Assembly (NCBI GenBank): GCA_030596125.1
Contig: JAUVKT010000005.1
Span: 1-57,773 of the forward strand
DNA from: Bacteroidales bacterium
Lineage (GTDB): Bacteria > Bacteroidota > Bacteroidia > Bacteroidales > VadinHA17
Length of the DNA stretch: 57,773 nt
Direction of reading: 5' to 3'
Positions 1 to 57,773 of this stretch are shown here, in pieces. Made by a program: the position numbers and the translations under genes. Each line of letters starts with the position of its first letter. The stretch's first letter is position 1. A model generated the notes under the pieces. The model was given only the letters and a program-made list of their open reading frames with translations. It had not been told where the DNA came from and searched no databases.

Positions 1-1
1 C

Positions 2-205
2 CTCGCAAGCAATGATGATTTACCAATTCCTCATAAGATGGAAAATTTCGATTCCCATGCAAGATATTCAATATTGAAATTCACAAAAAATTCTATTAAA
101 ATTGAACAAATAGCTATTTCTTATGATTATGAAAAAGCAGCAAGAATGGCAGAAAATAATAAGAGAAATGATTGGGCTAAATGGATAAGAACCGGAAGGG
201 TATAA
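2..205 (+). CDS. 3' part of a gene truncated by the window edge; probable metallophosphoesterase (YfcE-like) C-terminus
   Basis: Frame 2 is open from base 2 to TAA at 203-205: LASNDDLPIPHKMENFDSHARYSILKF...ISYDYEKAARMAENNKRNDWAKWIRTGRV*. The HARY...YD..AA..A...R.DWA..I.TGR pattern resembles this family as I recall it; the catalytic motifs lie outside the window. Confidence 0.5.
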   Translation, partial: LASNDDLPIPHKMENFDSHARYSILKFTKNSIKIEQIAISYDYEKAARMAENNKRNDWAKWIRTGRV

Positions 206-207
206 AA

Positions 208-1263
208 ATGAAATTTCAAAAAGTCATAATTTATTATTTTTCAGTAACTGGAAATGCAAAAAATGCTGCATTATGGATAGCTGATGAAGTAAAAAGAAAG
301 GGAATGGATTTTGAAATTATTAATATCGCTAAAATTAATAATCAAGAAATTCCAAAACCAGCAGCTTATACATTAATTGGATTTTGTTCTCCTACTCACG
401 GATTTCATTTTCCGGAGATAATGCGAAAATTTATTTATAGTTTTCCTAAAACAAATAATTGTAGTGCTTTTATTGCAAATACCCGTGCCGGTTTAAGAAT
501 TGGTAAAATGTTTTTACCAGGACTGAGTGGGGTTTTGCATTATTGGTCTTCTTTGATACTCATTAAAAAAGGGTTTAAAATAGCTGGATTACGACCAGTT
601 GATTTACCTTCAAATTGGTTGTTATTGCATCCTGCACTCAGGAAAACAGGTATTGACCTAATATTCAGACATACTGAGCCAAAGGTAAGGCAGTTTGCAA
701 AAAACATCCTAGATGGGAAAAAGGATTACAGGGCATTATACGATATTATACAAGACACCTTGATTTCACCAATAGCAATTGGATATATGTATGTAGGAAG
801 ATATTTGTTTGCTAAGTCATTTATTTCCTCTTCGGATTGTGACAACTGTGGTATATGCAAGAAAACTTGTCCGGTAAACGCTATAAAACAAGTTAATGGT
901 CGCATGTTTTGGACTTATAAGTGCGAAAGTTGTATGCGATGTATGAATAACTGCCCGCAAAAAGCAATTGAAACTGCACATGGATTTATCCTTGTATTTG
1001 TATTTTTACTGGTAGCCTTACTTAGATATGGTTTAAAACAATTGCTAGCTATTGAGCCTTTTAAAGATTTGTATTGGCTTCAAACTGGAGCAATAGAATT
1101 TTTAATTTCTTCAATAATATTTATTCCTTTTTTGATTTTGGCTTATCGAATTATGCATTGGCTCTTGCGGTTTAGAATATTTGAAAGGTTTATTGTATAT
1201 ACATCTCTCTCAAAATATAAATTTTGGGGCAGATATAAGGCACCTAAAAATAAATTGACTTAA
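208..1263 (+). CDS. EFR1-family ferrodoxin (flavodoxin-like N-terminus + 2x[4Fe-4S] dicluster + C-terminal TM helices)
   Basis: YYFSVTGN flavodoxin-type loop; CDNCGICKKTCP and CESCMRCMNNCP ferredoxin motifs; hydrophobic C-terminus. ATG 208 preferred over 181 because the upstream gene ends at 205. Confidence 0.8.
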   Translation: MKFQKVIIYYFSVTGNAKNAALWIADEVKRKGMDFEIINIAKINNQEIPKPAAYTLIGFCSPTHGFHFPEIMRKFIYSFPKTNNCSAFIANTRAGLRIGKMFLPGLSGVLHYWSSLILIKKGFKIAGLRPVDLPSNWLLLHPALRKTGIDLIFRHTEPKVRQFAKNILDGKKDYRALYDIIQDTLISPIAIGYMYVGRYLFAKSFISSSDCDNCGICKKTCPVNAIKQVNGRMFWTYKCESCMRCMNNCPQKAIETAHGFILVFVFLLVALLRYGLKQLLAIEPFKDLYWLQTGAIEFLISSIIFIPFLILAYRIMHWLLRFRIFERFIVYTSLSKYKFWGRYKAPKNKLT

Positions 1264-1291
1264 TCATGCACGCTGGTTTTTGTTACTCGAA

Positions 1292-3481
1292 ATGAGATTT
1301 AATTATTTAAATATTATAATTCTGGTATTGTTCCTGTATACAATTTCATTCACAAATCTCTATTCACAGGAACCGGATAGTAATTCAAGACCAAAAGTAG
1401 GACTTGTACTCTCAGGAGGCGGTGCAAAAGGAATGGCCCATGTCGGTGTTTTGAAAGTGCTGGAGGAAGTGGGGATGCCTATTGATTATATCGGAGGCAC
1501 AAGCATGGGAAGTATTGTTGGTGGATTATATGCTGCTGGTTATACAGCCAGGGACCTGGACAGTATTGTTCATTCTATAGATTGGAACTTCATATTATCT
1601 GATGAAATTCCAAGGCAATACTTATCAATTACCGAAAAGCAAGATAATGACAGGTTCCTGTTATCTTTTCCTATTAATAAAAAGGGAGTTGAATTACCTG
1701 AAGGAATCATAAGAGGACAACACATTGAAAATGAATTTGCTAAATTATGTACTCCGGTTTATGGCATTAGAGACTTCAGCAAATTACCTATCCCTTTTAT
1801 TTGTGTTGCTGTTGATATAGAAACCGGTGAAAAGGTTGTTTTCAGAAAAGGGAACCTGTCCGATGCTATCCGAGCCAGTATGTCCATTCCATCTGTTTTT
1901 TTTCCGATGGAAATTGACGGGCGAAAATATGTGGATGGAGGTATAATAGATAATTTCCCGGTTGCTGACGTAATTGAAATGGGTGCAGATATTATTATTG
2001 GAGTAGATGTGGGTTTTGGTTCTCAAGCTAAGAAAGAGTTCAATTTCTTGACTGTAATGGAAGATGTCATATTTATCTACTCAAGTAAAATAATGAAAGA
2101 GAGTAAAAAGTCCGTTGACATTTTTATCCAACCTGATTTAAAAGGCTACGGTACATCAAGTTTCACGGCCGGAGATTCCCTGATGAGGTATGGGGAAGAA
2201 GCAGCAAGAAAATTATACCCTCAATTAAAATCACTGGCAGATTCTCTGAATGGATTAAGCAGAGTTAAGTTCACCAGGAAACCTCAGCCAATAGTTGATT
2301 CTGTTTTCATAAAGTCTATTCAAATTGAGGGACTTGCTCACCACTCAGAAAGATTTGCAACAGTTAACATACCATTTTCTGTTCTTGAGTGGGTTACTCC
2401 CGAAAAAATTCAGGAAGCGGTTGAATACATGTACGCATCCGCCTATTTCGATAAAGTCACCTCTGAACTTATTGAAGAGGAGGATGGAAGCAGGTTGATC
2501 ATACACTTCAAGGAAAAAGTGTGTGGACTATTGCGTTTAGGATTATATTATGACTTTGATTACAAGGCTGCTTTATTTCTTAATTCAACATTTTATAACT
2601 GGCTGATTAATGATACAAAGTTGTCTCTTACATTAGGCCTGGGAAGAAGTCCAACTTTTGATATTCTCTATTTCATCGATAAGGGACCGATACCGGCGCC
2701 CGGTATTGAATTTTCCAGCAACTGGGAAAGCGTACCCCTCATTTCAGATTCATCCAGAAAAGAAATTGCCACTTTTAATTGCTCTGTTACAAATGCGAAG
2801 CTGTTTCTGCAGTCAAATTTTTCAAATACCCTTGCATTTCGGGTTGGAGGGGAATGGACCCACGCTGCTATTAAGCCAGATGTTTCATTGATTGAATTTG
2901 GGAATCTTTCTGATAATTTTTGGGGGGTGTTTTCATCTCTTTATGCTGACACTTATGATCATCCAAATTTTCCCAAAAAAGGCCAACAAGCTCTGGTTGA
3001 AGCTAAGTTTATAGCAAACATTAACCTTAAACCTATATCATATTTTAGATTAGAATATCGGTTTGCTCAAAAGTTGTCAAAAAAAATCACTCTTATTCCT
3101 TCAGTTTATGGAGGCATTACGGCAGGTGATTCAATACCTATTCAATATAGTTTTCCTTTGGGTGGCCTTACCGAAATAGATAGATTTGGACATATGCCAT
3201 TTATAGGGTATAAGTATTTTGAGACGGGAAATAATAATGTCATTTTTGGCAGGCTTGATTTGCAATTTCAAATTCGAAAAAACATGTATCTTATTTTGAT
3301 GGGCAATGTAGGTTACCAGGATGAAAATTTGAAAAGCCTTCTTACTCCCGCCGGACTTATATCCGGGTTTGGTTTAACCTATGGACTCGATACCCCTGTT
3401 GGACCGCTAAAAGTTTCTGTAATGAGATCGGGTGAGTATAAAGATCTCCTGGGCTATATCCAGTTGGGATACTGGTTTTGA
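1292..3481 (+). CDS. Patatin-like phospholipase with POTRA-like region and outer-membrane beta-barrel (PlpD/type Vd-like)
   Basis: Signal peptide; LSGGGAKG oxyanion motif, GTSMG nucleophile motif and DGG motif; amphipathic beta-strand C-terminus ending in GYWF. Start at ATG 1292 or TTG 1280. Confidence 0.85.
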   Translation: MRFNYLNIIILVLFLYTISFTNLYSQEPDSNSRPKVGLVLSGGGAKGMAHVGVLKVLEEVGMPIDYIGGTSMGSIVGGLYAAGYTARDLDSIVHSIDWNFILSDEIPRQYLSITEKQDNDRFLLSFPINKKGVELPEGIIRGQHIENEFAKLCTPVYGIRDFSKLPIPFICVAVDIETGEKVVFRKGNLSDAIRASMSIPSVFFPMEIDGRKYVDGGIIDNFPVADVIEMGADIIIGVDVGFGSQAKKEFNFLTVMEDVIFIYSSKIMKESKKSVDIFIQPDLKGYGTSSFTAGDSLMRYGEEAARKLYPQLKSLADSLNGLSRVKFTRKPQPIVDSVFIKSIQIEGLAHHSERFATVNIPFSVLEWVTPEKIQEAVEYMYASAYFDKVTSELIEEEDGSRLIIHFKEKVCGLLRLGLYYDFDYKAALFLNSTFYNWLINDTKLSLTLGLGRSPTFDILYFIDKGPIPAPGIEFSSNWESVPLISDSSRKEIATFNCSVTNAKLFLQSNFSNTLAFRVGGEWTHAAIKPDVSLIEFGNLSDNFWGVFSSLYADTYDHPNFPKKGQQALVEAKFIANINLKPISYFRLEYRFAQKLSKKITLIPSVYGGITAGDSIPIQYSFPLGGLTEIDRFGHMPFIGYKYFETGNNNVIFGRLDLQFQIRKNMYLILMGNVGYQDENLKSLLTPAGLISGFGLTYGLDTPVGPLKVSVMRSGEYKDLLGYIQLGYWF

Positions 3482-3565
3482 TTAGAAGAAACATCAGCAT
3501 TGACGAATACAAAGAGATTCTGAAATCCGCTGATCTGCTTCCGAGCAGAATGATTTTGAAAGACA

Positions 3566-3805
3566 ATGGAAACATTTGTTATATTAAAAGAGTTAGTGCA
3601 AGATCCGGATTATACAGATCGTAGAAAAAAGTATCTGAATAGCCTTGATCTTAGTGTTATAGATAAGCCAATCCGAAAGATAATTGAGTGTTTTGGTAAG
3701 CGAGAGATATGTTTTTTGAGGAAATTGAATCTTTGGTCTGCATTAACATGCAAGGAATTCGCTAACAACAACCCGGAAATAATATTCTACATAACTTCAT
3801 CTTGA
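3566..3805 (+). pseudogene. Short hypothetical ORF, possibly a truncated gene remnant
   Basis: 79 aa. The N-terminal half (METFVILKELVQDPDYTDRRKKYL...IDKPI) looks like a real protein start, the rest is less convincing. It lies at a GC-content junction. Confidence 0.3.
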
Positions 3806-3863
3806 TGTTTATATTATGAGTAGTGGAGAAAATTAAGAAAACACTAGAAAAGGATACCAGACT

Positions 3864-5264
3864 GTGAGAGATTTAACACAGGGAAGCGAAGGCCGGAATA
3901 TTCTGAGGTTTGCCATTCCGATGTTGGTGGGACACATGTTCCAGCAGCTCTACACTTTTGTGGACCAGATTATCGTGGGCAGGTTCCTGGGCAAAGAGGC
4001 CCTGGCTTCGGTGGGGGCTTCCTTTCCCGTTATCTTCACGCTAATTGCACTGATCATGGGGATCGCCACAGGCGGAACCATTGTGATCTCCCAGTTTTTC
4101 GGTGCCAAGAATTTCACCAAGGTGAAACGTGCCATCGATACCATGTTTATCATTATGGGTATCTCTGCAGTGATCATGACCGTGGTGGGGATTACCTTTT
4201 CGGAACAGATCTTCCAGCTGATGAAGCTTCCCGAGGAACTGATGCCCACTGCCAATGCCTATTTTTCCATCTATGTATCCGGACTGGTGGTCTTTTTCGG
4301 GTACAATGGTGTGGCTGCCATCCTGCGTGGTTTGGGCGATTCCATCACCCCTCTCTATTTCATGGTTCTGGCTACTGTTCTGAATATTGGACTGGACCTA
4401 CTGTTTATTGTGAAGCTGGGCTGGGGGATCGAAGGAGCCGCACTGGCCACCATCATTGCACAGGGAACAGCCTTTATCGCAGCAATTTTCTACCTTAATA
4501 AAACTCACGAACTGATCAAATTCAACATCAGGGAGTTCTCTTTTGATTGGGAAATATGCAAACAGAGTCTGCGCATTGGTCTGCCAACAGGATTACAGCA
4601 TACTTTTGTGGCACTGGGTATGATGGCACTCATGGGAATTGTGAATGGATTTGGCACCGATGTGGTGGCCGCATATACGGCGGCCGGAAGACTCGACAGT
4701 CTGGCCATTATTCCCTCCATGGTATTCTCCACTGCCCTGTCAACCTTCGTGGGACAAAATATCGGGGCAGGCAAGATTGAGAGGGTGAAGCGTGGGCTGT
4801 CACGGACCATGCTAATGGCTTCCGCAACTGCCATTGGGATCACCCTTCTGATCATTCTCTTCAAATTACCCCTGATGAGTCTCTTTACGGTGGACCAGGC
4901 CGTGATCAATATTGGGGGTAATTATCTCACCATCGTCACATCGTTCTACCTTCTGTTCACAGGAATGTTTGTGTACAACGGGGTGATGAGGGGTGCCGGG
5001 GATACCATTGTACCCATGTTCCTTACACTCATTTCACTCTGGATCATCCGCATCCCGGCAGCCATACTCCTCAGCCAGGAGACCATTATGATCTTTGGGC
5101 TTTCACTCAGGGGTGCCGGGTTAGGTGAAGCGGGGATCTGGTGGTCCATCCCAAGCGGTTGGGGAGTCGGTTTGCTGCTCTCCTACATCTACTACAAAAC
5201 CGGCAGGTGGAAAACCAAAACTGTGGTAAAAGCCAAAGTGGAACCGACAACGGTCACCCGGTAA
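3864..5264 (+). CDS. MATE family efflux transporter
   Basis: DLTQG start, P.L.G..FQQLY..VD..IVG..LG..ALA, LRGLGDS.TP, GQNIGA and RGAGDT motifs; about 12 TM helices; GTG start. Confidence 0.95.
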   Translation: MRDLTQGSEGRNILRFAIPMLVGHMFQQLYTFVDQIIVGRFLGKEALASVGASFPVIFTLIALIMGIATGGTIVISQFFGAKNFTKVKRAIDTMFIIMGISAVIMTVVGITFSEQIFQLMKLPEELMPTANAYFSIYVSGLVVFFGYNGVAAILRGLGDSITPLYFMVLATVLNIGLDLLFIVKLGWGIEGAALATIIAQGTAFIAAIFYLNKTHELIKFNIREFSFDWEICKQSLRIGLPTGLQHTFVALGMMALMGIVNGFGTDVVAAYTAAGRLDSLAIIPSMVFSTALSTFVGQNIGAGKIERVKRGLSRTMLMASATAIGITLLIILFKLPLMSLFTVDQAVINIGGNYLTIVTSFYLLFTGMFVYNGVMRGAGDTIVPMFLTLISLWIIRIPAAILLSQETIMIFGLSLRGAGLGEAGIWWSIPSGWGVGLLLSYIYYKTGRWKTKTVVKAKVEPTTVTR

Positions 5265-5279
5265 AACATTAAAGCTTTG

Positions 5280-6818
5280 TTATTCCCTTAAAAACAGACT
5301 CTTTGTAGAAAAAGCCGGGTCGCAGGTCAGGTTCATATGCAGTTTCCGCAGGCCTGCTTCATCTCCCGGGGTGGGAATATGGGTCAGGTGAACCTCGCAG
5401 TTCCGAAGTTCCTTCAATTTCTGGACAGCCATCTGAGCAGCGGGATTCGAAATAGCAGATATCCCCAGTGCGATCATGGTCTCTTCCAGGTCAAGACTGA
5501 CCATCCTGCCCTTCAGGATCTCCTTTTTAAGAAAAGCAATTGAATCGATGATACTTTTTGGCAAAAGGTCTAAGTTATCCGGAAGTTCGGCCAGGTGTTT
5601 GGTCGCATTCAGGATGAGGCTGGACGCAGCATGCAACAGAGGTGAATTCTTGCCTGTGATGATGGTACCATCCTTCAGTTCAATGGCCGCCCCGCTAAAG
5701 ATGTCTTCATTTCCCTTTCCCTGTTTTTCTGCTTCTTTTGCTGCCTGGATGGCTGGCTCCACAACCTTCCTGTCATCCACCCTTGCATTCACCTTTTCCA
5801 TGATCATCTCAGCCCGATCGAGTGTATTCCTGTCCACCAATCCCATGGCATACTCCACCGCACACCTGTAATATCTCCTGATGATCTCCTGGTGACTGGC
5901 TTCCTGGATCACCTCATCATCCACAATTCCGGCACTAGCCCTGTTGACACCCATGTCAGTGGGTGATTTGTACATTGATTCTTCACCCGTAATCTTTTCA
6001 ATGATTTTTTTCAGCAACGGAATGGCTTCATTATCACGATTATAATTAACTGCTTTGACATTATAAGCTTCCAGGTGATGGTGATCAATCTGTACCAGGT
6101 CATTCAGATCCACGGTGGCTGCTTCATAAGCGATATTGACCTTGTGAGAGAGGGCCAGGTTCCAGATCGGGAAAGTTTCGAACTTGGCATAACCGGCCTT
6201 TATACCCTTTTTGTAATCATGGTAGAGGTTGCTGAGGCAGGTAGCCAGTTTGCCGCTTCCTGGCCCCGGAGCAGTTACTACTACAATGGGCTTGCTGGTT
6301 TCAATGTATTCATTAGACCCGTAGCCATAGTCGCTAACGATCTGATCAACAGTCGATGGGTAGCCCTTGGTAAACTTGTGTGTATACACCCGTATCCCAT
6401 TACGTTCCAGCTTGTTTTTAAAAGATCTGGCAGCCGGCTGGTTCTCGTAGCGGGTAATGACAACAGCAAAAACATCAATACCCCATTCCTTAAAATCATC
6501 AATGGCCTTTAGGGCATCGGAATCATAGGTAATCCCAAAATCAGCCCTTATTTTCTTTCTCTCAATATCACCTGCATAAATGCAAAGGATGATAACGATT
6601 TTGTCTTTCAATTTTTGCAACAGACGCATTTTAACATTTGGATCAAAACCGGGAAGCACCCTTGCAGCATGGTAATCAAACATGATCTTACCACCAAATT
6701 CAAGGTACAGCTTATCCTGAAAACGGTCAACCCGCTCAAGGATGGCTATCGTCTGTTCTTTTAAATACGCTTCGTTATCGAAACCGATTTTTCCGGAAGA
6801 ATTAGGTTTTTGAGGCAT
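5280..6818 (-). CDS. DUF1846 family protein (P-loop-containing, unknown function)
   Basis: KIGFDN..YL..Q, KLYLEFGGK..DYHAARVLPGF, VVTAPGPGSGKLATCLS, GYAKFETFPIWN and SPTDMGVN motifs. ATG 6818 preferred as start. Confidence 0.85.
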   Translation of the reverse strand: MPQKPNSSGKIGFDNEAYLKEQTIAILERVDRFQDKLYLEFGGKIMFDYHAARVLPGFDPNVKMRLLQKLKDKIVIILCIYAGDIERKKIRADFGITYDSDALKAIDDFKEWGIDVFAVVITRYENQPAARSFKNKLERNGIRVYTHKFTKGYPSTVDQIVSDYGYGSNEYIETSKPIVVVTAPGPGSGKLATCLSNLYHDYKKGIKAGYAKFETFPIWNLALSHKVNIAYEAATVDLNDLVQIDHHHLEAYNVKAVNYNRDNEAIPLLKKIIEKITGEESMYKSPTDMGVNRASAGIVDDEVIQEASHQEIIRRYYRCAVEYAMGLVDRNTLDRAEMIMEKVNARVDDRKVVEPAIQAAKEAEKQGKGNEDIFSGAAIELKDGTIITGKNSPLLHAASSLILNATKHLAELPDNLDLLPKSIIDSIAFLKKEILKGRMVSLDLEETMIALGISAISNPAAQMAVQKLKELRNCEVHLTHIPTPGDEAGLRKLHMNLTCDPAFSTKSLFLRE

Positions 6819-7103
6819 TAGTAATGAGAATTTGAATAATGATTTCAAGATAGAAAAAAAATCATTTTGTTTTATATCAGTTTAAGACTTTTTATATCCG
6901 TTTTAGAGTTTATGTGATGTGCGGATCCCCTCTCTTTTGTATTGTTGAGCAACAACCTGTAATGATAAAACAATTATAGTGTTTGGGTCAGAAAAAATAT
7001 TTTTTCTACTCTAATTGTTGCCTGAGTAACATAATCAGTTTTTGCCAATCCAACAATTATTTTATCAGGGTTAACTTCTGGCTGTTTTTTTTATTTTTTT
7101 AGG

Positions 7104-7150
7104 TTGTGCCTGAACGCTGCGCTAAACGAAGGTTTATTGTTGTTGGTCGT
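7104..7150 (-). other. Possible shortened attC-like remnant
   Basis: Minus strand reads ACGACCAAC...GC-GTTCAGGCACA. The GTT-side box resembles GTTCATGCACA at 8497-8507; internal pairing is weak. Confidence 0.2.
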
Positions 7151-7240
7151 ATAATTCTTTGTACTAATATTATAGTCGATTCTTAAAATAAATAAACTAA
7201 TAAAATGGAATAATTCAGATTATAATTTGTGCCATTATTA

Positions 7241-8275
7241 CTATAGTTCTTTAAATACTTTCTCGAGTAATGCTTTTGTTGCTTTAATTCCTTCGTCCTC
7301 GGAAAGCTGGCTGCCTTCGTATTCGATTCCAACATAACCTCTGAACCCTGACTCTTTTACGATTTTCATAATTCTAAGAAAATCAGAGTTGACTTCATTT
7401 CCATTTTCATCAAATTCATGTGATTTGGCGCTGACTCCTTTTGCGTAAGGCATTAATTCAGCGATACCTTGATATCGGTCATACTCATTGACACAACCCT
7501 CAGGACCCATTTCTATGCAGAAATTTCCGAAATCCGGAAGCGTCCCTACATTGTCCTTTCCCACTTTCGCCATCACTCCAGCAAGCCATTTTCCATCCGA
7601 AGAGTAACCACCGTGATTCTCCACGATGATGTTGATACCTTTTGAAGCACCATATTCTCCCAATTTGGAAAGTCCATCGACAGCATTTGTGGCCACCTCT
7701 TCAGGAGTTCCTTGCCCCGCTGCATTGACACGTATTGAATGGGCCCCGAGGAATTTGGCCACATCTACCCATTGATGATGGTTTTCAACAGCAGCCATAC
7801 GTGCCTCGGGATCAGAATCTCCAAGATTACCCAATGCATCGCACATAATTAATCCAACAGTTACTCCAGCTTCCTCACATTTCTGCTTGAATCCGTTCCA
7901 GTAGGCTTGATCATAAGCCTTACTAAAATAGAAAGTATTCACCAATTCTATTGAGTGAATCCCGTATCCAGCAGCAATTGCAGGAAAATCCACGGGATCC
8001 AATTCACCCTTTAATAAATCGTCGGGCGATTCCATGAGCATTCTGCCAAATTCCTGCCAATCCTGAATAGCTCCGCCGAAAAATGATCGGTACAAGGACC
8101 ATTGAGCCAGTGAGATTTGAAAATCAGGGGTGGTTTCTACATTTGATTCAGTTTGGTCTTCTTTAGATGCTGATGTCTCTGAAGATTTAGATCCTGTATT
8201 ACAGGACAAAAGGAAAACAGTTGCTGTAGCCATCAATAAGATTTTTGGCAGCAGAATTTGATTTTTCTTTTTCAT
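7241..8275 (-). CDS. Sugar phosphate isomerase/epimerase (xylose-isomerase-like TIM barrel) lipoprotein
   Basis: Lipobox FLLSC; ISLAQWS, VENHGG, TLPDFGNF, GVSAKS and GIEYEG metal-site motifs. Confidence 0.85.
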   Translation of the reverse strand: MKKKNQILLPKILLMATATVFLLSCNTGSKSSETSASKEDQTESNVETTPDFQISLAQWSLYRSFFGGAIQDWQEFGRMLMESPDDLLKGELDPVDFPAIAAGYGIHSIELVNTFYFSKAYDQAYWNGFKQKCEEAGVTVGLIMCDALGNLGDSDPEARMAAVENHHQWVDVAKFLGAHSIRVNAAGQGTPEEVATNAVDGLSKLGEYGASKGINIIVENHGGYSSDGKWLAGVMAKVGKDNVGTLPDFGNFCIEMGPEGCVNEYDRYQGIAELMPYAKGVSAKSHEFDENGNEVNSDFLRIMKIVKESGFRGYVGIEYEGSQLSEDEGIKATKALLEKVFKEL

Positions 8276-8329
8276 CGATTTATAGTTTTTAGTTTAATAA
8301 ATAAAGCGTTTCGAACGAAGATGTACTAG

Positions 8330-8337
8330 CAAAGTTA
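8330..8337 (-). promoter_or_regulatory. Bacteroidota sigma-A -7 box (TAACTTTG) for the TIM-barrel gene
   Basis: Matches TAnnTTTG about 55 bp upstream of ATG 8275. Confidence 0.5.
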
Positions 8338-8406
8338 TAAAATTCTTATACTTGACAGTGTAGCAATATTTACACATCCTACAAGAATAATCCGACCATG
8401 TCCTAA

Positions 8407-8495
8407 TGGCTTTAGCTGAACCGAAGGCCAACTTGTTGGCCGAGCTCGGCGACTTCGTCGGACGTAGCCAATAATATTGGCGAAGCCTGAAGCCA
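8407..8495. repeat. GC-rich multi-hairpin (REP-like) palindromic element
   Basis: Outer IR TGGCTTTAG/CTGAAGCCA encloses GGCCAAC-TT-GTTGGCC (8426-8441), CCGAGCTCGG (8440-8449), CGAC-TTC-GTCG (8450-8460) and GCCAATA-A-TATTGGC (8467-8481). Confidence 0.6.
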
Positions 8496-8496
8496 A

Positions 8497-8571
8497 TGTG
8501 CATGAACGGTCCGAGTATGGTTTCGTAGCTCCCCCGCAGGGTAGTTATGAACTATACACATATTGTGCTTA
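8497..8571 (-). mobile_element. attC-like recombination site
   Basis: Minus strand runs TAAGCACAAT ... GTTCATGCACA. Arms 8515-8530 and 8543-8557 pair over 15 positions, with 3 G-T wobbles on the + (bottom) strand and one extrahelical T. Confidence 0.5.
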
Positions 8572-8594
8572 GTTTTATCAGAATACCGTAAATC

Positions 8595-8693
8595 TTATTT
8601 AGATTTCTTTAGCCTCTTTTCTGCTTTTTTTTCTTTTGGAGTTTTAGAGGGTTCCTTTTTAACGTTCTTCTTTGCGTCTTTACCTTTTCCCAT
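8595..8693 (-). CDS. 32-aa Lys-rich small protein (not in ORF track)
   Basis: ATG 8693 to TAA 8595: MGKGKDAKKNVKKEPSKTPKEKKAEKRLKKSK*. A-rich leader; occupies the cassette-like unit. Confidence 0.7.
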   Translation of the reverse strand: MGKGKDAKKNVKKEPSKTPKEKKAEKRLKKSK

Positions 8694-8850
8694 GATATTT
8701 TCTTTTAAATGTTTGTTTTTAGTTATTCTAATGCAGATGCATGTCCTTTAGTCCTGATAAGAAATTCTATTCTTAAAAATCTGTATGTAAATTAAGCACA
8801 ACGTGAAGAAGAACACCTATGGTTCTTATTTCTTCAATACTTTTTGTTTT

Positions 8851-8891
8851 AGGTGTTCATATACCAGTAAAATACAGGGCTATGAACACCT
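8851..8891. repeat. Perfect 11-bp inverted repeat AGGTGTTCATA-N19-TATGAACACCT
   Basis: Seen directly; a third partial copy GAACACCT lies at 8811-8818. Confidence 0.6.
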
Positions 8892-8903
8892 TTTATAATT
8901 ATC

Positions 8904-9656
8904 TTAATTCCCTTTATTTACATTATGCCTTCCGTTATCTAAAAAACTGATATCCGGCAAAGTTTTTGTCTCAGTAAAATAATCATATCCTGATTTTAAA
9001 TCAGTCCATAATCCAAGCTTGTCAGTATCTGTTTTGTATTTTGTCTTCAGGTTGTTGTATTTTCTGTCAGTCAATTTTGCAGGAAAAATAGTAATAGGAA
9101 TAGATGTTTGCCCACTGTCTTTTGCCTCTACACAGAATATGTAAAGCTCTTTTATTTTATCATCAGTTATTGGTAAACAACCAATTGTAACACATGCTCC
9201 ATGAATAAAAATATATCCGCCTAAATTTCCCTTTTCTCCTAAAATCTTGTCGGATATATTCGGGTAATTTATTCCAAGGGACAAGTAAAAGTTACTATGT
9301 GGGTTAAATCTGTCAACGTGGTAAAATCCTTCCGGTATTTGAAAATCACCTTGTTCCCTTTTTGGTCCGATCTCTCCCGAAGTCTGACAAATTTCATACT
9401 CTTTGATTAGTTTGTATGAAATATCAGACTTATTCTTTGCCCATAATTCTATTTTCTTTTCAACTTTAAAAACTCTTAAATATATCCTTAAATTCTTTAA
9501 ATCAATTGAGTCTTTAATCAACAGATCTTTTACAATCGACTCTTTATCAGCATATGCTTGTCTCACCCGGGGATATTTTTTCTGATCATCCCTGAACGAC
9601 CCAATTGAGAATGAAGTCAAAGTCAATATCAGTATCAATGCACCAAAAGCTTTCAT
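8904..9656 (-). CDS. L,D-transpeptidase family protein (YkuD domain, YafK/DpaA-like)
   Basis: Signal peptide; R.FK.E..IELW, GPK..QGD.Q.PEGFY, SLGINYPN and IFIHGACVTIGC (catalytic His/Cys) motifs. Confidence 0.85.
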   Translation of the reverse strand: MKAFGALILILTLTSFSIGSFRDDQKKYPRVRQAYADKESIVKDLLIKDSIDLKNLRIYLRVFKVEKKIELWAKNKSDISYKLIKEYEICQTSGEIGPKREQGDFQIPEGFYHVDRFNPHSNFYLSLGINYPNISDKILGEKGNLGGYIFIHGACVTIGCLPITDDKIKELYIFCVEAKDSGQTSIPITIFPAKLTDRKYNNLKTKYKTDTDKLGLWTDLKSGYDYFTETKTLPDISFLDNGRHNVNKGN

Positions 9657-9669
9657 AACGATGTTGGTA

Positions 9670-9984
9670 TTATTTCAGCTTAACTGCTGTTCCGTAAACA
9701 AGAATTTCAGAAGCTCCCTGCATGATCATAGATGTATGCATTCTTATATTAATTACTGCATCAGCACCTACTCTTTCTCCATCGCGAATCAAACGCTGAA
9801 GTGCCTGTTCTCTTGCCTGGGCCTGCAATTCGGTATATTCATGAATTTCTCCCCCAACAATGTTTTTCAGTCCGGCAAAGATGTCTCTTCCCAGATGCCT
9901 GGCTCTTACGGTACTGCCTCTTGATACTCCCAGTATTTCGGAAATCTCCCTGCCCGGGATTGTCTCTGTTGTTGTTATTATCAT
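9670..9984 (-). CDS. YbjQ/UPF0145 family protein
   Basis: ITTTETIPG, G.TVRARH.GRD..AGLKNIVGGE..EY, GADAVI and YGTAV motifs. Confidence 0.9.
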   Translation of the reverse strand: MIITTTETIPGREISEILGVSRGSTVRARHLGRDIFAGLKNIVGGEIHEYTELQAQAREQALQRLIRDGERVGADAVINIRMHTSMIMQGASEILVYGTAVKLK

Positions 9985-10029
9985 GATTTTAAGATTAAGT
10001 TTGGATCATAAATTTAGTAAATATACAGG

Positions 10030-10246
10030 CAGATGTCAAATGTCAAATGTCAGATGTCAGATGTCAAATGTCAAATGTTAGATGTCAAATGTCAAATGTC
10101 AAATGTCAGATGTCAAATGTCAAATGTCAAATGTTAGATGTCAAATGTCAAATGTCAAATGTCAGATGTCAGATGTCAAATGTCAGATGTCAAATGTCAA
10201 ATGTCAAATGAAGATTGAGGATTGCCGACTGAAGACTGCCGACTGC
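10030..10246 (+). repeat. Heptamer tandem array: 25 x YARATGT, then 5 phase-locked TGNNGAY units
   Basis: CAAATGT/CAGATGT/TAGATGT units run uninterrupted over 10030-10204. They are followed by TGAAGAT, TGAGGAT, TGCCGAC, TGAAGAC and TGCCGAC from 10209 in the same 7-nt register. Confidence 0.95.
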
Positions 10247-10249
10247 TTT

Positions 10250-10291
10250 GCCCTTCCGAAGCTTGAAACGAAGTGGAGAGCGAAGGAGGGC
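10250..10291 (+). repeat. Dispersed 42-bp REP-like core, copy 1
   Basis: GCCCTTCCGAAGCTTGAAACGAAGTGGAGAGCGAAGGAGGGC, flanked by GACTGC on both sides. Confidence 0.95.
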
Positions 10292-10300
10292 CGACTGCTA

Positions 10301-10828
10301 TTAGTGCGGACTATCTGAAATAAGCTGAAAAAGCAATTCGTCCTTAAACGAGTTATCAGATCGTATCCACTCTTTTTTTACACCAGTCTGTTTAAACCCC
10401 AGCCTGGTAAACAATTTGATACTGTCACTATTATCACTTAAAATGTTACAGTATATCTGGTGTAACTTAAGTCTGTTGAAGCAATAATCAATCATAAACT
10501 CAACAGCCATAGAAGCGTAACCCTTCTTTCTTGAACCGGGTTCTGCAATTAAAATACCTATACCTGCGCGCAGGTTTAAAGGGTCGAAATCGAACAGATC
10601 TACAGTGCCTATTGTAATGCCGGATGAAATTCCCCCAATCATTAATCTGAGTTGTCCCGATTCAAATATGCTCTGTTTTGAATTTTCAATATATTTTCTG
10701 AGAGCAAATTTTGAAAATGGGGTAAGAGTATTGCTTAGTTGCCAGATGGATGTATCATTTTCCCATTTGTATAATAGCTCAAGATCTTCAGGCTCAGGGG
10801 CACGTAATATCAGGTCTTTATAGCGCAT
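10301..10828 (-). CDS. GNAT family N-acetyltransferase (RimJ/SpeG-like)
   Basis: LRA.EPEDLE.LYKWEN, IGTVDLFDFDP...RAGIGILI, RKKGYA acetyl-CoA loop and N..SIKLF..LGF motifs. Confidence 0.9.
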   Translation of the reverse strand: MRYKDLILRAPEPEDLELLYKWENDTSIWQLSNTLTPFSKFALRKYIENSKQSIFESGQLRLMIGGISSGITIGTVDLFDFDPLNLRAGIGILIAEPGSRKKGYASMAVEFMIDYCFNRLKLHQIYCNILSDNSDSIKLFTRLGFKQTGVKKEWIRSDNSFKDELLFQLISDSPH

Positions 10829-10841
10829 CAGTTTACCAGTT

Positions 10842-13349
10842 TTATTCGATCAGGCTAAATTCCTTAATAAATGCTCGTTTATATCCCAGGGCGTGGATCT
10901 TTTTTAATGCTTCTTTGGCTCTGGTGTAATCGTAGAATTCTCCGGTAATATATCTGTAAAGTCCATCACTTCCTTTTATCATTCTAACATCATTCAATCC
11001 TGGAAATCCGCTGGTTACCACTTTCCTCAATGCATGGATCTGGATAGTATAAGACAGGGGTTTCATTTTGATATCAGGCCCACCTTCCTGGCCTGGAATT
11101 TCATATTCCGATATAACATACGAATCTGTTACTCCATATTTTTTAATATCGGCCATATAGTAAAGAGCATCATTTTTTGTAAAGAACTCACCCATCAGAT
11201 ATATATATCCTTTTTCCGACTTAAACTCTTTTATCAGAACAAACTCAGCCCTGCCATATCTTGTAAAATATCCTGGTATGAGTTGTCTTTCCGATTCATT
11301 AATAACAACAAAATAAGCAGGTTTGATGTGGTTCTTAAGATGTGGAGGAATAGATGTATGTGATTCAATTGTAATATTGATATCGTTACATATAATGCCC
11401 AGGCTAACCCTCCTGTTATATTTTCTTCCAACAGGGTTGTCGCTGCCATCACGATTTATATTCTCTGCAACAAAATCTGATTCACCATATCCATACGAAG
11501 TCATATTTTCCGGATTGACCCCTTTAGATAGAAGATAATCATAAACAACTCTGGCGCGTCTCTCCGAAAGAATCAGATTATACTTTTCGGTACCCTTGCT
11601 ATCGGTATAGCCATTTATTTTAATATTGAATTCGTTGTTATCGAGAAGCACCAGGATAATTTTCTCAAGTTCAGAAATAGCTTTTTCAGTTAAATGAAAA
11701 CTGTTGTAATTGAATAATACTGATTTTATCCTGAGAAATTCACCACTAAAAACCAAGTCTGGGATAAGAATTGAACTAAGGTTTATTTTTTCTCCTACAA
11801 ATGAGTCAGAGATATTAACAGGAAGAATATCAGTAACGTAACCGGGATATTTAACTTCAATTCTGTAGTCTCCGGCACTCAAATCTGTTTTATATGACCC
11901 ATTTGAAAATGGTTTCAGCAGAGACAATACAGAGTCTTCAGCAATTTTTAACAGCGAAATATTTAATAATGAAGGGTCGGTTTCCAGGCCGTCATCCAGA
12001 AATATTATTCCCTCAACGGAAATTGTTGATTGATGAGGGATTTCATCCAGAGATGCTACCACAACAGTTCTGCCTTCAGAAGATTCGGTGACAGGTATAT
12101 TTAAAAGCCCTGTACTCTGATCAACAGGGATATAATGAAGATCGTCAGAGGTTGTGTTAACAGGGTAGGGCAGATGAACGGGTTTTGACCACGCCCTGGC
12201 AAAAGATGAATAAAACACATCATAACCTCCATACCCTTTATGTCCGGTAGAACTATAATATATTCTTTTTGATTTATTATCATAAAATGGGGTATTCTCA
12301 TCAAAACGGGAATTGATTGCCGGGCCTGCATTTTTTGCTTCGCTGAAGGCGCCGTTACTTCTCCTTTCGGAAATATAGATATCCAGTCCGCCATACCCTT
12401 TGGGCCGGTTGCTGGGAAAGCAAAGAACAGATCCGTCATCTGAAATAGACGCATGGGACTCCCAGTATTTTGAGTTAATCTCTTTTCCAAATTTATTGAT
12501 CTTACTCCAATGGTTGTTTGTGTATGCCGACAAATATATGTCACCTCTTATACCATCATCTCTTGAGATAATAAGAGTGTTACCATCACCGGTAATAGAA
12601 TTTGAGTACATATCCCTTTGTTTACCGAGATCATCTGTAATATCAACGGGTCTTATCCATTCTCCTTTACGAAATTGTGACTGAAAGATCTTGTTACCTT
12701 CATTATGTTCAACTGTGAATATGAATACTGAATCGTTGGATGAGATTACAGGGTTAACAATATCAACGTAATCACTAAGCCATGGAATAAAGTGTTCAGG
12801 TTCTATGGCTCCTGCCGCGGAGACAATCTCACGTGCTCTCTCACAACTGCTGATTTGCAGGTTAATATATTCAATAAGGGAAGGATCGGCAGACCCGATC
12901 AGGGATTTATATAATCTGTAATTAGTTATAGCATCATCAAGTTTCATGTTTACCTGGCAGGCATAAGCCAGGTAGTAAATTGCATCAGTCGGGCTTGCAT
13001 TACTTTCCCGGTGGTATTCAATATCATCAACGTAATTGTCTGATGCATATTTCAATAGTGACAGCGCATTCCGTTTTCTGCCGTACATATTCAAATAGCA
13101 TACCCCTAATTTATAATTTAGATTATGATTCTCAGGAGTTATTTTATAAAGCTTTTCATAAATGACTGCGGCTTTTTTATATGCTTCATCATACATATAA
13201 TAACCGTCAGCATCCGAAAGCAGATGTTTGAACTCCCTGTCATCAATTTTCTCCTCCTGTCCCATGACAGGTCGAAATATAGACGGAAGAAGAAACAGGA
13301 TAATTATTATGCGTAAAAGAGTACTTTTGATATAGATTTTACAAATCAT
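10842..13349 (-). CDS. TPR + PD40 propeller + carboxypeptidase-regulatory-like + OmpA + two SPOR-like domains (PorE-like architecture, no lipobox)
   Basis: Signal peptide ending GQ; INSKYWESHASIS and SNRPKGYGGLDIY PD40 repeats; OmpA motifs VLFNYNS, GYTDSKG..YN..LS.RRA and NRRV; C-terminal YTIQIHAL...YRYITG.F.....A......GY..AFI. Confidence 0.85.
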   Translation of the reverse strand: MICKIYIKSTLLRIIIILFLLPSIFRPVMGQEEKIDDREFKHLLSDADGYYMYDEAYKKAAVIYEKLYKITPENHNLNYKLGVCYLNMYGRKRNALSLLKYASDNYVDDIEYHRESNASPTDAIYYLAYACQVNMKLDDAITNYRLYKSLIGSADPSLIEYINLQISSCERAREIVSAAGAIEPEHFIPWLSDYVDIVNPVISSNDSVFIFTVEHNEGNKIFQSQFRKGEWIRPVDITDDLGKQRDMYSNSITGDGNTLIISRDDGIRGDIYLSAYTNNHWSKINKFGKEINSKYWESHASISDDGSVLCFPSNRPKGYGGLDIYISERRSNGAFSEAKNAGPAINSRFDENTPFYDNKSKRIYYSSTGHKGYGGYDVFYSSFARAWSKPVHLPYPVNTTSDDLHYIPVDQSTGLLNIPVTESSEGRTVVVASLDEIPHQSTISVEGIIFLDDGLETDPSLLNISLLKIAEDSVLSLLKPFSNGSYKTDLSAGDYRIEVKYPGYVTDILPVNISDSFVGEKINLSSILIPDLVFSGEFLRIKSVLFNYNSFHLTEKAISELEKIILVLLDNNEFNIKINGYTDSKGTEKYNLILSERRARVVYDYLLSKGVNPENMTSYGYGESDFVAENINRDGSDNPVGRKYNRRVSLGIICNDINITIESHTSIPPHLKNHIKPAYFVVINESERQLIPGYFTRYGRAEFVLIKEFKSEKGYIYLMGEFFTKNDALYYMADIKKYGVTDSYVISEYEIPGQEGGPDIKMKPLSYTIQIHALRKVVTSGFPGLNDVRMIKGSDGLYRYITGEFYDYTRAKEALKKIHALGYKRAFIKEFSLIE

Positions 13350-15274
13350 TCCTTTCTTCCCCTGAAGACCATTTTAATAAATATCTCTTCCGGATAGCCA
13401 ATGCTTATCAGTTTATCTTTTCTCCTGTAGGCTTCATCTTTAGTTTCAAACTTTCCGGTTGTATATCTGTAGAACCTGTCATCGTCATTATAAACAACTG
13501 TAACTTTAGTATTTTTGAAGAAGGTTACGTCGACAGGGTTATGCAGTGCCATCAGTTGAACAGTATAATAGAGAATATCAATATTTGCAGAGTCTGAGTC
13601 ACTTATGTTTCCAACTATAACATCTGTAACCAGAATTGAAGAGTCAATTGCTTCTATAACCTGAACCTGTGAGAAGTCAAGTTTCTCAACAATTTCAGGT
13701 ACAGGAAAATAATTTTCGTCCGGCTCAAGTATTACATTAATAATTTCTGCATCTGTGGGATGGTCTTCGTACAGTGCTACCTCTTTTGTTGAAGGGAGAT
13801 AACCTAAACCTGTGTAGGTAATAGTGTATTCATCACCTTTGATCAGAAAACTATAGAATCCTGTTGACTGGTTCGGGTAGCTGATATCCAGTGTGTCTTC
13901 ACGGGTTTTGCTATACAATATAACCTTAAAATCATCATTAAACCCGATTACAGTATCGCTGAGGGACATAATTCCCTTTATTTCAAACATTCGTTCTACG
14001 GCTTCCTTGTCACCGGGAGTAATATAATGGATATGCCTCTCTTTATAACCTGTCACAAGGGAATAATATGCATTCCTGCCATTATTAAAAGGCTGGTAGA
14101 AGAGATCATTGTCGGCAGTATTAAGCGGGTACCCAATGTTCCCCGGGCTCTTCCATATTCCACCTAATAGTTTTGATTCAAAAATATCGTATCCACCAAT
14201 ACTGGAGTGGCCTTCGGAGCTGAAATAGAGAATTGAGTCATTGGTTGTAATAAATGGAGTATCTTCATTGTATGGAGTATTAATAGCTGATCCGAGGTTT
14301 TCGGGTATACCCCATTCCCCATCTTCATCTTTTGCCGAGACATAGATATCGAGAGCTCCTTCTCCTCCATCACGATTACTTGTAAAATATAGTTTTGTAC
14401 CATCCCCGGAGACCGATGCATGAGATTCGTAGAACTTTGTGTTGATATTACGTCCCAGTTTCTTGATCTTCGACCATGATCCGTTTTCGTATATGGAGGT
14501 ATAAATATTACCAATGTAATTATCGTTTTTGTACAGGAACAGTTCTGTGCCATCAAAGTTAAGTGAGCTGCTTGTACAATCCCTGGCATCTCCAAGCTGG
14601 GCTGTAATATCAATTGGTTCATTCCAGCTTCCTCTCTCTCTCCTTACATAGAATATTGTGTTTTCCAGCCCACGTTGCTCAGTAAAAATAAGTGTATTTC
14701 CATCTCCGCTAACAACCGGGTGAGAATTTATTGACCCCAGGTTAATAAGCGGGCCGAGATTTTCTTTTTTAAACTCAATTGGGTTTTCCACCGCTTTTAT
14801 TGCATTTCTGCATGCATTAATCTGCTGGTTAATGTAGTCTGAATTTTCAAGTTTCCCTTTCTCAGACATAAGTTCATTTAATCTGGCGTAGGATCTAAGT
14901 GCTTTGTCAAATTCATTATTTATCTGGTAGGCAGTTGCCAGAGAGAAGAACACATCAAGTGGTGCTCTTTTTTCCTTGAATGATTCTTCTTTTGCTTCGT
15001 AACTTGAATTTTTTACGGCCTCTTCAAGAAAAGGAATAGCTTTTGTTTTTTCATCATCTATATTGAGATAACAGTTTCCGATCTTATATTTAATATTGGC
15101 ATTGTCAGGGATGAAGTCATTTAACATGAGGTAGAGAGGATTGGCAAGTTCATATTCCTCGAAGAGGTAATGAGATTCAGCTTTGGTAAATATTTCCCTA
15201 AGTTCATCACTTGTCTGACCAGATATCTGAGCAGAGATTATTACTGTTATGAATATGAACAAATATTTTAGCAT
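13346..15274 (-). CDS. TPR + PD40 propeller + CRD-like + C-terminal SPOR-like domain protein
   Basis: The real start is ATG 15274 (MLKYLFIFITVIISAQISGQ signal peptide). INTKFYESHA and SNRDGGEGALDIY repeats; C-terminal YTVQLMAL...YRYTTGKF.TK.EA......GY..IF. Confidence 0.8.
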   Translation of the reverse strand: MLKYLFIFITVIISAQISGQTSDELREIFTKAESHYLFEEYELANPLYLMLNDFIPDNANIKYKIGNCYLNIDDEKTKAIPFLEEAVKNSSYEAKEESFKEKRAPLDVFFSLATAYQINNEFDKALRSYARLNELMSEKGKLENSDYINQQINACRNAIKAVENPIEFKKENLGPLINLGSINSHPVVSGDGNTLIFTEQRGLENTIFYVRRERGSWNEPIDITAQLGDARDCTSSSLNFDGTELFLYKNDNYIGNIYTSIYENGSWSKIKKLGRNINTKFYESHASVSGDGTKLYFTSNRDGGEGALDIYVSAKDEDGEWGIPENLGSAINTPYNEDTPFITTNDSILYFSSEGHSSIGGYDIFESKLLGGIWKSPGNIGYPLNTADNDLFYQPFNNGRNAYYSLVTGYKERHIHYITPGDKEAVERMFEIKGIMSLSDTVIGFNDDFKVILYSKTREDTLDISYPNQSTGFYSFLIKGDEYTITYTGLGYLPSTKEVALYEDHPTDAEIINVILEPDENYFPVPEIVEKLDFSQVQVIEAIDSSILVTDVIVGNISDSDSANIDILYYTVQLMALHNPVDVTFFKNTKVTVVYNDDDRFYRYTTGKFETKDEAYRRKDKLISIGYPEEIFIKMVFRGRKE

Positions 15275-15281
15275 AAAATCT

Positions 15282-16559
15282 TTACTTAAAGGTAATAAAA
15301 TATATATCCTCCCTTCCAAAACCGGAACCTTCCCTGTAAACCGGAATATAACCACTTCTGCCATCTTTTGATGGCATAAAATAGATGTTGTCGTCAGGCG
15401 TATTGACCGGGTACCCCAGGTTGGCCGGTTTAGACCATTGACCATTTTGCAGTTTCTCTGACTTAAAAAGATCAAACCCCCCCATATTGTGATGCCCCTG
15501 AGAAGCAAAAAACAGTCTGTTCCCGTTGTCAATAAGGAATGCTCTGTCTTCATTGAAAGGTGTATTTATCTCAGGGCCCATATTTACAGGGTCTCCCCAG
15601 GTACCGTCATTCTTTTTTACGGAGATATAAAGGTCGAGTCCCCCATAACCGCCTGGACGATTCGAAGCAAGGACCATAGTGCTCCCGTTATCTGTTACAA
15701 AAGCATGAGTTTCCCAGTGCTTTGTGTTTATTGTTTTTCCAAGTTTTTCAGCAACAGACCATTTAGCCCCATCAAATTTACTGATATAAATATCACTGTT
15801 ATTATTATCATCTTTCGCCAGGTAGAGGGAATTTCCATCATTAGCCAGGCAGGATATATAGAGGTCCCCATCACTCTGGATGTCAGGTGTAATATTTACG
15901 GGAGGGCTCCATCCGTTTTTTATTTTCTTTGTAAAGAATACTGCATCGTAAAATTTGAGTGACGACATATAGGCAAAACTCTGTTCGTCAGATGAGATCA
16001 CGGGGTTAAAGTTTGAACATGAGTCGTTAAAAGGTTCACCCATATTTTCTTCGGAGAACTCAATCGGGTTTTCGATCAATATTTTGGCATTGTTACAAAC
16101 GTCAATCTGGTGCTGAACAAACAAAATATTCTCAGTATCATCAGGAAGCAGGGTTTTACTGTATTTGATAAATGCTTCCCTTGCCTGATCGAACTTAAAA
16201 TGGATTCTGTAAGCATTAGCAAGATGGAACCATGCTTCATAAGGTGCAGTTTTCTGTTTCAGTGAACCCTCCATGAATATGGCAGCTGAATTCTTTGCTG
16301 CTGACTCAAGGTAGTTAACAGCCATATTTTTCTTTCCGATAATATTCAGGTAACAGAGACCTATTCTGTAGGCCAGGTTATAATTATCGGGGTATTCCTC
16401 AAATAGCTGAAGATAAGATGGCAGGGCATCTGAAAAATCTTCAAACATCAGGAAATATTCAGCATCAAGAAAAGCTTCCTGGTTTTTCCTGTAATTTTGT
16501 GCAGATAAGTTACCGGCAGTTAAGGCTGCCAATAGCAGAAATATCAGTGCTCGGGTCAT
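15282..16559 (-). CDS. TPR + PD40 propeller protein (no C-terminal anchor)
   Basis: Signal peptide ending SAQ; TPR YRIGLCYLN; INTKHWETHA, SNRPGGYGGLDLY and GHHNMGGFD; ends right after the last GFGREDIY repeat. Confidence 0.85.
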   Translation of the reverse strand: MTRALIFLLLAALTAGNLSAQNYRKNQEAFLDAEYFLMFEDFSDALPSYLQLFEEYPDNYNLAYRIGLCYLNIIGKKNMAVNYLESAAKNSAAIFMEGSLKQKTAPYEAWFHLANAYRIHFKFDQAREAFIKYSKTLLPDDTENILFVQHQIDVCNNAKILIENPIEFSEENMGEPFNDSCSNFNPVISSDEQSFAYMSSLKFYDAVFFTKKIKNGWSPPVNITPDIQSDGDLYISCLANDGNSLYLAKDDNNNSDIYISKFDGAKWSVAEKLGKTINTKHWETHAFVTDNGSTMVLASNRPGGYGGLDLYISVKKNDGTWGDPVNMGPEINTPFNEDRAFLIDNGNRLFFASQGHHNMGGFDLFKSEKLQNGQWSKPANLGYPVNTPDDNIYFMPSKDGRSGYIPVYREGSGFGREDIYFITFK

Positions 16560-16595
16560 AATTCTTTATCTGTTTTTTAGTGTTTAAAAATTATT

Positions 16596-19112
16596 TCATT
16601 GACTTTTATTCTCTTTTTTCTTTTTTCTTGACCAAAGAATGATGAGTATGGTTGCTCCTCCACCGAGTAGCAGCCAGATAATCCATAATTTACCTCTCTC
16701 TTGGGTTTTAATATAATCAACAATCTCTTCAGCTGATTTCTTGTCATGTGATATAAGTTTGGCAAAAGCCTCGAATACTTTCTGCCGGGGATATCCTTGT
16801 TTTACGCTGTTACTAAGGAGGTAATTAATAATATCTTCAGGATTTTTTGCATTTATTTTTTCATAATCAATAGATTCTATGGCTCTGAGAAGATTATCCT
16901 CTGTATATTCAGAAAGTCTTGAAAGGTATTCAGCAGGAGATTCATTTTTATTAGCAGACATTGCAGCAATAAGCCTTGTGAGAATCTCTTTTTCTGCTCC
17001 GTCATCAAGCGCTACTGAATATAACGATTCGAGCCATTCACCGGCATTCTTAATATTTTTCTCTTTTGTTTTTTCTATTGCTTCCCTGATTTTTTCATGC
17101 TCCTTTGTCTCGTCGGTAACCTCTGAAATAATCTGGTCCATCTGATCAATAGTAGGATCCTTGACCTCAACCAATTGCTCCTGGGCTGCCAACTCCAAAG
17201 AATCCTGTAACCGGGCTTCTGCAAGCAGGATGGCAGGATCAATTACGTCAACCGGCTTAACAACCGGCTTAACATCAGTAACAAAAAATTCACGTGTTGT
17301 GATATTGTTAAACCGGTCTTTGATTGTAAATACGATCTTATTGTCGCCGGTAACAGGTAACATATTGTAATCGAATTGACTATCGTTTACTATAAATTCT
17401 TCGGTAAGGATCAGGGAGTCACCCTGCCAGTGTTCTACGATCAGTATTGAATGAGGTTCAATCGCCAGGGGTATTATGGCTGTGTCGCCAGCATTATAAA
17501 CAGGCAGTGAGTCAATTGCAATAATATTGAATTCTGCAAACATGTCTGTTTTTAACAGCTCTTCGTCTTGTAATTCAATATTGTCTCCTTCCCTGGTAAG
17601 GCTTAAATCCAGATCTGCTACCCTTTTTTCTGATCCCTCAGATTCGTACACAATCTGGAATTTTCCATGGGGTATTTCAAATTCATATTCTCCTGTTTCA
17701 GGATCCGAATAAACAATTAATAAAGTATCCAGGTTTTCCTTGTTCAGGGCACTTACCTTTACGCTGTCGGAGAACTGTTCTAACAGGTCCCTTAGCCTGA
17801 CCATTCCTCTTACAAAGAATTTTCTTGGATGATCATCTGAGAATACTTCTATCCTGTGTATATCCTGTTTGCCGTAACCTTCGGGATCAAACCTTGATAC
17901 ATATGCGATGTGTCCAACACCAACGGGGGAGTAGAAAATATCATCGTCAGTACTGTTTACCGGGTAACCCATATTTAAAGGCGCTGACCATTCACCATCA
18001 TCAAGAAGTGTTGAATAAAAGATATCATGTCCTCCCATATTAAAATGGCCTCTTGAACTGAAGTACAATACCTTATTTGTTTGGTCAAGGAAGGGAGTCT
18101 CTTCGTTGAAGGGTGTATTTAGAGTTGGACCAAGATTAACTGCAGGTCCCCATGAACCGAGACTGTCGCGTTGTGATACATAAATATCCAGTCCGCCATA
18201 ACCTCCGGGACGGTTACTGGTGAAAAATAGTTTCTGTCCGTCACTGGAGGGACTGGCGTGTGATTCCCAGTATTTTGTATTAATATTTTCGTTTAATTTT
18301 TCTGCTGGCATCCATCGTCCGTCTATATACCGGCTTGAGTAAATATTTCCAACATATTGGTCATTTTTGTAAAGGAAAAGTTCATTTCCATCACCCGTCA
18401 GGGCTGTTGAGTATCCCTCGTCCACCAACAGTTGGTCCATGATGACGATACCTGGAGTCCATTCTCCATTCACCTTTCTGGAGAAGAGGATCATATCCTG
18501 TAACTGTGCCTCACGGGTATAAACTAAAGTGGTTTCATCAGCAGATACAACTGGATTAACTTCTGAAAATCTTTCGTTTACTATCTCTCCCTGGTTTACT
18601 GATTTGAGGTAAAGAGGCACTTTCATAAGTTGTATTGCATTGTAACAAGCCTTGATCTGGTTTTCAACAATTACAGGATTATACTTCTTTTGATCCATTT
18701 CTTCAAAAAACATGTTAAATGTTGCAATAGCCTTATCGATCTGGTTTGTTACGAGGTAGGCATTCCCAAGGTAGTAAAGAGCATCATATGGAGCAGCCGT
18801 CTCTTTAAACCGTCCTTCCCGGTATTTTGGATTTATGTTTTGAACTGCAGCTTGCAGGTATCCCAGAGACTTCTCTTTTTCACCTGACATGTTAAGGTAA
18901 CACATACCAAGTCTGTATTTATAATTATCGTTGTCAGGGAAGAGGTTTAATAATGATTCGTAAAAGGGGATTGCTTCATTATACTCTTCAAAAAGGATAA
19001 AAGCTTCCGCTTCGTAAAACATCACCTTGATCTCTTTTTTAGTCTGGCCACTAATAGGAGAAATATAGAGTATAAAGACAATTGAAATCAGGATTATTGC
19101 CGGTCTGTACAT
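16596..19112 (-). CDS. TPR + PD40 propeller + CRD/Ig-like + helical region + C-terminal TM anchor protein
   Basis: Signal peptide ending SGQ; INTKYWESHA and SNRPGGYGGLDIY repeats; ends LWIIWLLLGGGATILIILWSRKKKKENKSQ (TM helix plus basic tail). Confidence 0.85.
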   Translation of the reverse strand: MYRPAIILISIVFILYISPISGQTKKEIKVMFYEAEAFILFEEYNEAIPFYESLLNLFPDNDNYKYRLGMCYLNMSGEKEKSLGYLQAAVQNINPKYREGRFKETAAPYDALYYLGNAYLVTNQIDKAIATFNMFFEEMDQKKYNPVIVENQIKACYNAIQLMKVPLYLKSVNQGEIVNERFSEVNPVVSADETTLVYTREAQLQDMILFSRKVNGEWTPGIVIMDQLLVDEGYSTALTGDGNELFLYKNDQYVGNIYSSRYIDGRWMPAEKLNENINTKYWESHASPSSDGQKLFFTSNRPGGYGGLDIYVSQRDSLGSWGPAVNLGPTLNTPFNEETPFLDQTNKVLYFSSRGHFNMGGHDIFYSTLLDDGEWSAPLNMGYPVNSTDDDIFYSPVGVGHIAYVSRFDPEGYGKQDIHRIEVFSDDHPRKFFVRGMVRLRDLLEQFSDSVKVSALNKENLDTLLIVYSDPETGEYEFEIPHGKFQIVYESEGSEKRVADLDLSLTREGDNIELQDEELLKTDMFAEFNIIAIDSLPVYNAGDTAIIPLAIEPHSILIVEHWQGDSLILTEEFIVNDSQFDYNMLPVTGDNKIVFTIKDRFNNITTREFFVTDVKPVVKPVDVIDPAILLAEARLQDSLELAAQEQLVEVKDPTIDQMDQIISEVTDETKEHEKIREAIEKTKEKNIKNAGEWLESLYSVALDDGAEKEILTRLIAAMSANKNESPAEYLSRLSEYTEDNLLRAIESIDYEKINAKNPEDIINYLLSNSVKQGYPRQKVFEAFAKLISHDKKSAEEIVDYIKTQERGKLWIIWLLLGGGATILIILWSRKKKKENKSQ

Positions 19113-19133
19113 CTGTTAGAGGTTTCTTTTTTC

Positions 19134-19141
19134 CAAATCTA
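19134..19141 (-). promoter_or_regulatory. -7 box (TAGATTTG) for the PD40 operon
   Basis: Matches TAnnTTTG about 22 bp upstream of ATG 19112. Confidence 0.5.
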
Positions 19142-19188
19142 ATAATATTAAGCTAAATATTAAAAAAAAATGGTCATAATATGAGAAG

Positions 19189-19320
19189 AAGTGCCTAAAG
19201 TGCCTAAAGTGAAAAGTGACTAAAGTTTGAAGACTGAAGACTGCCTGCCCTGTGAAATACGACGGAGGAGTTATTTCTACAGGGAAGACTACCAATTGCC
19301 AACTGCCAATTGCCGACTGC
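19189..19320 (+). repeat. Mixed 9-mer (AAGTGMCTA) and 7-mer (GAAGACT/GCCAAYT/GCCGACT) array with an embedded hairpin
   Basis: AAGTGCCTA x2, AAGTGAA and AAGTGACTA, then GAAGACT units interrupted by the hairpin CCCTGTGAAATA-N12-TATTTCTACAGGG (19248-19284). Confidence 0.85.
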
Positions 19321-19323
19321 TTT

Positions 19324-19365
19324 GCCCTTCCGAAGCATGAAACGAAGTGGAGAGCGAAGAAGGGC
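19324..19365 (+). repeat. Dispersed 42-bp REP-like core, copy 2
   Basis: GCCCTTCCGAAGCATGAAACGAAGTGGAGAGCGAAGAAGGGC; two differences from copy 1. Confidence 0.95.
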
Positions 19366-19384
19366 CAACTGTTAACGGATTCGA

Positions 19385-20995
19385 TTATATTTTTTTCTCA
19401 GGGATATTTATTGTATAAATCTCGCCCATACGTGATTTTGAATTGCTTCCGATTACAAGGTCTGAGCCTGTAATGGCAATTTTTTTATCAATGGTGAAAT
19501 CAGAAAGCTTTTCCATAGCAATTATTATACGGGCTGTATTCAGGTCTGTTGAACTAAAAATTATTTCATCGGGTGTGTTTATTCTTATGATCTCTGTAAG
19601 TTGCTCAAATTCACCAAGAGCACTGTGATTATCAGAATTATTATCCACAGCTATTCTGCCGATTACATTTATCCTTGAATAGTTATTTCTGACTATTTCA
19701 AGAATCTGTTCATACTCTTCCGGACTACTTGCAATAACAATTTTTTTAACCCTTGATCTGATGCCTGACACCTTAATAATTTCGGGTTTTGACAAAATAT
19801 ATCTTATCCCGGGTATTACAACGAGGGTAAAAAGGCTTACGAACACTATTATGGTCCTGGAAAATCTGAGATCGACAGGAAGAAAGGCATATGATATCAT
19901 TATTAGTAATATCCCGGTAAGAGTGCCCAGGAACAGTGATCTCATTCTCACGGGTGTCTTATAGCCTCCCCATATGCCAATAGTTGCAATAATCAACACA
20001 GTATAGACAGGAATGATAATATTTGTAAGTACTTCAGGGTATTGATATCCGTCACCGAATTTAATATTGCCCCATAGATTCGCAAAAGAATTGAAAACCA
20101 GTAACATGATTAGTGAATCAACTACCGGGAGAGCAAGTTTACTGGTAACACGTTTTGCCATAGACAAAGAGCCCCTGATGAAAATGGCAAGGTTAATAAG
20201 CCAGATTAGAAATCTTATTCTGCGATAGCTGAAATGTTTTTTCACAAAGATTATCATTGACCTGTAGAAATTAATCACATAATTAATTTCTGATTTTCTT
20301 GTGCTTTCACCTTTGAAATGGATAATGGAGGGATGGGGGAGGTAATATATATTGAAACCGGATTCAAGAATTCTGTAACTAAGGTCGATATCTTCTCCAT
20401 ACATAAAGAATGATTCATCAAAGAGGCCTGCAGCCTCAATAGCCTCTTTCCTAATAAACATAAAGGCCCCTGTAAGCACTTCAATTTTTTGTATCTTATC
20501 ATTGTCGAGATGACCAAGATAATATCTGTTAAAGCGTTTTGAACCGGGGAAAAGTGATGAAAGCCCGGACATTTTATAAAATGCAGTGGCCGGTGTTGGC
20601 AAAGCCCTTTTCGATTCAGGGAGGTATTTTCCTTTACCGTCAATCATTTTCACCCCCACTGCACCTGCATCGGGGTGCTCTTCCATAAATTCAAAACATT
20701 TACTAAAGGTCTTTTCACTTACTACGGTGTCGGGGTTCAGGATCAGTATATATTTTCCGTTAGCTATTTTGATACCCTGGTTATTGGCAATCGAAAAACC
20801 CGGATTGTGCCTGTTTCTAATTAGCTTTACATCCCTGAATTTCTCAATTATCATCGAGTTGGATCCGTCAGCAGAGTTATTATCAACTACAATTACCTCA
20901 CTATTTATCCCTTTTATTGCCCTGAACACCGAGGTCAGACACTGCTCAAGAAAATATTTTACATTGTAGTTTACTATAATTACAGAGAGATCCAT
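19385..20995 (-). CDS. GT2 glycosyltransferase fused to a C-terminal membrane region and Rossmann-like domain
   Basis: LSVIIVNYN, VVDNNSADGS, GF..ANNQ, ILNPD and FFMYGEDIDL motifs; then about 4-5 TM helices. Confidence 0.9.
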   Translation of the reverse strand: MDLSVIIVNYNVKYFLEQCLTSVFRAIKGINSEVIVVDNNSADGSNSMIIEKFRDVKLIRNRHNPGFSIANNQGIKIANGKYILILNPDTVVSEKTFSKCFEFMEEHPDAGAVGVKMIDGKGKYLPESKRALPTPATAFYKMSGLSSLFPGSKRFNRYYLGHLDNDKIQKIEVLTGAFMFIRKEAIEAAGLFDESFFMYGEDIDLSYRILESGFNIYYLPHPSIIHFKGESTRKSEINYVINFYRSMIIFVKKHFSYRRIRFLIWLINLAIFIRGSLSMAKRVTSKLALPVVDSLIMLLVFNSFANLWGNIKFGDGYQYPEVLTNIIIPVYTVLIIATIGIWGGYKTPVRMRSLFLGTLTGILLIMISYAFLPVDLRFSRTIIVFVSLFTLVVIPGIRYILSKPEIIKVSGIRSRVKKIVIASSPEEYEQILEIVRNNYSRINVIGRIAVDNNSDNHSALGEFEQLTEIIRINTPDEIIFSSTDLNTARIIIAMEKLSDFTIDKKIAITGSDLVIGSNSKSRMGEIYTINIPEKKI

Positions 20996-21003
20996 CTTCT
21001 CAG

Positions 21004-22218
21004 TTATTGTTTATCAATACAAGTTCTTATAACTCCGGAAAGTCTTTTTACACCCTCTTTTATATCGTTCATGTCTGAGTATGAGAAGTTTATTCTTATT
21101 GTATTTTTTCCTGAATCATCACAATGGAATACCGATCCTTTTACAAAGGCAACATTGTTTTCAACAGCCTTATTAAATATCATGTCTACATCAATATCTT
21201 CAGGTATTGTAATGAATAGAAAAAGGCCTCCCTCCGGCCTGGTCCATTTTACATTTTCAGGCATATATTTTCCGAAACATTCAAGCATGTAGTCTCTTTT
21301 ATTCCTGTAAAGCTCTATTGTATTAACAAGGTTTTTATCGAGTGATCCTCTTTTGATATATTCAGCAGCAATCTTCTGTAAAAGTACTGGAGAGCAGACG
21401 TCAGCCGATTGTTTCGCCATTATGAATTTGTCTATAATTACAGGATTCCCAATAAGCCAGGCAACTCTGAATCCGGGGGCAAATATTTTAGAGAAGGTAA
21501 ACAGAGTAATAACCCTGCCTGAATTGTCAAGCTCATAGATCATTTTCTGAGGTTCTCCTTCGAACCTGATCTCTCTGTAAGGACTATCTTCCAGAATAAG
21601 CAAATTATATTTTTCAGCTATCGCTAAAATCTCACTGCGACGTGATTCAGGCATTGTTATACCGGCCGGATTTTGAAAATCGGGTATCACATATATAAAT
21701 TTAATTTTCTTACCTGAGTTAGTCAGTTCTTTTACAGCTTGTTCGAGCTTATCCATTCTCATACCCTGTTCGTCTAAGGGTATTCCTTTTAGTCTTGCTC
21801 CGTATACATTAAATGCACTTAAACCACCCAGGTAGGAGGGGAGTCCGCATATAATATAGTCGTTCGGGTCGATAAGTATTTTAGCCAGGATATCAAGAGC
21901 CTGTTGCGATCCGGTGCTTATTGCAAGATTTTCGGGCCCGATCTTTAATCCCTGTTCATTATGGCGTTGTAGCAACATTTCCCTGAGTAGAGCATCACCT
22001 TCTGTTGTCCCATATTGAAGGGCTTGTTCTCCCTCTTTATCAAGTATATAGTTGGCAATTTCTTTTACCTCCTCAACCGGGAATGTTTGAGGAGATGGTA
22101 GCCCGCCGGCAAAGGATATCATGTCAGGGTTACTTAAAAGTTTAAGAATTTCCCTGATCGCTGATCGTTTCATCGATTTTGCTGATCGTGAAAACTTATC
22201 TTCGGTATTAATTATCAT
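21004..22218 (-). CDS. PLP-dependent class I aminotransferase (LysN/2-aminoadipate transaminase-like)
   Basis: S.IREILK, ISFAGGLP, ALQYG.TEG, GSQQAL, PDFQNPAG, EDSPY and TFSKIFAPG.R (PLP lysine) motifs. Confidence 0.9.
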   Translation of the reverse strand: MIINTEDKFSRSAKSMKRSAIREILKLLSNPDMISFAGGLPSPQTFPVEEVKEIANYILDKEGEQALQYGTTEGDALLREMLLQRHNEQGLKIGPENLAISTGSQQALDILAKILIDPNDYIICGLPSYLGGLSAFNVYGARLKGIPLDEQGMRMDKLEQAVKELTNSGKKIKFIYVIPDFQNPAGITMPESRRSEILAIAEKYNLLILEDSPYREIRFEGEPQKMIYELDNSGRVITLFTFSKIFAPGFRVAWLIGNPVIIDKFIMAKQSADVCSPVLLQKIAAEYIKRGSLDKNLVNTIELYRNKRDYMLECFGKYMPENVKWTRPEGGLFLFITIPEDIDVDMIFNKAVENNVAFVKGSVFHCDDSGKNTIRINFSYSDMNDIKEGVKRLSGVIRTCIDKQ

Positions 22219-22274
22219 TTTTTTGTGTGTGAGTTAACCTGTTAAACAGGTAAAAAAATAGTTTTAGTCTGTAA

Positions 22275-22898
22275 TTATATATCGGGGGTATCGAAAAGAG
22301 TCCTGTTTAAAATTGATCTGCCGAGTGTTATTTCATCTGTATATTCCAGTTCGTCTCCGATGGCAACGCCACGCGACAATGTAGTGATCTTAATTTCAAA
22401 AGGGATAAGTTTCCGGTAAATATAGAAGTTTGTAGTATCTCCTTCCATTGTTGTGCTTAGTGCCAGAATAACTTCATTGACAGTTCCTTCTGAAACCTTT
22501 TTCTCCAGTGAGGCGATCTTCAGATCAGAAGGGCCGATCCCATCCATTGGTGAAATGATGCCTCCGAGAACATGGTAAATGCCCCTGTACTGACTGGTGT
22601 TTTCAACGGCAATAACATCCCTGATATTTTCAACAACACATACTGCTTGGTGGTCTCTGGACTTATCGCTGCATATTTCACAAACTTCTTTATCTGATAC
22701 ATTGTGGCAAATTATGCAGTAATGAATCTCTTTTTTTAACCTTATGATGCTTTCACCAAATCTTTCAACCTCTGAAGTATCTTTTCTTAACAGGTGCATA
22801 ACAAGACGAAGGGCTGTCTTTTTTCCAATGCCGGGCAGGGAAGAAAATTCATTAACTGCTTCTTCAAGGAGCCTGGAGGAAAAACCGGTTATTGACAT
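22275..22898 (-). CDS. recR: Recombination mediator RecR
   Basis: LPGIG.KTALRL HhH motif, C4 zinc finger, [21 protein letters not shown] and LEYTDE.TL. Start ATG 22898 lies downstream of a -7 box. Confidence 0.97.
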
Positions 22899-22921
22899 AT
22901 TTTTTATTATTAGTCTCAATA

Positions 22922-22929
22922 CAAATTTA
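22922..22929 (-). promoter_or_regulatory. -7 box (TAAATTTG) for recR
   Basis: Exact TAnnTTTG match about 24 bp upstream of ATG 22898. Confidence 0.6.
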
Positions 22930-22999
22930 CGGAGTTTGAATTTAAGCATTTTAATTTTTTCTCTCACCTCTTTTCATTATCCTTACCAAAATTTTTTTA

Positions 23000-24475
23000 A
23001 TGGCACCCGGCACCATACTGTTTGTTATAATTATATATTTTCTATTACTGTTGGGAGTGGCCTGGTTAACAGGACGTAAAGCTGACAGTGAAAGTTTTTT
23101 CATTGGCAACAGACGTTCTCCCTGGATTGTTGTGTCAATAGGGATGATCGGAGCATCCCTGTCGGGGGTTACTTTTGTTTCTGTCCCCGGCTGGGTAGTC
23201 GACAGTCAGTTCAGTTACCTGCAAATGGTCCTCGGTTATCTTGTTGGATATGCTGTTATTGCAGAGATACTTTTGCCACTCTATTACAAACTCAGGTTAA
23301 CTTCAATTTACACATATCTGAAGCAACGATTTGGTAACAGATCTTATAAGACCGGCGCATCGTTTTTTATGCTCTCCCGTACCGTTGGTGCATCTTTCAG
23401 GTTGTATCTTGTGGCCAGCGTGTTGCAACTGACAATATTTGAAGCATGGAATGTTCCTTTTATTATAACAGTCGTAATCACACTTGCACTTATATGGCTA
23501 TATACGTTTAAGGGGGGAATTAAGACTATAATCTGGACTGATATGTTACAGACAGTTTTTATGTTGTCGGCTGTAATACTTACGCTTGTTTTTATCAGTC
23601 GTTCTATGGATCTTAACTTCAAAGGAATGGTGAGTCTTGTTAAGGAACATGATCTGTCAAGGATTTTCTTCTTTGATGATTTTAACGACAAGAGACATTT
23701 CCTGAAACAGTTTTTCGGTGGCATGTTCATAACAATTGTAATGACAGGCCTTGATCAGGATATGATGCAGAAGAACCTTAGCTGTCGTAACCTTAAAGAT
23801 GCCAGGAAGAATATGTACAGTTACAGTATAGCATTTGTGCCGGTTAATATGATATTTTTGGTTTTGGGGATTCTCCTTTTTGTATATGCAGGAAAACAGG
23901 GAATCGCTATCCCTGACCAGACAGATAATCTCTTTCCGCTTGTCGCAACACAGGGAGGTTTAGGTTTAGCTGTTAGCCTGTTGTTCATACTTGGGCTCAT
24001 AGCAGCGGCTTATTCAAGTGCAGATTCGGCCTTAACCGCACTGACTACCTCTTTTACGGTTGATATTCTTGGACAGGAGGGCAGGGAAGAGAGTTCATTA
24101 CGAAAAGTGCGAACCAGGGTGCATATCTTTTTTTCGTTTCTGTTAATGATCATTATTATGGTCTTCAGGGCATTGAATGATCAAAGCGTAATAAGTGCAT
24201 TATTTACTATTGCCGGATATACCTATGGTCCGCTCCTGGGAATGTTCACATTCGGACTTTTTACCAGGTGGAGGGTAAAAGATCGTGTAATGCCATATAT
24301 TGCAATCGTTTCACCTATAATTTGTTTCTTTCTGAACACCTATTCCGAAGAGCTTCTTGGAGGGTACAAATTTGGGTTTGAGCTGCTGATAGTAAATGGA
24401 ATTATAACCTTTGCCGGAATGTTGATCTTCAAAGAGAAAGCGATTGATTTACGAACACCGATCAACGATTTTTGA
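23000..24475 (+). CDS. Sodium:solute symporter (SSS/SLC5 family)
   Basis: FFIGNR.SPW, SLSGVTFVSVPG, GGIKTIIWTD, GLDQDMMQK and AAAYSSADSAL motifs; about 13 TM helices. Confidence 0.93.
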   Translation: MAPGTILFVIIIYFLLLLGVAWLTGRKADSESFFIGNRRSPWIVVSIGMIGASLSGVTFVSVPGWVVDSQFSYLQMVLGYLVGYAVIAEILLPLYYKLRLTSIYTYLKQRFGNRSYKTGASFFMLSRTVGASFRLYLVASVLQLTIFEAWNVPFIITVVITLALIWLYTFKGGIKTIIWTDMLQTVFMLSAVILTLVFISRSMDLNFKGMVSLVKEHDLSRIFFFDDFNDKRHFLKQFFGGMFITIVMTGLDQDMMQKNLSCRNLKDARKNMYSYSIAFVPVNMIFLVLGILLFVYAGKQGIAIPDQTDNLFPLVATQGGLGLAVSLLFILGLIAAAYSSADSALTALTTSFTVDILGQEGREESSLRKVRTRVHIFFSFLLMIIIMVFRALNDQSVISALFTIAGYTYGPLLGMFTFGLFTRWRVKDRVMPYIAIVSPIICFFLNTYSEELLGGYKFGFELLIVNGIITFAGMLIFKEKAIDLRTPINDF

Positions 24476-24525
24476 TTTAAGATTGTTAATTTCTTTATCC
24501 TTCAAAAATCAACATTCGTTGATCG
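24459..24525. repeat. Imperfect long inverted repeat between convergent genes (possible bidirectional terminator)
   Basis: CGATCAACGATTTTTGATTT pairs with AAAATCAACATTCGTTGATCG; the left arm overlaps the SSS stop codon. Confidence 0.55.
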
Positions 24526-24554
24526 ATATTGGATATTCAAAACAGATCTGGTTT

Positions 24555-25220
24555 TTATTTAGATCTGGAGTTAAAGGGTATCTGCCATGCAATATAATAT
24601 GAAATACCCGGATTAATACCCCCGTCAGTTTCTGACATTCCAGGAATATTTACAGGACGATTATCATCTCCAAATGAGCTTGAGAGCAACAGTTTCAGTC
24701 TTAAAGACCATCCTATAAGGACATTCCTGAAAAGTTCGGCCTTAACGCCGCCGACAAATTCTAAAAAATGTGCCGATCCTTTGCTGTCAGGTATTGTCCC
24801 GTAATATTCTCCCCAGTAATTTTCATATGTAAGTGATGAAGTCTCCTGGTTAAAGATCGATAATCCGTACCTCAACCCTACACCGACATAATTATTGCCA
24901 GGGTCTTTTTCGGGTTTAAGCATATTCAGATCAATGCCGATACGGGCAAAATACCCGTTATTGGAATAGGTATAGTTATACTGACTGTAATCATAACTTC
25001 CATATCCTGCTTCAACTACACCATAATATTTATGATTCATCCGGTATGATATACATCCTTCATAACAGGTTATGTCATTATTAAGGGCATTAATTGCAAG
25101 TCCGGCAATGTCAAATCCAAAAATCAGTGCTTTTTCTGTTTTGGTTGTGTCAGACTGAAAAGTACCTGCCCAGCTTATAACAGAAGTCAGGCTAAAAAAA
25201 AGTGCGCAAATTTTCTTCAT
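24555..25220 (-). CDS. Outer-membrane beta-barrel protein, DUF6048-like
   Basis: Signal peptide; Y...GYFARIG.D.N, VGLRYG.S.F and E.V.GVKAELF.N...GWS.R motifs; paired with the upstream lipoprotein. Confidence 0.65.
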   Translation of the reverse strand: MKKICALFFSLTSVISWAGTFQSDTTKTEKALIFGFDIAGLAINALNNDITCYEGCISYRMNHKYYGVVEAGYGSYDYSQYNYTYSNNGYFARIGIDLNMLKPEKDPGNNYVGVGLRYGLSIFNQETSSLTYENYWGEYYGTIPDSKGSAHFLEFVGGVKAELFRNVLIGWSLRLKLLLSSSFGDDNRPVNIPGMSETDGGINPGISYYIAWQIPFNSRSK

Positions 25221-25650
25221 CCGACGGGTTAACTGAATTATTTATTATAAGAATGGTATCTATCCTGTTCTTTGTATAGCTGACATTTCCGATGGTGTAG
25301 AGAAAACTATATCCACAAGCTTTTGAAATAAAATGATGAGTTGCCGTATAAGTAATCTTAAGTGTGTCATGAATCAGCCCGTTTACAATAACATAATCTG
25401 CACAGTCGGATGCAGGGTTAAGAGGAAGCTCTATCTTCCCGGTTTTGGAGTTATCGTATATCAGAAGATCATCCATTCCAACTCCATATATGGTAAGGCT
25501 GTCGATAACAGTTGTTTCATTATTGTCAGTCTCATAAAGAGTAATAACTGCCATCGATTCTCCCGGATGGTCGCAACTCTCAGTTATGCAGCCTGAACAG
25601 ACCGCAATCAATACTATAATCAACCCTGCTGATAATCTGATACCTCTCAT
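25192..25650 (-). CDS. Lipoprotein, DUF6452-like
   Basis: Lipobox-like CSGC; DSLTIYG, I.LPLNP, DTL.ITY and FIS.ACGY...Y motifs. Confidence 0.65.
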   Translation of the reverse strand: MRGIRLSAGLIIVLIAVCSGCITESCDHPGESMAVITLYETDNNETTVIDSLTIYGVGMDDLLIYDNSKTGKIELPLNPASDCADYVIVNGLIHDTLKITYTATHHFISKACGYSFLYTIGNVSYTKNRIDTILIINNSVNPSDEENLRTFF

Positions 25651-25673
25651 TAAAACGGGTAAAAGTGATTGAT

Positions 25674-25681
25674 CAAAAGTA
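25674..25681 (-). promoter_or_regulatory. -7 box (TACTTTTG)
   Basis: Matches TAnnTTTG about 24 bp upstream of ATG 25650. Confidence 0.5.
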
Positions 25682-25701
25682 GTAAAAATTGTCGGTAGTG
25701 G

Positions 25702-25735
25702 AAAGAAAAACCGGCAACTGTAAAAAAGCTGCCGG
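25702..25735 (-). terminator. Intrinsic terminator after the acyl-CoA ligase gene
   Basis: Minus strand: CCGGCAGCT-loop-AGTTGCCGG followed by TTTTTCTTT. Confidence 0.7.
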
Positions 25736-25810
25736 CATATAATTTAATTTAGGTTTTGTGATTGAGAATTCTCCATATCAGGTTAATCTCACTGTAATAA
25801 TACACTCTTT

Positions 25811-27577
25811 TTATTTAACGTAATAAACTTCTTCAATGATTTTTATATACTTTTTCTTCAATACATTTCTTTTTAATTTAAGTGTAGGCGACATTTCACC
25901 TGACTCAGGCCCCCATGTGTCGGGAATTAGCCTGAACCTTTTTATCTGCTCATGATCACCAAGAGATTTATTCATCTCGTTTACCTCTTTTGAGAATCTT
26001 GCAATTACATCTTTATTCTGAACCAGATCAACGTTATTTTCATACTGTATCTTGTGTAATGAACACCAGTCATGCACAAATGTGAAATTGGGCATAATGA
26101 TGGCTGATGCAAATTTTTCATTTTCTCCGATGACCATTGCCTGCTCAACAAACAGAGACTCTTTGATCTTGTTTTCTAACATTTGGGGTGCAATATATTT
26201 ACCCGATGAAAGTTTAAATATTTCCTTTTTCCTGTCTGTTATTTTAAGAAACCTGCCTTCCAAAATTGTACCGATATCTCCTGTATGTATCCATCCGTCT
26301 TTCAGTATTTCATCGGTCAGATCAGGTGCTTTATAATAGCCTATCATTGTGTGTGGACCTTTTGTGAGAATCTCACCATCGTTGGCAATTTTAATCTCAA
26401 CACCAGGAATAGCCGGCCCTACAGTTCCAAACCTTACATCCTTAGCTTTGAAAGGGTTAACAGAAATAACCGGAGATGTTTCTGTTAAACCGTAACCTTC
26501 AATAATTGGAAGTCCGGCTGCCCAGAAAATTCGTGCAAGCCTGATTTGAAGGGCAGCACTACCTGAAACCATAAGTTTAACACCACCAAGGGCTGCCTGC
26601 CATTTGCTGAAGATTAATTTTCTGGCTATTTTAAGCTTAAACATGTAAAAAGCACTTTTGCCGGTTAACTCATATCTATTACCAAGGTTAACTGCCCAGA
26701 AGAAAAGTTGCTTTTTTATACCTGTCAGGTTTTTACCTTTGTTTATGATACTGTCATATATTTTTTCCAGAAGCCGGGGTACTGCAGTCATTATTTCCGG
26801 GTTTACCTCTTTTATCAGTTCGGTTATCATACCCATATTTTCGACGTATGAAATACTGATTCCCTTGTAATAGAAATGGTAGTTTACCATTCTTTCATAT
26901 ACATGGCAAAGAGGAAGAAAACTCATTGCTTTGTCACCATACCCAAAAGGATGTATATCATTAATGGATTTAAAGTTGCTAACAAGATTATTGTGTGATA
27001 ACATAACGCCCTTTGGCTGGCCTGTTGTTCCTGATGTATAAATAATAGTAAGCAGGTCTTCGGGTTTAATAGAATCCCCGATCTTCATTACCTCCTCTTT
27101 GAATTTATCTTCGCTTTTCTTTCCCTCTTCAATAAGTTCATCGAATTTTTTCAACCCTTCAACTTCATCAAAGGAATATACATTTTTAATCTCCTTAATA
27201 TTGGCAATAGCATCATTTACCCTCTTGTAAATAGAGCTGTTTGAAACGATAACAACCTGAACTTCGGCATGTCTGAGAATATAATCATACTCCTCAGCTC
27301 CGATAGTCGGGTAGATAGGAACATGTATCATTCCCGCTTTTGCCAGTCCCATATCGACAAAATTCCATTCCGGGCGGTTTCCTGTTATTGTTGCGACTTT
27401 ATCGCCTTTTTTTAATCCAAGCGACATCAAACCGTAACTAACCCAGTTTGAGTAGTCCCTTACATCTTCTGTTGAATAGTCAATCCACTCTTTACCGATC
27501 TTTCCGGAAAGGGCAGCTTTCCTGGGATATTTCTCAATATTCCAGTCAATAATGTCGAATGTTCTTGTTACTTCCAT
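25811..27577 (-). CDS. Long-chain fatty-acid--CoA ligase (AMP-dependent synthetase)
   Basis: IIYTSGTTGQPKGVMLSH, FLPLCHVYER, EGYGLTETSP, HTGDIG, DRKKEIFKLSSGKY and PTLKLKR motifs. Confidence 0.93.
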   Translation of the reverse strand: MEVTRTFDIIDWNIEKYPRKAALSGKIGKEWIDYSTEDVRDYSNWVSYGLMSLGLKKGDKVATITGNRPEWNFVDMGLAKAGMIHVPIYPTIGAEEYDYILRHAEVQVVIVSNSSIYKRVNDAIANIKEIKNVYSFDEVEGLKKFDELIEEGKKSEDKFKEEVMKIGDSIKPEDLLTIIYTSGTTGQPKGVMLSHNNLVSNFKSINDIHPFGYGDKAMSFLPLCHVYERMVNYHFYYKGISISYVENMGMITELIKEVNPEIMTAVPRLLEKIYDSIINKGKNLTGIKKQLFFWAVNLGNRYELTGKSAFYMFKLKIARKLIFSKWQAALGGVKLMVSGSAALQIRLARIFWAAGLPIIEGYGLTETSPVISVNPFKAKDVRFGTVGPAIPGVEIKIANDGEILTKGPHTMIGYYKAPDLTDEILKDGWIHTGDIGTILEGRFLKITDRKKEIFKLSSGKYIAPQMLENKIKESLFVEQAMVIGENEKFASAIIMPNFTFVHDWCSLHKIQYENNVDLVQNKDVIARFSKEVNEMNKSLGDHEQIKRFRLIPDTWGPESGEMSPTLKLKRNVLKKKYIKIIEEVYYVK

Positions 27578-27670
27578 TAGTTCAAATATTTATTTGGGCA
27601 ATTGTACTAATTTTTTTCGAACAAATAAAATTAATTATTCTTCAGAGAATGATTTATGGACTAAGTGATT

Positions 27671-27689
27671 GTATTACAGTGTGTAATAC
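27671..27689. promoter_or_regulatory. Palindromic operator candidate GTATTACA-N3-TGTAATAC
   Basis: Perfect 8-3-8 inverted repeat about 95 bp upstream of the acyl-CoA ligase start. Confidence 0.35.
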
Positions 27690-27749
27690 TGACAGATATA
27701 CAGTAGTGTTTTCGACCGTTTTTAAAAACAGGTCTATGAAACCGTATTC

Positions 27750-30380
27750 TTAAAGGTTATTAACGATTTCTTTTATTTTTTTGAGGGCTGCACCGATACC
27801 TTCCGGATTATTGCCTCCTGCTGTTGCAAGAAATGGTTGTCCACCACCACCACCGTTTATCTCCCTGGCTGCCTCCCTGATTATTGTACCTGCATTCAGC
27901 TTTCTATCCCTTATCAGATCGTCACTGACCATAACTACCAGATTGGCTTTCCCATTCTGTTCAGTTCCTGCTGCAAAAAGTACACTTTCACCTGTTTCGC
28001 GTACTCTGGATGCGATTGATTTCAGCATATCAACAGAGGTAGCTTTAATATGGCCGGTTACTACGGTGATACCATTAATTACCTCACTTCGTTCCATCAG
28101 TTGAGTTTTAAAGATCAAAGCCGCTTCGGCTTCCAACTGTTCTACTGTTTTTTTTAAAGTTGAATTCTCAGAAATAAGTCTGCTTACAGCATCAGGAAGG
28201 TTTCCTGCCGGTCCTACTAATTCTTTTATCTTTTCAAGTGTATCGAGTTTATTACCAAGGTATTCAAATGCCGTTGCAGATGTAATAGCTTCAATTCTTC
28301 TTACTCCGGCAGCAACACCACTTTCTGAAATAATTTTAAAAAGACCGATATTCCCGGTTGATTTGACATGTGTTCCTCCGCACAGTTCAACAGATTTCCC
28401 AAATGTGATAACTCTGACCCTGTTGTCATATTTTTCCCCAAACAGCGCTATGGCACCTTTATCAAGAGCCTCTTCCATAGATATATTATTAAGTATATCG
28501 GCAGATAAATCTTCCCTGATCATACTGTTTACCAGTTTTTCTATGTTTTTCAGCTCCCCGGGGGTTAATTTTTGAAAGTGGCTGAAGTCAAATCTTAATT
28601 TCTCATGGTTAACAAGCGAACCTTTCTGTTCGACATGGGTGCCCAGAACTTCACGGAGTGCATAATGGAGCAGATGTGTTGCACTGTGGTTATATGCAGT
28701 ATAGTGCCTTTTCTGCCTGTCTGCAATTGCAGTAAACCCGGCTTTCGGCTCAACCGGAATTTTGTGTGTAATATGTAAGTTGAGGTTATTCTCTTTAATA
28801 GTATCGGTAACCGGTATCTTTTCAGAATCATTGAATATATATCCTGTATCACCTGCCTGTCCACCCGACTCTGCATAGAAAGGGCTGCTGTTAAAAACTA
28901 ACTGGTAAATATCTTTTCCTTTTGTTCTGACTTTCCTGTATTTGGTTATCTCTATGTTACCTGTAGTATCTTCGTAACCGGTAAATACAAATGAAGTATC
29001 ATCTTTTAGTATGATCCATTCTTCTGTCTCCTTAATAGCATCAGCTCTGGATCTGTCTCTCTGTTTTTTCATTTCCTGCTCAAATGCTGCAATATCTACC
29101 TCTATCTTATTTTCTTTCAGAATAAGCTGAGTAAGATCGAGGGGAAACCCGTATGTGTCGTAGAGTGTAAATGCATCAGATCCGTTAAAAATTCGATTTT
29201 TACTTTTTTTAAGTTCAGTGAGTTTCTTCTCAATCAGTTTTATCCCTTTCCCAAGAGTGTTAAGAAATGTTTTTTCTTCCTGAAGTATTACCTGGGTTAT
29301 ATGTTTTTCCTGGTGGCTTAATTCGCTGAATGTATCTCCCATAATGTTAATCAATACAGGAACAAGTTTGTAGATAAAAGGATCATTGCAGGACAGGTAG
29401 GTGTAGCCATATCTGATTGCCCGCCTGAGGATTCTACGGATCACATAGCCAGCTTTATTATTTGACGGCATTTGCCCGTCTGCAATAGAAAACGAAACAG
29501 CCCTGAGATGATCGGCCACAACCCTCATAGCTATATCACTGTCATTCTTTTTTCCATAGGTTAATCCGGTTATAGCCGCAATCTCTTTAATGATGGTTTG
29601 AAAAACATCAGTGTCATAACTTGAAGTTTTACCCTGCGTAACCATACATAGTCTTTCGAAGCCCATCCCTGTGTCAACATGCTTCTGTGGCAGAAGTTCC
29701 AGGGCTCCATCCTGTTTCCTGTTGTACTGAATAAAAACCAGGTTCCATATCTCAATAACCAGAGGATGATCTTTGTTAACGAGTTGATGACCCGGGGTAG
29801 CGGCCCTTTCGTTATCGCTTCGCATGTCAATATGTATCTCAGAACATGGTCCGCACGGACCGGTATCTCCCATTTCCCAGAAGTTATCTTTTTTTGATCC
29901 GTTTATTATCCTGTTTTCGGGATCATTAAAACACTTTCCCCAGTATCCTGCAGATTCGTCATCCCTTTCAATATCTTCATCTTTGTTCCCTTCAAAAACC
30001 GTTACATAAATTCTATCGGCTGGAATATTCAATGCTGAGGTCAGAAATTCCCAACCCCATTCAATAGCCTCTTTTTTAAAGTAATCTCCGAAAGACCAGT
30101 TTCCCAACATTTCAAACATGGTATGATGGTATGTATCGTGTCCGACTTCTTCAAGATCATTATGTTTGCCAGACACCCTTAAACATTTCTGAGTATTTGC
30201 AACACGTTTATATTCAGCGGCTTGGTGTCCAAGGAAAATGTCTTTAAACTGGTTCATACCTGCATTTGTGAACATCAGGGTTGGATCATTCTTTATGATC
30301 ATAGGCGCTGATGATACAATCTGGTGATGTTTTGATTTAAAGAAATTAAAAAAAGCCTCTCTTAGTTCTTTTGAGTTCAT
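27750..30380 (-). CDS. alaS: Alanine--tRNA ligase
   Basis: DPTLMFTNAGMNQFK, HHTMFEMLGNWSFGDYFK, GPCGPCSE, DTGMGFER, editing motifs HSATH and ELCGGTH, and GGGGG C-Ala domain. Confidence 0.99.
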   Translation of the reverse strand: MNSKELREAFFNFFKSKHHQIVSSAPMIIKNDPTLMFTNAGMNQFKDIFLGHQAAEYKRVANTQKCLRVSGKHNDLEEVGHDTYHHTMFEMLGNWSFGDYFKKEAIEWGWEFLTSALNIPADRIYVTVFEGNKDEDIERDDESAGYWGKCFNDPENRIINGSKKDNFWEMGDTGPCGPCSEIHIDMRSDNERAATPGHQLVNKDHPLVIEIWNLVFIQYNRKQDGALELLPQKHVDTGMGFERLCMVTQGKTSSYDTDVFQTIIKEIAAITGLTYGKKNDSDIAMRVVADHLRAVSFSIADGQMPSNNKAGYVIRRILRRAIRYGYTYLSCNDPFIYKLVPVLINIMGDTFSELSHQEKHITQVILQEEKTFLNTLGKGIKLIEKKLTELKKSKNRIFNGSDAFTLYDTYGFPLDLTQLILKENKIEVDIAAFEQEMKKQRDRSRADAIKETEEWIILKDDTSFVFTGYEDTTGNIEITKYRKVRTKGKDIYQLVFNSSPFYAESGGQAGDTGYIFNDSEKIPVTDTIKENNLNLHITHKIPVEPKAGFTAIADRQKRHYTAYNHSATHLLHYALREVLGTHVEQKGSLVNHEKLRFDFSHFQKLTPGELKNIEKLVNSMIREDLSADILNNISMEEALDKGAIALFGEKYDNRVRVITFGKSVELCGGTHVKSTGNIGLFKIISESGVAAGVRRIEAITSATAFEYLGNKLDTLEKIKELVGPAGNLPDAVSRLISENSTLKKTVEQLEAEAALIFKTQLMERSEVINGITVVTGHIKATSVDMLKSIASRVRETGESVLFAAGTEQNGKANLVVMVSDDLIRDRKLNAGTIIREAAREINGGGGGQPFLATAGGNNPEGIGAALKKIKEIVNNL

Positions 30381-30441
30381 AGTAATCGTACTTCTGTGAT
30401 AATGATCTGTTAAGTGGTTTGTAAAATTAGTTTATTTAATT

Positions 30442-30449
30442 TAAATTTG
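30442..30449 (+). promoter_or_regulatory. -7 box (TAAATTTG) for the first M23 gene
   Basis: TAnnTTTG match inside the 5' extension of ORF 30414, which implies a later start. Confidence 0.5.
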
Positions 30450-30482
30450 CTTCCCAAGTCGTTAAAAAACCAGATTAAAACC

Positions 30483-31445
30483 TTGATATTAAGGAAGAAA
30501 TATTTACTAGATAAGGAAAAATTACTTTACAGGCAGGTAAGACTAAGCTTCAGGGAAAAATTGGTAAGAATATTTTTCGGATTAGTCTTGTCCCTTGTAT
30601 TGGCAACCTTTTATGGCATAGGTTTTAAGAATCTGTTTGGATCACCCAAAGAGAAAATGCTGGAGGCTCAGGTAGAAGAGTTGAGATACAAGTACTCTCT
30701 GCTTGTGGAAGATTTTAATATCATTGATAAGAGTCTTGTTGGGATTGTCGGTGCTGAGGATAATATTTTCAGGCCGGTACTGGATATGGAGACACTTACT
30801 GAGTCATTCAGGCAGACCGGAGCAGGGGGGTCAAAAAAATATGAGGAGCTTGAGGGATATGAGAATTCAGCAATTATGATTTCTGCTACCCGCTATCTGG
30901 ATGAACTGATAAGACGAACCTATGTGCAATCAAAATCGTTCGAGGAGATCATTCCGGTAGCTGAAGACTGGAAGAACAGGATTGAGCATATCCCCTATAT
31001 TCGGCCTGTTAATGTAACAATACCCCTTGGAGATGGAATTAAGTTCAGGAATCATCCTGTACTTGGAATTTCCAGATGGCATTATGGTCAGGATTTTTCA
31101 GCCCCGCCGGGGACAAAGGTATATGCCACAGGATCGGGTCTGATTACTAAAGCAGCGTGGACACCTTATGGGTTTGGTAATCGTGTTGAAATTAACCATG
31201 GGTATGGGTTTAAGACAATTTATGGACATTTAAGCGGGTTTAATGTTGAGACCGGACAGGAGGTTCAAAGAGGTGATCTGATCGGCCTGTCAGGAAGTAC
31301 CGGCGTCTCTTCCGGTCCGCATTTGCATTACGAGATACATTATAATGGAAAAGTTCAGAATCCGCTTTATTTCTTTGACGACAACATTACCATGACAGAG
31401 TATAACAGTATGATAAATGCTCTTATCTGTGATACCCTTCGTTAA
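30483..31445 (+). CDS. M23 family metallopeptidase, paralogue 1 (N-terminal TM + coiled coil)
   Basis: HYGQDF (HxxxD), YGHL and GPHLHYE motifs. Start uncertain; TTG 30483 chosen by alignment with paralogue 2 and the promoter position. Confidence 0.88.
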   Translation: MILRKKYLLDKEKLLYRQVRLSFREKLVRIFFGLVLSLVLATFYGIGFKNLFGSPKEKMLEAQVEELRYKYSLLVEDFNIIDKSLVGIVGAEDNIFRPVLDMETLTESFRQTGAGGSKKYEELEGYENSAIMISATRYLDELIRRTYVQSKSFEEIIPVAEDWKNRIEHIPYIRPVNVTIPLGDGIKFRNHPVLGISRWHYGQDFSAPPGTKVYATGSGLITKAAWTPYGFGNRVEINHGYGFKTIYGHLSGFNVETGQEVQRGDLIGLSGSTGVSSGPHLHYEIHYNGKVQNPLYFFDDNITMTEYNSMINALICDTLR

Positions 31446-31518
31446 ACATTCGTTAATTTATTATGTTAATTTGTTGATAAGTGTGTAATTATCAGATATG
31501 TTATTTATAAATTAGTAC

Positions 31519-31526
31519 TATATTTG
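31519..31526 (+). promoter_or_regulatory. -7 box (TATATTTG)
   Basis: Exact match about 20 bp upstream of ATG 31547. Confidence 0.6.
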
Positions 31527-31546
31527 CCTCGATTGCAGATAATATT

Positions 31547-32518
31547 ATGGCAAAAACAAAATATAAGTATAACCCTGATTCACTAAGTTTTGACAGGATA
31601 CGACTTAGCTATCGTGAGCGGTTTTTACGTTTCCTTGCCTATTTTGTCGGATCGCTGCTCCTTGCAGGTCTCTATGGAGGTATCTTTACCTACCTGATTG
31701 ACTCTCCAAAGGAGAAAGCCCTGAAACGTGAAATCTCGCAACTGGATTTACAGTATGAACTTATGAATCGTGAGATGAACAAGGTTGAAAAAGTATTATT
31801 GCATCTCCAGGAGACAGATGATAATCTTTATCGTACGATTTTTGAGGCAGAGCCAATCTCTACATCACTCAGAGAGGGAGGTATTGGGGGTGTTAACAGG
31901 TATAAAGAGCTGGAGGGGTATAAAAATTCCACTGTTGTGATTGAAACAGCTTCGAGGCTGGATAAAATATTGAAAAAAGTTTATGTTCAGTCAAAATCAT
32001 TTGACGACCTGATTATACTTGCAAGCGAAAAAGAGGATATGCTGAGAAGAATACCTGCTATTATGCCTATCAGCAACAAAGATCTTAAAAGGACTGCTTC
32101 GGGATGGGGGTACAGAATTCATCCAATATATAAAATAAGGAAGTTTCATTATGGTATGGATTTTACCGCTCCTACTGGCACGGATATTTATGCTACCGGT
32201 GACGGGAAAATATACCGTGTAATATCATCGCAGAGAGGACTTGGAAAACATATTATTATTGATCATGGATATGGCTATTCGACTGTTTATGCCCATATGA
32301 ACGGTTTTAATGTCCGAAAAGGTCAGAAAGTTAAAAGGGGAGATGTAATAGGCTTTGTAGGAAGTACAGGTTTGTCTACAGCACCCCACCTGCATTATGA
32401 GGTAAAACTTAATGGCAAACACATCGATCCGGCTAACTATTTTTTCAATGATCTTACTCCCGACGAGTATGACAGGATGATTATTTTAGCAATGAAGAGC
32501 GGACAATCATTTGATTAA
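31547..32518 (+). CDS. M23 family metallopeptidase, paralogue 2
   Basis: R.HPIYK..KFHYGMDF, YAHM and APHLHYEV motifs; typical alaS-M23-MerR context. Confidence 0.93.
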   Translation: MAKTKYKYNPDSLSFDRIRLSYRERFLRFLAYFVGSLLLAGLYGGIFTYLIDSPKEKALKREISQLDLQYELMNREMNKVEKVLLHLQETDDNLYRTIFEAEPISTSLREGGIGGVNRYKELEGYKNSTVVIETASRLDKILKKVYVQSKSFDDLIILASEKEDMLRRIPAIMPISNKDLKRTASGWGYRIHPIYKIRKFHYGMDFTAPTGTDIYATGDGKIYRVISSQRGLGKHIIIDHGYGYSTVYAHMNGFNVRKGQKVKRGDVIGFVGSTGLSTAPHLHYEVKLNGKHIDPANYFFNDLTPDEYDRMIILAMKSGQSFD

Positions 32519-32532
32519 AATAATATCTCTTA

Positions 32533-33615
32533 ATGCATCACCTCCTGCTTGCCAGATCAATTATTATTATTCTATTATTATCAGTTCTTCTGCCATTTTC
32601 TTTTGGGCAGGGAAGTGATATTGATACGCTGAATAGTGAGAAAGAGATTGTGATTACCGCTGTCGGGGATATAATGTTAGGCACTGCTTTTCCGTCTGGT
32701 GAATATCTTCCGCCTTATGATAACCCTTATCCCCTTATGGAGTCAGTATTCCCGCTTCTGGATGGTTCGGATATTCTGTTTGGCAACCTGGAGGGACCCT
32801 TTTCAGGAGACGAGAAACTGGTGAAAAGATGCAGGGATACTACCAAATGCTATGCATTCAGGATGCCTGAACATTATGCTGCAGTACTTGATTCTGCAGG
32901 TTTCAATATATTAAGCCTTGCCAATAATCATATAATGGATTTTGGATCAGAAGGGCTGAATAATACGGCAAGGATACTCGACTCCCTTGATATTAAATTT
33001 GCCGGTCCGGATAAATATCCGTTTTCAATATTTACAATTGATTCGGTGAAATATGGATTTTGTGCTTTCTCCCCCAACAAAGGGACACTTAACATTACCG
33101 ATACCATTTTGGCCAAAAAGGTTGTAAGAATGCTTGATGACACATGTGATATTGTAATAGTTTCATTTCATGGTGGAGCAGAAGGGGCAGAGCATCAGTA
33201 TGTCACACGTAAGGAGGAGTTATTCTACGGAGAGAATCGCGGTAATGTTTACAGGTTTGCCCATATGGTTATCGATAATGGTGCAGATGTTGTATTAGGC
33301 CATGGTCCGCATGTGACCCGGGCAATTGAAGTATACCGCGACAGATTTATCGCTTACAGCCTTGGTAATTTCTGTACTTACAGGAGATTCAATATTTCAG
33401 GGCCAAACGGGTATGCCCCGGTGATTAAGGTAAATACCAATATATTTGGTAAATTTATAAAAGCATTAGTATTGCCTGTTTATCATAATAGTTACGGGCA
33501 TGTTAAATCCGATCCGAACAGAAGAGCAATAATCAGGTTACAGCAACTTGTTATATCGGATTTCCCTGAGTCGGTAGTGTTAATTACAGATGACGGATTG
33601 ATTAAATTAAAATGA
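32533..33615 (+). CDS. CapA/PGA_cap family metallophosphoesterase-fold protein
   Basis: Signal peptide; VGDIMLG, GNLEG, LANNHIMDFG, FHGGAE, GHGPHV and YSLGNF motifs. Confidence 0.9.
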   Translation: MHHLLLARSIIIILLLSVLLPFSFGQGSDIDTLNSEKEIVITAVGDIMLGTAFPSGEYLPPYDNPYPLMESVFPLLDGSDILFGNLEGPFSGDEKLVKRCRDTTKCYAFRMPEHYAAVLDSAGFNILSLANNHIMDFGSEGLNNTARILDSLDIKFAGPDKYPFSIFTIDSVKYGFCAFSPNKGTLNITDTILAKKVVRMLDDTCDIVIVSFHGGAEGAEHQYVTRKEELFYGENRGNVYRFAHMVIDNGADVVLGHGPHVTRAIEVYRDRFIAYSLGNFCTYRRFNISGPNGYAPVIKVNTNIFGKFIKALVLPVYHNSYGHVKSDPNRRAIIRLQQLVISDFPESVVLITDDGLIKLK

Positions 33616-33620
33616 TAATT

Positions 33621-33956
33621 ATGAGCGGACATGAAGAGAAAAGAGAAAAACTTTTTTATTCTATCGGTGAAGTAGCTGACATGCTGGGAGAACAAACCTC
33701 TGCTGTAAGATACTGGGAGAAGGAGTTTGATATTATCAAACCTCGAAAAAATAAGAAAGGTAACAGACTTTTTACTCCGTCAGATGTAGATAATCTTAAG
33801 ATAATACATTACCTGTTAAAGAAAAGGGGCATGACAATTGCCGGTGTGAAAAAGAAAATGTCAGATAATCCTCAGGATGTCAGAAATAATCATAAAGTGA
33901 TTGAATCATTGCAACGTATAAAGGATACACTGATAGATATCAGGGATAACAGGTAA
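33621..33956 (+). CDS. MerR-family HTH protein
   Basis: KLFYSIGEVA, VRYWEKEF, P.KNKKGNRLFT and GMTI.G motifs. Start at 33612 or 33621. Confidence 0.9.
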   Translation: MSGHEEKREKLFYSIGEVADMLGEQTSAVRYWEKEFDIIKPRKNKKGNRLFTPSDVDNLKIIHYLLKKRGMTIAGVKKKMSDNPQDVRNNHKVIESLQRIKDTLIDIRDNR

Positions 33957-33966
33957 AAAACAGATT

Positions 33967-35061
33967 ATGACAGTAGAAGAAATTTCAGGACATCTTTCGT
34001 CGGTAATCCCTGTTTCATACAAGGAGCCATATGATAATACAGGTCTTATTGTTGGAGATCCCGGGTGTGAGATCGATAATCTTATCCTTTCCGTTGATGT
34101 GACCGATGAGGTAATGGATGAGGCTATTAAATCGGGTGCAGGCATGATCGTCTCACACCATCCTCTGATTTTCGGCGGACTTAAGAAGCTGACAGGGTCG
34201 TCATTTGTCGAAAGAATTGTAACAAAGGCTATTAAGAATGATATAGCATTGTATGCTGCACACACTAATCTTGATGTAATACCCGGAGGAGTTAGTTACA
34301 GGATGGCAAAAAAGTTAAACCTTAAGAATGTTACTCCCCTGGTGCCTATGGAAGGGAATCTTGTTAAGATAATAGTTTTTGTTCCTGAATCAGATGCAGA
34401 GAAAGTAAGAAATGCCATGTTTAATGCCGGTGGCGGTACAATTGGTAATTATGATCACTGTAGTTTCAACTCTGATGGTTATGGCACATTCAGGGCAGGA
34501 GAGGGGACAAACCCATATACGGGAATCATTGGCCTGGATCACCAGGAGAAAGAGGTGCGTATCGAAATGATAGTTCCTGATCACCATAAATCCGGAGTCC
34601 TGCAGGCAATGACAGGCGCTCACCCCTACGAAGAGGTCGCATATGATATTTACCGCCTCGAAAATCTGATGCCCGGGGCCGGCATGGGTGTTATTGGTGA
34701 TTTAAATGAACCTATGGATGAAAAACCCTTTATTGAATCCCTGGTATCTGTATTTGATTCAGCAGGATTGAAGCATAGTAATTTTACCGGTGAAAAAATT
34801 TCCAGAGTGGCACTTTGTGGTGGTTCGGGAGCCTCCCTGATAAAGGATGCTCTACGATCTGACGCAAATATATTTGTAACAGCCGATGTTAAATACCACT
34901 CCTTTTTTGATGCAGATGGTAGAATGGTTATAGCAGATATCGGACACTATGAAAGTGAGAAATTTGCACTTGAAATTTTATATGAAATAATTACAAAAAA
35001 ATTCCCTAAATTTGCAATCCGATTTTCTAAAGTAAATACAAATCCGGTAAACTATTTTTAA
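33967..35061 (+). CDS. Nif3-like dinuclear metal centre protein (YqfO-type, with PII-like insert)
   Basis: YDNTGL.VG, SHHPLIF, HTNLD, AHPYEEVAYD, D.KYH and GHYESE motifs. Confidence 0.95.
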   Translation: MTVEEISGHLSSVIPVSYKEPYDNTGLIVGDPGCEIDNLILSVDVTDEVMDEAIKSGAGMIVSHHPLIFGGLKKLTGSSFVERIVTKAIKNDIALYAAHTNLDVIPGGVSYRMAKKLNLKNVTPLVPMEGNLVKIIVFVPESDAEKVRNAMFNAGGGTIGNYDHCSFNSDGYGTFRAGEGTNPYTGIIGLDHQEKEVRIEMIVPDHHKSGVLQAMTGAHPYEEVAYDIYRLENLMPGAGMGVIGDLNEPMDEKPFIESLVSVFDSAGLKHSNFTGEKISRVALCGGSGASLIKDALRSDANIFVTADVKYHSFFDADGRMVIADIGHYESEKFALEILYEIITKKFPKFAIRFSKVNTNPVNYF

Positions 35062-35063
35062 GC

Positions 35064-35828
35064 ATGGCAAAAGTAAAAGCAAAGGTGAGCGAAAAAGAGA
35101 TGACCGTTGAGGAGAAGCTTCAAACTTTATTTAAACTTCAACTAGTAGATTCAGAGATAGATAAGATAAGAGTATTAAGAGGAGAACTGCCTCTTGAAGT
35201 CCAGGACCTGGAGGATGAAGTTGCAGGGTTAGAAACCCGAATTAATAAGTTGCAGGAGGAGACTAATGATATTGAGGGTGCTATATCAAAAAAGAATAAC
35301 GAAATAGTTGATTCGCTGGAGTCGATCAAAAAGTATGAGGATCAACAGAATAATGTCAGGAATAACCGGGAATATGACTCTCTTTCTAAGGAGATAGAAT
35401 ACCAGACCCTTGAGATTGAACTTTGTAATAAGAGGATAAAAGAGTTTACAGCCCGTAAAGAGGAGAAAGACAAAATCTTTAATGAGTCCAAAGGATCATT
35501 CGATGAGATGAAGGATGACCTTGGTACTAAAAAATCTGAACTTGATTCTATAGTTGCAGATACAAAAAAAGAGGAAGAGGTACTTATAAAGAAATCTGAA
35601 GGGATTGAGAGAATAATCGAGGAGCGACTTGTAACAGCATATAAAAAAATCAGGCAAAATGCCCGAAACGGACTCGCAATAGTTCCTGTCCAGAGAGATG
35701 CCTGTGGGGGTTGTTTTAACCAGATCCCACCACAGCGTCAACTGGATATTAAATCTAGAAAAAAGATCATTGTTTGTGAATATTGCGGTAGAATACTTGT
35801 TGACGATGAAATTATTGGCGAAGAATAA
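35064..35828 (+). CDS. Coiled-coil + C4 zinc-ribbon protein (DUF164/CT398-like)
   Basis: Long coiled coil; ACGGCF..IPPQ and CEYCGRIL motifs; canonical partner of Nif3. An internal -7 box TAAATTTG lies at 35007-35014. Confidence 0.92.
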   Translation: MAKVKAKVSEKEMTVEEKLQTLFKLQLVDSEIDKIRVLRGELPLEVQDLEDEVAGLETRINKLQEETNDIEGAISKKNNEIVDSLESIKKYEDQQNNVRNNREYDSLSKEIEYQTLEIELCNKRIKEFTARKEEKDKIFNESKGSFDEMKDDLGTKKSELDSIVADTKKEEEVLIKKSEGIERIIEERLVTAYKKIRQNARNGLAIVPVQRDACGGCFNQIPPQRQLDIKSRKKIIVCEYCGRILVDDEIIGEE

Positions 35829-35849
35829 ACTTATATAGTATTACTCCAC

Positions 35850-35880
35850 AAAGGGCTGCCATCTGTTGGGGCCCTTTTTT
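35850..35880 (+). terminator. Intrinsic terminator of the M23...zinc-ribbon operon
   Basis: AAAGGGCT...GGCCCTTTTTT hairpin with T-tract. Confidence 0.7.
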
Positions 35881-35895
35881 ATTAGAAGGCAGTCG

Positions 35896-35937
35896 GCCCT
35901 CCTTCGCTCTCCACTTCGTTTCAAGCTTCGGAAGGGC
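35896..35937 (-). repeat. Dispersed 42-bp REP-like core, copy 3
   Basis: Exact reverse complement of copy 1. Confidence 0.95.
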
Positions 35938-35940
35938 AAA

Positions 35941-36046
35941 GCAGTCAGCAGTCTTCAATCTTAAAACTTTAGTCACTTTTAACTTTAGTCACTTTAGTTC
36001 ACTTTAGTCACTTCTTCATTTAGTCACTTCTAACTTTAGCTCACTT
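35941..36046 (-). repeat. CAGTC-type heptamers followed by an ACTTTAGTC-type 7-10-mer array
   Basis: + strand ACTTTAGTC ACTTTTA ACTTTAGTC ACTTTAGTTC ACTTTAGTC...; same unit family as 19189-19225, in the opposite orientation. Confidence 0.85.
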
Positions 36047-36062
36047 ATAACTTCTTTTCAAC

Positions 36063-36070
36063 TATATTTG
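36063..36070 (+). promoter_or_regulatory. -7 box (TATATTTG) for hutU
   Basis: Exact match about 25 bp upstream of ATG 36096. Confidence 0.6.
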
Positions 36071-36095
36071 TATCATAGAAAAAACAATCTTTATA

Positions 36096-38102
36096 ATGAT
36101 ATCTTCCGAATTTAAGAGAGCTATTCTTGAGGGTATACCTGGGGTTCTTCCGTCTGTAAGGAGTTGGGATGATACAGTCAGCCACCCTCCAAAGCGTAAG
36201 GATATTCTTAACTTGAGTGAGAAGAAACTTGCTCTCAAAAATGCATTAAGATATTTTCCTGAGAAATTTCATAGTAAACTGGCTCCCGAGTTTGCACAGG
36301 AACTCAAAGAGTACGGAAGAATTTATATGTATCGTTTTCGTCCGGATTACGAGATAAAAGCACGTCATATTGATGATTATCCGCATAAATCAAAACAGGC
36401 GGCAGCTATTATGCTGATGATCTCCAATAACCTTGACAGGGTTGTTGCCCAACATCCTCATGAATTAATAACTTATGGAGGTAACGGGGCAGTTTTTCAA
36501 AACTGGGCGCAGTACAGGCTTACCATGAAATACCTTGCTGAGATGACTGATGAGCAGACGCTTGTTATGTACTCAGGTCATCCGATGGGCCTGTTCCCAT
36601 CTCACAGAGATGCTCCAAGGGCTGTTGTTACAAATGGAATGGTTATTCCGAATTACTCATCGCCGGATCACTGGGAGAAGTTTAATGCACTGGGCGTTTC
36701 ACAATATGGTCAGATGACGGCCGGTTCTTATATGTATATCGGTCCGCAGGGTATTGTACATGGAACAACAATTACTCTCCTTAATGCCTGCCGTAAGATC
36801 GGATTTGAAGGAGAAGAGATGAAAGGACATCTTTTTGTCTCATCAGGTATGGGTGGGATGTCGGGTGCTCAGCCAAAAGCGGCTAATATTGCAGGTGTGA
36901 TTTCCGTTATTGCTGAGGTTAATGAGAAGGCTATTGCAACCCGTCATAGCCAGGGATGGGTAGATGTGATTATCAGTTCACCTGATGAACTTGTTGGAAG
37001 AGTAAAGAAAGCTCTTAAAAGCAAAGAAACGGTTTCGATTGCTTATCATGGGAATATTGTTAATGTATGGGAGTTGTTCTATGAAAATGATATTAAGGTT
37101 GATCTTGGATCTGACCAGACCTCCCTTCATAATCCGTGGGCAGGAGGTTACTACCCGGCAGGCCTTACCTTTAATGAATCAAACAGGATGATTCGTGAGG
37201 AACCGGAGAAGTTTAAGGAACAGGTACAGGAATCATTAAGGAGGCAAGTCAGGGCAATACAGAAACATACTGAAAAGGGAACATATTTCTTTGATTATGG
37301 AAATGCTTTTTTGCTGGAGGCATCAAGGGCGGGAGCCGATATTGTGAATAATGACGGGACCTTTATTTACCCTTCTTATGTTCAGGATATAATGGGACCA
37401 CTCTGTTTCGATTATGGTTTTGGACCATTCAGATGGGTTTGCTGTTCAAACGATCCGGCAGATCTGCAAAAAAGTGATAAAATCGCAACAGATACATTGA
37501 GGTCAATAATGAAAGAGTCACCCGTTGAGATAAGTCAGCAAATGGCAGATAACATTCATTGGGTTGAAGAGGCAGGAGAAAACAGACTGGTTGTGGGCTC
37601 ACAGGCTCGCATATTATATGCCGATGCTGAAGGGAGAGCAGAGATAGCTTCGGCGTTTAACAAGGCTATTGCCGATGGAGAAATATCTGCTCCTATTGTC
37701 CTGGGGCGTGACCATCATGATGTTTCAGGAACTGACTCACCATACAGGGAGACATCCAATATTTATGATGGCTCGGGTTATACTGCCGATATGGCAATTC
37801 AGAATGTTATTGGCGACTCGTTCAGGGGTGCTACATGGGTATCCATACATAACGGTGGCGGAGTAGGATGGGGTGAGGTTATTAATGGTGGATTTGGAAT
37901 GTTGCTCGATGGCACTGATGAAGCTGAGAGAAGGCTCCGGTTGATGCTTCACTGGGATGTGAATAACGGAATTGCCAGAAGAGGATGGGCACGCAATGAG
38001 GGTGCGCTTTTTGCTGCAAAAAGAGAGATGGAACGGACACCCGGACTACAGATCACTTTACCAAATATTGCTGATGATGAATTAGTGGATGGAGTAATTT
38101 AA
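36096..38102 (+). CDS. hutU: Urocanate hydratase (long, Bacteroidota/eukaryote-type)
   Basis: ELITYGGNG, YGQMTAGSYMYIGPQGIVHGT, GGMSGAQPKA, SDQTSLHN, GRDHHD..GTDSPYRET and HNGGGVGWG motifs. Confidence 0.97.
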   Translation: MISSEFKRAILEGIPGVLPSVRSWDDTVSHPPKRKDILNLSEKKLALKNALRYFPEKFHSKLAPEFAQELKEYGRIYMYRFRPDYEIKARHIDDYPHKSKQAAAIMLMISNNLDRVVAQHPHELITYGGNGAVFQNWAQYRLTMKYLAEMTDEQTLVMYSGHPMGLFPSHRDAPRAVVTNGMVIPNYSSPDHWEKFNALGVSQYGQMTAGSYMYIGPQGIVHGTTITLLNACRKIGFEGEEMKGHLFVSSGMGGMSGAQPKAANIAGVISVIAEVNEKAIATRHSQGWVDVIISSPDELVGRVKKALKSKETVSIAYHGNIVNVWELFYENDIKVDLGSDQTSLHNPWAGGYYPAGLTFNESNRMIREEPEKFKEQVQESLRRQVRAIQKHTEKGTYFFDYGNAFLLEASRAGADIVNNDGTFIYPSYVQDIMGPLCFDYGFGPFRWVCCSNDPADLQKSDKIATDTLRSIMKESPVEISQQMADNIHWVEEAGENRLVVGSQARILYADAEGRAEIASAFNKAIADGEISAPIVLGRDHHDVSGTDSPYRETSNIYDGSGYTADMAIQNVIGDSFRGATWVSIHNGGGVGWGEVINGGFGMLLDGTDEAERRLRLMLHWDVNNGIARRGWARNEGALFAAKREMERTPGLQITLPNIADDELVDGVI

Positions 38103-38464
38103 TATTTCCCATTTGCAAGCATTACCAGCATGCAGTCTTCCACAACCTTAATTCCGTTTTTTTTAGCCAGCTCTGCCAGCTCAGGATTAATGGTGCCGGG
38201 ATTGAATATTAATCTTTCTGGTTTCAGGGCGATAATATAGTCATAGTACTCTTTCTGATGATGCGGGTTGAGGTAAAGTGTGATTGTATGTATCTGGTCT
38301 ATATCCAATGGCTTGCCGGTCCTGATTTTAAGTCCCTCAAGGTCAACATCTTTTCTTCCGATTGCAACAATAGGAATCTCCCTGCGTTGCAGGCTCCTAA
38401 CTGCTTTGTATGCAAACCGGCTGGGCTTGGGGCTGGCACCCAGAACAAGAGTACATTTTTCCAT
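38099..38464 (-). CDS. CoA-binding domain protein (YccU-like)
   Basis: LVLGASPKP.R, HTITLYLNP, IFNPGT and C.LVML motifs. Confidence 0.88.
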   Translation of the reverse strand: MEKCTLVLGASPKPSRFAYKAVRSLQRREIPIVAIGRKDVDLEGLKIRTGKPLDIDQIHTITLYLNPHHQKEYYDYIIALKPERLIFNPGTINPELAELAKKNGIKVVEDCMLVMLANGKY

Positions 38465-38480
38465 AGAATAGTAGTTTGTA

Positions 38481-38963
38481 TCAGACTAATTGTATCAAAA
38501 CAGAAGCAATTGCGACAACTCCCTCTTCCCGTCCGGGGAATCCCATTCTTTCAGTAGTTGTAGCCTTTACACCGATTCGTGTGGATTCAATTCCGATAAT
38601 CTCCGATAATCTCTTTTTTATTGAATCAATGTGTGGTGATAATCTGGGATTTTCAAGACAAACAGTTGAGTCTATGTTGACAGTTATGAAACCATTTAAT
38701 CTTATTAACTCAATAGTTTTTTCAAGTAATATTTTACTGTCAATATCCTTGAACCGTTCGTCGGTATCCGGGAAATGATACCCAATATCCCTTAAGCCGG
38801 CGGCACCCAGAAGTGCATCACAAATAGCATGTATAAGCACATCACCGTCGGAATGGGCCACTGCCCCTTTATCTGATGGAATTAAAACACCTCCGATCCA
38901 GAGAATCAGGCCCTTTTCAAGCCTGTGAAAATCAATTCCCTGACCGATCCTGACATCCATCAA
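38481..38963 (-). CDS. ispF: 2-C-methyl-D-erythritol 2,4-cyclodiphosphate synthase
   Basis: RIGQG.D.H, HSDGDV..HAI.DALLGA, DIG.HFPDTD and VKATTTE.MGF.GR.EG motifs. Confidence 0.97.
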   Translation of the reverse strand: MMDVRIGQGIDFHRLEKGLILWIGGVLIPSDKGAVAHSDGDVLIHAICDALLGAAGLRDIGYHFPDTDERFKDIDSKILLEKTIELIRLNGFITVNIDSTVCLENPRLSPHIDSIKKRLSEIIGIESTRIGVKATTTERMGFPGREEGVVAIASVLIQLV

Positions 38964-40123
38964 CTTGCTGACTTAATATTCCTTAAGGCATTGAATTCGA
39001 AGGAGAGAGAGAACCTGAGAGTTCGGGCCAGAGGATGGTTGTGGATAAGTGGCATAAGGTATGAAACATCGAGTGAAAACACATTCATCATAAGACCGGC
39101 ACCGGCTGTAAAATATTTCCGGTTTCCTTTGCTCGCGTGTTCATGGAAATATCCACCGCGGATTGCAAACTGGTTATTGTAGATATATTCTGCCCCGAAT
39201 GAATAGGTTATCTCATGAAGCTCTTCTGTTAAACCTCCGGGTGCATCCGCGAAAGACTGGAATATTGCAATTGGCACTCCAACATTCGGATCCTTACCCT
39301 TTATTATTTCCCCGGTATTAATATCTCTGATGGGAGGTGTGGGAACCAGAAGCTTGTTAAGATCAATAAATAAGGCGATCTTATTATACTCGTCAAGATA
39401 AAATGCTGTACCCGTTCCAATTCTCAGGTTCATAGGAATAAAATCGGGATCACGTGAATCTGTATAGCTCATCTTTGAGCCAATATTGGATATATTAGTT
39501 CCGAAAGAGAGTTCAGAATCCTTACCTGAAATTGAGATCTCCTTTATGTAGAAAAATGATATATCTGATGCAAATGAGATGCCGGGTTTAGTTTCTGTTA
39601 TGCCATCGTAATATCCTCCTGTCAGATTTGAATATATGAACCGGAAAGCTATAGATCCTGATAATACATCTGTTAGCTTGCGCGAGTAACCTGCATCAAT
39701 ACTAAACTCATTTGCCCTGAAGATGAGTTGTTCATTCCCAAAATTGTCTGTAAAGGGTATATCCCCGAGGCTTGAATAGAGTAGGCTTGTACTTAACACC
39801 TGTTTATCATCGATCCTGTAATAACCTCCGAGGTATGCAATATTTATATCCGGAACCAGTGTCCTGAGCCATGGAGAATATGCTATACCGATGCCGCCTT
39901 CTCCGTCAATAAATGCATATTTTGCCGGGTTCCAGTGCATACTGTAAATGTCGGGTGATGTAGCAACTCCAACATCACCCATTCCGCCTGCCCTGCTGTC
40001 GGGAGCTATTGTCAGGAATGGGACAACAGTCTGAATTGCATTCAGATCATCCTGCCCGATTGCTGTACTTACCGGCAATATAAGACAGATAATAATAAAA
40101 TAAATAGGTGCCTTTTTTCTCAT
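38960..40123 (-). CDS. porV: T9SS outer-membrane shuttle protein PorV
   Basis: VPFLTIAPDSRAGGMGDVG.AT, WNPAKYAF, YSPWL, NKLLVPTPP and KGNRKYFT.G motifs; lies between porU and ispF. A -7 box TATATTTG is at 40144-40151. Confidence 0.93.
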   Translation of the reverse strand: MRKKAPIYFIIICLILPVSTAIGQDDLNAIQTVVPFLTIAPDSRAGGMGDVGVATSPDIYSMHWNPAKYAFIDGEGGIGIAYSPWLRTLVPDINIAYLGGYYRIDDKQVLSTSLLYSSLGDIPFTDNFGNEQLIFRANEFSIDAGYSRKLTDVLSGSIAFRFIYSNLTGGYYDGITETKPGISFASDISFFYIKEISISGKDSELSFGTNISNIGSKMSYTDSRDPDFIPMNLRIGTGTAFYLDEYNKIALFIDLNKLLVPTPPIRDINTGEIIKGKDPNVGVPIAIFQSFADAPGGLTEELHEITYSFGAEYIYNNQFAIRGGYFHEHASKGNRKYFTAGAGLMMNVFSLDVSYLMPLIHNHPLARTLRFSLSFEFNALRNIKSAS

Positions 40124-40184
40124 TAGATTTCAGTTTTCAATAGCAAATATAAAACAATTTTAATCTCTTTTTATTGTATAGCAG

Positions 40185-43100
40185 CTATAAAATAACCATT
40201 CTCCCTGATATTCGGGACTTTTCGCCATTGCTCGTAGTAATAATCACCGAATAGATATATATCCCTCTCCCTACCCGGTTTCCTCCTTCGTCGTAACCGT
40301 CCCACATAATGGGATTCAGTTTATATCCCGATGGTGTTTGTGTAGTCACAATTCTTTTTACCAGTGTTCCGCCTGTGTTGAAGATCATGATCTCAATCTC
40401 CATTTCTGTGTCGGGCCGGTTATGTTCGAGGTTGATATTCGTATTGTAAATCACAGGGTTAGGATAGTTTAATAACTTGTTGAGTATAAATTCCTCTCCT
40501 GTATCAACAAAAAAGATCAGTGTCTCGGTTGATGAGTTGTTGTAGTTATCCCAGGCCTTCAGATTAATGGTATGGTCTCCTGATTCGAGGTTGCTGAGTT
40601 GATATCTGATGCTCCCTGATATATAGGTGTTAAGATCATTCTCATAATAGTTATTTAATACAACTGAGCCTGCCCTGTTATCATCAAGGTAGGTAACAAT
40701 ATCATGTCCGATACCGGTACCTGCCGTATTTATTCCTCCGGGGTCATTTATGAGAGCAAGCAGAACGGGGTCACTGTCAGTTAAACCACCGGTTTTGAAT
40801 AGTGTGTCATTCATAAACAGGTGAATTACCGGTCCGGAAGTGTCAGCGGTAACAAAATTATTAAAGCCTCCTATCAGAAGCGAGGTATCTGCACCCGTAA
40901 AATCATTATTCTCTGAATTTGCATAATAACTGATCTTTCCATAACCGGTTGTGTAATTGATATCTCTGGGTATAAACATATTTACCTGAAAGTTCCCGTC
41001 GATTATTTCTGCTTTCCCTTTAAAGAGAATCTTGTCCTGATTGTTAAAATCATAACTATTCCCTCCATCATTGGCAAGTGTGGAAACTTTGTATGCCTTA
41101 TCGAAAGCCGATGTATATATAAAACCGTTAAAACCTGATAGTCTGTTTCCTGACCAGTCTTCTAAATGACCTTTAAGACGAACCTCAGAAAGAGCTTTAA
41201 TAGTGTCGGTGAACATGGCAACAGCCACCTCATTTACAGAATCTGTTACAATAGTTCCATGCCAGGGGTATGCCAGTCTGATAGCAGGATCGCCAAGCAG
41301 AGTAAAATTTCGTTTATTATCCCCTGAGCCGGCATTGTTTTTTGCTTTTCTCATAATATCTCCGAGAGCAAGTCCTTTTCCGTTTTCATCAAGTTCAAAC
41401 GCGTTTTCATATATCCGGCTGTTGAGAATATAGTTGGGAGCTGAATATACAATCCTTGTGGTTGTAAGCAGGGCAATACCGCCACCATCCGGATTAAGCA
41501 GCACCATCTCTCCGGCAGAAGGCTTTGTAGATATTGCACCTGTTCCCATATCAAGTTCAATATCATCAAACCTGCTGAACTCACATGTAGCAGTAATAAA
41601 TACAGCCAGTTTTGACTTGTTATTCCATGAATTAATGTCTTCCACCTTAATAACCCGTTCATGGGCAAGACCTATTTCACTGCCATGACCAAGATAGTTT
41701 AAGATAAGACATCCTGCTTCAATCCTTTCATTTATTGATTTGGTAGCTGCCGGATAAGCATCTCCGCTTATTGATGTCTCCTGGTTATATGAATCAAGGT
41801 ATATCTTATCAAAATTAAAAAATGGGGCTACAGATGAAATTGTTTTAGAAAGACTTTCAGCATCATTAATATGCGTGTTGTTGTCTTCATCGTCTGCAAC
41901 CATGCAAATAATATTTCTCCAGGGGCCCATTGATTCCGGACTGATATAGTTTTCAATCTTTTTCAGAATCAGAGAAGCCTGAGTTGTATCATAAACCGGC
42001 AATCTTCCTATGCCAATATCAATGTAACCAGTTGATTCGCCTTCTCCCGGATCAAGGAGCCCATAATAATCATCAGATGTAAATGATAGAATAGCGATAT
42101 TTGAGTTAAGTGTCTGGTATGTTGGAATATAATTAGGATTATCAGGTGGCTGTATCTTGTTCTCGTACGATCCGTCACCAAACAGAAGAAGGTATTTCAA
42201 TGGTCTTTCTCCCTCTTTATTCCTGTTATATACCATCCTTATATAATTTCTTATTGCCGAGATGTCGTTTATTCCACCGCTAAATTCGTTATAGATCTCT
42301 TCAGGTGTAATTACCAGACTGATAAGTTGATCATTCTCAAAGTGAATTTGTGCAAGCTCTTCAGCATAATCTCTGAAAATTTCGTGAGTAACGATAATCA
42401 TATCGCATTCGGCCGGATAATGGAGATTCTGGTTAACAATTTTTTCACTTATCTCTGAAGGTTTAATGGCATCTGTTACCCTGAAGGCAAAAAACTCCCG
42501 TAATGAATCGGTCCTGGTAATAAATGAGATTCCTCCTGTAATATTTTCTGATGGAATAGAAAATGGTGAAATACTGTTGGTTACATCCCATATTATAAGA
42601 TCATCATTTCCTGAAGTCAGATTAAAGCGTGTAATATTACCAGCAGCAACTCCCTTTTGATCGATCACTGAAAATGGGTATCCCTGGTATTCAAGTTTTT
42701 TTCTGTAGTGCAGGGTGAGATAGTCAAGCCATCCATTTGCACTGCTATTCCCATTATTATAAAATTTGAGTTCCAGGCTGGGGCCAACATCCATCGGGTT
42801 AAATTCGCCTGAAATATCAATACTTCTGGCAAATATGCCGGCAGTATTAAAAACATTTATTTCCGGTACCATAATTGATGAAATAGTAGTGCTGTTGCTC
42901 TCAAGTCTGAATGAGGTCATCACAGAAGAGCGGGCCAGAACCTTTATACTGTATTTTACCTGTTCTCCGGGTTCAAGGCTGGAGTTTTGCAAGATAGAAT
43001 TGAGATATACAGGAACATTAGCAGATACGGGTTCATACCATTCTCGCCCGGACTTTAAAATATTATCAGTCTCATTTTCATGGATCTCAAGCCAGTCACC

Positions 43101-43598
43101 ATAATCAGTAACATAGTTCTCGGTATAAACACCGTTTTCTTCTTCAATTATTAAAGGTTCTCTGCCGGCAGTAATAAAAAAACAGGTTGTGTCGGAATAG
43201 TAATGGCGCTGATGCAGGAAGCCATCTTCAGCACTGAATTTCCATCTGTGGGGAGAGTCGGCATAAAACAGGATATAGTCACCTGCGTTAAATATTCCGT
43301 CGCTGCCTGTTTCAACCCTGCAGGGAATCTTTACAAGATCATCAGGTGACGGTTCATCATTGTAATATGACAATAATCCCCAATTGTTACCGTACAAAGC
43401 AGGAATGATGCCTGCCGTAAGATCCATAAAATCAAGGTCTGAATAATCCAGTCTGATAACGCCTTTACCAAATACTTTTATTTTATACCAGTTGCCTTCA
43501 GACAATACCGATGAGGTAGAATAACTTTGACCATAAACCCGGACCAAAGAAATACCAGTAAATAAAATCAATATCAGTACTATCCTAAAATACCTCAT
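40185..43598 (-). CDS. porU: T9SS sortase PorU (peptidase C25 family) with C-terminal CTD
   Basis: IYNEFSGG, YLLLFGDGSY, SDDYYG, IGRLPV, catalytic NYLGHG and TATCEF, LLGDPA, KAWD.YNNS and CTD NYPNP...WDG..G...G.G.Y.Y motifs. Start ATG 43598. Confidence 0.95.
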   Translation of the reverse strand: MRYFRIVLILILFTGISLVRVYGQSYSTSSVLSEGNWYKIKVFGKGVIRLDYSDLDFMDLTAGIIPALYGNNWGLLSYYNDEPSPDDLVKIPCRVETGSDGIFNAGDYILFYADSPHRWKFSAEDGFLHQRHYYSDTTCFFITAGREPLIIEEENGVYTENYVTDYGDWLEIHENETDNILKSGREWYEPVSANVPVYLNSILQNSSLEPGEQVKYSIKVLARSSVMTSFRLESNSTTISSIMVPEINVFNTAGIFARSIDISGEFNPMDVGPSLELKFYNNGNSSANGWLDYLTLHYRKKLEYQGYPFSVIDQKGVAAGNITRFNLTSGNDDLIIWDVTNSISPFSIPSENITGGISFITRTDSLREFFAFRVTDAIKPSEISEKIVNQNLHYPAECDMIIVTHEIFRDYAEELAQIHFENDQLISLVITPEEIYNEFSGGINDISAIRNYIRMVYNRNKEGERPLKYLLLFGDGSYENKIQPPDNPNYIPTYQTLNSNIAILSFTSDDYYGLLDPGEGESTGYIDIGIGRLPVYDTTQASLILKKIENYISPESMGPWRNIICMVADDEDNNTHINDAESLSKTISSVAPFFNFDKIYLDSYNQETSISGDAYPAATKSINERIEAGCLILNYLGHGSEIGLAHERVIKVEDINSWNNKSKLAVFITATCEFSRFDDIELDMGTGAISTKPSAGEMVLLNPDGGGIALLTTTRIVYSAPNYILNSRIYENAFELDENGKGLALGDIMRKAKNNAGSGDNKRNFTLLGDPAIRLAYPWHGTIVTDSVNEVAVAMFTDTIKALSEVRLKGHLEDWSGNRLSGFNGFIYTSAFDKAYKVSTLANDGGNSYDFNNQDKILFKGKAEIIDGNFQVNMFIPRDINYTTGYGKISYYANSENNDFTGADTSLLIGGFNNFVTADTSGPVIHLFMNDTLFKTGGLTDSDPVLLALINDPGGINTAGTGIGHDIVTYLDDNRAGSVVLNNYYENDLNTYISGSIRYQLSNLESGDHTINLKAWDNYNNSSTETLIFFVDTGEEFILNKLLNYPNPVIYNTNINLEHNRPDTEMEIEIMIFNTGGTLVKRIVTTQTPSGYKLNPIMWDGYDEGGNRVGRGIYIYSVIITTSNGEKSRISGRMVIL

Positions 43599-43753
43599 AA
43601 GACCAATAATAGGTAAAGATAAATTATTTGGCAAATATCTTTCTGATCACAATAATTAACGTGATTTTTTAGTTCATATTGCAGGATATATAGAAGATAA
43701 TCTATTGAATCGTGGGTGTTGAGTGCTATATTTGTAATTATAAACAGAATAAA

Positions 43754-44722
43754 TTGAAAATAGCGGGTGTCGTACTCTTTTTGATGATTATTTCATGCAG
43801 ATTTTCTGCAACCGGACAGGATGTGGAGGGAAGCATGATTTACATTTCACGTATTATATCCAATCCGGCCTTTACGGGAGCATCACCCACTGGTGATATA
43901 AGATTGATATACAGGGATTTTTACCCTGGTAATGATTTTAATATAGGGTCGCTCTATTTCTCTTACGACTCATTTATCAAGAGGATCCATGGAGGGGCCG
44001 GGCTCTATGTTCAGGAGAACCGGATGGGTAATATTCTGAATGATTTAAGGGCGGGAGTGACATACTCATACCATTTGAGGGCAGGGAGGGATCTTTACGT
44101 AAATGCCGGGTTTATGGCATCTGTAATTCACAGGAATATAGATGTATCACAAATCGTATTTTCAGACCAGATAGATCCGTTTTTGGGGGTTGTATTACCA
44201 ACAAATGAAGTGATTGATTTTAGTTCGAGGAGTCTGTTTGATGCCGGGATTGGGTTTCTGGTTATTTATAAGGATTATCACGCCGGGCTTTCGGTTAACC
44301 ATCTGGCAAAACCTGATCTGACAGGCTCCGGCACATCCGGTTCAAAGCTGCAAAGAAGATTTACCTTTCATGCCTCCGGAATTTTTAAAATTGACGGATC
44401 GGACCTGTCATTAACCCCTCTGGCAGATATTAATTTGCAAAACCGATTCTTATGGGGCTCGGCAGGGATTGTTACAGGATATAAATTATTCAATATATCT
44501 GCCATAATGCACTATTCTGAGGCAGAAGGTATAAATTCATTACAAGCCGGGTTATTTGTTGAGTCGGGAAGAATAGGAGTGGGGTATAACTATTATTTTA
44601 ACCCTTTTGTTTTTTCAAAACAGGTGCCGTTACAACAATCCAATACCGTAACCATTATTATTGGTTTAAATTTTGTTGAAAAAAGAGGGGATACAAAAGC
44701 AATAAATTATCCCAAATTGTAG
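43754..44722 (+). CDS. PorP/SprF family T9SS membrane barrel (divergent)
   Basis: NPAFTG, YR, Y.SYD, HGG.G, YSYHL, F.DQIDP, FDAG.G and G.S..HL.KP motifs. The -7 box TATATTTG at 43727-43734 argues for a start at TTG 43754 or later. Confidence 0.75.
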   Translation: MKIAGVVLFLMIISCRFSATGQDVEGSMIYISRIISNPAFTGASPTGDIRLIYRDFYPGNDFNIGSLYFSYDSFIKRIHGGAGLYVQENRMGNILNDLRAGVTYSYHLRAGRDLYVNAGFMASVIHRNIDVSQIVFSDQIDPFLGVVLPTNEVIDFSSRSLFDAGIGFLVIYKDYHAGLSVNHLAKPDLTGSGTSGSKLQRRFTFHASGIFKIDGSDLSLTPLADINLQNRFLWGSAGIVTGYKLFNISAIMHYSEAEGINSLQAGLFVESGRIGVGYNYYFNPFVFSKQVPLQQSNTVTIIIGLNFVEKRGDTKAINYPKL

Positions 44723-44761
44723 TTATATTTAAGAATTAATAATAGTTTTATCAAAATTTAT

Positions 44762-44769
44762 TATATTTG
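44762..44769 (+). promoter_or_regulatory. -7 box (TATATTTG) for gldJ
   Basis: Exact TAnnTTTG match about 33 bp upstream of ATG 44803. Confidence 0.55.
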
Positions 44770-44802
44770 AATCATTGAAATAATACCAAAATCTAAAGTA
44801 TT

Positions 44803-46281
44803 ATGTATAAAAGCGCATCCTCGTTTCTGATTATTGTGGCTATTGTTTTTTTAGCTTCATGTGGAAGAGGCGATAATCCAAATGTCTCACCTACAACAGG
44901 TTGGGCGTATAACGATCCTGATAATGGTGGGTTTGAAGTAGTCCTCGGCGCTGAGCAGCAGACAGGACCTGGGTTGGTTCTTATTGAGGGAGGAACATTT
45001 ACTACAGGCAAAGTCACGGAAGATGTTTTTTATGATTGGAATAATGCTGTCAGAAGGGTCACTGTATCATCCTTTTATATGGATGAGACAGAAGTTAGAA
45101 ATATTGATTACCGGATGTACCTTTGGTGGCTTCAAAGAGTATATGTTGATTACCCGGAGGTAAGGATGAGGGCTCTCCCCGATACACTGGTATGGCGTAG
45201 TCCGCTTGGGTTTAATGATCCTTATGTTCAATATTATTTTCGTCACCCTTCCTATAATAACTACCCCGTAGTAGGAGTGACATGGGTACAGGCTAGTGAT
45301 TATTGCCAATGGCGTACTGACAGGGTGAATGAGCAAATTATGATAGATGAAGGAATACTGAATTATGATCCAAACCAGATAAATGAGAATAACTATAATA
45401 CTGATGCATATCTTGCCGGTCAGTATGAAGGAGTTGTAAACCAGAACCTTCCGAGTCTGGATCCTAACCAGCAGGAGAGAAGGGTAATGCTTGAGGATGG
45501 AATATTGTTACCACGATATCGCCTACCGACTGAGGCTGAGTGGGAATTTGCAGCGTATTCTCTAAAGGGTAATACATTCGAGGAGAGAATTTTTGAAAGA
45601 AGAACCTATCCATGGGACGGACATAATGTCAGGAATTCAGGTAAAAAGAATATGGGTGAATTTATGGCTAACTTCGTCCGTGGCCGTGGTGACCTTATGG
45701 GTGTAGCCGGTAGCCTTAACGATAATGGTAGTATCACCGTGGAGGTTAAGTCATACTGGCCTAATGATTACGGGCTATATTGCATGGCAGGTAATGTGAA
45801 TGAGTGGGTAGCTGATGTTTACAGGCCGTTAAGCGCCGAAGATATTGATGGTTTTAACCCTTTCAGGGGTAATGTTTATACAGATCTTAGCAGGGATGCA
45901 AATGGTAACCTTCTTACCAAAGACCAATATGGAAGAATGCAGATTGATACTGTTCAGGATGCCGATGTGGCTAACAGGTATAACTACCAGAAAGGTGATT
46001 ACAGGAACTACAGGGATGGTGACAGGAACTCAGCAATTAGTCAGACAGGATGGGCAGAAGCTGATGACTCACCGGGCTCTTCAAGGATGTATATTAGAAC
46101 TGAAACAGAGCATTTTTCTCTTATAGATGATCAGGCAAGGGTTATAAAAGGTGGCTCCTGGAAAGACAGGGCTTACTGGCTTAATCCTTCTACACGCAGA
46201 TATCTGGATCAGGAAGCATCACGTGATGACCTGGGTTTCAGATGTGCTATGATCCGGGTAGGTAGTCCTTCAGGATTTTAA
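44803..46281 (+). CDS. gldJ: Gliding motility lipoprotein GldJ (FGE/SUMF1-like domain)
   Basis: Lipobox FLASC; S.TTGW.YN, DV.YDWNN, SFYMDETEV, ALPDTLVWR, YPVVGV.W, RLPTEAEWE and GGSWKDRAYWL.P motifs; porU-divergent and murF-linked synteny, with no porL/M/N downstream. Confidence 0.8.
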   Translation: MYKSASSFLIIVAIVFLASCGRGDNPNVSPTTGWAYNDPDNGGFEVVLGAEQQTGPGLVLIEGGTFTTGKVTEDVFYDWNNAVRRVTVSSFYMDETEVRNIDYRMYLWWLQRVYVDYPEVRMRALPDTLVWRSPLGFNDPYVQYYFRHPSYNNYPVVGVTWVQASDYCQWRTDRVNEQIMIDEGILNYDPNQINENNYNTDAYLAGQYEGVVNQNLPSLDPNQQERRVMLEDGILLPRYRLPTEAEWEFAAYSLKGNTFEERIFERRTYPWDGHNVRNSGKKNMGEFMANFVRGRGDLMGVAGSLNDNGSITVEVKSYWPNDYGLYCMAGNVNEWVADVYRPLSAEDIDGFNPFRGNVYTDLSRDANGNLLTKDQYGRMQIDTVQDADVANRYNYQKGDYRNYRDGDRNSAISQTGWAEADDSPGSSRMYIRTETEHFSLIDDQARVIKGGSWKDRAYWLNPSTRRYLDQEASRDDLGFRCAMIRVGSPSGF

Positions 46282-46303
46282 ATTATTTTGAAAATATATA
46301 AGG

Positions 46304-46338
46304 CCTCATTACGGGAGACTGTAATGAGGTTTTTTTTG
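46304..46338 (+). terminator. Intrinsic terminator after gldJ
   Basis: CCTCATTAC-GGGAGACT-GTAATGAGG followed by a T-tract. Confidence 0.85.
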
Positions 46339-46340
46339 AA

Positions 46341-47636
46341 ATGAACAACAGTAAATTATTTGAATTAATCAGGGAACAGGGCTTACGGATTGCTACCGAT
46401 TCCCGTACGGTTGAAAATGGAGATATCTTTTTTGCTCTTAGGGGAGATAACTTCAATGGTAATGTTTTTGCAAATGAAGCGATTGAAAAAGGGGCTGCTT
46501 TTGCTGTAATTGATGAACCGACCTGTTTAAACGATAAATGTATTTTGGTTGAAGATGTTCTCAGAACTCTTCAGGATATTGCAACACTTCATCGTGATTT
46601 GATTAACTGCCCGGTACTTGCTGTAACAGGAACCAATGGAAAGACCACCACTAAAGAGGTTCTGTCAGTCATAATGGGCCGGAAATTCAATGTGCACTCT
46701 ACTACAGGTAACCTTAATAATCATATAGGTGTGCCACTTACAATTCTTGCAACCCCGGCGAATACAGATTTTATGATAATTGAAATGGGGGCAAACCATA
46801 TTAATGAGATAGATAAGCTGTGCCGGATTGCCAAACCTGATTATGGTTTGATAACCAATATTGGAAAGGCACACCTCGAAGGTTTTGGCTCAGATGAAGG
46901 TGTTATCACTGCTAAAAGTGAGCTATATAATTTTATTGCATTAAACAGGGGTCTTGTTTTTTATAATGAAGAAAATGTATTGCTTGATAACCTTATGAAT
47001 AAATTCGGGATTAAGGGAATTAAGTATATAGGGAGCGTTGATAGTCAAATAAAGATTGAAAAGGTTAACCTTAACCCATGGCTTTGTTTTGAGTTAGAAT
47101 ATAGACATGAAAAATTCAGAGTAGAGACCAAACTGTTTGGATTGTACAACCTTGAGAATATTAAGGCAGCTTTCACAGTTGGATTACATTTCGGAGTAAG
47201 AGTCAGTGTAATGGTTGAGGCTGTTAACTCATATTCTCCTGATAATAACCGGTCGCAGGTGGTTAAAACTTTCGGAAATATGGTTGTGCGTGACGCCTAC
47301 AACGCAAACCCCGTAAGTATGATGGAAGCACTAACTTCATTTATTTTATCAGGTCAGGCACCAAAATCAGTTATTCTTGGGGATATGCTGGAATTGGGAG
47401 CCTATTCAGCAGAGGAACACCGGAAAATTGTTGAAGTGCTTCTGACGACGAAAAATATCTCTGCCTATCTTGTTGGTAACTGTTTTGCTGAAGCTGCCAC
47501 AGGAACAGATATAAAGATTTTTAATACCACTGCTGATATGATCCCGTTTTTGGAAGCTAACCCTATATCAGGGAATTTTATTCTTGTTAAAGGATCAAGG
47601 GGGATTGGCCTTGAGAGTTTATATGACTTGCTGTAA
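46341..47636 (+). CDS. murF: UDP-N-acetylmuramoyl-tripeptide--D-Ala-D-Ala ligase
   Basis: TDSR, F.AL.G.NFNG, TGTNGKTTTKE, NLNNHIGVP, EMGANH, DAYNANP.SM, LGDMLELG and VKGSRG motifs. Confidence 0.97.
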   Translation: MNNSKLFELIREQGLRIATDSRTVENGDIFFALRGDNFNGNVFANEAIEKGAAFAVIDEPTCLNDKCILVEDVLRTLQDIATLHRDLINCPVLAVTGTNGKTTTKEVLSVIMGRKFNVHSTTGNLNNHIGVPLTILATPANTDFMIIEMGANHINEIDKLCRIAKPDYGLITNIGKAHLEGFGSDEGVITAKSELYNFIALNRGLVFYNEENVLLDNLMNKFGIKGIKYIGSVDSQIKIEKVNLNPWLCFELEYRHEKFRVETKLFGLYNLENIKAAFTVGLHFGVRVSVMVEAVNSYSPDNNRSQVVKTFGNMVVRDAYNANPVSMMEALTSFILSGQAPKSVILGDMLELGAYSAEEHRKIVEVLLTTKNISAYLVGNCFAEAATGTDIKIFNTTADMIPFLEANPISGNFILVKGSRGIGLESLYDLL

Positions 47637-47677
47637 TCGATAGTATTTCTGCAGAGGAGATAAAATATATGAAATCC

Positions 47678-48721
47678 CTATAGCGATAGCCCGGTTTTAC
47701 TTTCCGGCCAGATATCTGAAAATGTTTTTTTCCCTTTAAGATAATAGAGCCATACAATGCTTTTTCCCAGGATGAGTTTTCCGGGATTGCTTCTCCTGGA
47801 GCTAAGGATTTTCTCCCTTTTCATATCCAGGGCTTTTTGCTCCCTGTAATAATCTGTATGGGCCCGAACCACCTGTCTGAATGCCTTTATGTTTAGCATA
47901 AGGAGGAACCTTATGGCGGCAATTCCATCCAAAATCTTTCTGACGAATAATTTTTGTCTGAACCCTGCAACGGGCAGGTTCTTATGAAGAAGGTAAAGGT
48001 TATTCCGGAAATTGTAATATATCTTGGCCGGCGAATTGTAATTTAACGTTCCTCCGCCAATATGATAAATGACAGACTGAGGGATATAACAGACCCGATA
48101 TCCCAGTGAATGTATCCTCCAGCACAGATCAATTTCCTCCATATGTGCAAAAAAACTTGTATCAAACCCCAGGGTCTCTCTCCAGACAGAAGAACGGATA
48201 AAGAGTGAAGCTCCACTGGCCCAGAAGATATCAGTTATATCATTATACTGACCATTATCCTCCTCTAAACGATCTAATATGCGTCCCCTGCAGAAAGGGT
48301 AACCATATTTATCAATAAATCCTCCTGCAGCTCCGGCATGCTCGAAAAGAGTTTTGTTACTATGGCTCAGTATTTTTGGCTGGCATGCCGCAACATCCTG
48401 ATTTCGGTCCATAAAACTAATTACCGGTTCAAGCCAATTTTCGGTTACCTCTACATCTGAGTTAAGCAGTACAAAATATTCGGCCTCAATATGGTTCAGA
48501 GCCTCAACGTATCCTTCGGCAAACCCGAGATTCTTACCATTCTGTACTATTTTTACCCCGGGCACCTCTTTCTTAACCCAATTAACTGATTCATCTGTCG
48601 ACCCGTTATCTGCCAGGATTACAGTGCATTCATCGGAAACAGTTTTTTCAACAACTCCCTTAAGGAATAATTTCAGGTAATCAATACCGTTCCAGTTTAA
48701 TATTACTACAGCAGTCTTCAT
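47678..48721 (-). CDS. GT2 family glycosyltransferase
   Basis: VVILNWNG, DNGSTD, LLNSD, FWASGA and FFAHMEEIDLCWR motifs. Confidence 0.92.
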   Translation of the reverse strand: MKTAVVILNWNGIDYLKLFLKGVVEKTVSDECTVILADNGSTDESVNWVKKEVPGVKIVQNGKNLGFAEGYVEALNHIEAEYFVLLNSDVEVTENWLEPVISFMDRNQDVAACQPKILSHSNKTLFEHAGAAGGFIDKYGYPFCRGRILDRLEEDNGQYNDITDIFWASGASLFIRSSVWRETLGFDTSFFAHMEEIDLCWRIHSLGYRVCYIPQSVIYHIGGGTLNYNSPAKIYYNFRNNLYLLHKNLPVAGFRQKLFVRKILDGIAAIRFLLMLNIKAFRQVVRAHTDYYREQKALDMKREKILSSRRSNPGKLILGKSIVWLYYLKGKKTFSDIWPESKTGLSL

Positions 48722-49599
48722 TCTTCAGGGTAACGTTTATGCTTCCATCTTCTATGTGTCCATAGCCAGAGTTCTGGTCTGGCGCGGATATGATCTTCGA
48801 GCTTTTTAACATGAAGGTTGGTTAACTCATTCTCTTTAAGATTGCGGGGATCTTCAGTAATTACATCTATATATAATTCGTAATGACCTCTCTTTATTTT
48901 ATCAATCCTGAAATAGACAACCGGCATATTGAATTTCCTGGCTAATTTTTCTACTCCCAGATATACAGGGGTCTCCTGGTTAAAAAAACTGGTCCAGTAT
49001 TGTATCTCTCCCCTGGGTGGAGTCTGGTCAGTTATAAGGGCTGTAAGTGTGTTTATCCCGTTTTTCATATTCGACAGAATTGCCCTGAGCGTATTGGCCA
49101 TTGGTACCAGTTCCATCTCATGTTTTTGTCTGGCCCTGTTGAAATACCTGTCGAAATATTTGTTGTGCAGAGGTTTGTAAACTCCTATAACCTTATGGTC
49201 AATTACCTTTGGTAGGTCAACTGACCATTCCCAGTTTCCATAATGTCCCAAACAGGCAATAACACTCTTTCCTTCCTGTTTCAGCCTGTTAAGAACTGAG
49301 CAGTCTTTATAAACAAATCTTCTTTCCATTTCCGCATTGCTCATATGTTGAAGTTTTAACGTTTCAATAAACAGATCGGAAAGATGCCTGTAGAATTTTT
49401 TGCTTATAGTTATTATTTCGTTATTGTTTTTTTCAGGAAAAGAGTTACGAAGGTTATTCAAAACTACATTTTTGCGGTAACCGGGGAAATAATATAATGC
49501 CAGGTACAGAATATCCGAAAACAGATAGAGAACCCTTAGGGGCAATAAGGTTATAACCCAATTGAAAATAAAAAAGATGTAGAAAAAGATCGCTTTCAT
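48718..49599 (-). CDS. Lipid A late acyltransferase (LpxL/HtrB family)
   Basis: NL.NSFPE, HYGNWE, DQTP, FFNQ.T and PE.WLW.HRRWK motifs. Confidence 0.9.
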   Translation of the reverse strand: MKAIFFYIFFIFNWVITLLPLRVLYLFSDILYLALYYFPGYRKNVVLNNLRNSFPEKNNNEIITISKKFYRHLSDLFIETLKLQHMSNAEMERRFVYKDCSVLNRLKQEGKSVIACLGHYGNWEWSVDLPKVIDHKVIGVYKPLHNKYFDRYFNRARQKHEMELVPMANTLRAILSNMKNGINTLTALITDQTPPRGEIQYWTSFFNQETPVYLGVEKLARKFNMPVVYFRIDKIKRGHYELYIDVITEDPRNLKENELTNLHVKKLEDHIRARPELWLWTHRRWKHKRYPEE

Positions 49600-49603
49600 T
49601 TCC

Positions 49604-50407
49604 TTATTTCTCAGTGTTCATGATTTTATGTACAATAGAAACGAAGTCGTCGTATACAATCGAATTGGCGGCGACGACTTCTGCTCCAGATAAACCTTTA
49701 CTTACACCCCCGAAATCGGTTACAATGCCACCTGCCTCCCGGATTAATAGTATTCCGGCTGTGATATCCCATGGATTGAGATTGTATTCGAAGAACCCGT
49801 CAAATCGTCCGCATGCAACATAGGCAAGGTCCACTGCAGCAGACCCCATTCTTCTTACGCCATGAGTATTACTGATAAAATATTTCAGGCACTCCAAATA
49901 ATTATTAAGGCGGTTGTAATCTTTATAAGGAAATCCGGTTGCTACCAGCATGTCTCCGATTTCAGATGCTTTTGACACAGATATTCTTTTGTTATTAAGC
50001 CAGGCTCCGCCATTTTTCCATCCATAGAACATCTCGTCCGATGATATTACATAAATAACCCCGGCCAGAATTTCGTCACCGCTTTGGAGACCAATACTTA
50101 TTGAATAGGGCGGAAGCCCGTGCATAAAATTAGTGGTTCCGTCGAGAGGGTCAATTACCCAGAGCATCTTTTCCCCTTCATCAAGTGCAGTTCCCTCTTC
50201 TGTAATAAAACCTGCTTCCGGCAGAATTTTAGCCAGATCTTCTACCAGCCTGTTTTCTGCCATAATATCTACATAAGATACAAAGTCGTGAAGACCTTTG
50301 ATCTTTGCATCGCCAATATTGAATTTACCCGATTCGCTCCTGATAAATTTTCCACACTCATATGCGAGTGCTTTAACCTTTTCGACAATTACCGGAAGTT
50401 GAGTCAT
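49604..50407 (-). CDS. suhB: Inositol monophosphatase family protein (SuhB-like)
   Basis: DFVS..D, EE, WVIDPLDGTTNF, RRMGSAA.DL and L.PWD.AG motifs. Confidence 0.88.
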   Translation of the reverse strand: MTQLPVIVEKVKALAYECGKFIRSESGKFNIGDAKIKGLHDFVSYVDIMAENRLVEDLAKILPEAGFITEEGTALDEGEKMLWVIDPLDGTTNFMHGLPPYSISIGLQSGDEILAGVIYVISSDEMFYGWKNGGAWLNNKRISVSKASEIGDMLVATGFPYKDYNRLNNYLECLKYFISNTHGVRRMGSAAVDLAYVACGRFDGFFEYNLNPWDITAGILLIREAGGIVTDFGGVSKGLSGAEVVAANSIVYDDFVSIVHKIMNTEK

Positions 50408-51711
50408 ATTTTATCCTGTTGAATTTCAAAATTACCATTTTCATTCATTTTGAGTAGTAATACTTCATTGATTTTCCCGGTCAAACTTTTTTTATAGGGT
50501 GTAACTACTCTAAGATAGTTTCCGGTAAACCCGGAGATATAACCCTCCGCTATACTGTTTTCCCACAATACTTCTGTTTTTAATCCAATACATTTTTTGC
50601 TGAAATCTATTCGTTTGGATTCAGATAACCTATGTAAAATTTTACTTCGGTTGTTAATTATCTCCTTTCGCACCTGGCCGGTCATTCCGGCAGCGAGTGT
50701 ATTTGTTCTTGGCGAGAATGAGAAAACATGAAGATATGAGAGATCCATCTCACTCAGGAAATTTAATGTGTCGTTAAATTCTTCATCACTCTCGCCCGGA
50801 AATCCTGTAATTACATCAGCTCCGATTCCTGCATAAGGGATTCTTTTACGGATATAATCAATCCTGTTTGCGAAGATGTCTCTTCGGTATCTTCTTTTCA
50901 TCCTGGCCAGAACCGGATCGGATCCACTCTGTAGTGGTATATGAAAATGTGGCAACAGTTTTTTTTCATTTAATACAAGATCAATAATTTCATCAGTTAA
51001 AAGGTTAGGTTCTATCGATGAGATCCTGTACCTCTCAATACCATCAACCTTCACCAGTTCTTTAAGAAGATCGAAAAAGCTTTCTCCGGTAGTTTGCCCA
51101 AAGTCACCGATATTTACACCTGTAATTACAATCTCTTTTATACCGTGTGACGATATCTCCTTTGCCTCGGATACACAGGCACTAACCTGTTGATTCCTGC
51201 TTTTCCCTCTTGCAAGAGGAATAGTACAATAGGAGCAGATATAATCACATCCGTCCTGAACCTTAAGGAATGATCTTGTCCGGTCACCAAAAGAGTAAGA
51301 TGGTGAAAAGTGTGTGCTATCGGGTTTTTCACATGAATACCCCTTCTCAATTGTATGATCCTCAATCCTCTCTATATAACTTTTCAGGTTAAATCTTTCA
51401 TCTGTTCCAAGTACCAGGTCTACACCGGATATCGATGTAATTTCAACAGGTTTTAGCTGGGCGTAGCACCCTACAACTATAATACAGGCATCGGGAGATT
51501 TCCTGGTTGCTTTTTTTATCGCCTGTCTGCTTTTCTTGTCTGCACTGTCAGTTACTGTACAGGTATTAATTACATATATATCTGCTTTTTCATTAAACGA
51601 CACCTTTTCAAAAGATTCGCTATCAAGTGATCTTGCAATAGCGGATGTTTCTGAAAAATTTAATTTACATCCCAGTGTATAAAAGGCAACTTTTTTTTTA
51701 TCGGCACTCAT
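50404..51711 (-). CDS. mtaB: tRNA t6A37 methylthiotransferase MtaB
   Basis: TLGCKLNFSE, INTCTVT, VGCYAQ, radical SAM KVQDGCDYICSYCTIP, RISSIEP and TRAM domain. Confidence 0.93.
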   Translation of the reverse strand: MSADKKKVAFYTLGCKLNFSETSAIARSLDSESFEKVSFNEKADIYVINTCTVTDSADKKSRQAIKKATRKSPDACIIVVGCYAQLKPVEITSISGVDLVLGTDERFNLKSYIERIEDHTIEKGYSCEKPDSTHFSPSYSFGDRTRSFLKVQDGCDYICSYCTIPLARGKSRNQQVSACVSEAKEISSHGIKEIVITGVNIGDFGQTTGESFFDLLKELVKVDGIERYRISSIEPNLLTDEIIDLVLNEKKLLPHFHIPLQSGSDPVLARMKRRYRRDIFANRIDYIRKRIPYAGIGADVITGFPGESDEEFNDTLNFLSEMDLSYLHVFSFSPRTNTLAAGMTGQVRKEIINNRSKILHRLSESKRIDFSKKCIGLKTEVLWENSIAEGYISGFTGNYLRVVTPYKKSLTGKINEVLLLKMNENGNFEIQQDKI

Positions 51712-51741
51712 AAATGGTAATATCTGTCAGTAAGGTAAAAT

Positions 51742-51822
51742 TGTCTTTGTTGATTCCTGCCTCGCCGGTCTTTGGCGGTACGCAGACAAGAAGTGGAGAT
51801 CACCCACTTCATCGGTCGAAGT
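51742..51822 (-). ncRNA. Structured ncRNA; candidate divergent small SRP (4.5S/ffs) RNA
   Basis: GC-rich intergenic island directly after a TATCTTCG -7-like box (51824-51831). It contains the hairpin GAAGTGG-N7-CCACTTC and CCGCCAAAGACCGGCGAGGCAGGAA, which resembles the SRP domain IV consensus CAGG.CCGGAAGG.AGCA. Boundaries are approximate. Confidence 0.45.
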
Positions 51823-51841
51823 CCGAAGATAATTAATCAGG

Positions 51842-52342
51842 TTAAATTTCTTTAGGTTTAATAAAGTAATAATTATCTGGCTTTTTTCCTGAGATTTCCG
51901 GCCATGTATCGGTATCAAATTGTATAACTGCAACACCGGATGTAGGAAGGAAAGAGGTTCCTCCCTTTGTAAGTTCATATGCTAAATCAGTAATTCCCGG
52001 GTTATGTGCAACAATCAGAACCGAATTAATATTGTCGGGCAGGGAGTAAATGTTATTCAGAAAAGTCTCATCAGAGCAGTGAAAAAATTCTTTCTTAATT
52101 TTAACTATTTCAGTCCCGGTATTTAATGCCCTCGAAAATATCAGTGCGGTATGATTGGCCCTGGCAGCCGGACTGGTTAAAATAATATCAGGTTTAACTC
52201 CTTTATCAATAAGAATTCCGGCTACACGGTATCCGTCATTCACCCCTCTTTCCATTAAGACCCTGTCAATATCCTTTTGAAATGCATCGAGGCTGCATGC
52301 CTTACCGTGCCGTACGAGTATTATCTCTTTTTTCTTTTTCAT
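51842..52342 (-). CDS. SixA-like histidine phosphatase
   Basis: LVRHGKA, D..R.L..RG, SPA.RA..TA and VAHNPGI motifs. Confidence 0.9.
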   Translation of the reverse strand: MKKKKEIILVRHGKACSLDAFQKDIDRVLMERGVNDGYRVAGILIDKGVKPDIILTSPAARANHTALIFSRALNTGTEIVKIKKEFFHCSDETFLNNIYSLPDNINSVLIVAHNPGITDLAYELTKGGTSFLPTSGVAVIQFDTDTWPEISGKKPDNYYFIKPKEI

Positions 52343-52353
52343 TAAAATAATTA

Positions 52354-53688
52354 TTAAAGTATTCTACTGGCCAGTTCTGAGAGGAAACTCCTTTCTCCTT
52401 TTACCAGGTTAACATGTGCAAAAATATCCTGTCCTTTCATTTTATCTGTCAGGTACGATAATCCATTTGACCCTATATCGAGGTAGGGTGAATCGATTTG
52501 CTCAATATCGCCTGTGAATATCAGCTTTGTATCTTCCCCGGCGCGTGTGATTATAGTTTTTATTTCGTGAGGAGTAAGATTTTGTGCTTCATCTACAATA
52601 AAAAAGATGTTCGACAGGCTTCTTCCTCTTATAAAGGCCAGTGGAGTTAAAACAAGTTTCTCCTCTTTAATCATATCATTTATCCTTACAAATTCAGGAC
52701 TTTGATGGCTGAACTTGTGTTTTATCACAGTTAAATTATCAAAAAGTGGCTGCATATAGGGTTCTATTTTCTCCTTCACATCACCTGGCAGATAACCGAG
52801 GTCCCTGTTAGCCAGAGGGACAATAGGCCTTGCAAGAAATATCTGCTTGAACCGGCGGTGCTGCTGAAGAGCTGATGCCAGGGCCAGCAGGGTCTTACCT
52901 GTTCCTGCTTTACCGGTTAATGCAACAAGCTGGATGTCGGGATTTGTAAGGGCTTCAATTGCAAATGTTTGCTCAGCATTACGGGGATCAATTCCATAAG
53001 TGGTCTGTTTCATTATCCTGTTCACAATATTGCTAACCGGATTATAATGAGCGAGAGCACTCGACCCGTTGTTTTTAAGTATATAAAACTGGTGTCCTCC
53101 CCCTTTTGCGATATTTAATCCCATCTCTTCAAGAGGAATCCCTTCAGGCTCATCGTATAACCTGTCAATAGCCTTACTGTTGATATCTTCAATGGTTTCA
53201 ATCCCTTTGTAAAGATCATCAATGTTGGCCACTTTATCGTTTTCGTAGTCCTGAGACATTATCCCAAGCGATTTTGCTTTCATCCTCAGATTTATATCCT
53301 TGGTAATCAGGATAACACTCTCATCTTTCTTATTACTGCAAACATAATCTGCAATGGCGAGAATTCTGTGATCGGCAGTCTTTTCGGGAAAAGATTGATT
53401 AACACTCTCCGAAAACTCTTTCCCGGTTTCTATGAAAAGGGTTCCCAGATTTTTTCCGAGCGGGATACCTTCGCTTAATAAATCATCTCCGGATAATTTA
53501 TCCAGTTCCCGTGTAAATTCGCGTGCATGAAAATTAATCTGATCGTTGCCTTTTTTAAACCGGTCAAGCTCTTCAAGTACTACAATAGGAACTATTACAT
53601 CGTTTTCCTGAAATTTATAAATTGACTGGTAATCGTGGAGCAGAACATTTGTGTCAATAATAAATATCTTTTTTTTCTTTTTAGCCAT
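52354..53688 (-). CDS. PIN-PhoH fusion protein (PhoH2-like)
   Basis: PIN motifs DTNVLLHD, LEELD.FK and KDINLR.KA; PhoH motifs RN.EQ, GKAGTGKT, RGRSL, DEAQN and GD..QID. A -7 box TATTTTTG is at 53735-53742. Confidence 0.93.
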   Translation of the reverse strand: MAKKKKKIFIIDTNVLLHDYQSIYKFQENDVIVPIVVLEELDRFKKGNDQINFHAREFTRELDKLSGDDLLSEGIPLGKNLGTLFIETGKEFSESVNQSFPEKTADHRILAIADYVCSNKKDESVILITKDINLRMKAKSLGIMSQDYENDKVANIDDLYKGIETIEDINSKAIDRLYDEPEGIPLEEMGLNIAKGGGHQFYILKNNGSSALAHYNPVSNIVNRIMKQTTYGIDPRNAEQTFAIEALTNPDIQLVALTGKAGTGKTLLALASALQQHRRFKQIFLARPIVPLANRDLGYLPGDVKEKIEPYMQPLFDNLTVIKHKFSHQSPEFVRINDMIKEEKLVLTPLAFIRGRSLSNIFFIVDEAQNLTPHEIKTIITRAGEDTKLIFTGDIEQIDSPYLDIGSNGLSYLTDKMKGQDIFAHVNLVKGERSFLSELASRIL

Positions 53689-53805
53689 AATCCTTCAGTC
53701 CGTTTTGTCACTTAAAAAATCTCATATAAGATAGCAAAAATATGAGTCTAACTTCTTATAACAAAAGTATATTTTACTTATTTTACAAAATTATTTAACA
53801 TTTAT

Positions 53806-55107
53806 ATGACTTACGAAGAAACAGTTCACTTCCTCTATAGTTCATTGCCTGTATTTCAGCGAGTTGGGAAAGCAGCATATAAGGCTGACCTAATAACTAC
53901 ACGGGCCCTTGATGAACATATGGGAAATCCTCATAACAGGTTTAAGTCAATACATATTGCAGGTACGAACGGAAAGGGCTCTGTTTCTCATATTATTGCG
54001 TCTGTATTAAAGGAGTCTGGTTATAAGACAGGTCTCTATACATCACCGCATCTCAGGGATTTCAGAGAGAGGATTAAGGTGAACGGACTGATGGTTGATA
54101 AAGCTTATGTTGTTGACTTTGTCAAAAACAACCACGATATTATTGACTCATTAAAGCCCTCTTTTTTTGAAATGACCGTGGCAATGGCATTTCGCTACTT
54201 TGCTGATGAGAACGTGGATGTTGCAGTTATCGAGACGGGGATGGGGGGCAGGCTTGACTCTACCAATATTATTACACCTGACCTGTCGGTAATTACAAAT
54301 ATAGGACTCGACCATACCCGGTTTCTGGGTACAACCATCGAACAGATCGCTATTGAAAAGGGTGGGATAATTAAACCTGATATTCCGGTAGTTATAGGAG
54401 AAACAAATCCTTTAACCAGGGATTTGTTTAAAGAAATTGCCGGACAAAACAGAGCCGGGATATGGTTTGCCGATGAAATATGGTCTGTAATTCAGACAGC
54501 TCCCGATCCGGGTTATGGTAAGATGAGGTTGAACCTTTTTAAGGATGATGAAGCAAGGTTCACCAGTATTGTACTCGGACTGGGAGGAAATTATCAGTTG
54601 CAAAATATTCTAACTGCTGTTATGTCGATAGATATTCTCCGGAATAATTTTATAATAAGTGATGATAATATAATTTCAGGACTGAGAGATGTTATTACAA
54701 ATACCGGGTTCGAAGGCCGCTGGCAGGTAATCTCCGAAAGTCCACTGACAATCTGTGATATCGCACATAACTTTGATGGTTTAAAAAACACTTTAGGCCA
54801 GATCTTTACCCTTGGAAAAAAGAGTGTTCACTATATTATTGGTATTGCCGATGACAAGGATGTAGATATGGTATTGTCACTGTTCCCGGAAACTGGTATA
54901 TACTATTTTACACGAGCTGATATTCCAAGAGCACTGGATCCTTATGTCCTGAAAGACCACGCTGCCAGGTATAATCTTAAAGGGAATATTTCCCCCTGTG
55001 TTAAGGATGCATTTGATAGTGCTACTGAGGCTGCAGGCGAAGACGACCTGATATATATTGGAGGAAGTACTTATATAGTTGCTGATTTTTTAAATACTAT
55101 TCAATAG
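53806..55107 (+). CDS. folC: Folylpolyglutamate synthase/dihydrofolate synthase
   Basis: IHIAGTNGKGS, YTSPHL.DFRERI, ETGMGGRLDSTN, IGLDH, GRWQ and D.AHN motifs. Confidence 0.97.
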   Translation: MTYEETVHFLYSSLPVFQRVGKAAYKADLITTRALDEHMGNPHNRFKSIHIAGTNGKGSVSHIIASVLKESGYKTGLYTSPHLRDFRERIKVNGLMVDKAYVVDFVKNNHDIIDSLKPSFFEMTVAMAFRYFADENVDVAVIETGMGGRLDSTNIITPDLSVITNIGLDHTRFLGTTIEQIAIEKGGIIKPDIPVVIGETNPLTRDLFKEIAGQNRAGIWFADEIWSVIQTAPDPGYGKMRLNLFKDDEARFTSIVLGLGGNYQLQNILTAVMSIDILRNNFIISDDNIISGLRDVITNTGFEGRWQVISESPLTICDIAHNFDGLKNTLGQIFTLGKKSVHYIIGIADDKDVDMVLSLFPETGIYYFTRADIPRALDPYVLKDHAARYNLKGNISPCVKDAFDSATEAAGEDDLIYIGGSTYIVADFLNTIQ

Positions 55108-55186
55108 TGTTTTATTTAGTATTCCTGTTCAGCTATTGTTAAATGTATTATATTGGTCTGGAAAACCTGATATTAAATTTTTTAAC

Positions 55187-57007
55187 ATGCTATCCAAACA
55201 CAACAAAACACTGTTATTGAGTCTATTCTTTATTGGAGTTACAATTTCGGGTAAAGCCGATACAGAAAAGAGAGTTGTTATTCTGCATACTAATGATATG
55301 CATTCCCGGCTGGATGGATTTGCCCCTTCAGGGGAGTATTCGCCTCTTACTGTAAATGACGATAATACGATCGGAGGTTTCAGCCGGATTGCCGCCATAT
55401 TGAATAATGAAAAAAGTAAAGACCCCTCCTCTACGCTTGTTGTTGATGCAGGTGATTTTCTGATGGGCACAATATATCACTATATGGAGGAATATAACGG
55501 TTTTCAGTTACCCCTGATGAAGGATATGGGGTATGAATTTGTTGCAATAGGAAATCATGAGTTTGATTACGGACCGGATAAATTGGCCCTTATTATTGAA
55601 AAATCTGTTTCCGGAGGCGAGATTCCGCATCTTCTGCTTACAAATGCCGTCTTCGATGATAAAAATGATGAAGACAACAGATTTGAAGCTCTGTTTGACA
55701 GAGGAATTATTACCCGTACCGGCATAATAGAGAAGTCAGGAGTAAAGATCGGTCTCTTTTCACTTATGGGTGTCGATGCTGATGATGTAGCACCATTTGC
55801 ACCTCCTGTAACATTTGCCCGGCAAAAGAGGAGTGCAAAAAAAGCTGTTAAGCAGTTAAAGAAGGAGGGATGCGATATCATTATATGTTTGTCGCACAGT
55901 GGTGTGGAAAAAAATAAGCATGGTGAATGGGATGGTGAAGATGTAAAACTGGCCAAAAAGGTAAAAGGTCTTGACCTGATAATAAGCGGACATACCCATA
56001 CTGTACTTACTGAACCGGTGTTTGTAAAAGGCACACCTATTGTGCAGACAGGCGCCAACGGTTGTAATGTCGGCAAACTCGAAATATTAGTTAATAGTGA
56101 TGGGGTAACGGTAGAAAACTACACTCTCATTCCGGTTAATGACAATGTGAAAGGTGACGAGGAGATTCAGGCAAGAATAGATGGTCAGAAGAGAAAAATA
56201 TCCTCAAGTTTGTTTGAACCCCTGGGTTATGATGTAGAATCAGATTTGATCAGATCAGGGTACGAACTTCTATGTGACGAGTATGGAGACCTGGAGAATA
56301 GTAATCTTGGTCCCCTTGTTGTAGATGCAATCCATTCCTATATTAATATAAATAGTGCTGCAGGTACTGATATCAGTATGGTTGCTGCCGGGGTTATCAG
56401 GGACAGGGTGCCAACGGGGATGCTTTCGGTGCAGGATATTTTCAGGGTTGTGTCTCTTGGCTCCGGTGAAGATAATATTCCGGGCTATCCTCTTGCAAGG
56501 GTTTATGTAACCGGGATAGAGTTGAAAAGAATAGTTGAAATATTACTTGTTGCCTACAAATCGAGTCCGTCAAACTACTGCTATTATTCAGGGCTTGAAG
56601 TAGATTATAACCCTGATAAAGGGCTATTACGCAAAGTGAAATCTATCAGTATTACGGATAGTGATGGAGTGTCAACACCTGTTGACCTTAATAAGAAAAA
56701 TGAGAAATTGTATTCTGTCAGTGCAAATGTCTATATGCTTGAGTTTATCGGGATAATTAAGAAGACCACATTCGGACTTGTTAATGTTACTCCAAAGCAT
56801 GCTAATGGTGAACCGGTAGCTGACATGAAAAAGTCTGTTATTGATTTTGACAGGGAGCAGTCTGGTGTTCAGGAAGGTAAAGAGTGGATTGCGTTTGTTG
56901 AGTATCTGAAAAAAATGACAGATGTTGATGGTGACGATGTAGCAGATATGGATAAGTTTTATCTTAATCCTCCGCTAAGGATCAAGCCTGTGGGTATTTC
57001 AGATTAG
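55187..57007 (+). CDS. Secreted bifunctional metallophosphatase/5'-nucleotidase (UshA-like)
   Basis: ILHTNDMH, VDAGDF, GNHEFDYG, LSHSG and ISGHTH motifs; 5'-nucleotidase C-domain (SNLG, GVIR). Signal peptide from ATG 55187. Confidence 0.9.
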   Translation: MLSKHNKTLLLSLFFIGVTISGKADTEKRVVILHTNDMHSRLDGFAPSGEYSPLTVNDDNTIGGFSRIAAILNNEKSKDPSSTLVVDAGDFLMGTIYHYMEEYNGFQLPLMKDMGYEFVAIGNHEFDYGPDKLALIIEKSVSGGEIPHLLLTNAVFDDKNDEDNRFEALFDRGIITRTGIIEKSGVKIGLFSLMGVDADDVAPFAPPVTFARQKRSAKKAVKQLKKEGCDIIICLSHSGVEKNKHGEWDGEDVKLAKKVKGLDLIISGHTHTVLTEPVFVKGTPIVQTGANGCNVGKLEILVNSDGVTVENYTLIPVNDNVKGDEEIQARIDGQKRKISSSLFEPLGYDVESDLIRSGYELLCDEYGDLENSNLGPLVVDAIHSYININSAAGTDISMVAAGVIRDRVPTGMLSVQDIFRVVSLGSGEDNIPGYPLARVYVTGIELKRIVEILLVAYKSSPSNYCYYSGLEVDYNPDKGLLRKVKSISITDSDGVSTPVDLNKKNEKLYSVSANVYMLEFIGIIKKTTFGLVNVTPKHANGEPVADMKKSVIDFDREQSGVQEGKEWIAFVEYLKKMTDVDGDDVADMDKFYLNPPLRIKPVGISD

Positions 57008-57013
57008 CAGTCC

Positions 57014-57055
57014 TCCCTCCTTCGCTCTCCACTTCGTTTCAAGCTTCGGAAGGGC
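57014..57055 (-). repeat. Dispersed 42-bp REP-like core, copy 4
   Basis: Reverse complement of copy 1 with one terminal mismatch; its GCAGTC flank overlaps the TAG stop at 57005-57007. Confidence 0.95.
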
Positions 57056-57059
57056 AAAG

Positions 57060-57209
57060 CAGTCGGTAGTCCACAGTCTTCAGTCGGCAATCCGCAGTCG
57101 GCAATCCGCAGTCCACAGTTCACCAATTCTTCCAGTACCTGGTACCCGGTACCCGACACCCGACACCTGACACCCGGTACCCGGCACCCGGCACCCAGTA
57201 TCCAGCACC
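57060..57209 (-). repeat. Two heptamer arrays: 8 x YARTCNN (57060-57115) and 11 x YRRYAYC (57133-57209)
   Basis: CAGTCGG TAGTCCA CAGTCTT CAGTCGG CAATCCG..., then CAGTACC TGGTACC CGGTACC CGACACC...CAGCACC. Confidence 0.9.
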
Positions 57210-57294
57210 TCCATTCTTCCACTCTTTTAGTCGTAACCTCTGAATCTCAAACATGATCTTTGGTACACTATTACCAAAAATCATTATTATAAGG

Positions 57295-57302
57295 TAAATT
57301 TG
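57295..57302 (+). promoter_or_regulatory. -7 box (TAAATTTG)
   Basis: Exact match just upstream of the final partial CDS. Confidence 0.55.
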
Positions 57303-57323
57303 TACCTGTAATGTTAAATTCTA

Positions 57324-57773
57324 TTGAAATTGAGGACTCAATATTTTAATAAAGATGAGTATCATACTCAGGAGACTGTCCAAAAAAAGGGAATCTTCAG
57401 GACACTGAAAAGTTCAAGATTCGTTTTCCTGGTCAGATTTTTAGGTGTTATATTAAGATCCAGGCGTATGGTTAAAAAGGGTAGTTATGGCCGGCACGAA
57501 TGGTCTGAAACTTCTATGGAAGTTTTCAGACTGGTGGAAGATAGCGGGGGAATATTTCATATAAGCGGTTTTGATAATATAAGAGACCTGAATGAGCCGG
57601 TTGTTTTTATCAGCAATCATATGAGTACGCTCGAGACAATGGTGTTTCCATCCTTAATAGCTCCTTTTATGGATGCAACATTCGTTGTAAAGGATAATCT
57701 TGTCGAAAACCGGGTTTTCGGTCCTATTATAGGATCAAGGAACCCAATTGTTGTATCCAGGGAAAACTCCAGG
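57324..57773 (+). CDS. 1-acyl-sn-glycerol-3-phosphate acyltransferase family protein (partial, runs off the window)
   Basis: Open frame from TTG 57324 or 57330: ...PVVFISNHMSTLETMVFP...FVVKDNL...FGPI. The NH-x4-E motif is a variant of PlsC HxxxxD. Confidence 0.75.
   Translation, partial: MKLRTQYFNKDEYHTQETVQKKGIFRTLKSSRFVFLVRFLGVILRSRRMVKKGSYGRHEWSETSMEVFRLVEDSGGIFHISGFDNIRDLNEPVVFISNHMSTLETMVFPSLIAPFMDATFVVKDNLVENRVFGPIIGSRNPIVVSRENSR

Follow-up and report, generated by a model that had tools for sequence, protein, structure and literature searches.

The analysed stretch of DNA (57,773 bp, hereafter the window) contains four copies of a 42-bp core at positions 10250..10291 (+), 19324..19365 (+), 35896..35937 (-) and 57014..57055 (-), with 0, 2, 0 and 1 mismatches, respectively. 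No core match was obtained in 100 shuffles of the window. A first-pass annotation of the sequence had described this repeat with up to two differences between copies, together with GACTGC-like flanks and a one-sided heptamer run followed by a distal array, all of which were recovered at the four loci. Each core is embedded in the context ...GACTGCTTT-core-(C/G)(G/A)ACTG. The cores are located 9, 19, 67 and 6 nt from a stop codon; on the side facing away from that stop codon, each core is followed by the arrays and the next co-directional gene.

At the first locus, a GACTGNN-type heptamer run (10213..10247, +) adjoins the core and an ATGTCAA array of period 7 (10033..10210, +) follows, whose 25.4 units agree with the 25 units reported earlier. 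The same unit is common to the arms of a PF05635 gene on another contig (C81). At the second locus, an ACTGCCA heptamer run (19288..19320, +) separates the core from a second GC-rich module designated hairpin3 (GCCCTGTGAAATACGACGGAGGAGTTATTTCTACAGGG, 19246..19284, +), of which five copies were found in the genome by blastn-short and whose left junction CTGC(T/C)TGCCCT is similar to that of the core. It is followed at 19189..19243 (+) by a 9-mer array and TGAAGAC heptamers, the AAGTGCCTA array proper (period 9, 4.4 units) extending over 19189-19226 and the heptamer run over 19228-19243. At the third locus, where the core is identical to copy 1, a heptamer run (35940..35960, -) leads to a AAGTGACTAAAG-type array of period 9/16 (ACTTTAGTC; 35965..36053, -); AGTGACTAGAG arms occur in PF05635 genes of the same genus. 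The composite lies downstream of a GC-rich hairpin with a T run (35853..35881, +) past the stop codon of the gene at 35064-35828, which looks like a terminator by eye and was not called by a consensus terminator scan. The fourth core ends with an A, its split heptamer being GACTGAG, and adjoins a heptamer run of nine units (57058..57120, -) and a GGTACCC/GGTGTCG-type array (57137..57196, -), a PF05635 gene of another genome (G022) having GGGTACT/GGTACCC-type arms. Eleven units had been claimed for this array; as a period-7 array, ACCCGGC was detected with 7.6 units at 57144-57196.

Three of the downstream genes are preceded by an exact TAnnTTTG box, namely TAGATTTG (19134..19141, -) for the gene starting at 19112, TATATTTG (36063..36070, +) for the one starting at 36096 and TAAATTTG (57295..57302, +) for the one starting at 57324, at distances of 29, 33 and 29 nt from the start codon, respectively, while only near-matches (TATATTTA and TAAATTTA) were found upstream of 9984 (-). 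Thus, the earlier count of three exact boxes and one near-match was right, but the box is not a special feature of the composites. It was found upstream of 255 of 772 genes and is a general promoter box, and the one at 36063..36070 is kept at orthologous sites lacking the composite. An inverted partner was not found for any of the window arrays, and no PF05635 match was obtained on the contig of the window (C98). The four window loci are gene-less array composites situated between the stop codon of one gene and the own promoter of the next.

The repeat is by no means a four-copy element. Within the genome (2.70 Mb), 39 cores were counted, 20 of which are identical. Comparison of the copies disclosed that the true unit is an insert of 45 nt that splits a GACTGNN heptamer after its fifth base, giving GACTG-(45 nt)-NN, with a single, fixed orientation relative to the heptamer strand. 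At locus 1 the insert comprises positions 10246-10290, and base 10291 belongs to the split heptamer. Hence, the last base of the 42-mer is a flanking heptamer base outside the core, and its C, T and A variants are the NN of the split heptamer. A blind pattern search recovered this arrangement for 16 cores (the loose pattern gave 239 rows, mostly noise, and only the core rows were used). Heptamer-like flanks were present at all 39 copies, and wherever GACTGNN runs were adjacent they lay on the strand of the core (14/14). The right flanks are unique and the left flanks are common to copies, in line with a position of the core at the edge of the array block. Of the 22 copies classed by eye as lying outside the mobile element described below, 14 have a distal array on the array side and five have one on the opposite side. 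With ORFs of 110 aa or more, the crude criterion used for gene calls beyond the window, none of the 39 copies falls within a gene, and ORFs or a contig end could be assigned on both sides. The designation as a high-copy, intergenic and non-autonomous repeat tied to simple-repeat arrays was thus supported genome-wide.

Other properties ascribed to the core turned out differently. It is GC-rich relative to the genome and harbors the three CGAAG units noted before, at a spacing of 12 nt, with a change of CGAAG to TGAAG in four copies. The supposed hairpin is weak. In comparison with 200 shuffles, the RNA folds of the four copies gave z values of -0.59, -0.28, -0.66 and -1.10 and the DNA folds values of +0.43 and +0.80, i.e., the core folds no better than shuffled sequences and does not contain a stable palindrome. 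The order of stop codon, core, arrays and next gene, which applies to all four window loci, is a tendency and not a rule. Between co-directional genes, 11 cores show this polarity and six the reverse, and further cores lie between divergent (10) or convergent (5) genes. Where the right side of the core faces a gene end, it is positioned 4-28 nt past the stop codon in 13 of 22 copies. A search of the window against Rfam gave no match at gathering thresholds and, around core 3, only chance-level hits (E values 2.4-7.8, 9-14 bits).

We also determined the distribution of the arrays themselves. The genome contains 153 period-7 arrays with recurring units (AAATGTC alone accounts for 20), of which 15 are inside ORFs, and 11, 37, 15, 15, 0 and 0 arrays of periods 5, 6, 8, 9, 10 and 11, respectively. 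The units recur throughout the genome and in other genera, and accordingly they are not locus-specific as had been proposed. Most GACTGNN runs (47/61), including the longest ones of 24, 16 and 14 units, lack a core, indicating that the core lives in the arrays and is not their seed. Moreover, eight other sampled genomes contain the same heptamers, but the search for the core detected it in none of them.

Approximately 15 core copies reside inside a MITE of about 390 bp. Its 13-bp ends (GTAACTAATCAGT) and its 8-bp target duplication match those of one single IS66-family element in the genome (C65:1394-3047), which encodes DDE_Tnp_IS66 and zf-IS66 domains and is bordered by the duplication GTTTTATT. 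Because of this match in ends and target duplication, the DDE transposase can move the MITE in trans. The terminal repeat (with up to two edits) was found within 22 nt of 14 of the 39 cores, compared to one of 3000 random windows. Target duplications are perfect (8/8) at the copies on contigs C67 and C108, agree in seven of eight positions at C18, C43 and C150, and were recognized by eye at the core-less copies C55, C154, C68 and C7. The MITE body consists of a decayed four-helix-bundle gene, of which only the 5' part, containing stops, is left, between heptamer arms. Among MITE copies the core is 96.6% identical, while nine other 42-column windows of the alignment reached 79-93%; this higher conservation fits a mobility of the core separate from that of the MITE, but could equally reflect selection for function. 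Filled and empty MITE copies differ exactly by GACTG-(45 nt)-NN, and a further module, hairpin2, is likewise present or absent in different copies at the phase between GAYTG and NN. In a maximum-likelihood tree, MITE bodies with and without the core are intermingled (four changes, at least two of them forced), the core-bearing copy on C108 being sister to the core-less copy on C68 with support values of 98/97.

A nearby IS66-type end is missing at 22-25 of the 39 cores. Among these are the four window copies, on the outer side of which neither ends nor target duplications were found even when degenerate ends were searched. A resemblance to an IS66 end noticed by eye at locus 1 failed in this search. 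On the array side of the window loci, matches to IS66-type ends with three edits occur inside the arrays at chance level.

In relatives, the core is rare. Including its own genome, it was detected in two of 41 sampled genomes, and none of the four genomes of the same genus contained it; outside this sample it was found on one other contig of the species collection and on five metagenome contigs. On one of the latter (L048) the core resides in the other arm, its orientation to GACTG being unchanged. The sites orthologous to loci 1 and 3 are short in same-genus genomes and contain neither arrays nor the core, which speaks for insertions in this lineage, as judged from relatives whose flanking genes are just ~70-76% identical. 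Within the species, no empty/filled pair was seen at non-MITE loci, and public contigs break at the arrays. In four DNA runs from four studies (cold-seep and marine-sediment metagenomes) covering positions 9900-19500, none of the pieces listed bridged the array blocks. In the run with the best coverage, the depth summed over these blocks amounted to approximately 9-50 times that of unique sequence. A search for RNA runs from this organism gave no entry.

On the basis of these data we lean towards the view that the core is a young, lineage-restricted, non-coding rider of 45 nt in GACTGNN arrays, which is spread by the MITE and by moves from array to array. It would sit as a passenger in the arrays, usually at the outer edge of an array block, and may be propagated by two routes. 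By the first one, which the MITE copies demonstrate, the core rides on the element, which the IS66-family DDE transposase can mobilize in trans. By the second one, it would move between heptamer arrays, into and out of MITE copies included, either through homology-driven gene conversion between the near-identical flanking heptamers or through some site-specific step; conversion and site-specific insertion predict the same outcome here. We did not see evidence of a host function and take the core for a rider of the arrays that is either selfish or neutral.

The first-pass annotation had assumed that the enzyme acting on the core is an HUH/RAYT-, GIY-YIG- or RT-like protein encoded elsewhere. 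Elements of the IS200/IS605 type integrate on the 3' side of a constant tetra- or pentanucleotide, and a REP/RAYT- or IS200/IS605-like mechanism, in which a Y1 (HUH) enzyme recognizes the GC-clamped core in single-stranded form and integrates it behind GACTG without duplicating the target, would fit the single heptamer phase, the single orientation and the lack of a target duplication. The presence or absence of hairpin2 at the same phase and the core-like left junction of hairpin3 also agree with it. Furthermore, the genome has six PF01797 hits, four of them full-length. However, the 450-nt flanks of the Y1 genes contain their own, different hairpins and neither the core nor heptamers, and the core does not fold better than shuffles as DNA or RNA. 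Its strand was not associated with local GC skew (minus-strand 12 vs 10, plus-strand 10 vs 5, by a proxy in a draft assembly) or with the majority of gene strands, a weak test in a draft assembly. Flanking homology alone could also yield the same phase and orientation, and we consider a Y1 mechanism unlikely. An RT (PF00078) gave no hit in the genome, and no gene flanked by cores was present, be it for a nuclease, a transposase or an RT. Thus, neither the inspection of the core neighborhoods nor the Y1 and RT profile searches revealed an enzyme acting on the core itself. The only enzyme link found for the core is the IS66-family DDE transposase with ends matching those of the MITE.

It is still less probable that the core is a selected cis element, for example a site bound by a regulator or the four-helix-bundle protein, or a signal at the ends of genes that directs the processing or stability of RNA. 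Its elevated identity among MITE copies, the regular 12-nt spacing of CGAAG and the frequent position shortly past stop codons are what such an element might show, but the core is missing at orthologous sites, and the search of the four same-genus genomes did not detect it. Its neighbors are unrelated housekeeping genes, to which it occurs in both orientations and also in divergent promoter regions, and at locus 3 it lies past the hairpin taken by eye for a terminator. The CGAAG unit tolerates the change to TGAAG, and a match in Rfam is lacking. The assumption that the core seeds the arrays, the heptamers growing by slippage from the CGACTG after it, is highly improbable, since despite a partial core 3' end (GCGAAGGAGGGCCGACTG) opening a 12-unit heptamer run that a full core closes on contig C76 and a tandem triplication of core plus heptamer with a period of 52 on C125, it is already largely refuted by the counts of core-free runs and of core-negative genomes with heptamers given above, and a PF05635 gene of another family (L079) has GCAGTCR arms with no core noticed within 160 nt on each side.

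The arrays in which we place the core as a rider have a broader context. Heptamer arrays of this kind form inverted arms, and thereby a long stem, around genes of the PF05635/TIGR02436 four-helix-bundle family, i.e., the 23S rRNA intervening-sequence protein family. In this genome, five of seven PF05635 genes exhibit such arms, and the proportion was 22/27 in genomes sampled from the order and 22/29 in those from the phylum, compared to 12 of 200 control ORFs. Such genes occur widely: of the genomes sampled, 47 of 61 (order) and 62 of 81 (phylum) have them. Here they reside between protein genes; the arms are inverted tandem 6-9-mers with cassette-specific units. For the cassette on C81 a stem of ~100 bp was predicted (z = -7.2). 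A strict period-7 detector did not report inverted array pairs anywhere in the genome, PF05635 genes included. In a small sample, three PF05635-free genomes contained 0, 1 and 0 arrays per 200 kb, and four genomes that have 8-11 PF05635 genes contained 2, 8, 6 and 2, as compared to 11.3 here. As arrays outnumber four-helix-bundle genes by ~20 to 1 (153 vs 7), most of them are not demonstrably cassette relics, and they could be the result of an independent process merely used by the cassettes.

Several known systems share some of these features. Like REP/BIME sequences, the core is short, GC-rich, high-copy, intergenic, often just past stop codons and non-autonomous, but it is without a stable palindrome, does not flank a Y1 gene and is embedded in tandem heptamers. 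Cyanobacterial STRR are tandem intergenic heptamer arrays of a comparable kind. With IS200/IS605 the core has in common the position beside a fixed short sequence, the single orientation and the absence of a target duplication, but not notable subterminal hairpins, a linked TnpA or a strand bias. The MITE resembles IS66-family elements in its ends and target duplication. The REP tag GTAG/CGTC, as given in PMC3733652, was not seen in the core by direct reading. BrickBuilt, a MITE of Porphyromonas gingivalis, has been described as intergenic and species-restricted, with small inverted ends, a leader and a tail that are both conserved, and an internal tandem array (Klein et al. 2015, PMC4596501). 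According to that description it possesses one 23-nt unit, in contrast to the many families of 7-9-nt units, the decayed gene and the nested 45-nt module found here. The TAACTGA heptamers of Beggiatoaceae, Cyanobacteria and Bacteroidetes, for which 'no mechanism evident' was stated in the main text of the report (MacGregor 2015, PMC4679880), are, as portrayed there, similarly intergenic, composed of few recurring units, patchily distributed over distant lineages, missing at orthologous sites of close relatives and assembly-breaking. That main text contains no occurrence of four-helix-bundle or 23S terms, and neither the link between arrays and PF05635 cassettes nor a nested core is part of it. 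In our data, the arms of one PF05635 gene (L063) contain TAACTGA repeats.

A further parallel is provided by the intervening sequences (IVS) in the 23S rRNA of Coxiella burnetii and Leptospira, in which an S23p/PF05635 ORF is likewise located in the loop of a stem formed by terminal inverted repeats. For the C. burnetii IVS, the section on its structure reports a 28-bp stem cut by RNase III and two to three tandem GACAGAT heptamers just upstream of the ORF, the number of which varies between strains (Warrier et al. 2016, PMC4990558). Different from the IVS, the cassettes described here are located between protein genes instead of rRNA, long arrays make up their arms, and cleavage by RNase III would be assumed by analogy; the four window loci are arrays with neither an ORF nor an inverted partner. 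We tentatively suggest, as a possibility on the doubtful side, that the patchy heptamer arrays of Bacteroidota (and, according to others, of Cyanobacteria and Beggiatoaceae) all belong, as arms or relics, to a single class of selfish stem-loop gene cassettes that has gone unrecognised. In these, an Avd/S23p-like gene would lie in a long inverted-repeat stem, as in the IVS, but between ordinary genes, and RNase III would presumably cut it out of the transcript. In this case the 45-nt core, perhaps together with the other small GC-rich modules, would represent a second-order parasite inserting into the arm repeat at one phase.

Taken alone, the core is a lineage-specific nested repeat, and its interest is a local one, relating to genome plasticity and to the breaks it causes in assemblies. 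The wider pattern could carry more weight. Heptamer arrays of patchy, seemingly horizontal distribution have been described with no mechanism (PMC4679880), and few unexplained small genes are as common in Bacteroidota as those of PF05635, which also occur within operons, e.g., cas loci (PMC3936711). If the arrays and PF05635 genes form one IVS-like element, the mobility of the cassettes, the role of the Avd-like protein and the presence of PF05635 genes inside operons would become testable.

The 42-bp repeat, or core, was confirmed at four sites of the window, 10250 and 19324 on the plus strand and 35896 and 57014 on the minus strand, with 0, 2, 0 and 1 differences, respectively. No match occurred in 100 shuffles. 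Each core has a stop codon to one side of it, at 9, 19, 67 and 6 nt, whereas its arrays and the following co-directional gene are on the opposite side. Tandem Repeats Finder detected an ATGTCAA array of 25.4 units (10033-10210), AAGTGCCTA-type 9-mer arrays (19189-19226 and 35965-36053) and an ACCCGGC-type heptamer array (57144-57196), as well as short GACTGNN-type runs between core and array at each locus. Thus, the arrays described in the first-pass annotation exist, but the fourth comprises 7.6 units instead of 11. The adjacent genes, encoding YbjQ, GNAT, TPR/PD40, GT2, a zinc-ribbon protein, urocanase and 5'-nucleotidase, are unrelated housekeeping genes. Between 22000 and 31000 the gene strand shifts from mostly minus to mostly plus; the core strand, plus at 10 and 19 kb and minus at 36 and 57 kb, shifts too. 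Genome-wide, the core strand was associated neither with local GC skew nor with the gene-strand majority.

The element had been regarded as a four-copy hairpin. The genome (2,697,440 bases, 165 contigs, 39.5% G+C) contains 39 cores at up to three differences, 20 of them identical, and core plus flanks folded no better than dinucleotide shuffles (z = -0.59, -0.28, -0.66 and -1.10 for RNA, +0.43 and +0.80 for DNA). The proposed polarity relative to transcription, valid for all four window loci, turned out to be a tendency and not a rule, since besides the 13 copies at 11 loci (contig C125 has three tandem copies) showing the order stop-core-arrays-start between co-directional genes, six copies exhibited the reverse order, ten lay between divergent and five between convergent genes. 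With genes called crudely across the genome (every ORF of 110 aa or longer, together 90.5% of the genome), the array side pointed to a gene start in 24 copies and to a gene end in 11, and the other side to a gene end in 22 copies and to a gene start in 16. Cores facing a gene end sit close to it (13 of 22 distances were 4-28 nt). The TAnnTTTG box, which we take to be the Bacteroidota promoter box, was indeed present in exact form 29-33 nt before the start of three of the four downstream genes, the fourth having near-matches only. It is no part of the element, though, as 255 of the 772 genes preceded by a spacer of 120 nt or more have it (antisense control, 91), with a peak 20-50 nt before the start.

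Filled and empty sites were obtained by aligning paralogous copies of a longer repeat. They differ by 45 nt (CTTTGCCC...GGAGGG) inserted between bases 5 and 6 of a heptamer (GACTG-insert-NN). Hence, the last base of the 42-mer belongs to the heptamer, and its C, T and A 'variants' are insertions in GACTGCC, GACTGTG, GACTGAG or GACTGAA. All 14 of the genome's 61 GACTGNN runs (three or more units) that adjoin a core lie on its strand, and on a metagenome contig carrying the core in the opposite arm of the carrier element described below, the orientation relative to GACTG was unchanged. The idea that the core seeds arrays was abandoned, because 47 of the 61 runs, including the longest (24, 16 and 14 units), lack it. 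The right flanks of the 39 copies were unique save for a few short matches and the left flanks were common to the copies, which places the core at the outer edge of a repeat block. Of the 22 copies outside the longer repeat, a class assigned by eye, 14 have a distal non-GACTG array within 250 nt on the array side and five have one on the other side; the one-sided architecture is therefore real for this class. Two further GC-rich modules lie within arrays or next to them. One of them, hairpin2, is present or absent between GAYTG and NN among copies of the carrier, and the other, hairpin3 (window 19246-19284), resembles the core at its left junction, CTGC(T/C)TGCCCT. Contig C25 has a mosaic in which a core and a second GC module are strung together with about five types of array, and on C76 a partial core 3' end lies at the far end of a 12-unit heptamer run.

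A carrier end (up to two edits) was located within 22 nt of 14 of the 39 cores, as against 1 of 3000 random windows. The carrier is a repeat of about 390 bp (copies 340-390) with the ends GTAACTAATCAGT...ACTGAATAGTTAC, flanked by 8-bp target duplications (8/8 at two copies, 7/8 at three), and inside it a pair of inverted heptamer arms encloses what is left of a four-helix-bundle gene, its decayed 5' part. Searching with the end sequences yielded one inverted pair, 1.65 kb apart (C65:1394-3047; 495-2148 of the extracted locus L156), enclosing a 482-aa ORF with DDE_Tnp_IS66 and zf-IS66 domains. This is a single IS66-family element, with GTAACTAATCAGT ends and the 8-bp duplication GTTTTATT. By translation reading, the upstream part of the ORF that it interrupts resembles the end of an AAA-type ATPase. 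Judged by the matching ends and the 8-bp duplications, the carrier is a MITE of this IS66-family element, whose DDE transposase is available in trans. At least eight MITE copies lack the core. Mean identity of the core among MITE copies was 96.6%, that of nine other 42-column alignment windows 79-93%. In a tree of 18 MITE bodies from which the core had been removed, core-bearing and core-less copies were intermingled. The ML tree required four core changes, at least two of them forced by well-supported branches; C108 (core) and C68 (no core) are sisters with a support of 98/97. This intermingling indicates that the core was repeatedly gained or lost at the same MITE site, which may reflect conversion between copies or a site-specific step. 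At C125:2415-2560, 11 nt past a stop codon, a MITE-like element terminates in three tandem copies of core plus one heptamer (period 52). IS66-type ends were found at none of the four window copies, which represent a second class, in which the core sits in arrays and no element ends can be recognised.

The REP-like reading of the first-pass annotation was partly right in spirit. Six PF01797 (Y1/HUH) matches, four of them full-length, were identified (C163:40437-40775, C154:13041-13379, C107:23759-23905, C1:833-1009, C38:59156-59500 and C80:4880-5227). Their 450-nt flanks contained neither core nor heptamer, but different hairpins. Three to four of the matches, bordered by conserved GC hairpins, make up a single family; one carries an in-frame TGA and two are fragments. 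In appearance they are a separate IS200-like or RAYT family with no relation to the core. No reverse transcriptase domain was detected in the genome, no Rfam family matched, and no description of the core was found in the literature searched, mostly non-subscription full texts. Besides this genome, the core was found in one sampled relative of another genus (G022, two copies), one Bacteroidota MAG record and five metagenome contigs. In G022 it lies between the stop codon and the next ORF of two paralogous gene pairs; the insertion is either older than the duplication or was copied along with it. Both copies (G022:C307, approximately 6327 and 11400) have two heptamers on each side and directly follow a TAA stop; the gene pairs are about 85% identical and NTPase-like in appearance. 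The core is a real, young, lineage-restricted nested repeat that lives in heptamer arrays without seeding them and is carried in part by an IS66-type MITE; neither a function nor a dedicated enzyme was found for it in the genome.

A simple periodicity scan of the genome gave 153 period-7 arrays (7.1 kb) and 11, 37, 15, 15, 0 and 0 arrays of periods 5, 6, 8, 9, 10 and 11, respectively. The units are not locus-specific as had been thought, since AAATGTC recurred in 20 arrays and four other units in eight each. Most arrays are intergenic (15 of 153 inside ORFs), and spaces between convergent genes are over-represented, with 31 of the 108 arrays that could be placed versus 279 of 1945 intergenic spaces. 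Thirty lie at or near contig ends with no ORF in between. In the best-covered of four public metagenome runs, the array/core blocks at window 9900-10541 and 18888-19500 reached a summed contig depth about 9-50 times as high as the intervening unique genes did, and among the contigs listed from the four runs there was none that spanned these blocks; repeats limit the assembly of this organism. Three-unit GACTGCC and ATGTCAA patterns occurred in 10 and five of 41 sampled relatives (this genome counted), belonging to other genera and families, and in none of four same-genus genomes, which carry AAGTGACTA-type arrays elsewhere. At the site orthologous to locus 1 (10250), one same-genus genome has a repeat-free spacer of about 110 nt. 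At that of locus 3 (35896), three have a stop codon, a terminator-like hairpin, a spacer of about 60-90 nt, a TATATTTG box and the gene, and here about 190 nt of core and arrays are inserted between hairpin and box. The neighbourhood of locus 2 (19324) is rearranged in relatives, without arrays.

The decayed gene within the MITE led us to the intact PF05635 family (23S_rRNA_IVP; TIGR02436 'four helix bundle protein', weakly Avd-like), with seven genes in this genome. They are flanked by simple-repeat arrays, the upstream array being the reverse complement of the downstream one (units ATGTCAA/TTGACAT on C81, CGGCAGT/GACTGNN on C35, GGTTTCA/AACCTG on C45 and GAGGCGGTA on C140). For the C81 cassette, folding predicts a stem of about 100 bp that encloses the ORF (-175 kcal/mol, z = -7.2; none of 20 shuffles did as well). 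PF05635 was present in 47 of 61 sampled genomes of the order and 62 of 81 of the phylum. After three loci with too-short flanks had been dropped, 27 other genomes of the order were analysed with one gene each: flanks were reverse-complementary beyond all 30 shuffles in 22, tandem arrays bordered the gene on both sides in 17, and 26 had an array on one side or both. In 29 genomes from elsewhere in the phylum (none dropped) these numbers were 22, nine and 23. Control ORFs of the array-rich genome studied here gave 12/200, 12/400 and 89/400, respectively. Arm units vary by cassette, including TAACTGA and GCAGTCR. In same-genus genomes and G022 we found AGTGACTAGAG, GGCTAAG, GGGTACT/GGTACCC, GAGGCGGTA and AACGGCG, so every distal array type of the window has such a counterpart nearby in the family. 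Per 200 kb, three PF05635-free genomes had 0, 1 and 0 period-7 arrays, four with 8-11 genes had 2, 8, 6 and 2, and this genome 11.3; this small sample of seven genomes, uncorrected for relatedness and composition, agrees with a link between arrays and PF05635 genes. At C112:97921-98226, the upstream arm of a PF05635 gene starts, by eye, right after a tRNA-gene-like 3' end. One closed genome (G053:C1) has seven PF05635 matches within about 25 kb (938-962 kb); the gene sampled there, near 960 kb, has arms containing TAACTGA, the unit studied by MacGregor 2015.

The closest known counterpart of these cassettes is the 23S rRNA intervening sequence (IVS) with its S23p ORF. In Coxiella, RNase III cuts a terminal stem of 28 bp, and two to three tandem heptamers, strain-variable in number, lie before the ORF (PMC4990558). 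Patchy heptamer arrays of Beggiatoaceae, Cyanobacteria and five Bacteroidetes were reported 'with no mechanism evident' (PMC4679880); this gene family is not mentioned there, and 'helix bundle' and '23S' do not occur. PF05635 genes have been noted inside cas loci (PMC3936711) and as Avd-like (PMC10053308), and in Porphyromonas a MITE containing a minisatellite has been described (PMC4596501). Among mostly non-subscription full texts, none was found linking non-rRNA PF05635 genes to inverted simple-repeat arms. The gene-less arrays of the window may be cassette relics, products of recombination between arrays, or the outcome of an independent process. Of greater interest than the core is its context: the arrays are of the kind that forms the stems of IVS-like four-helix-bundle cassettes throughout the phylum.
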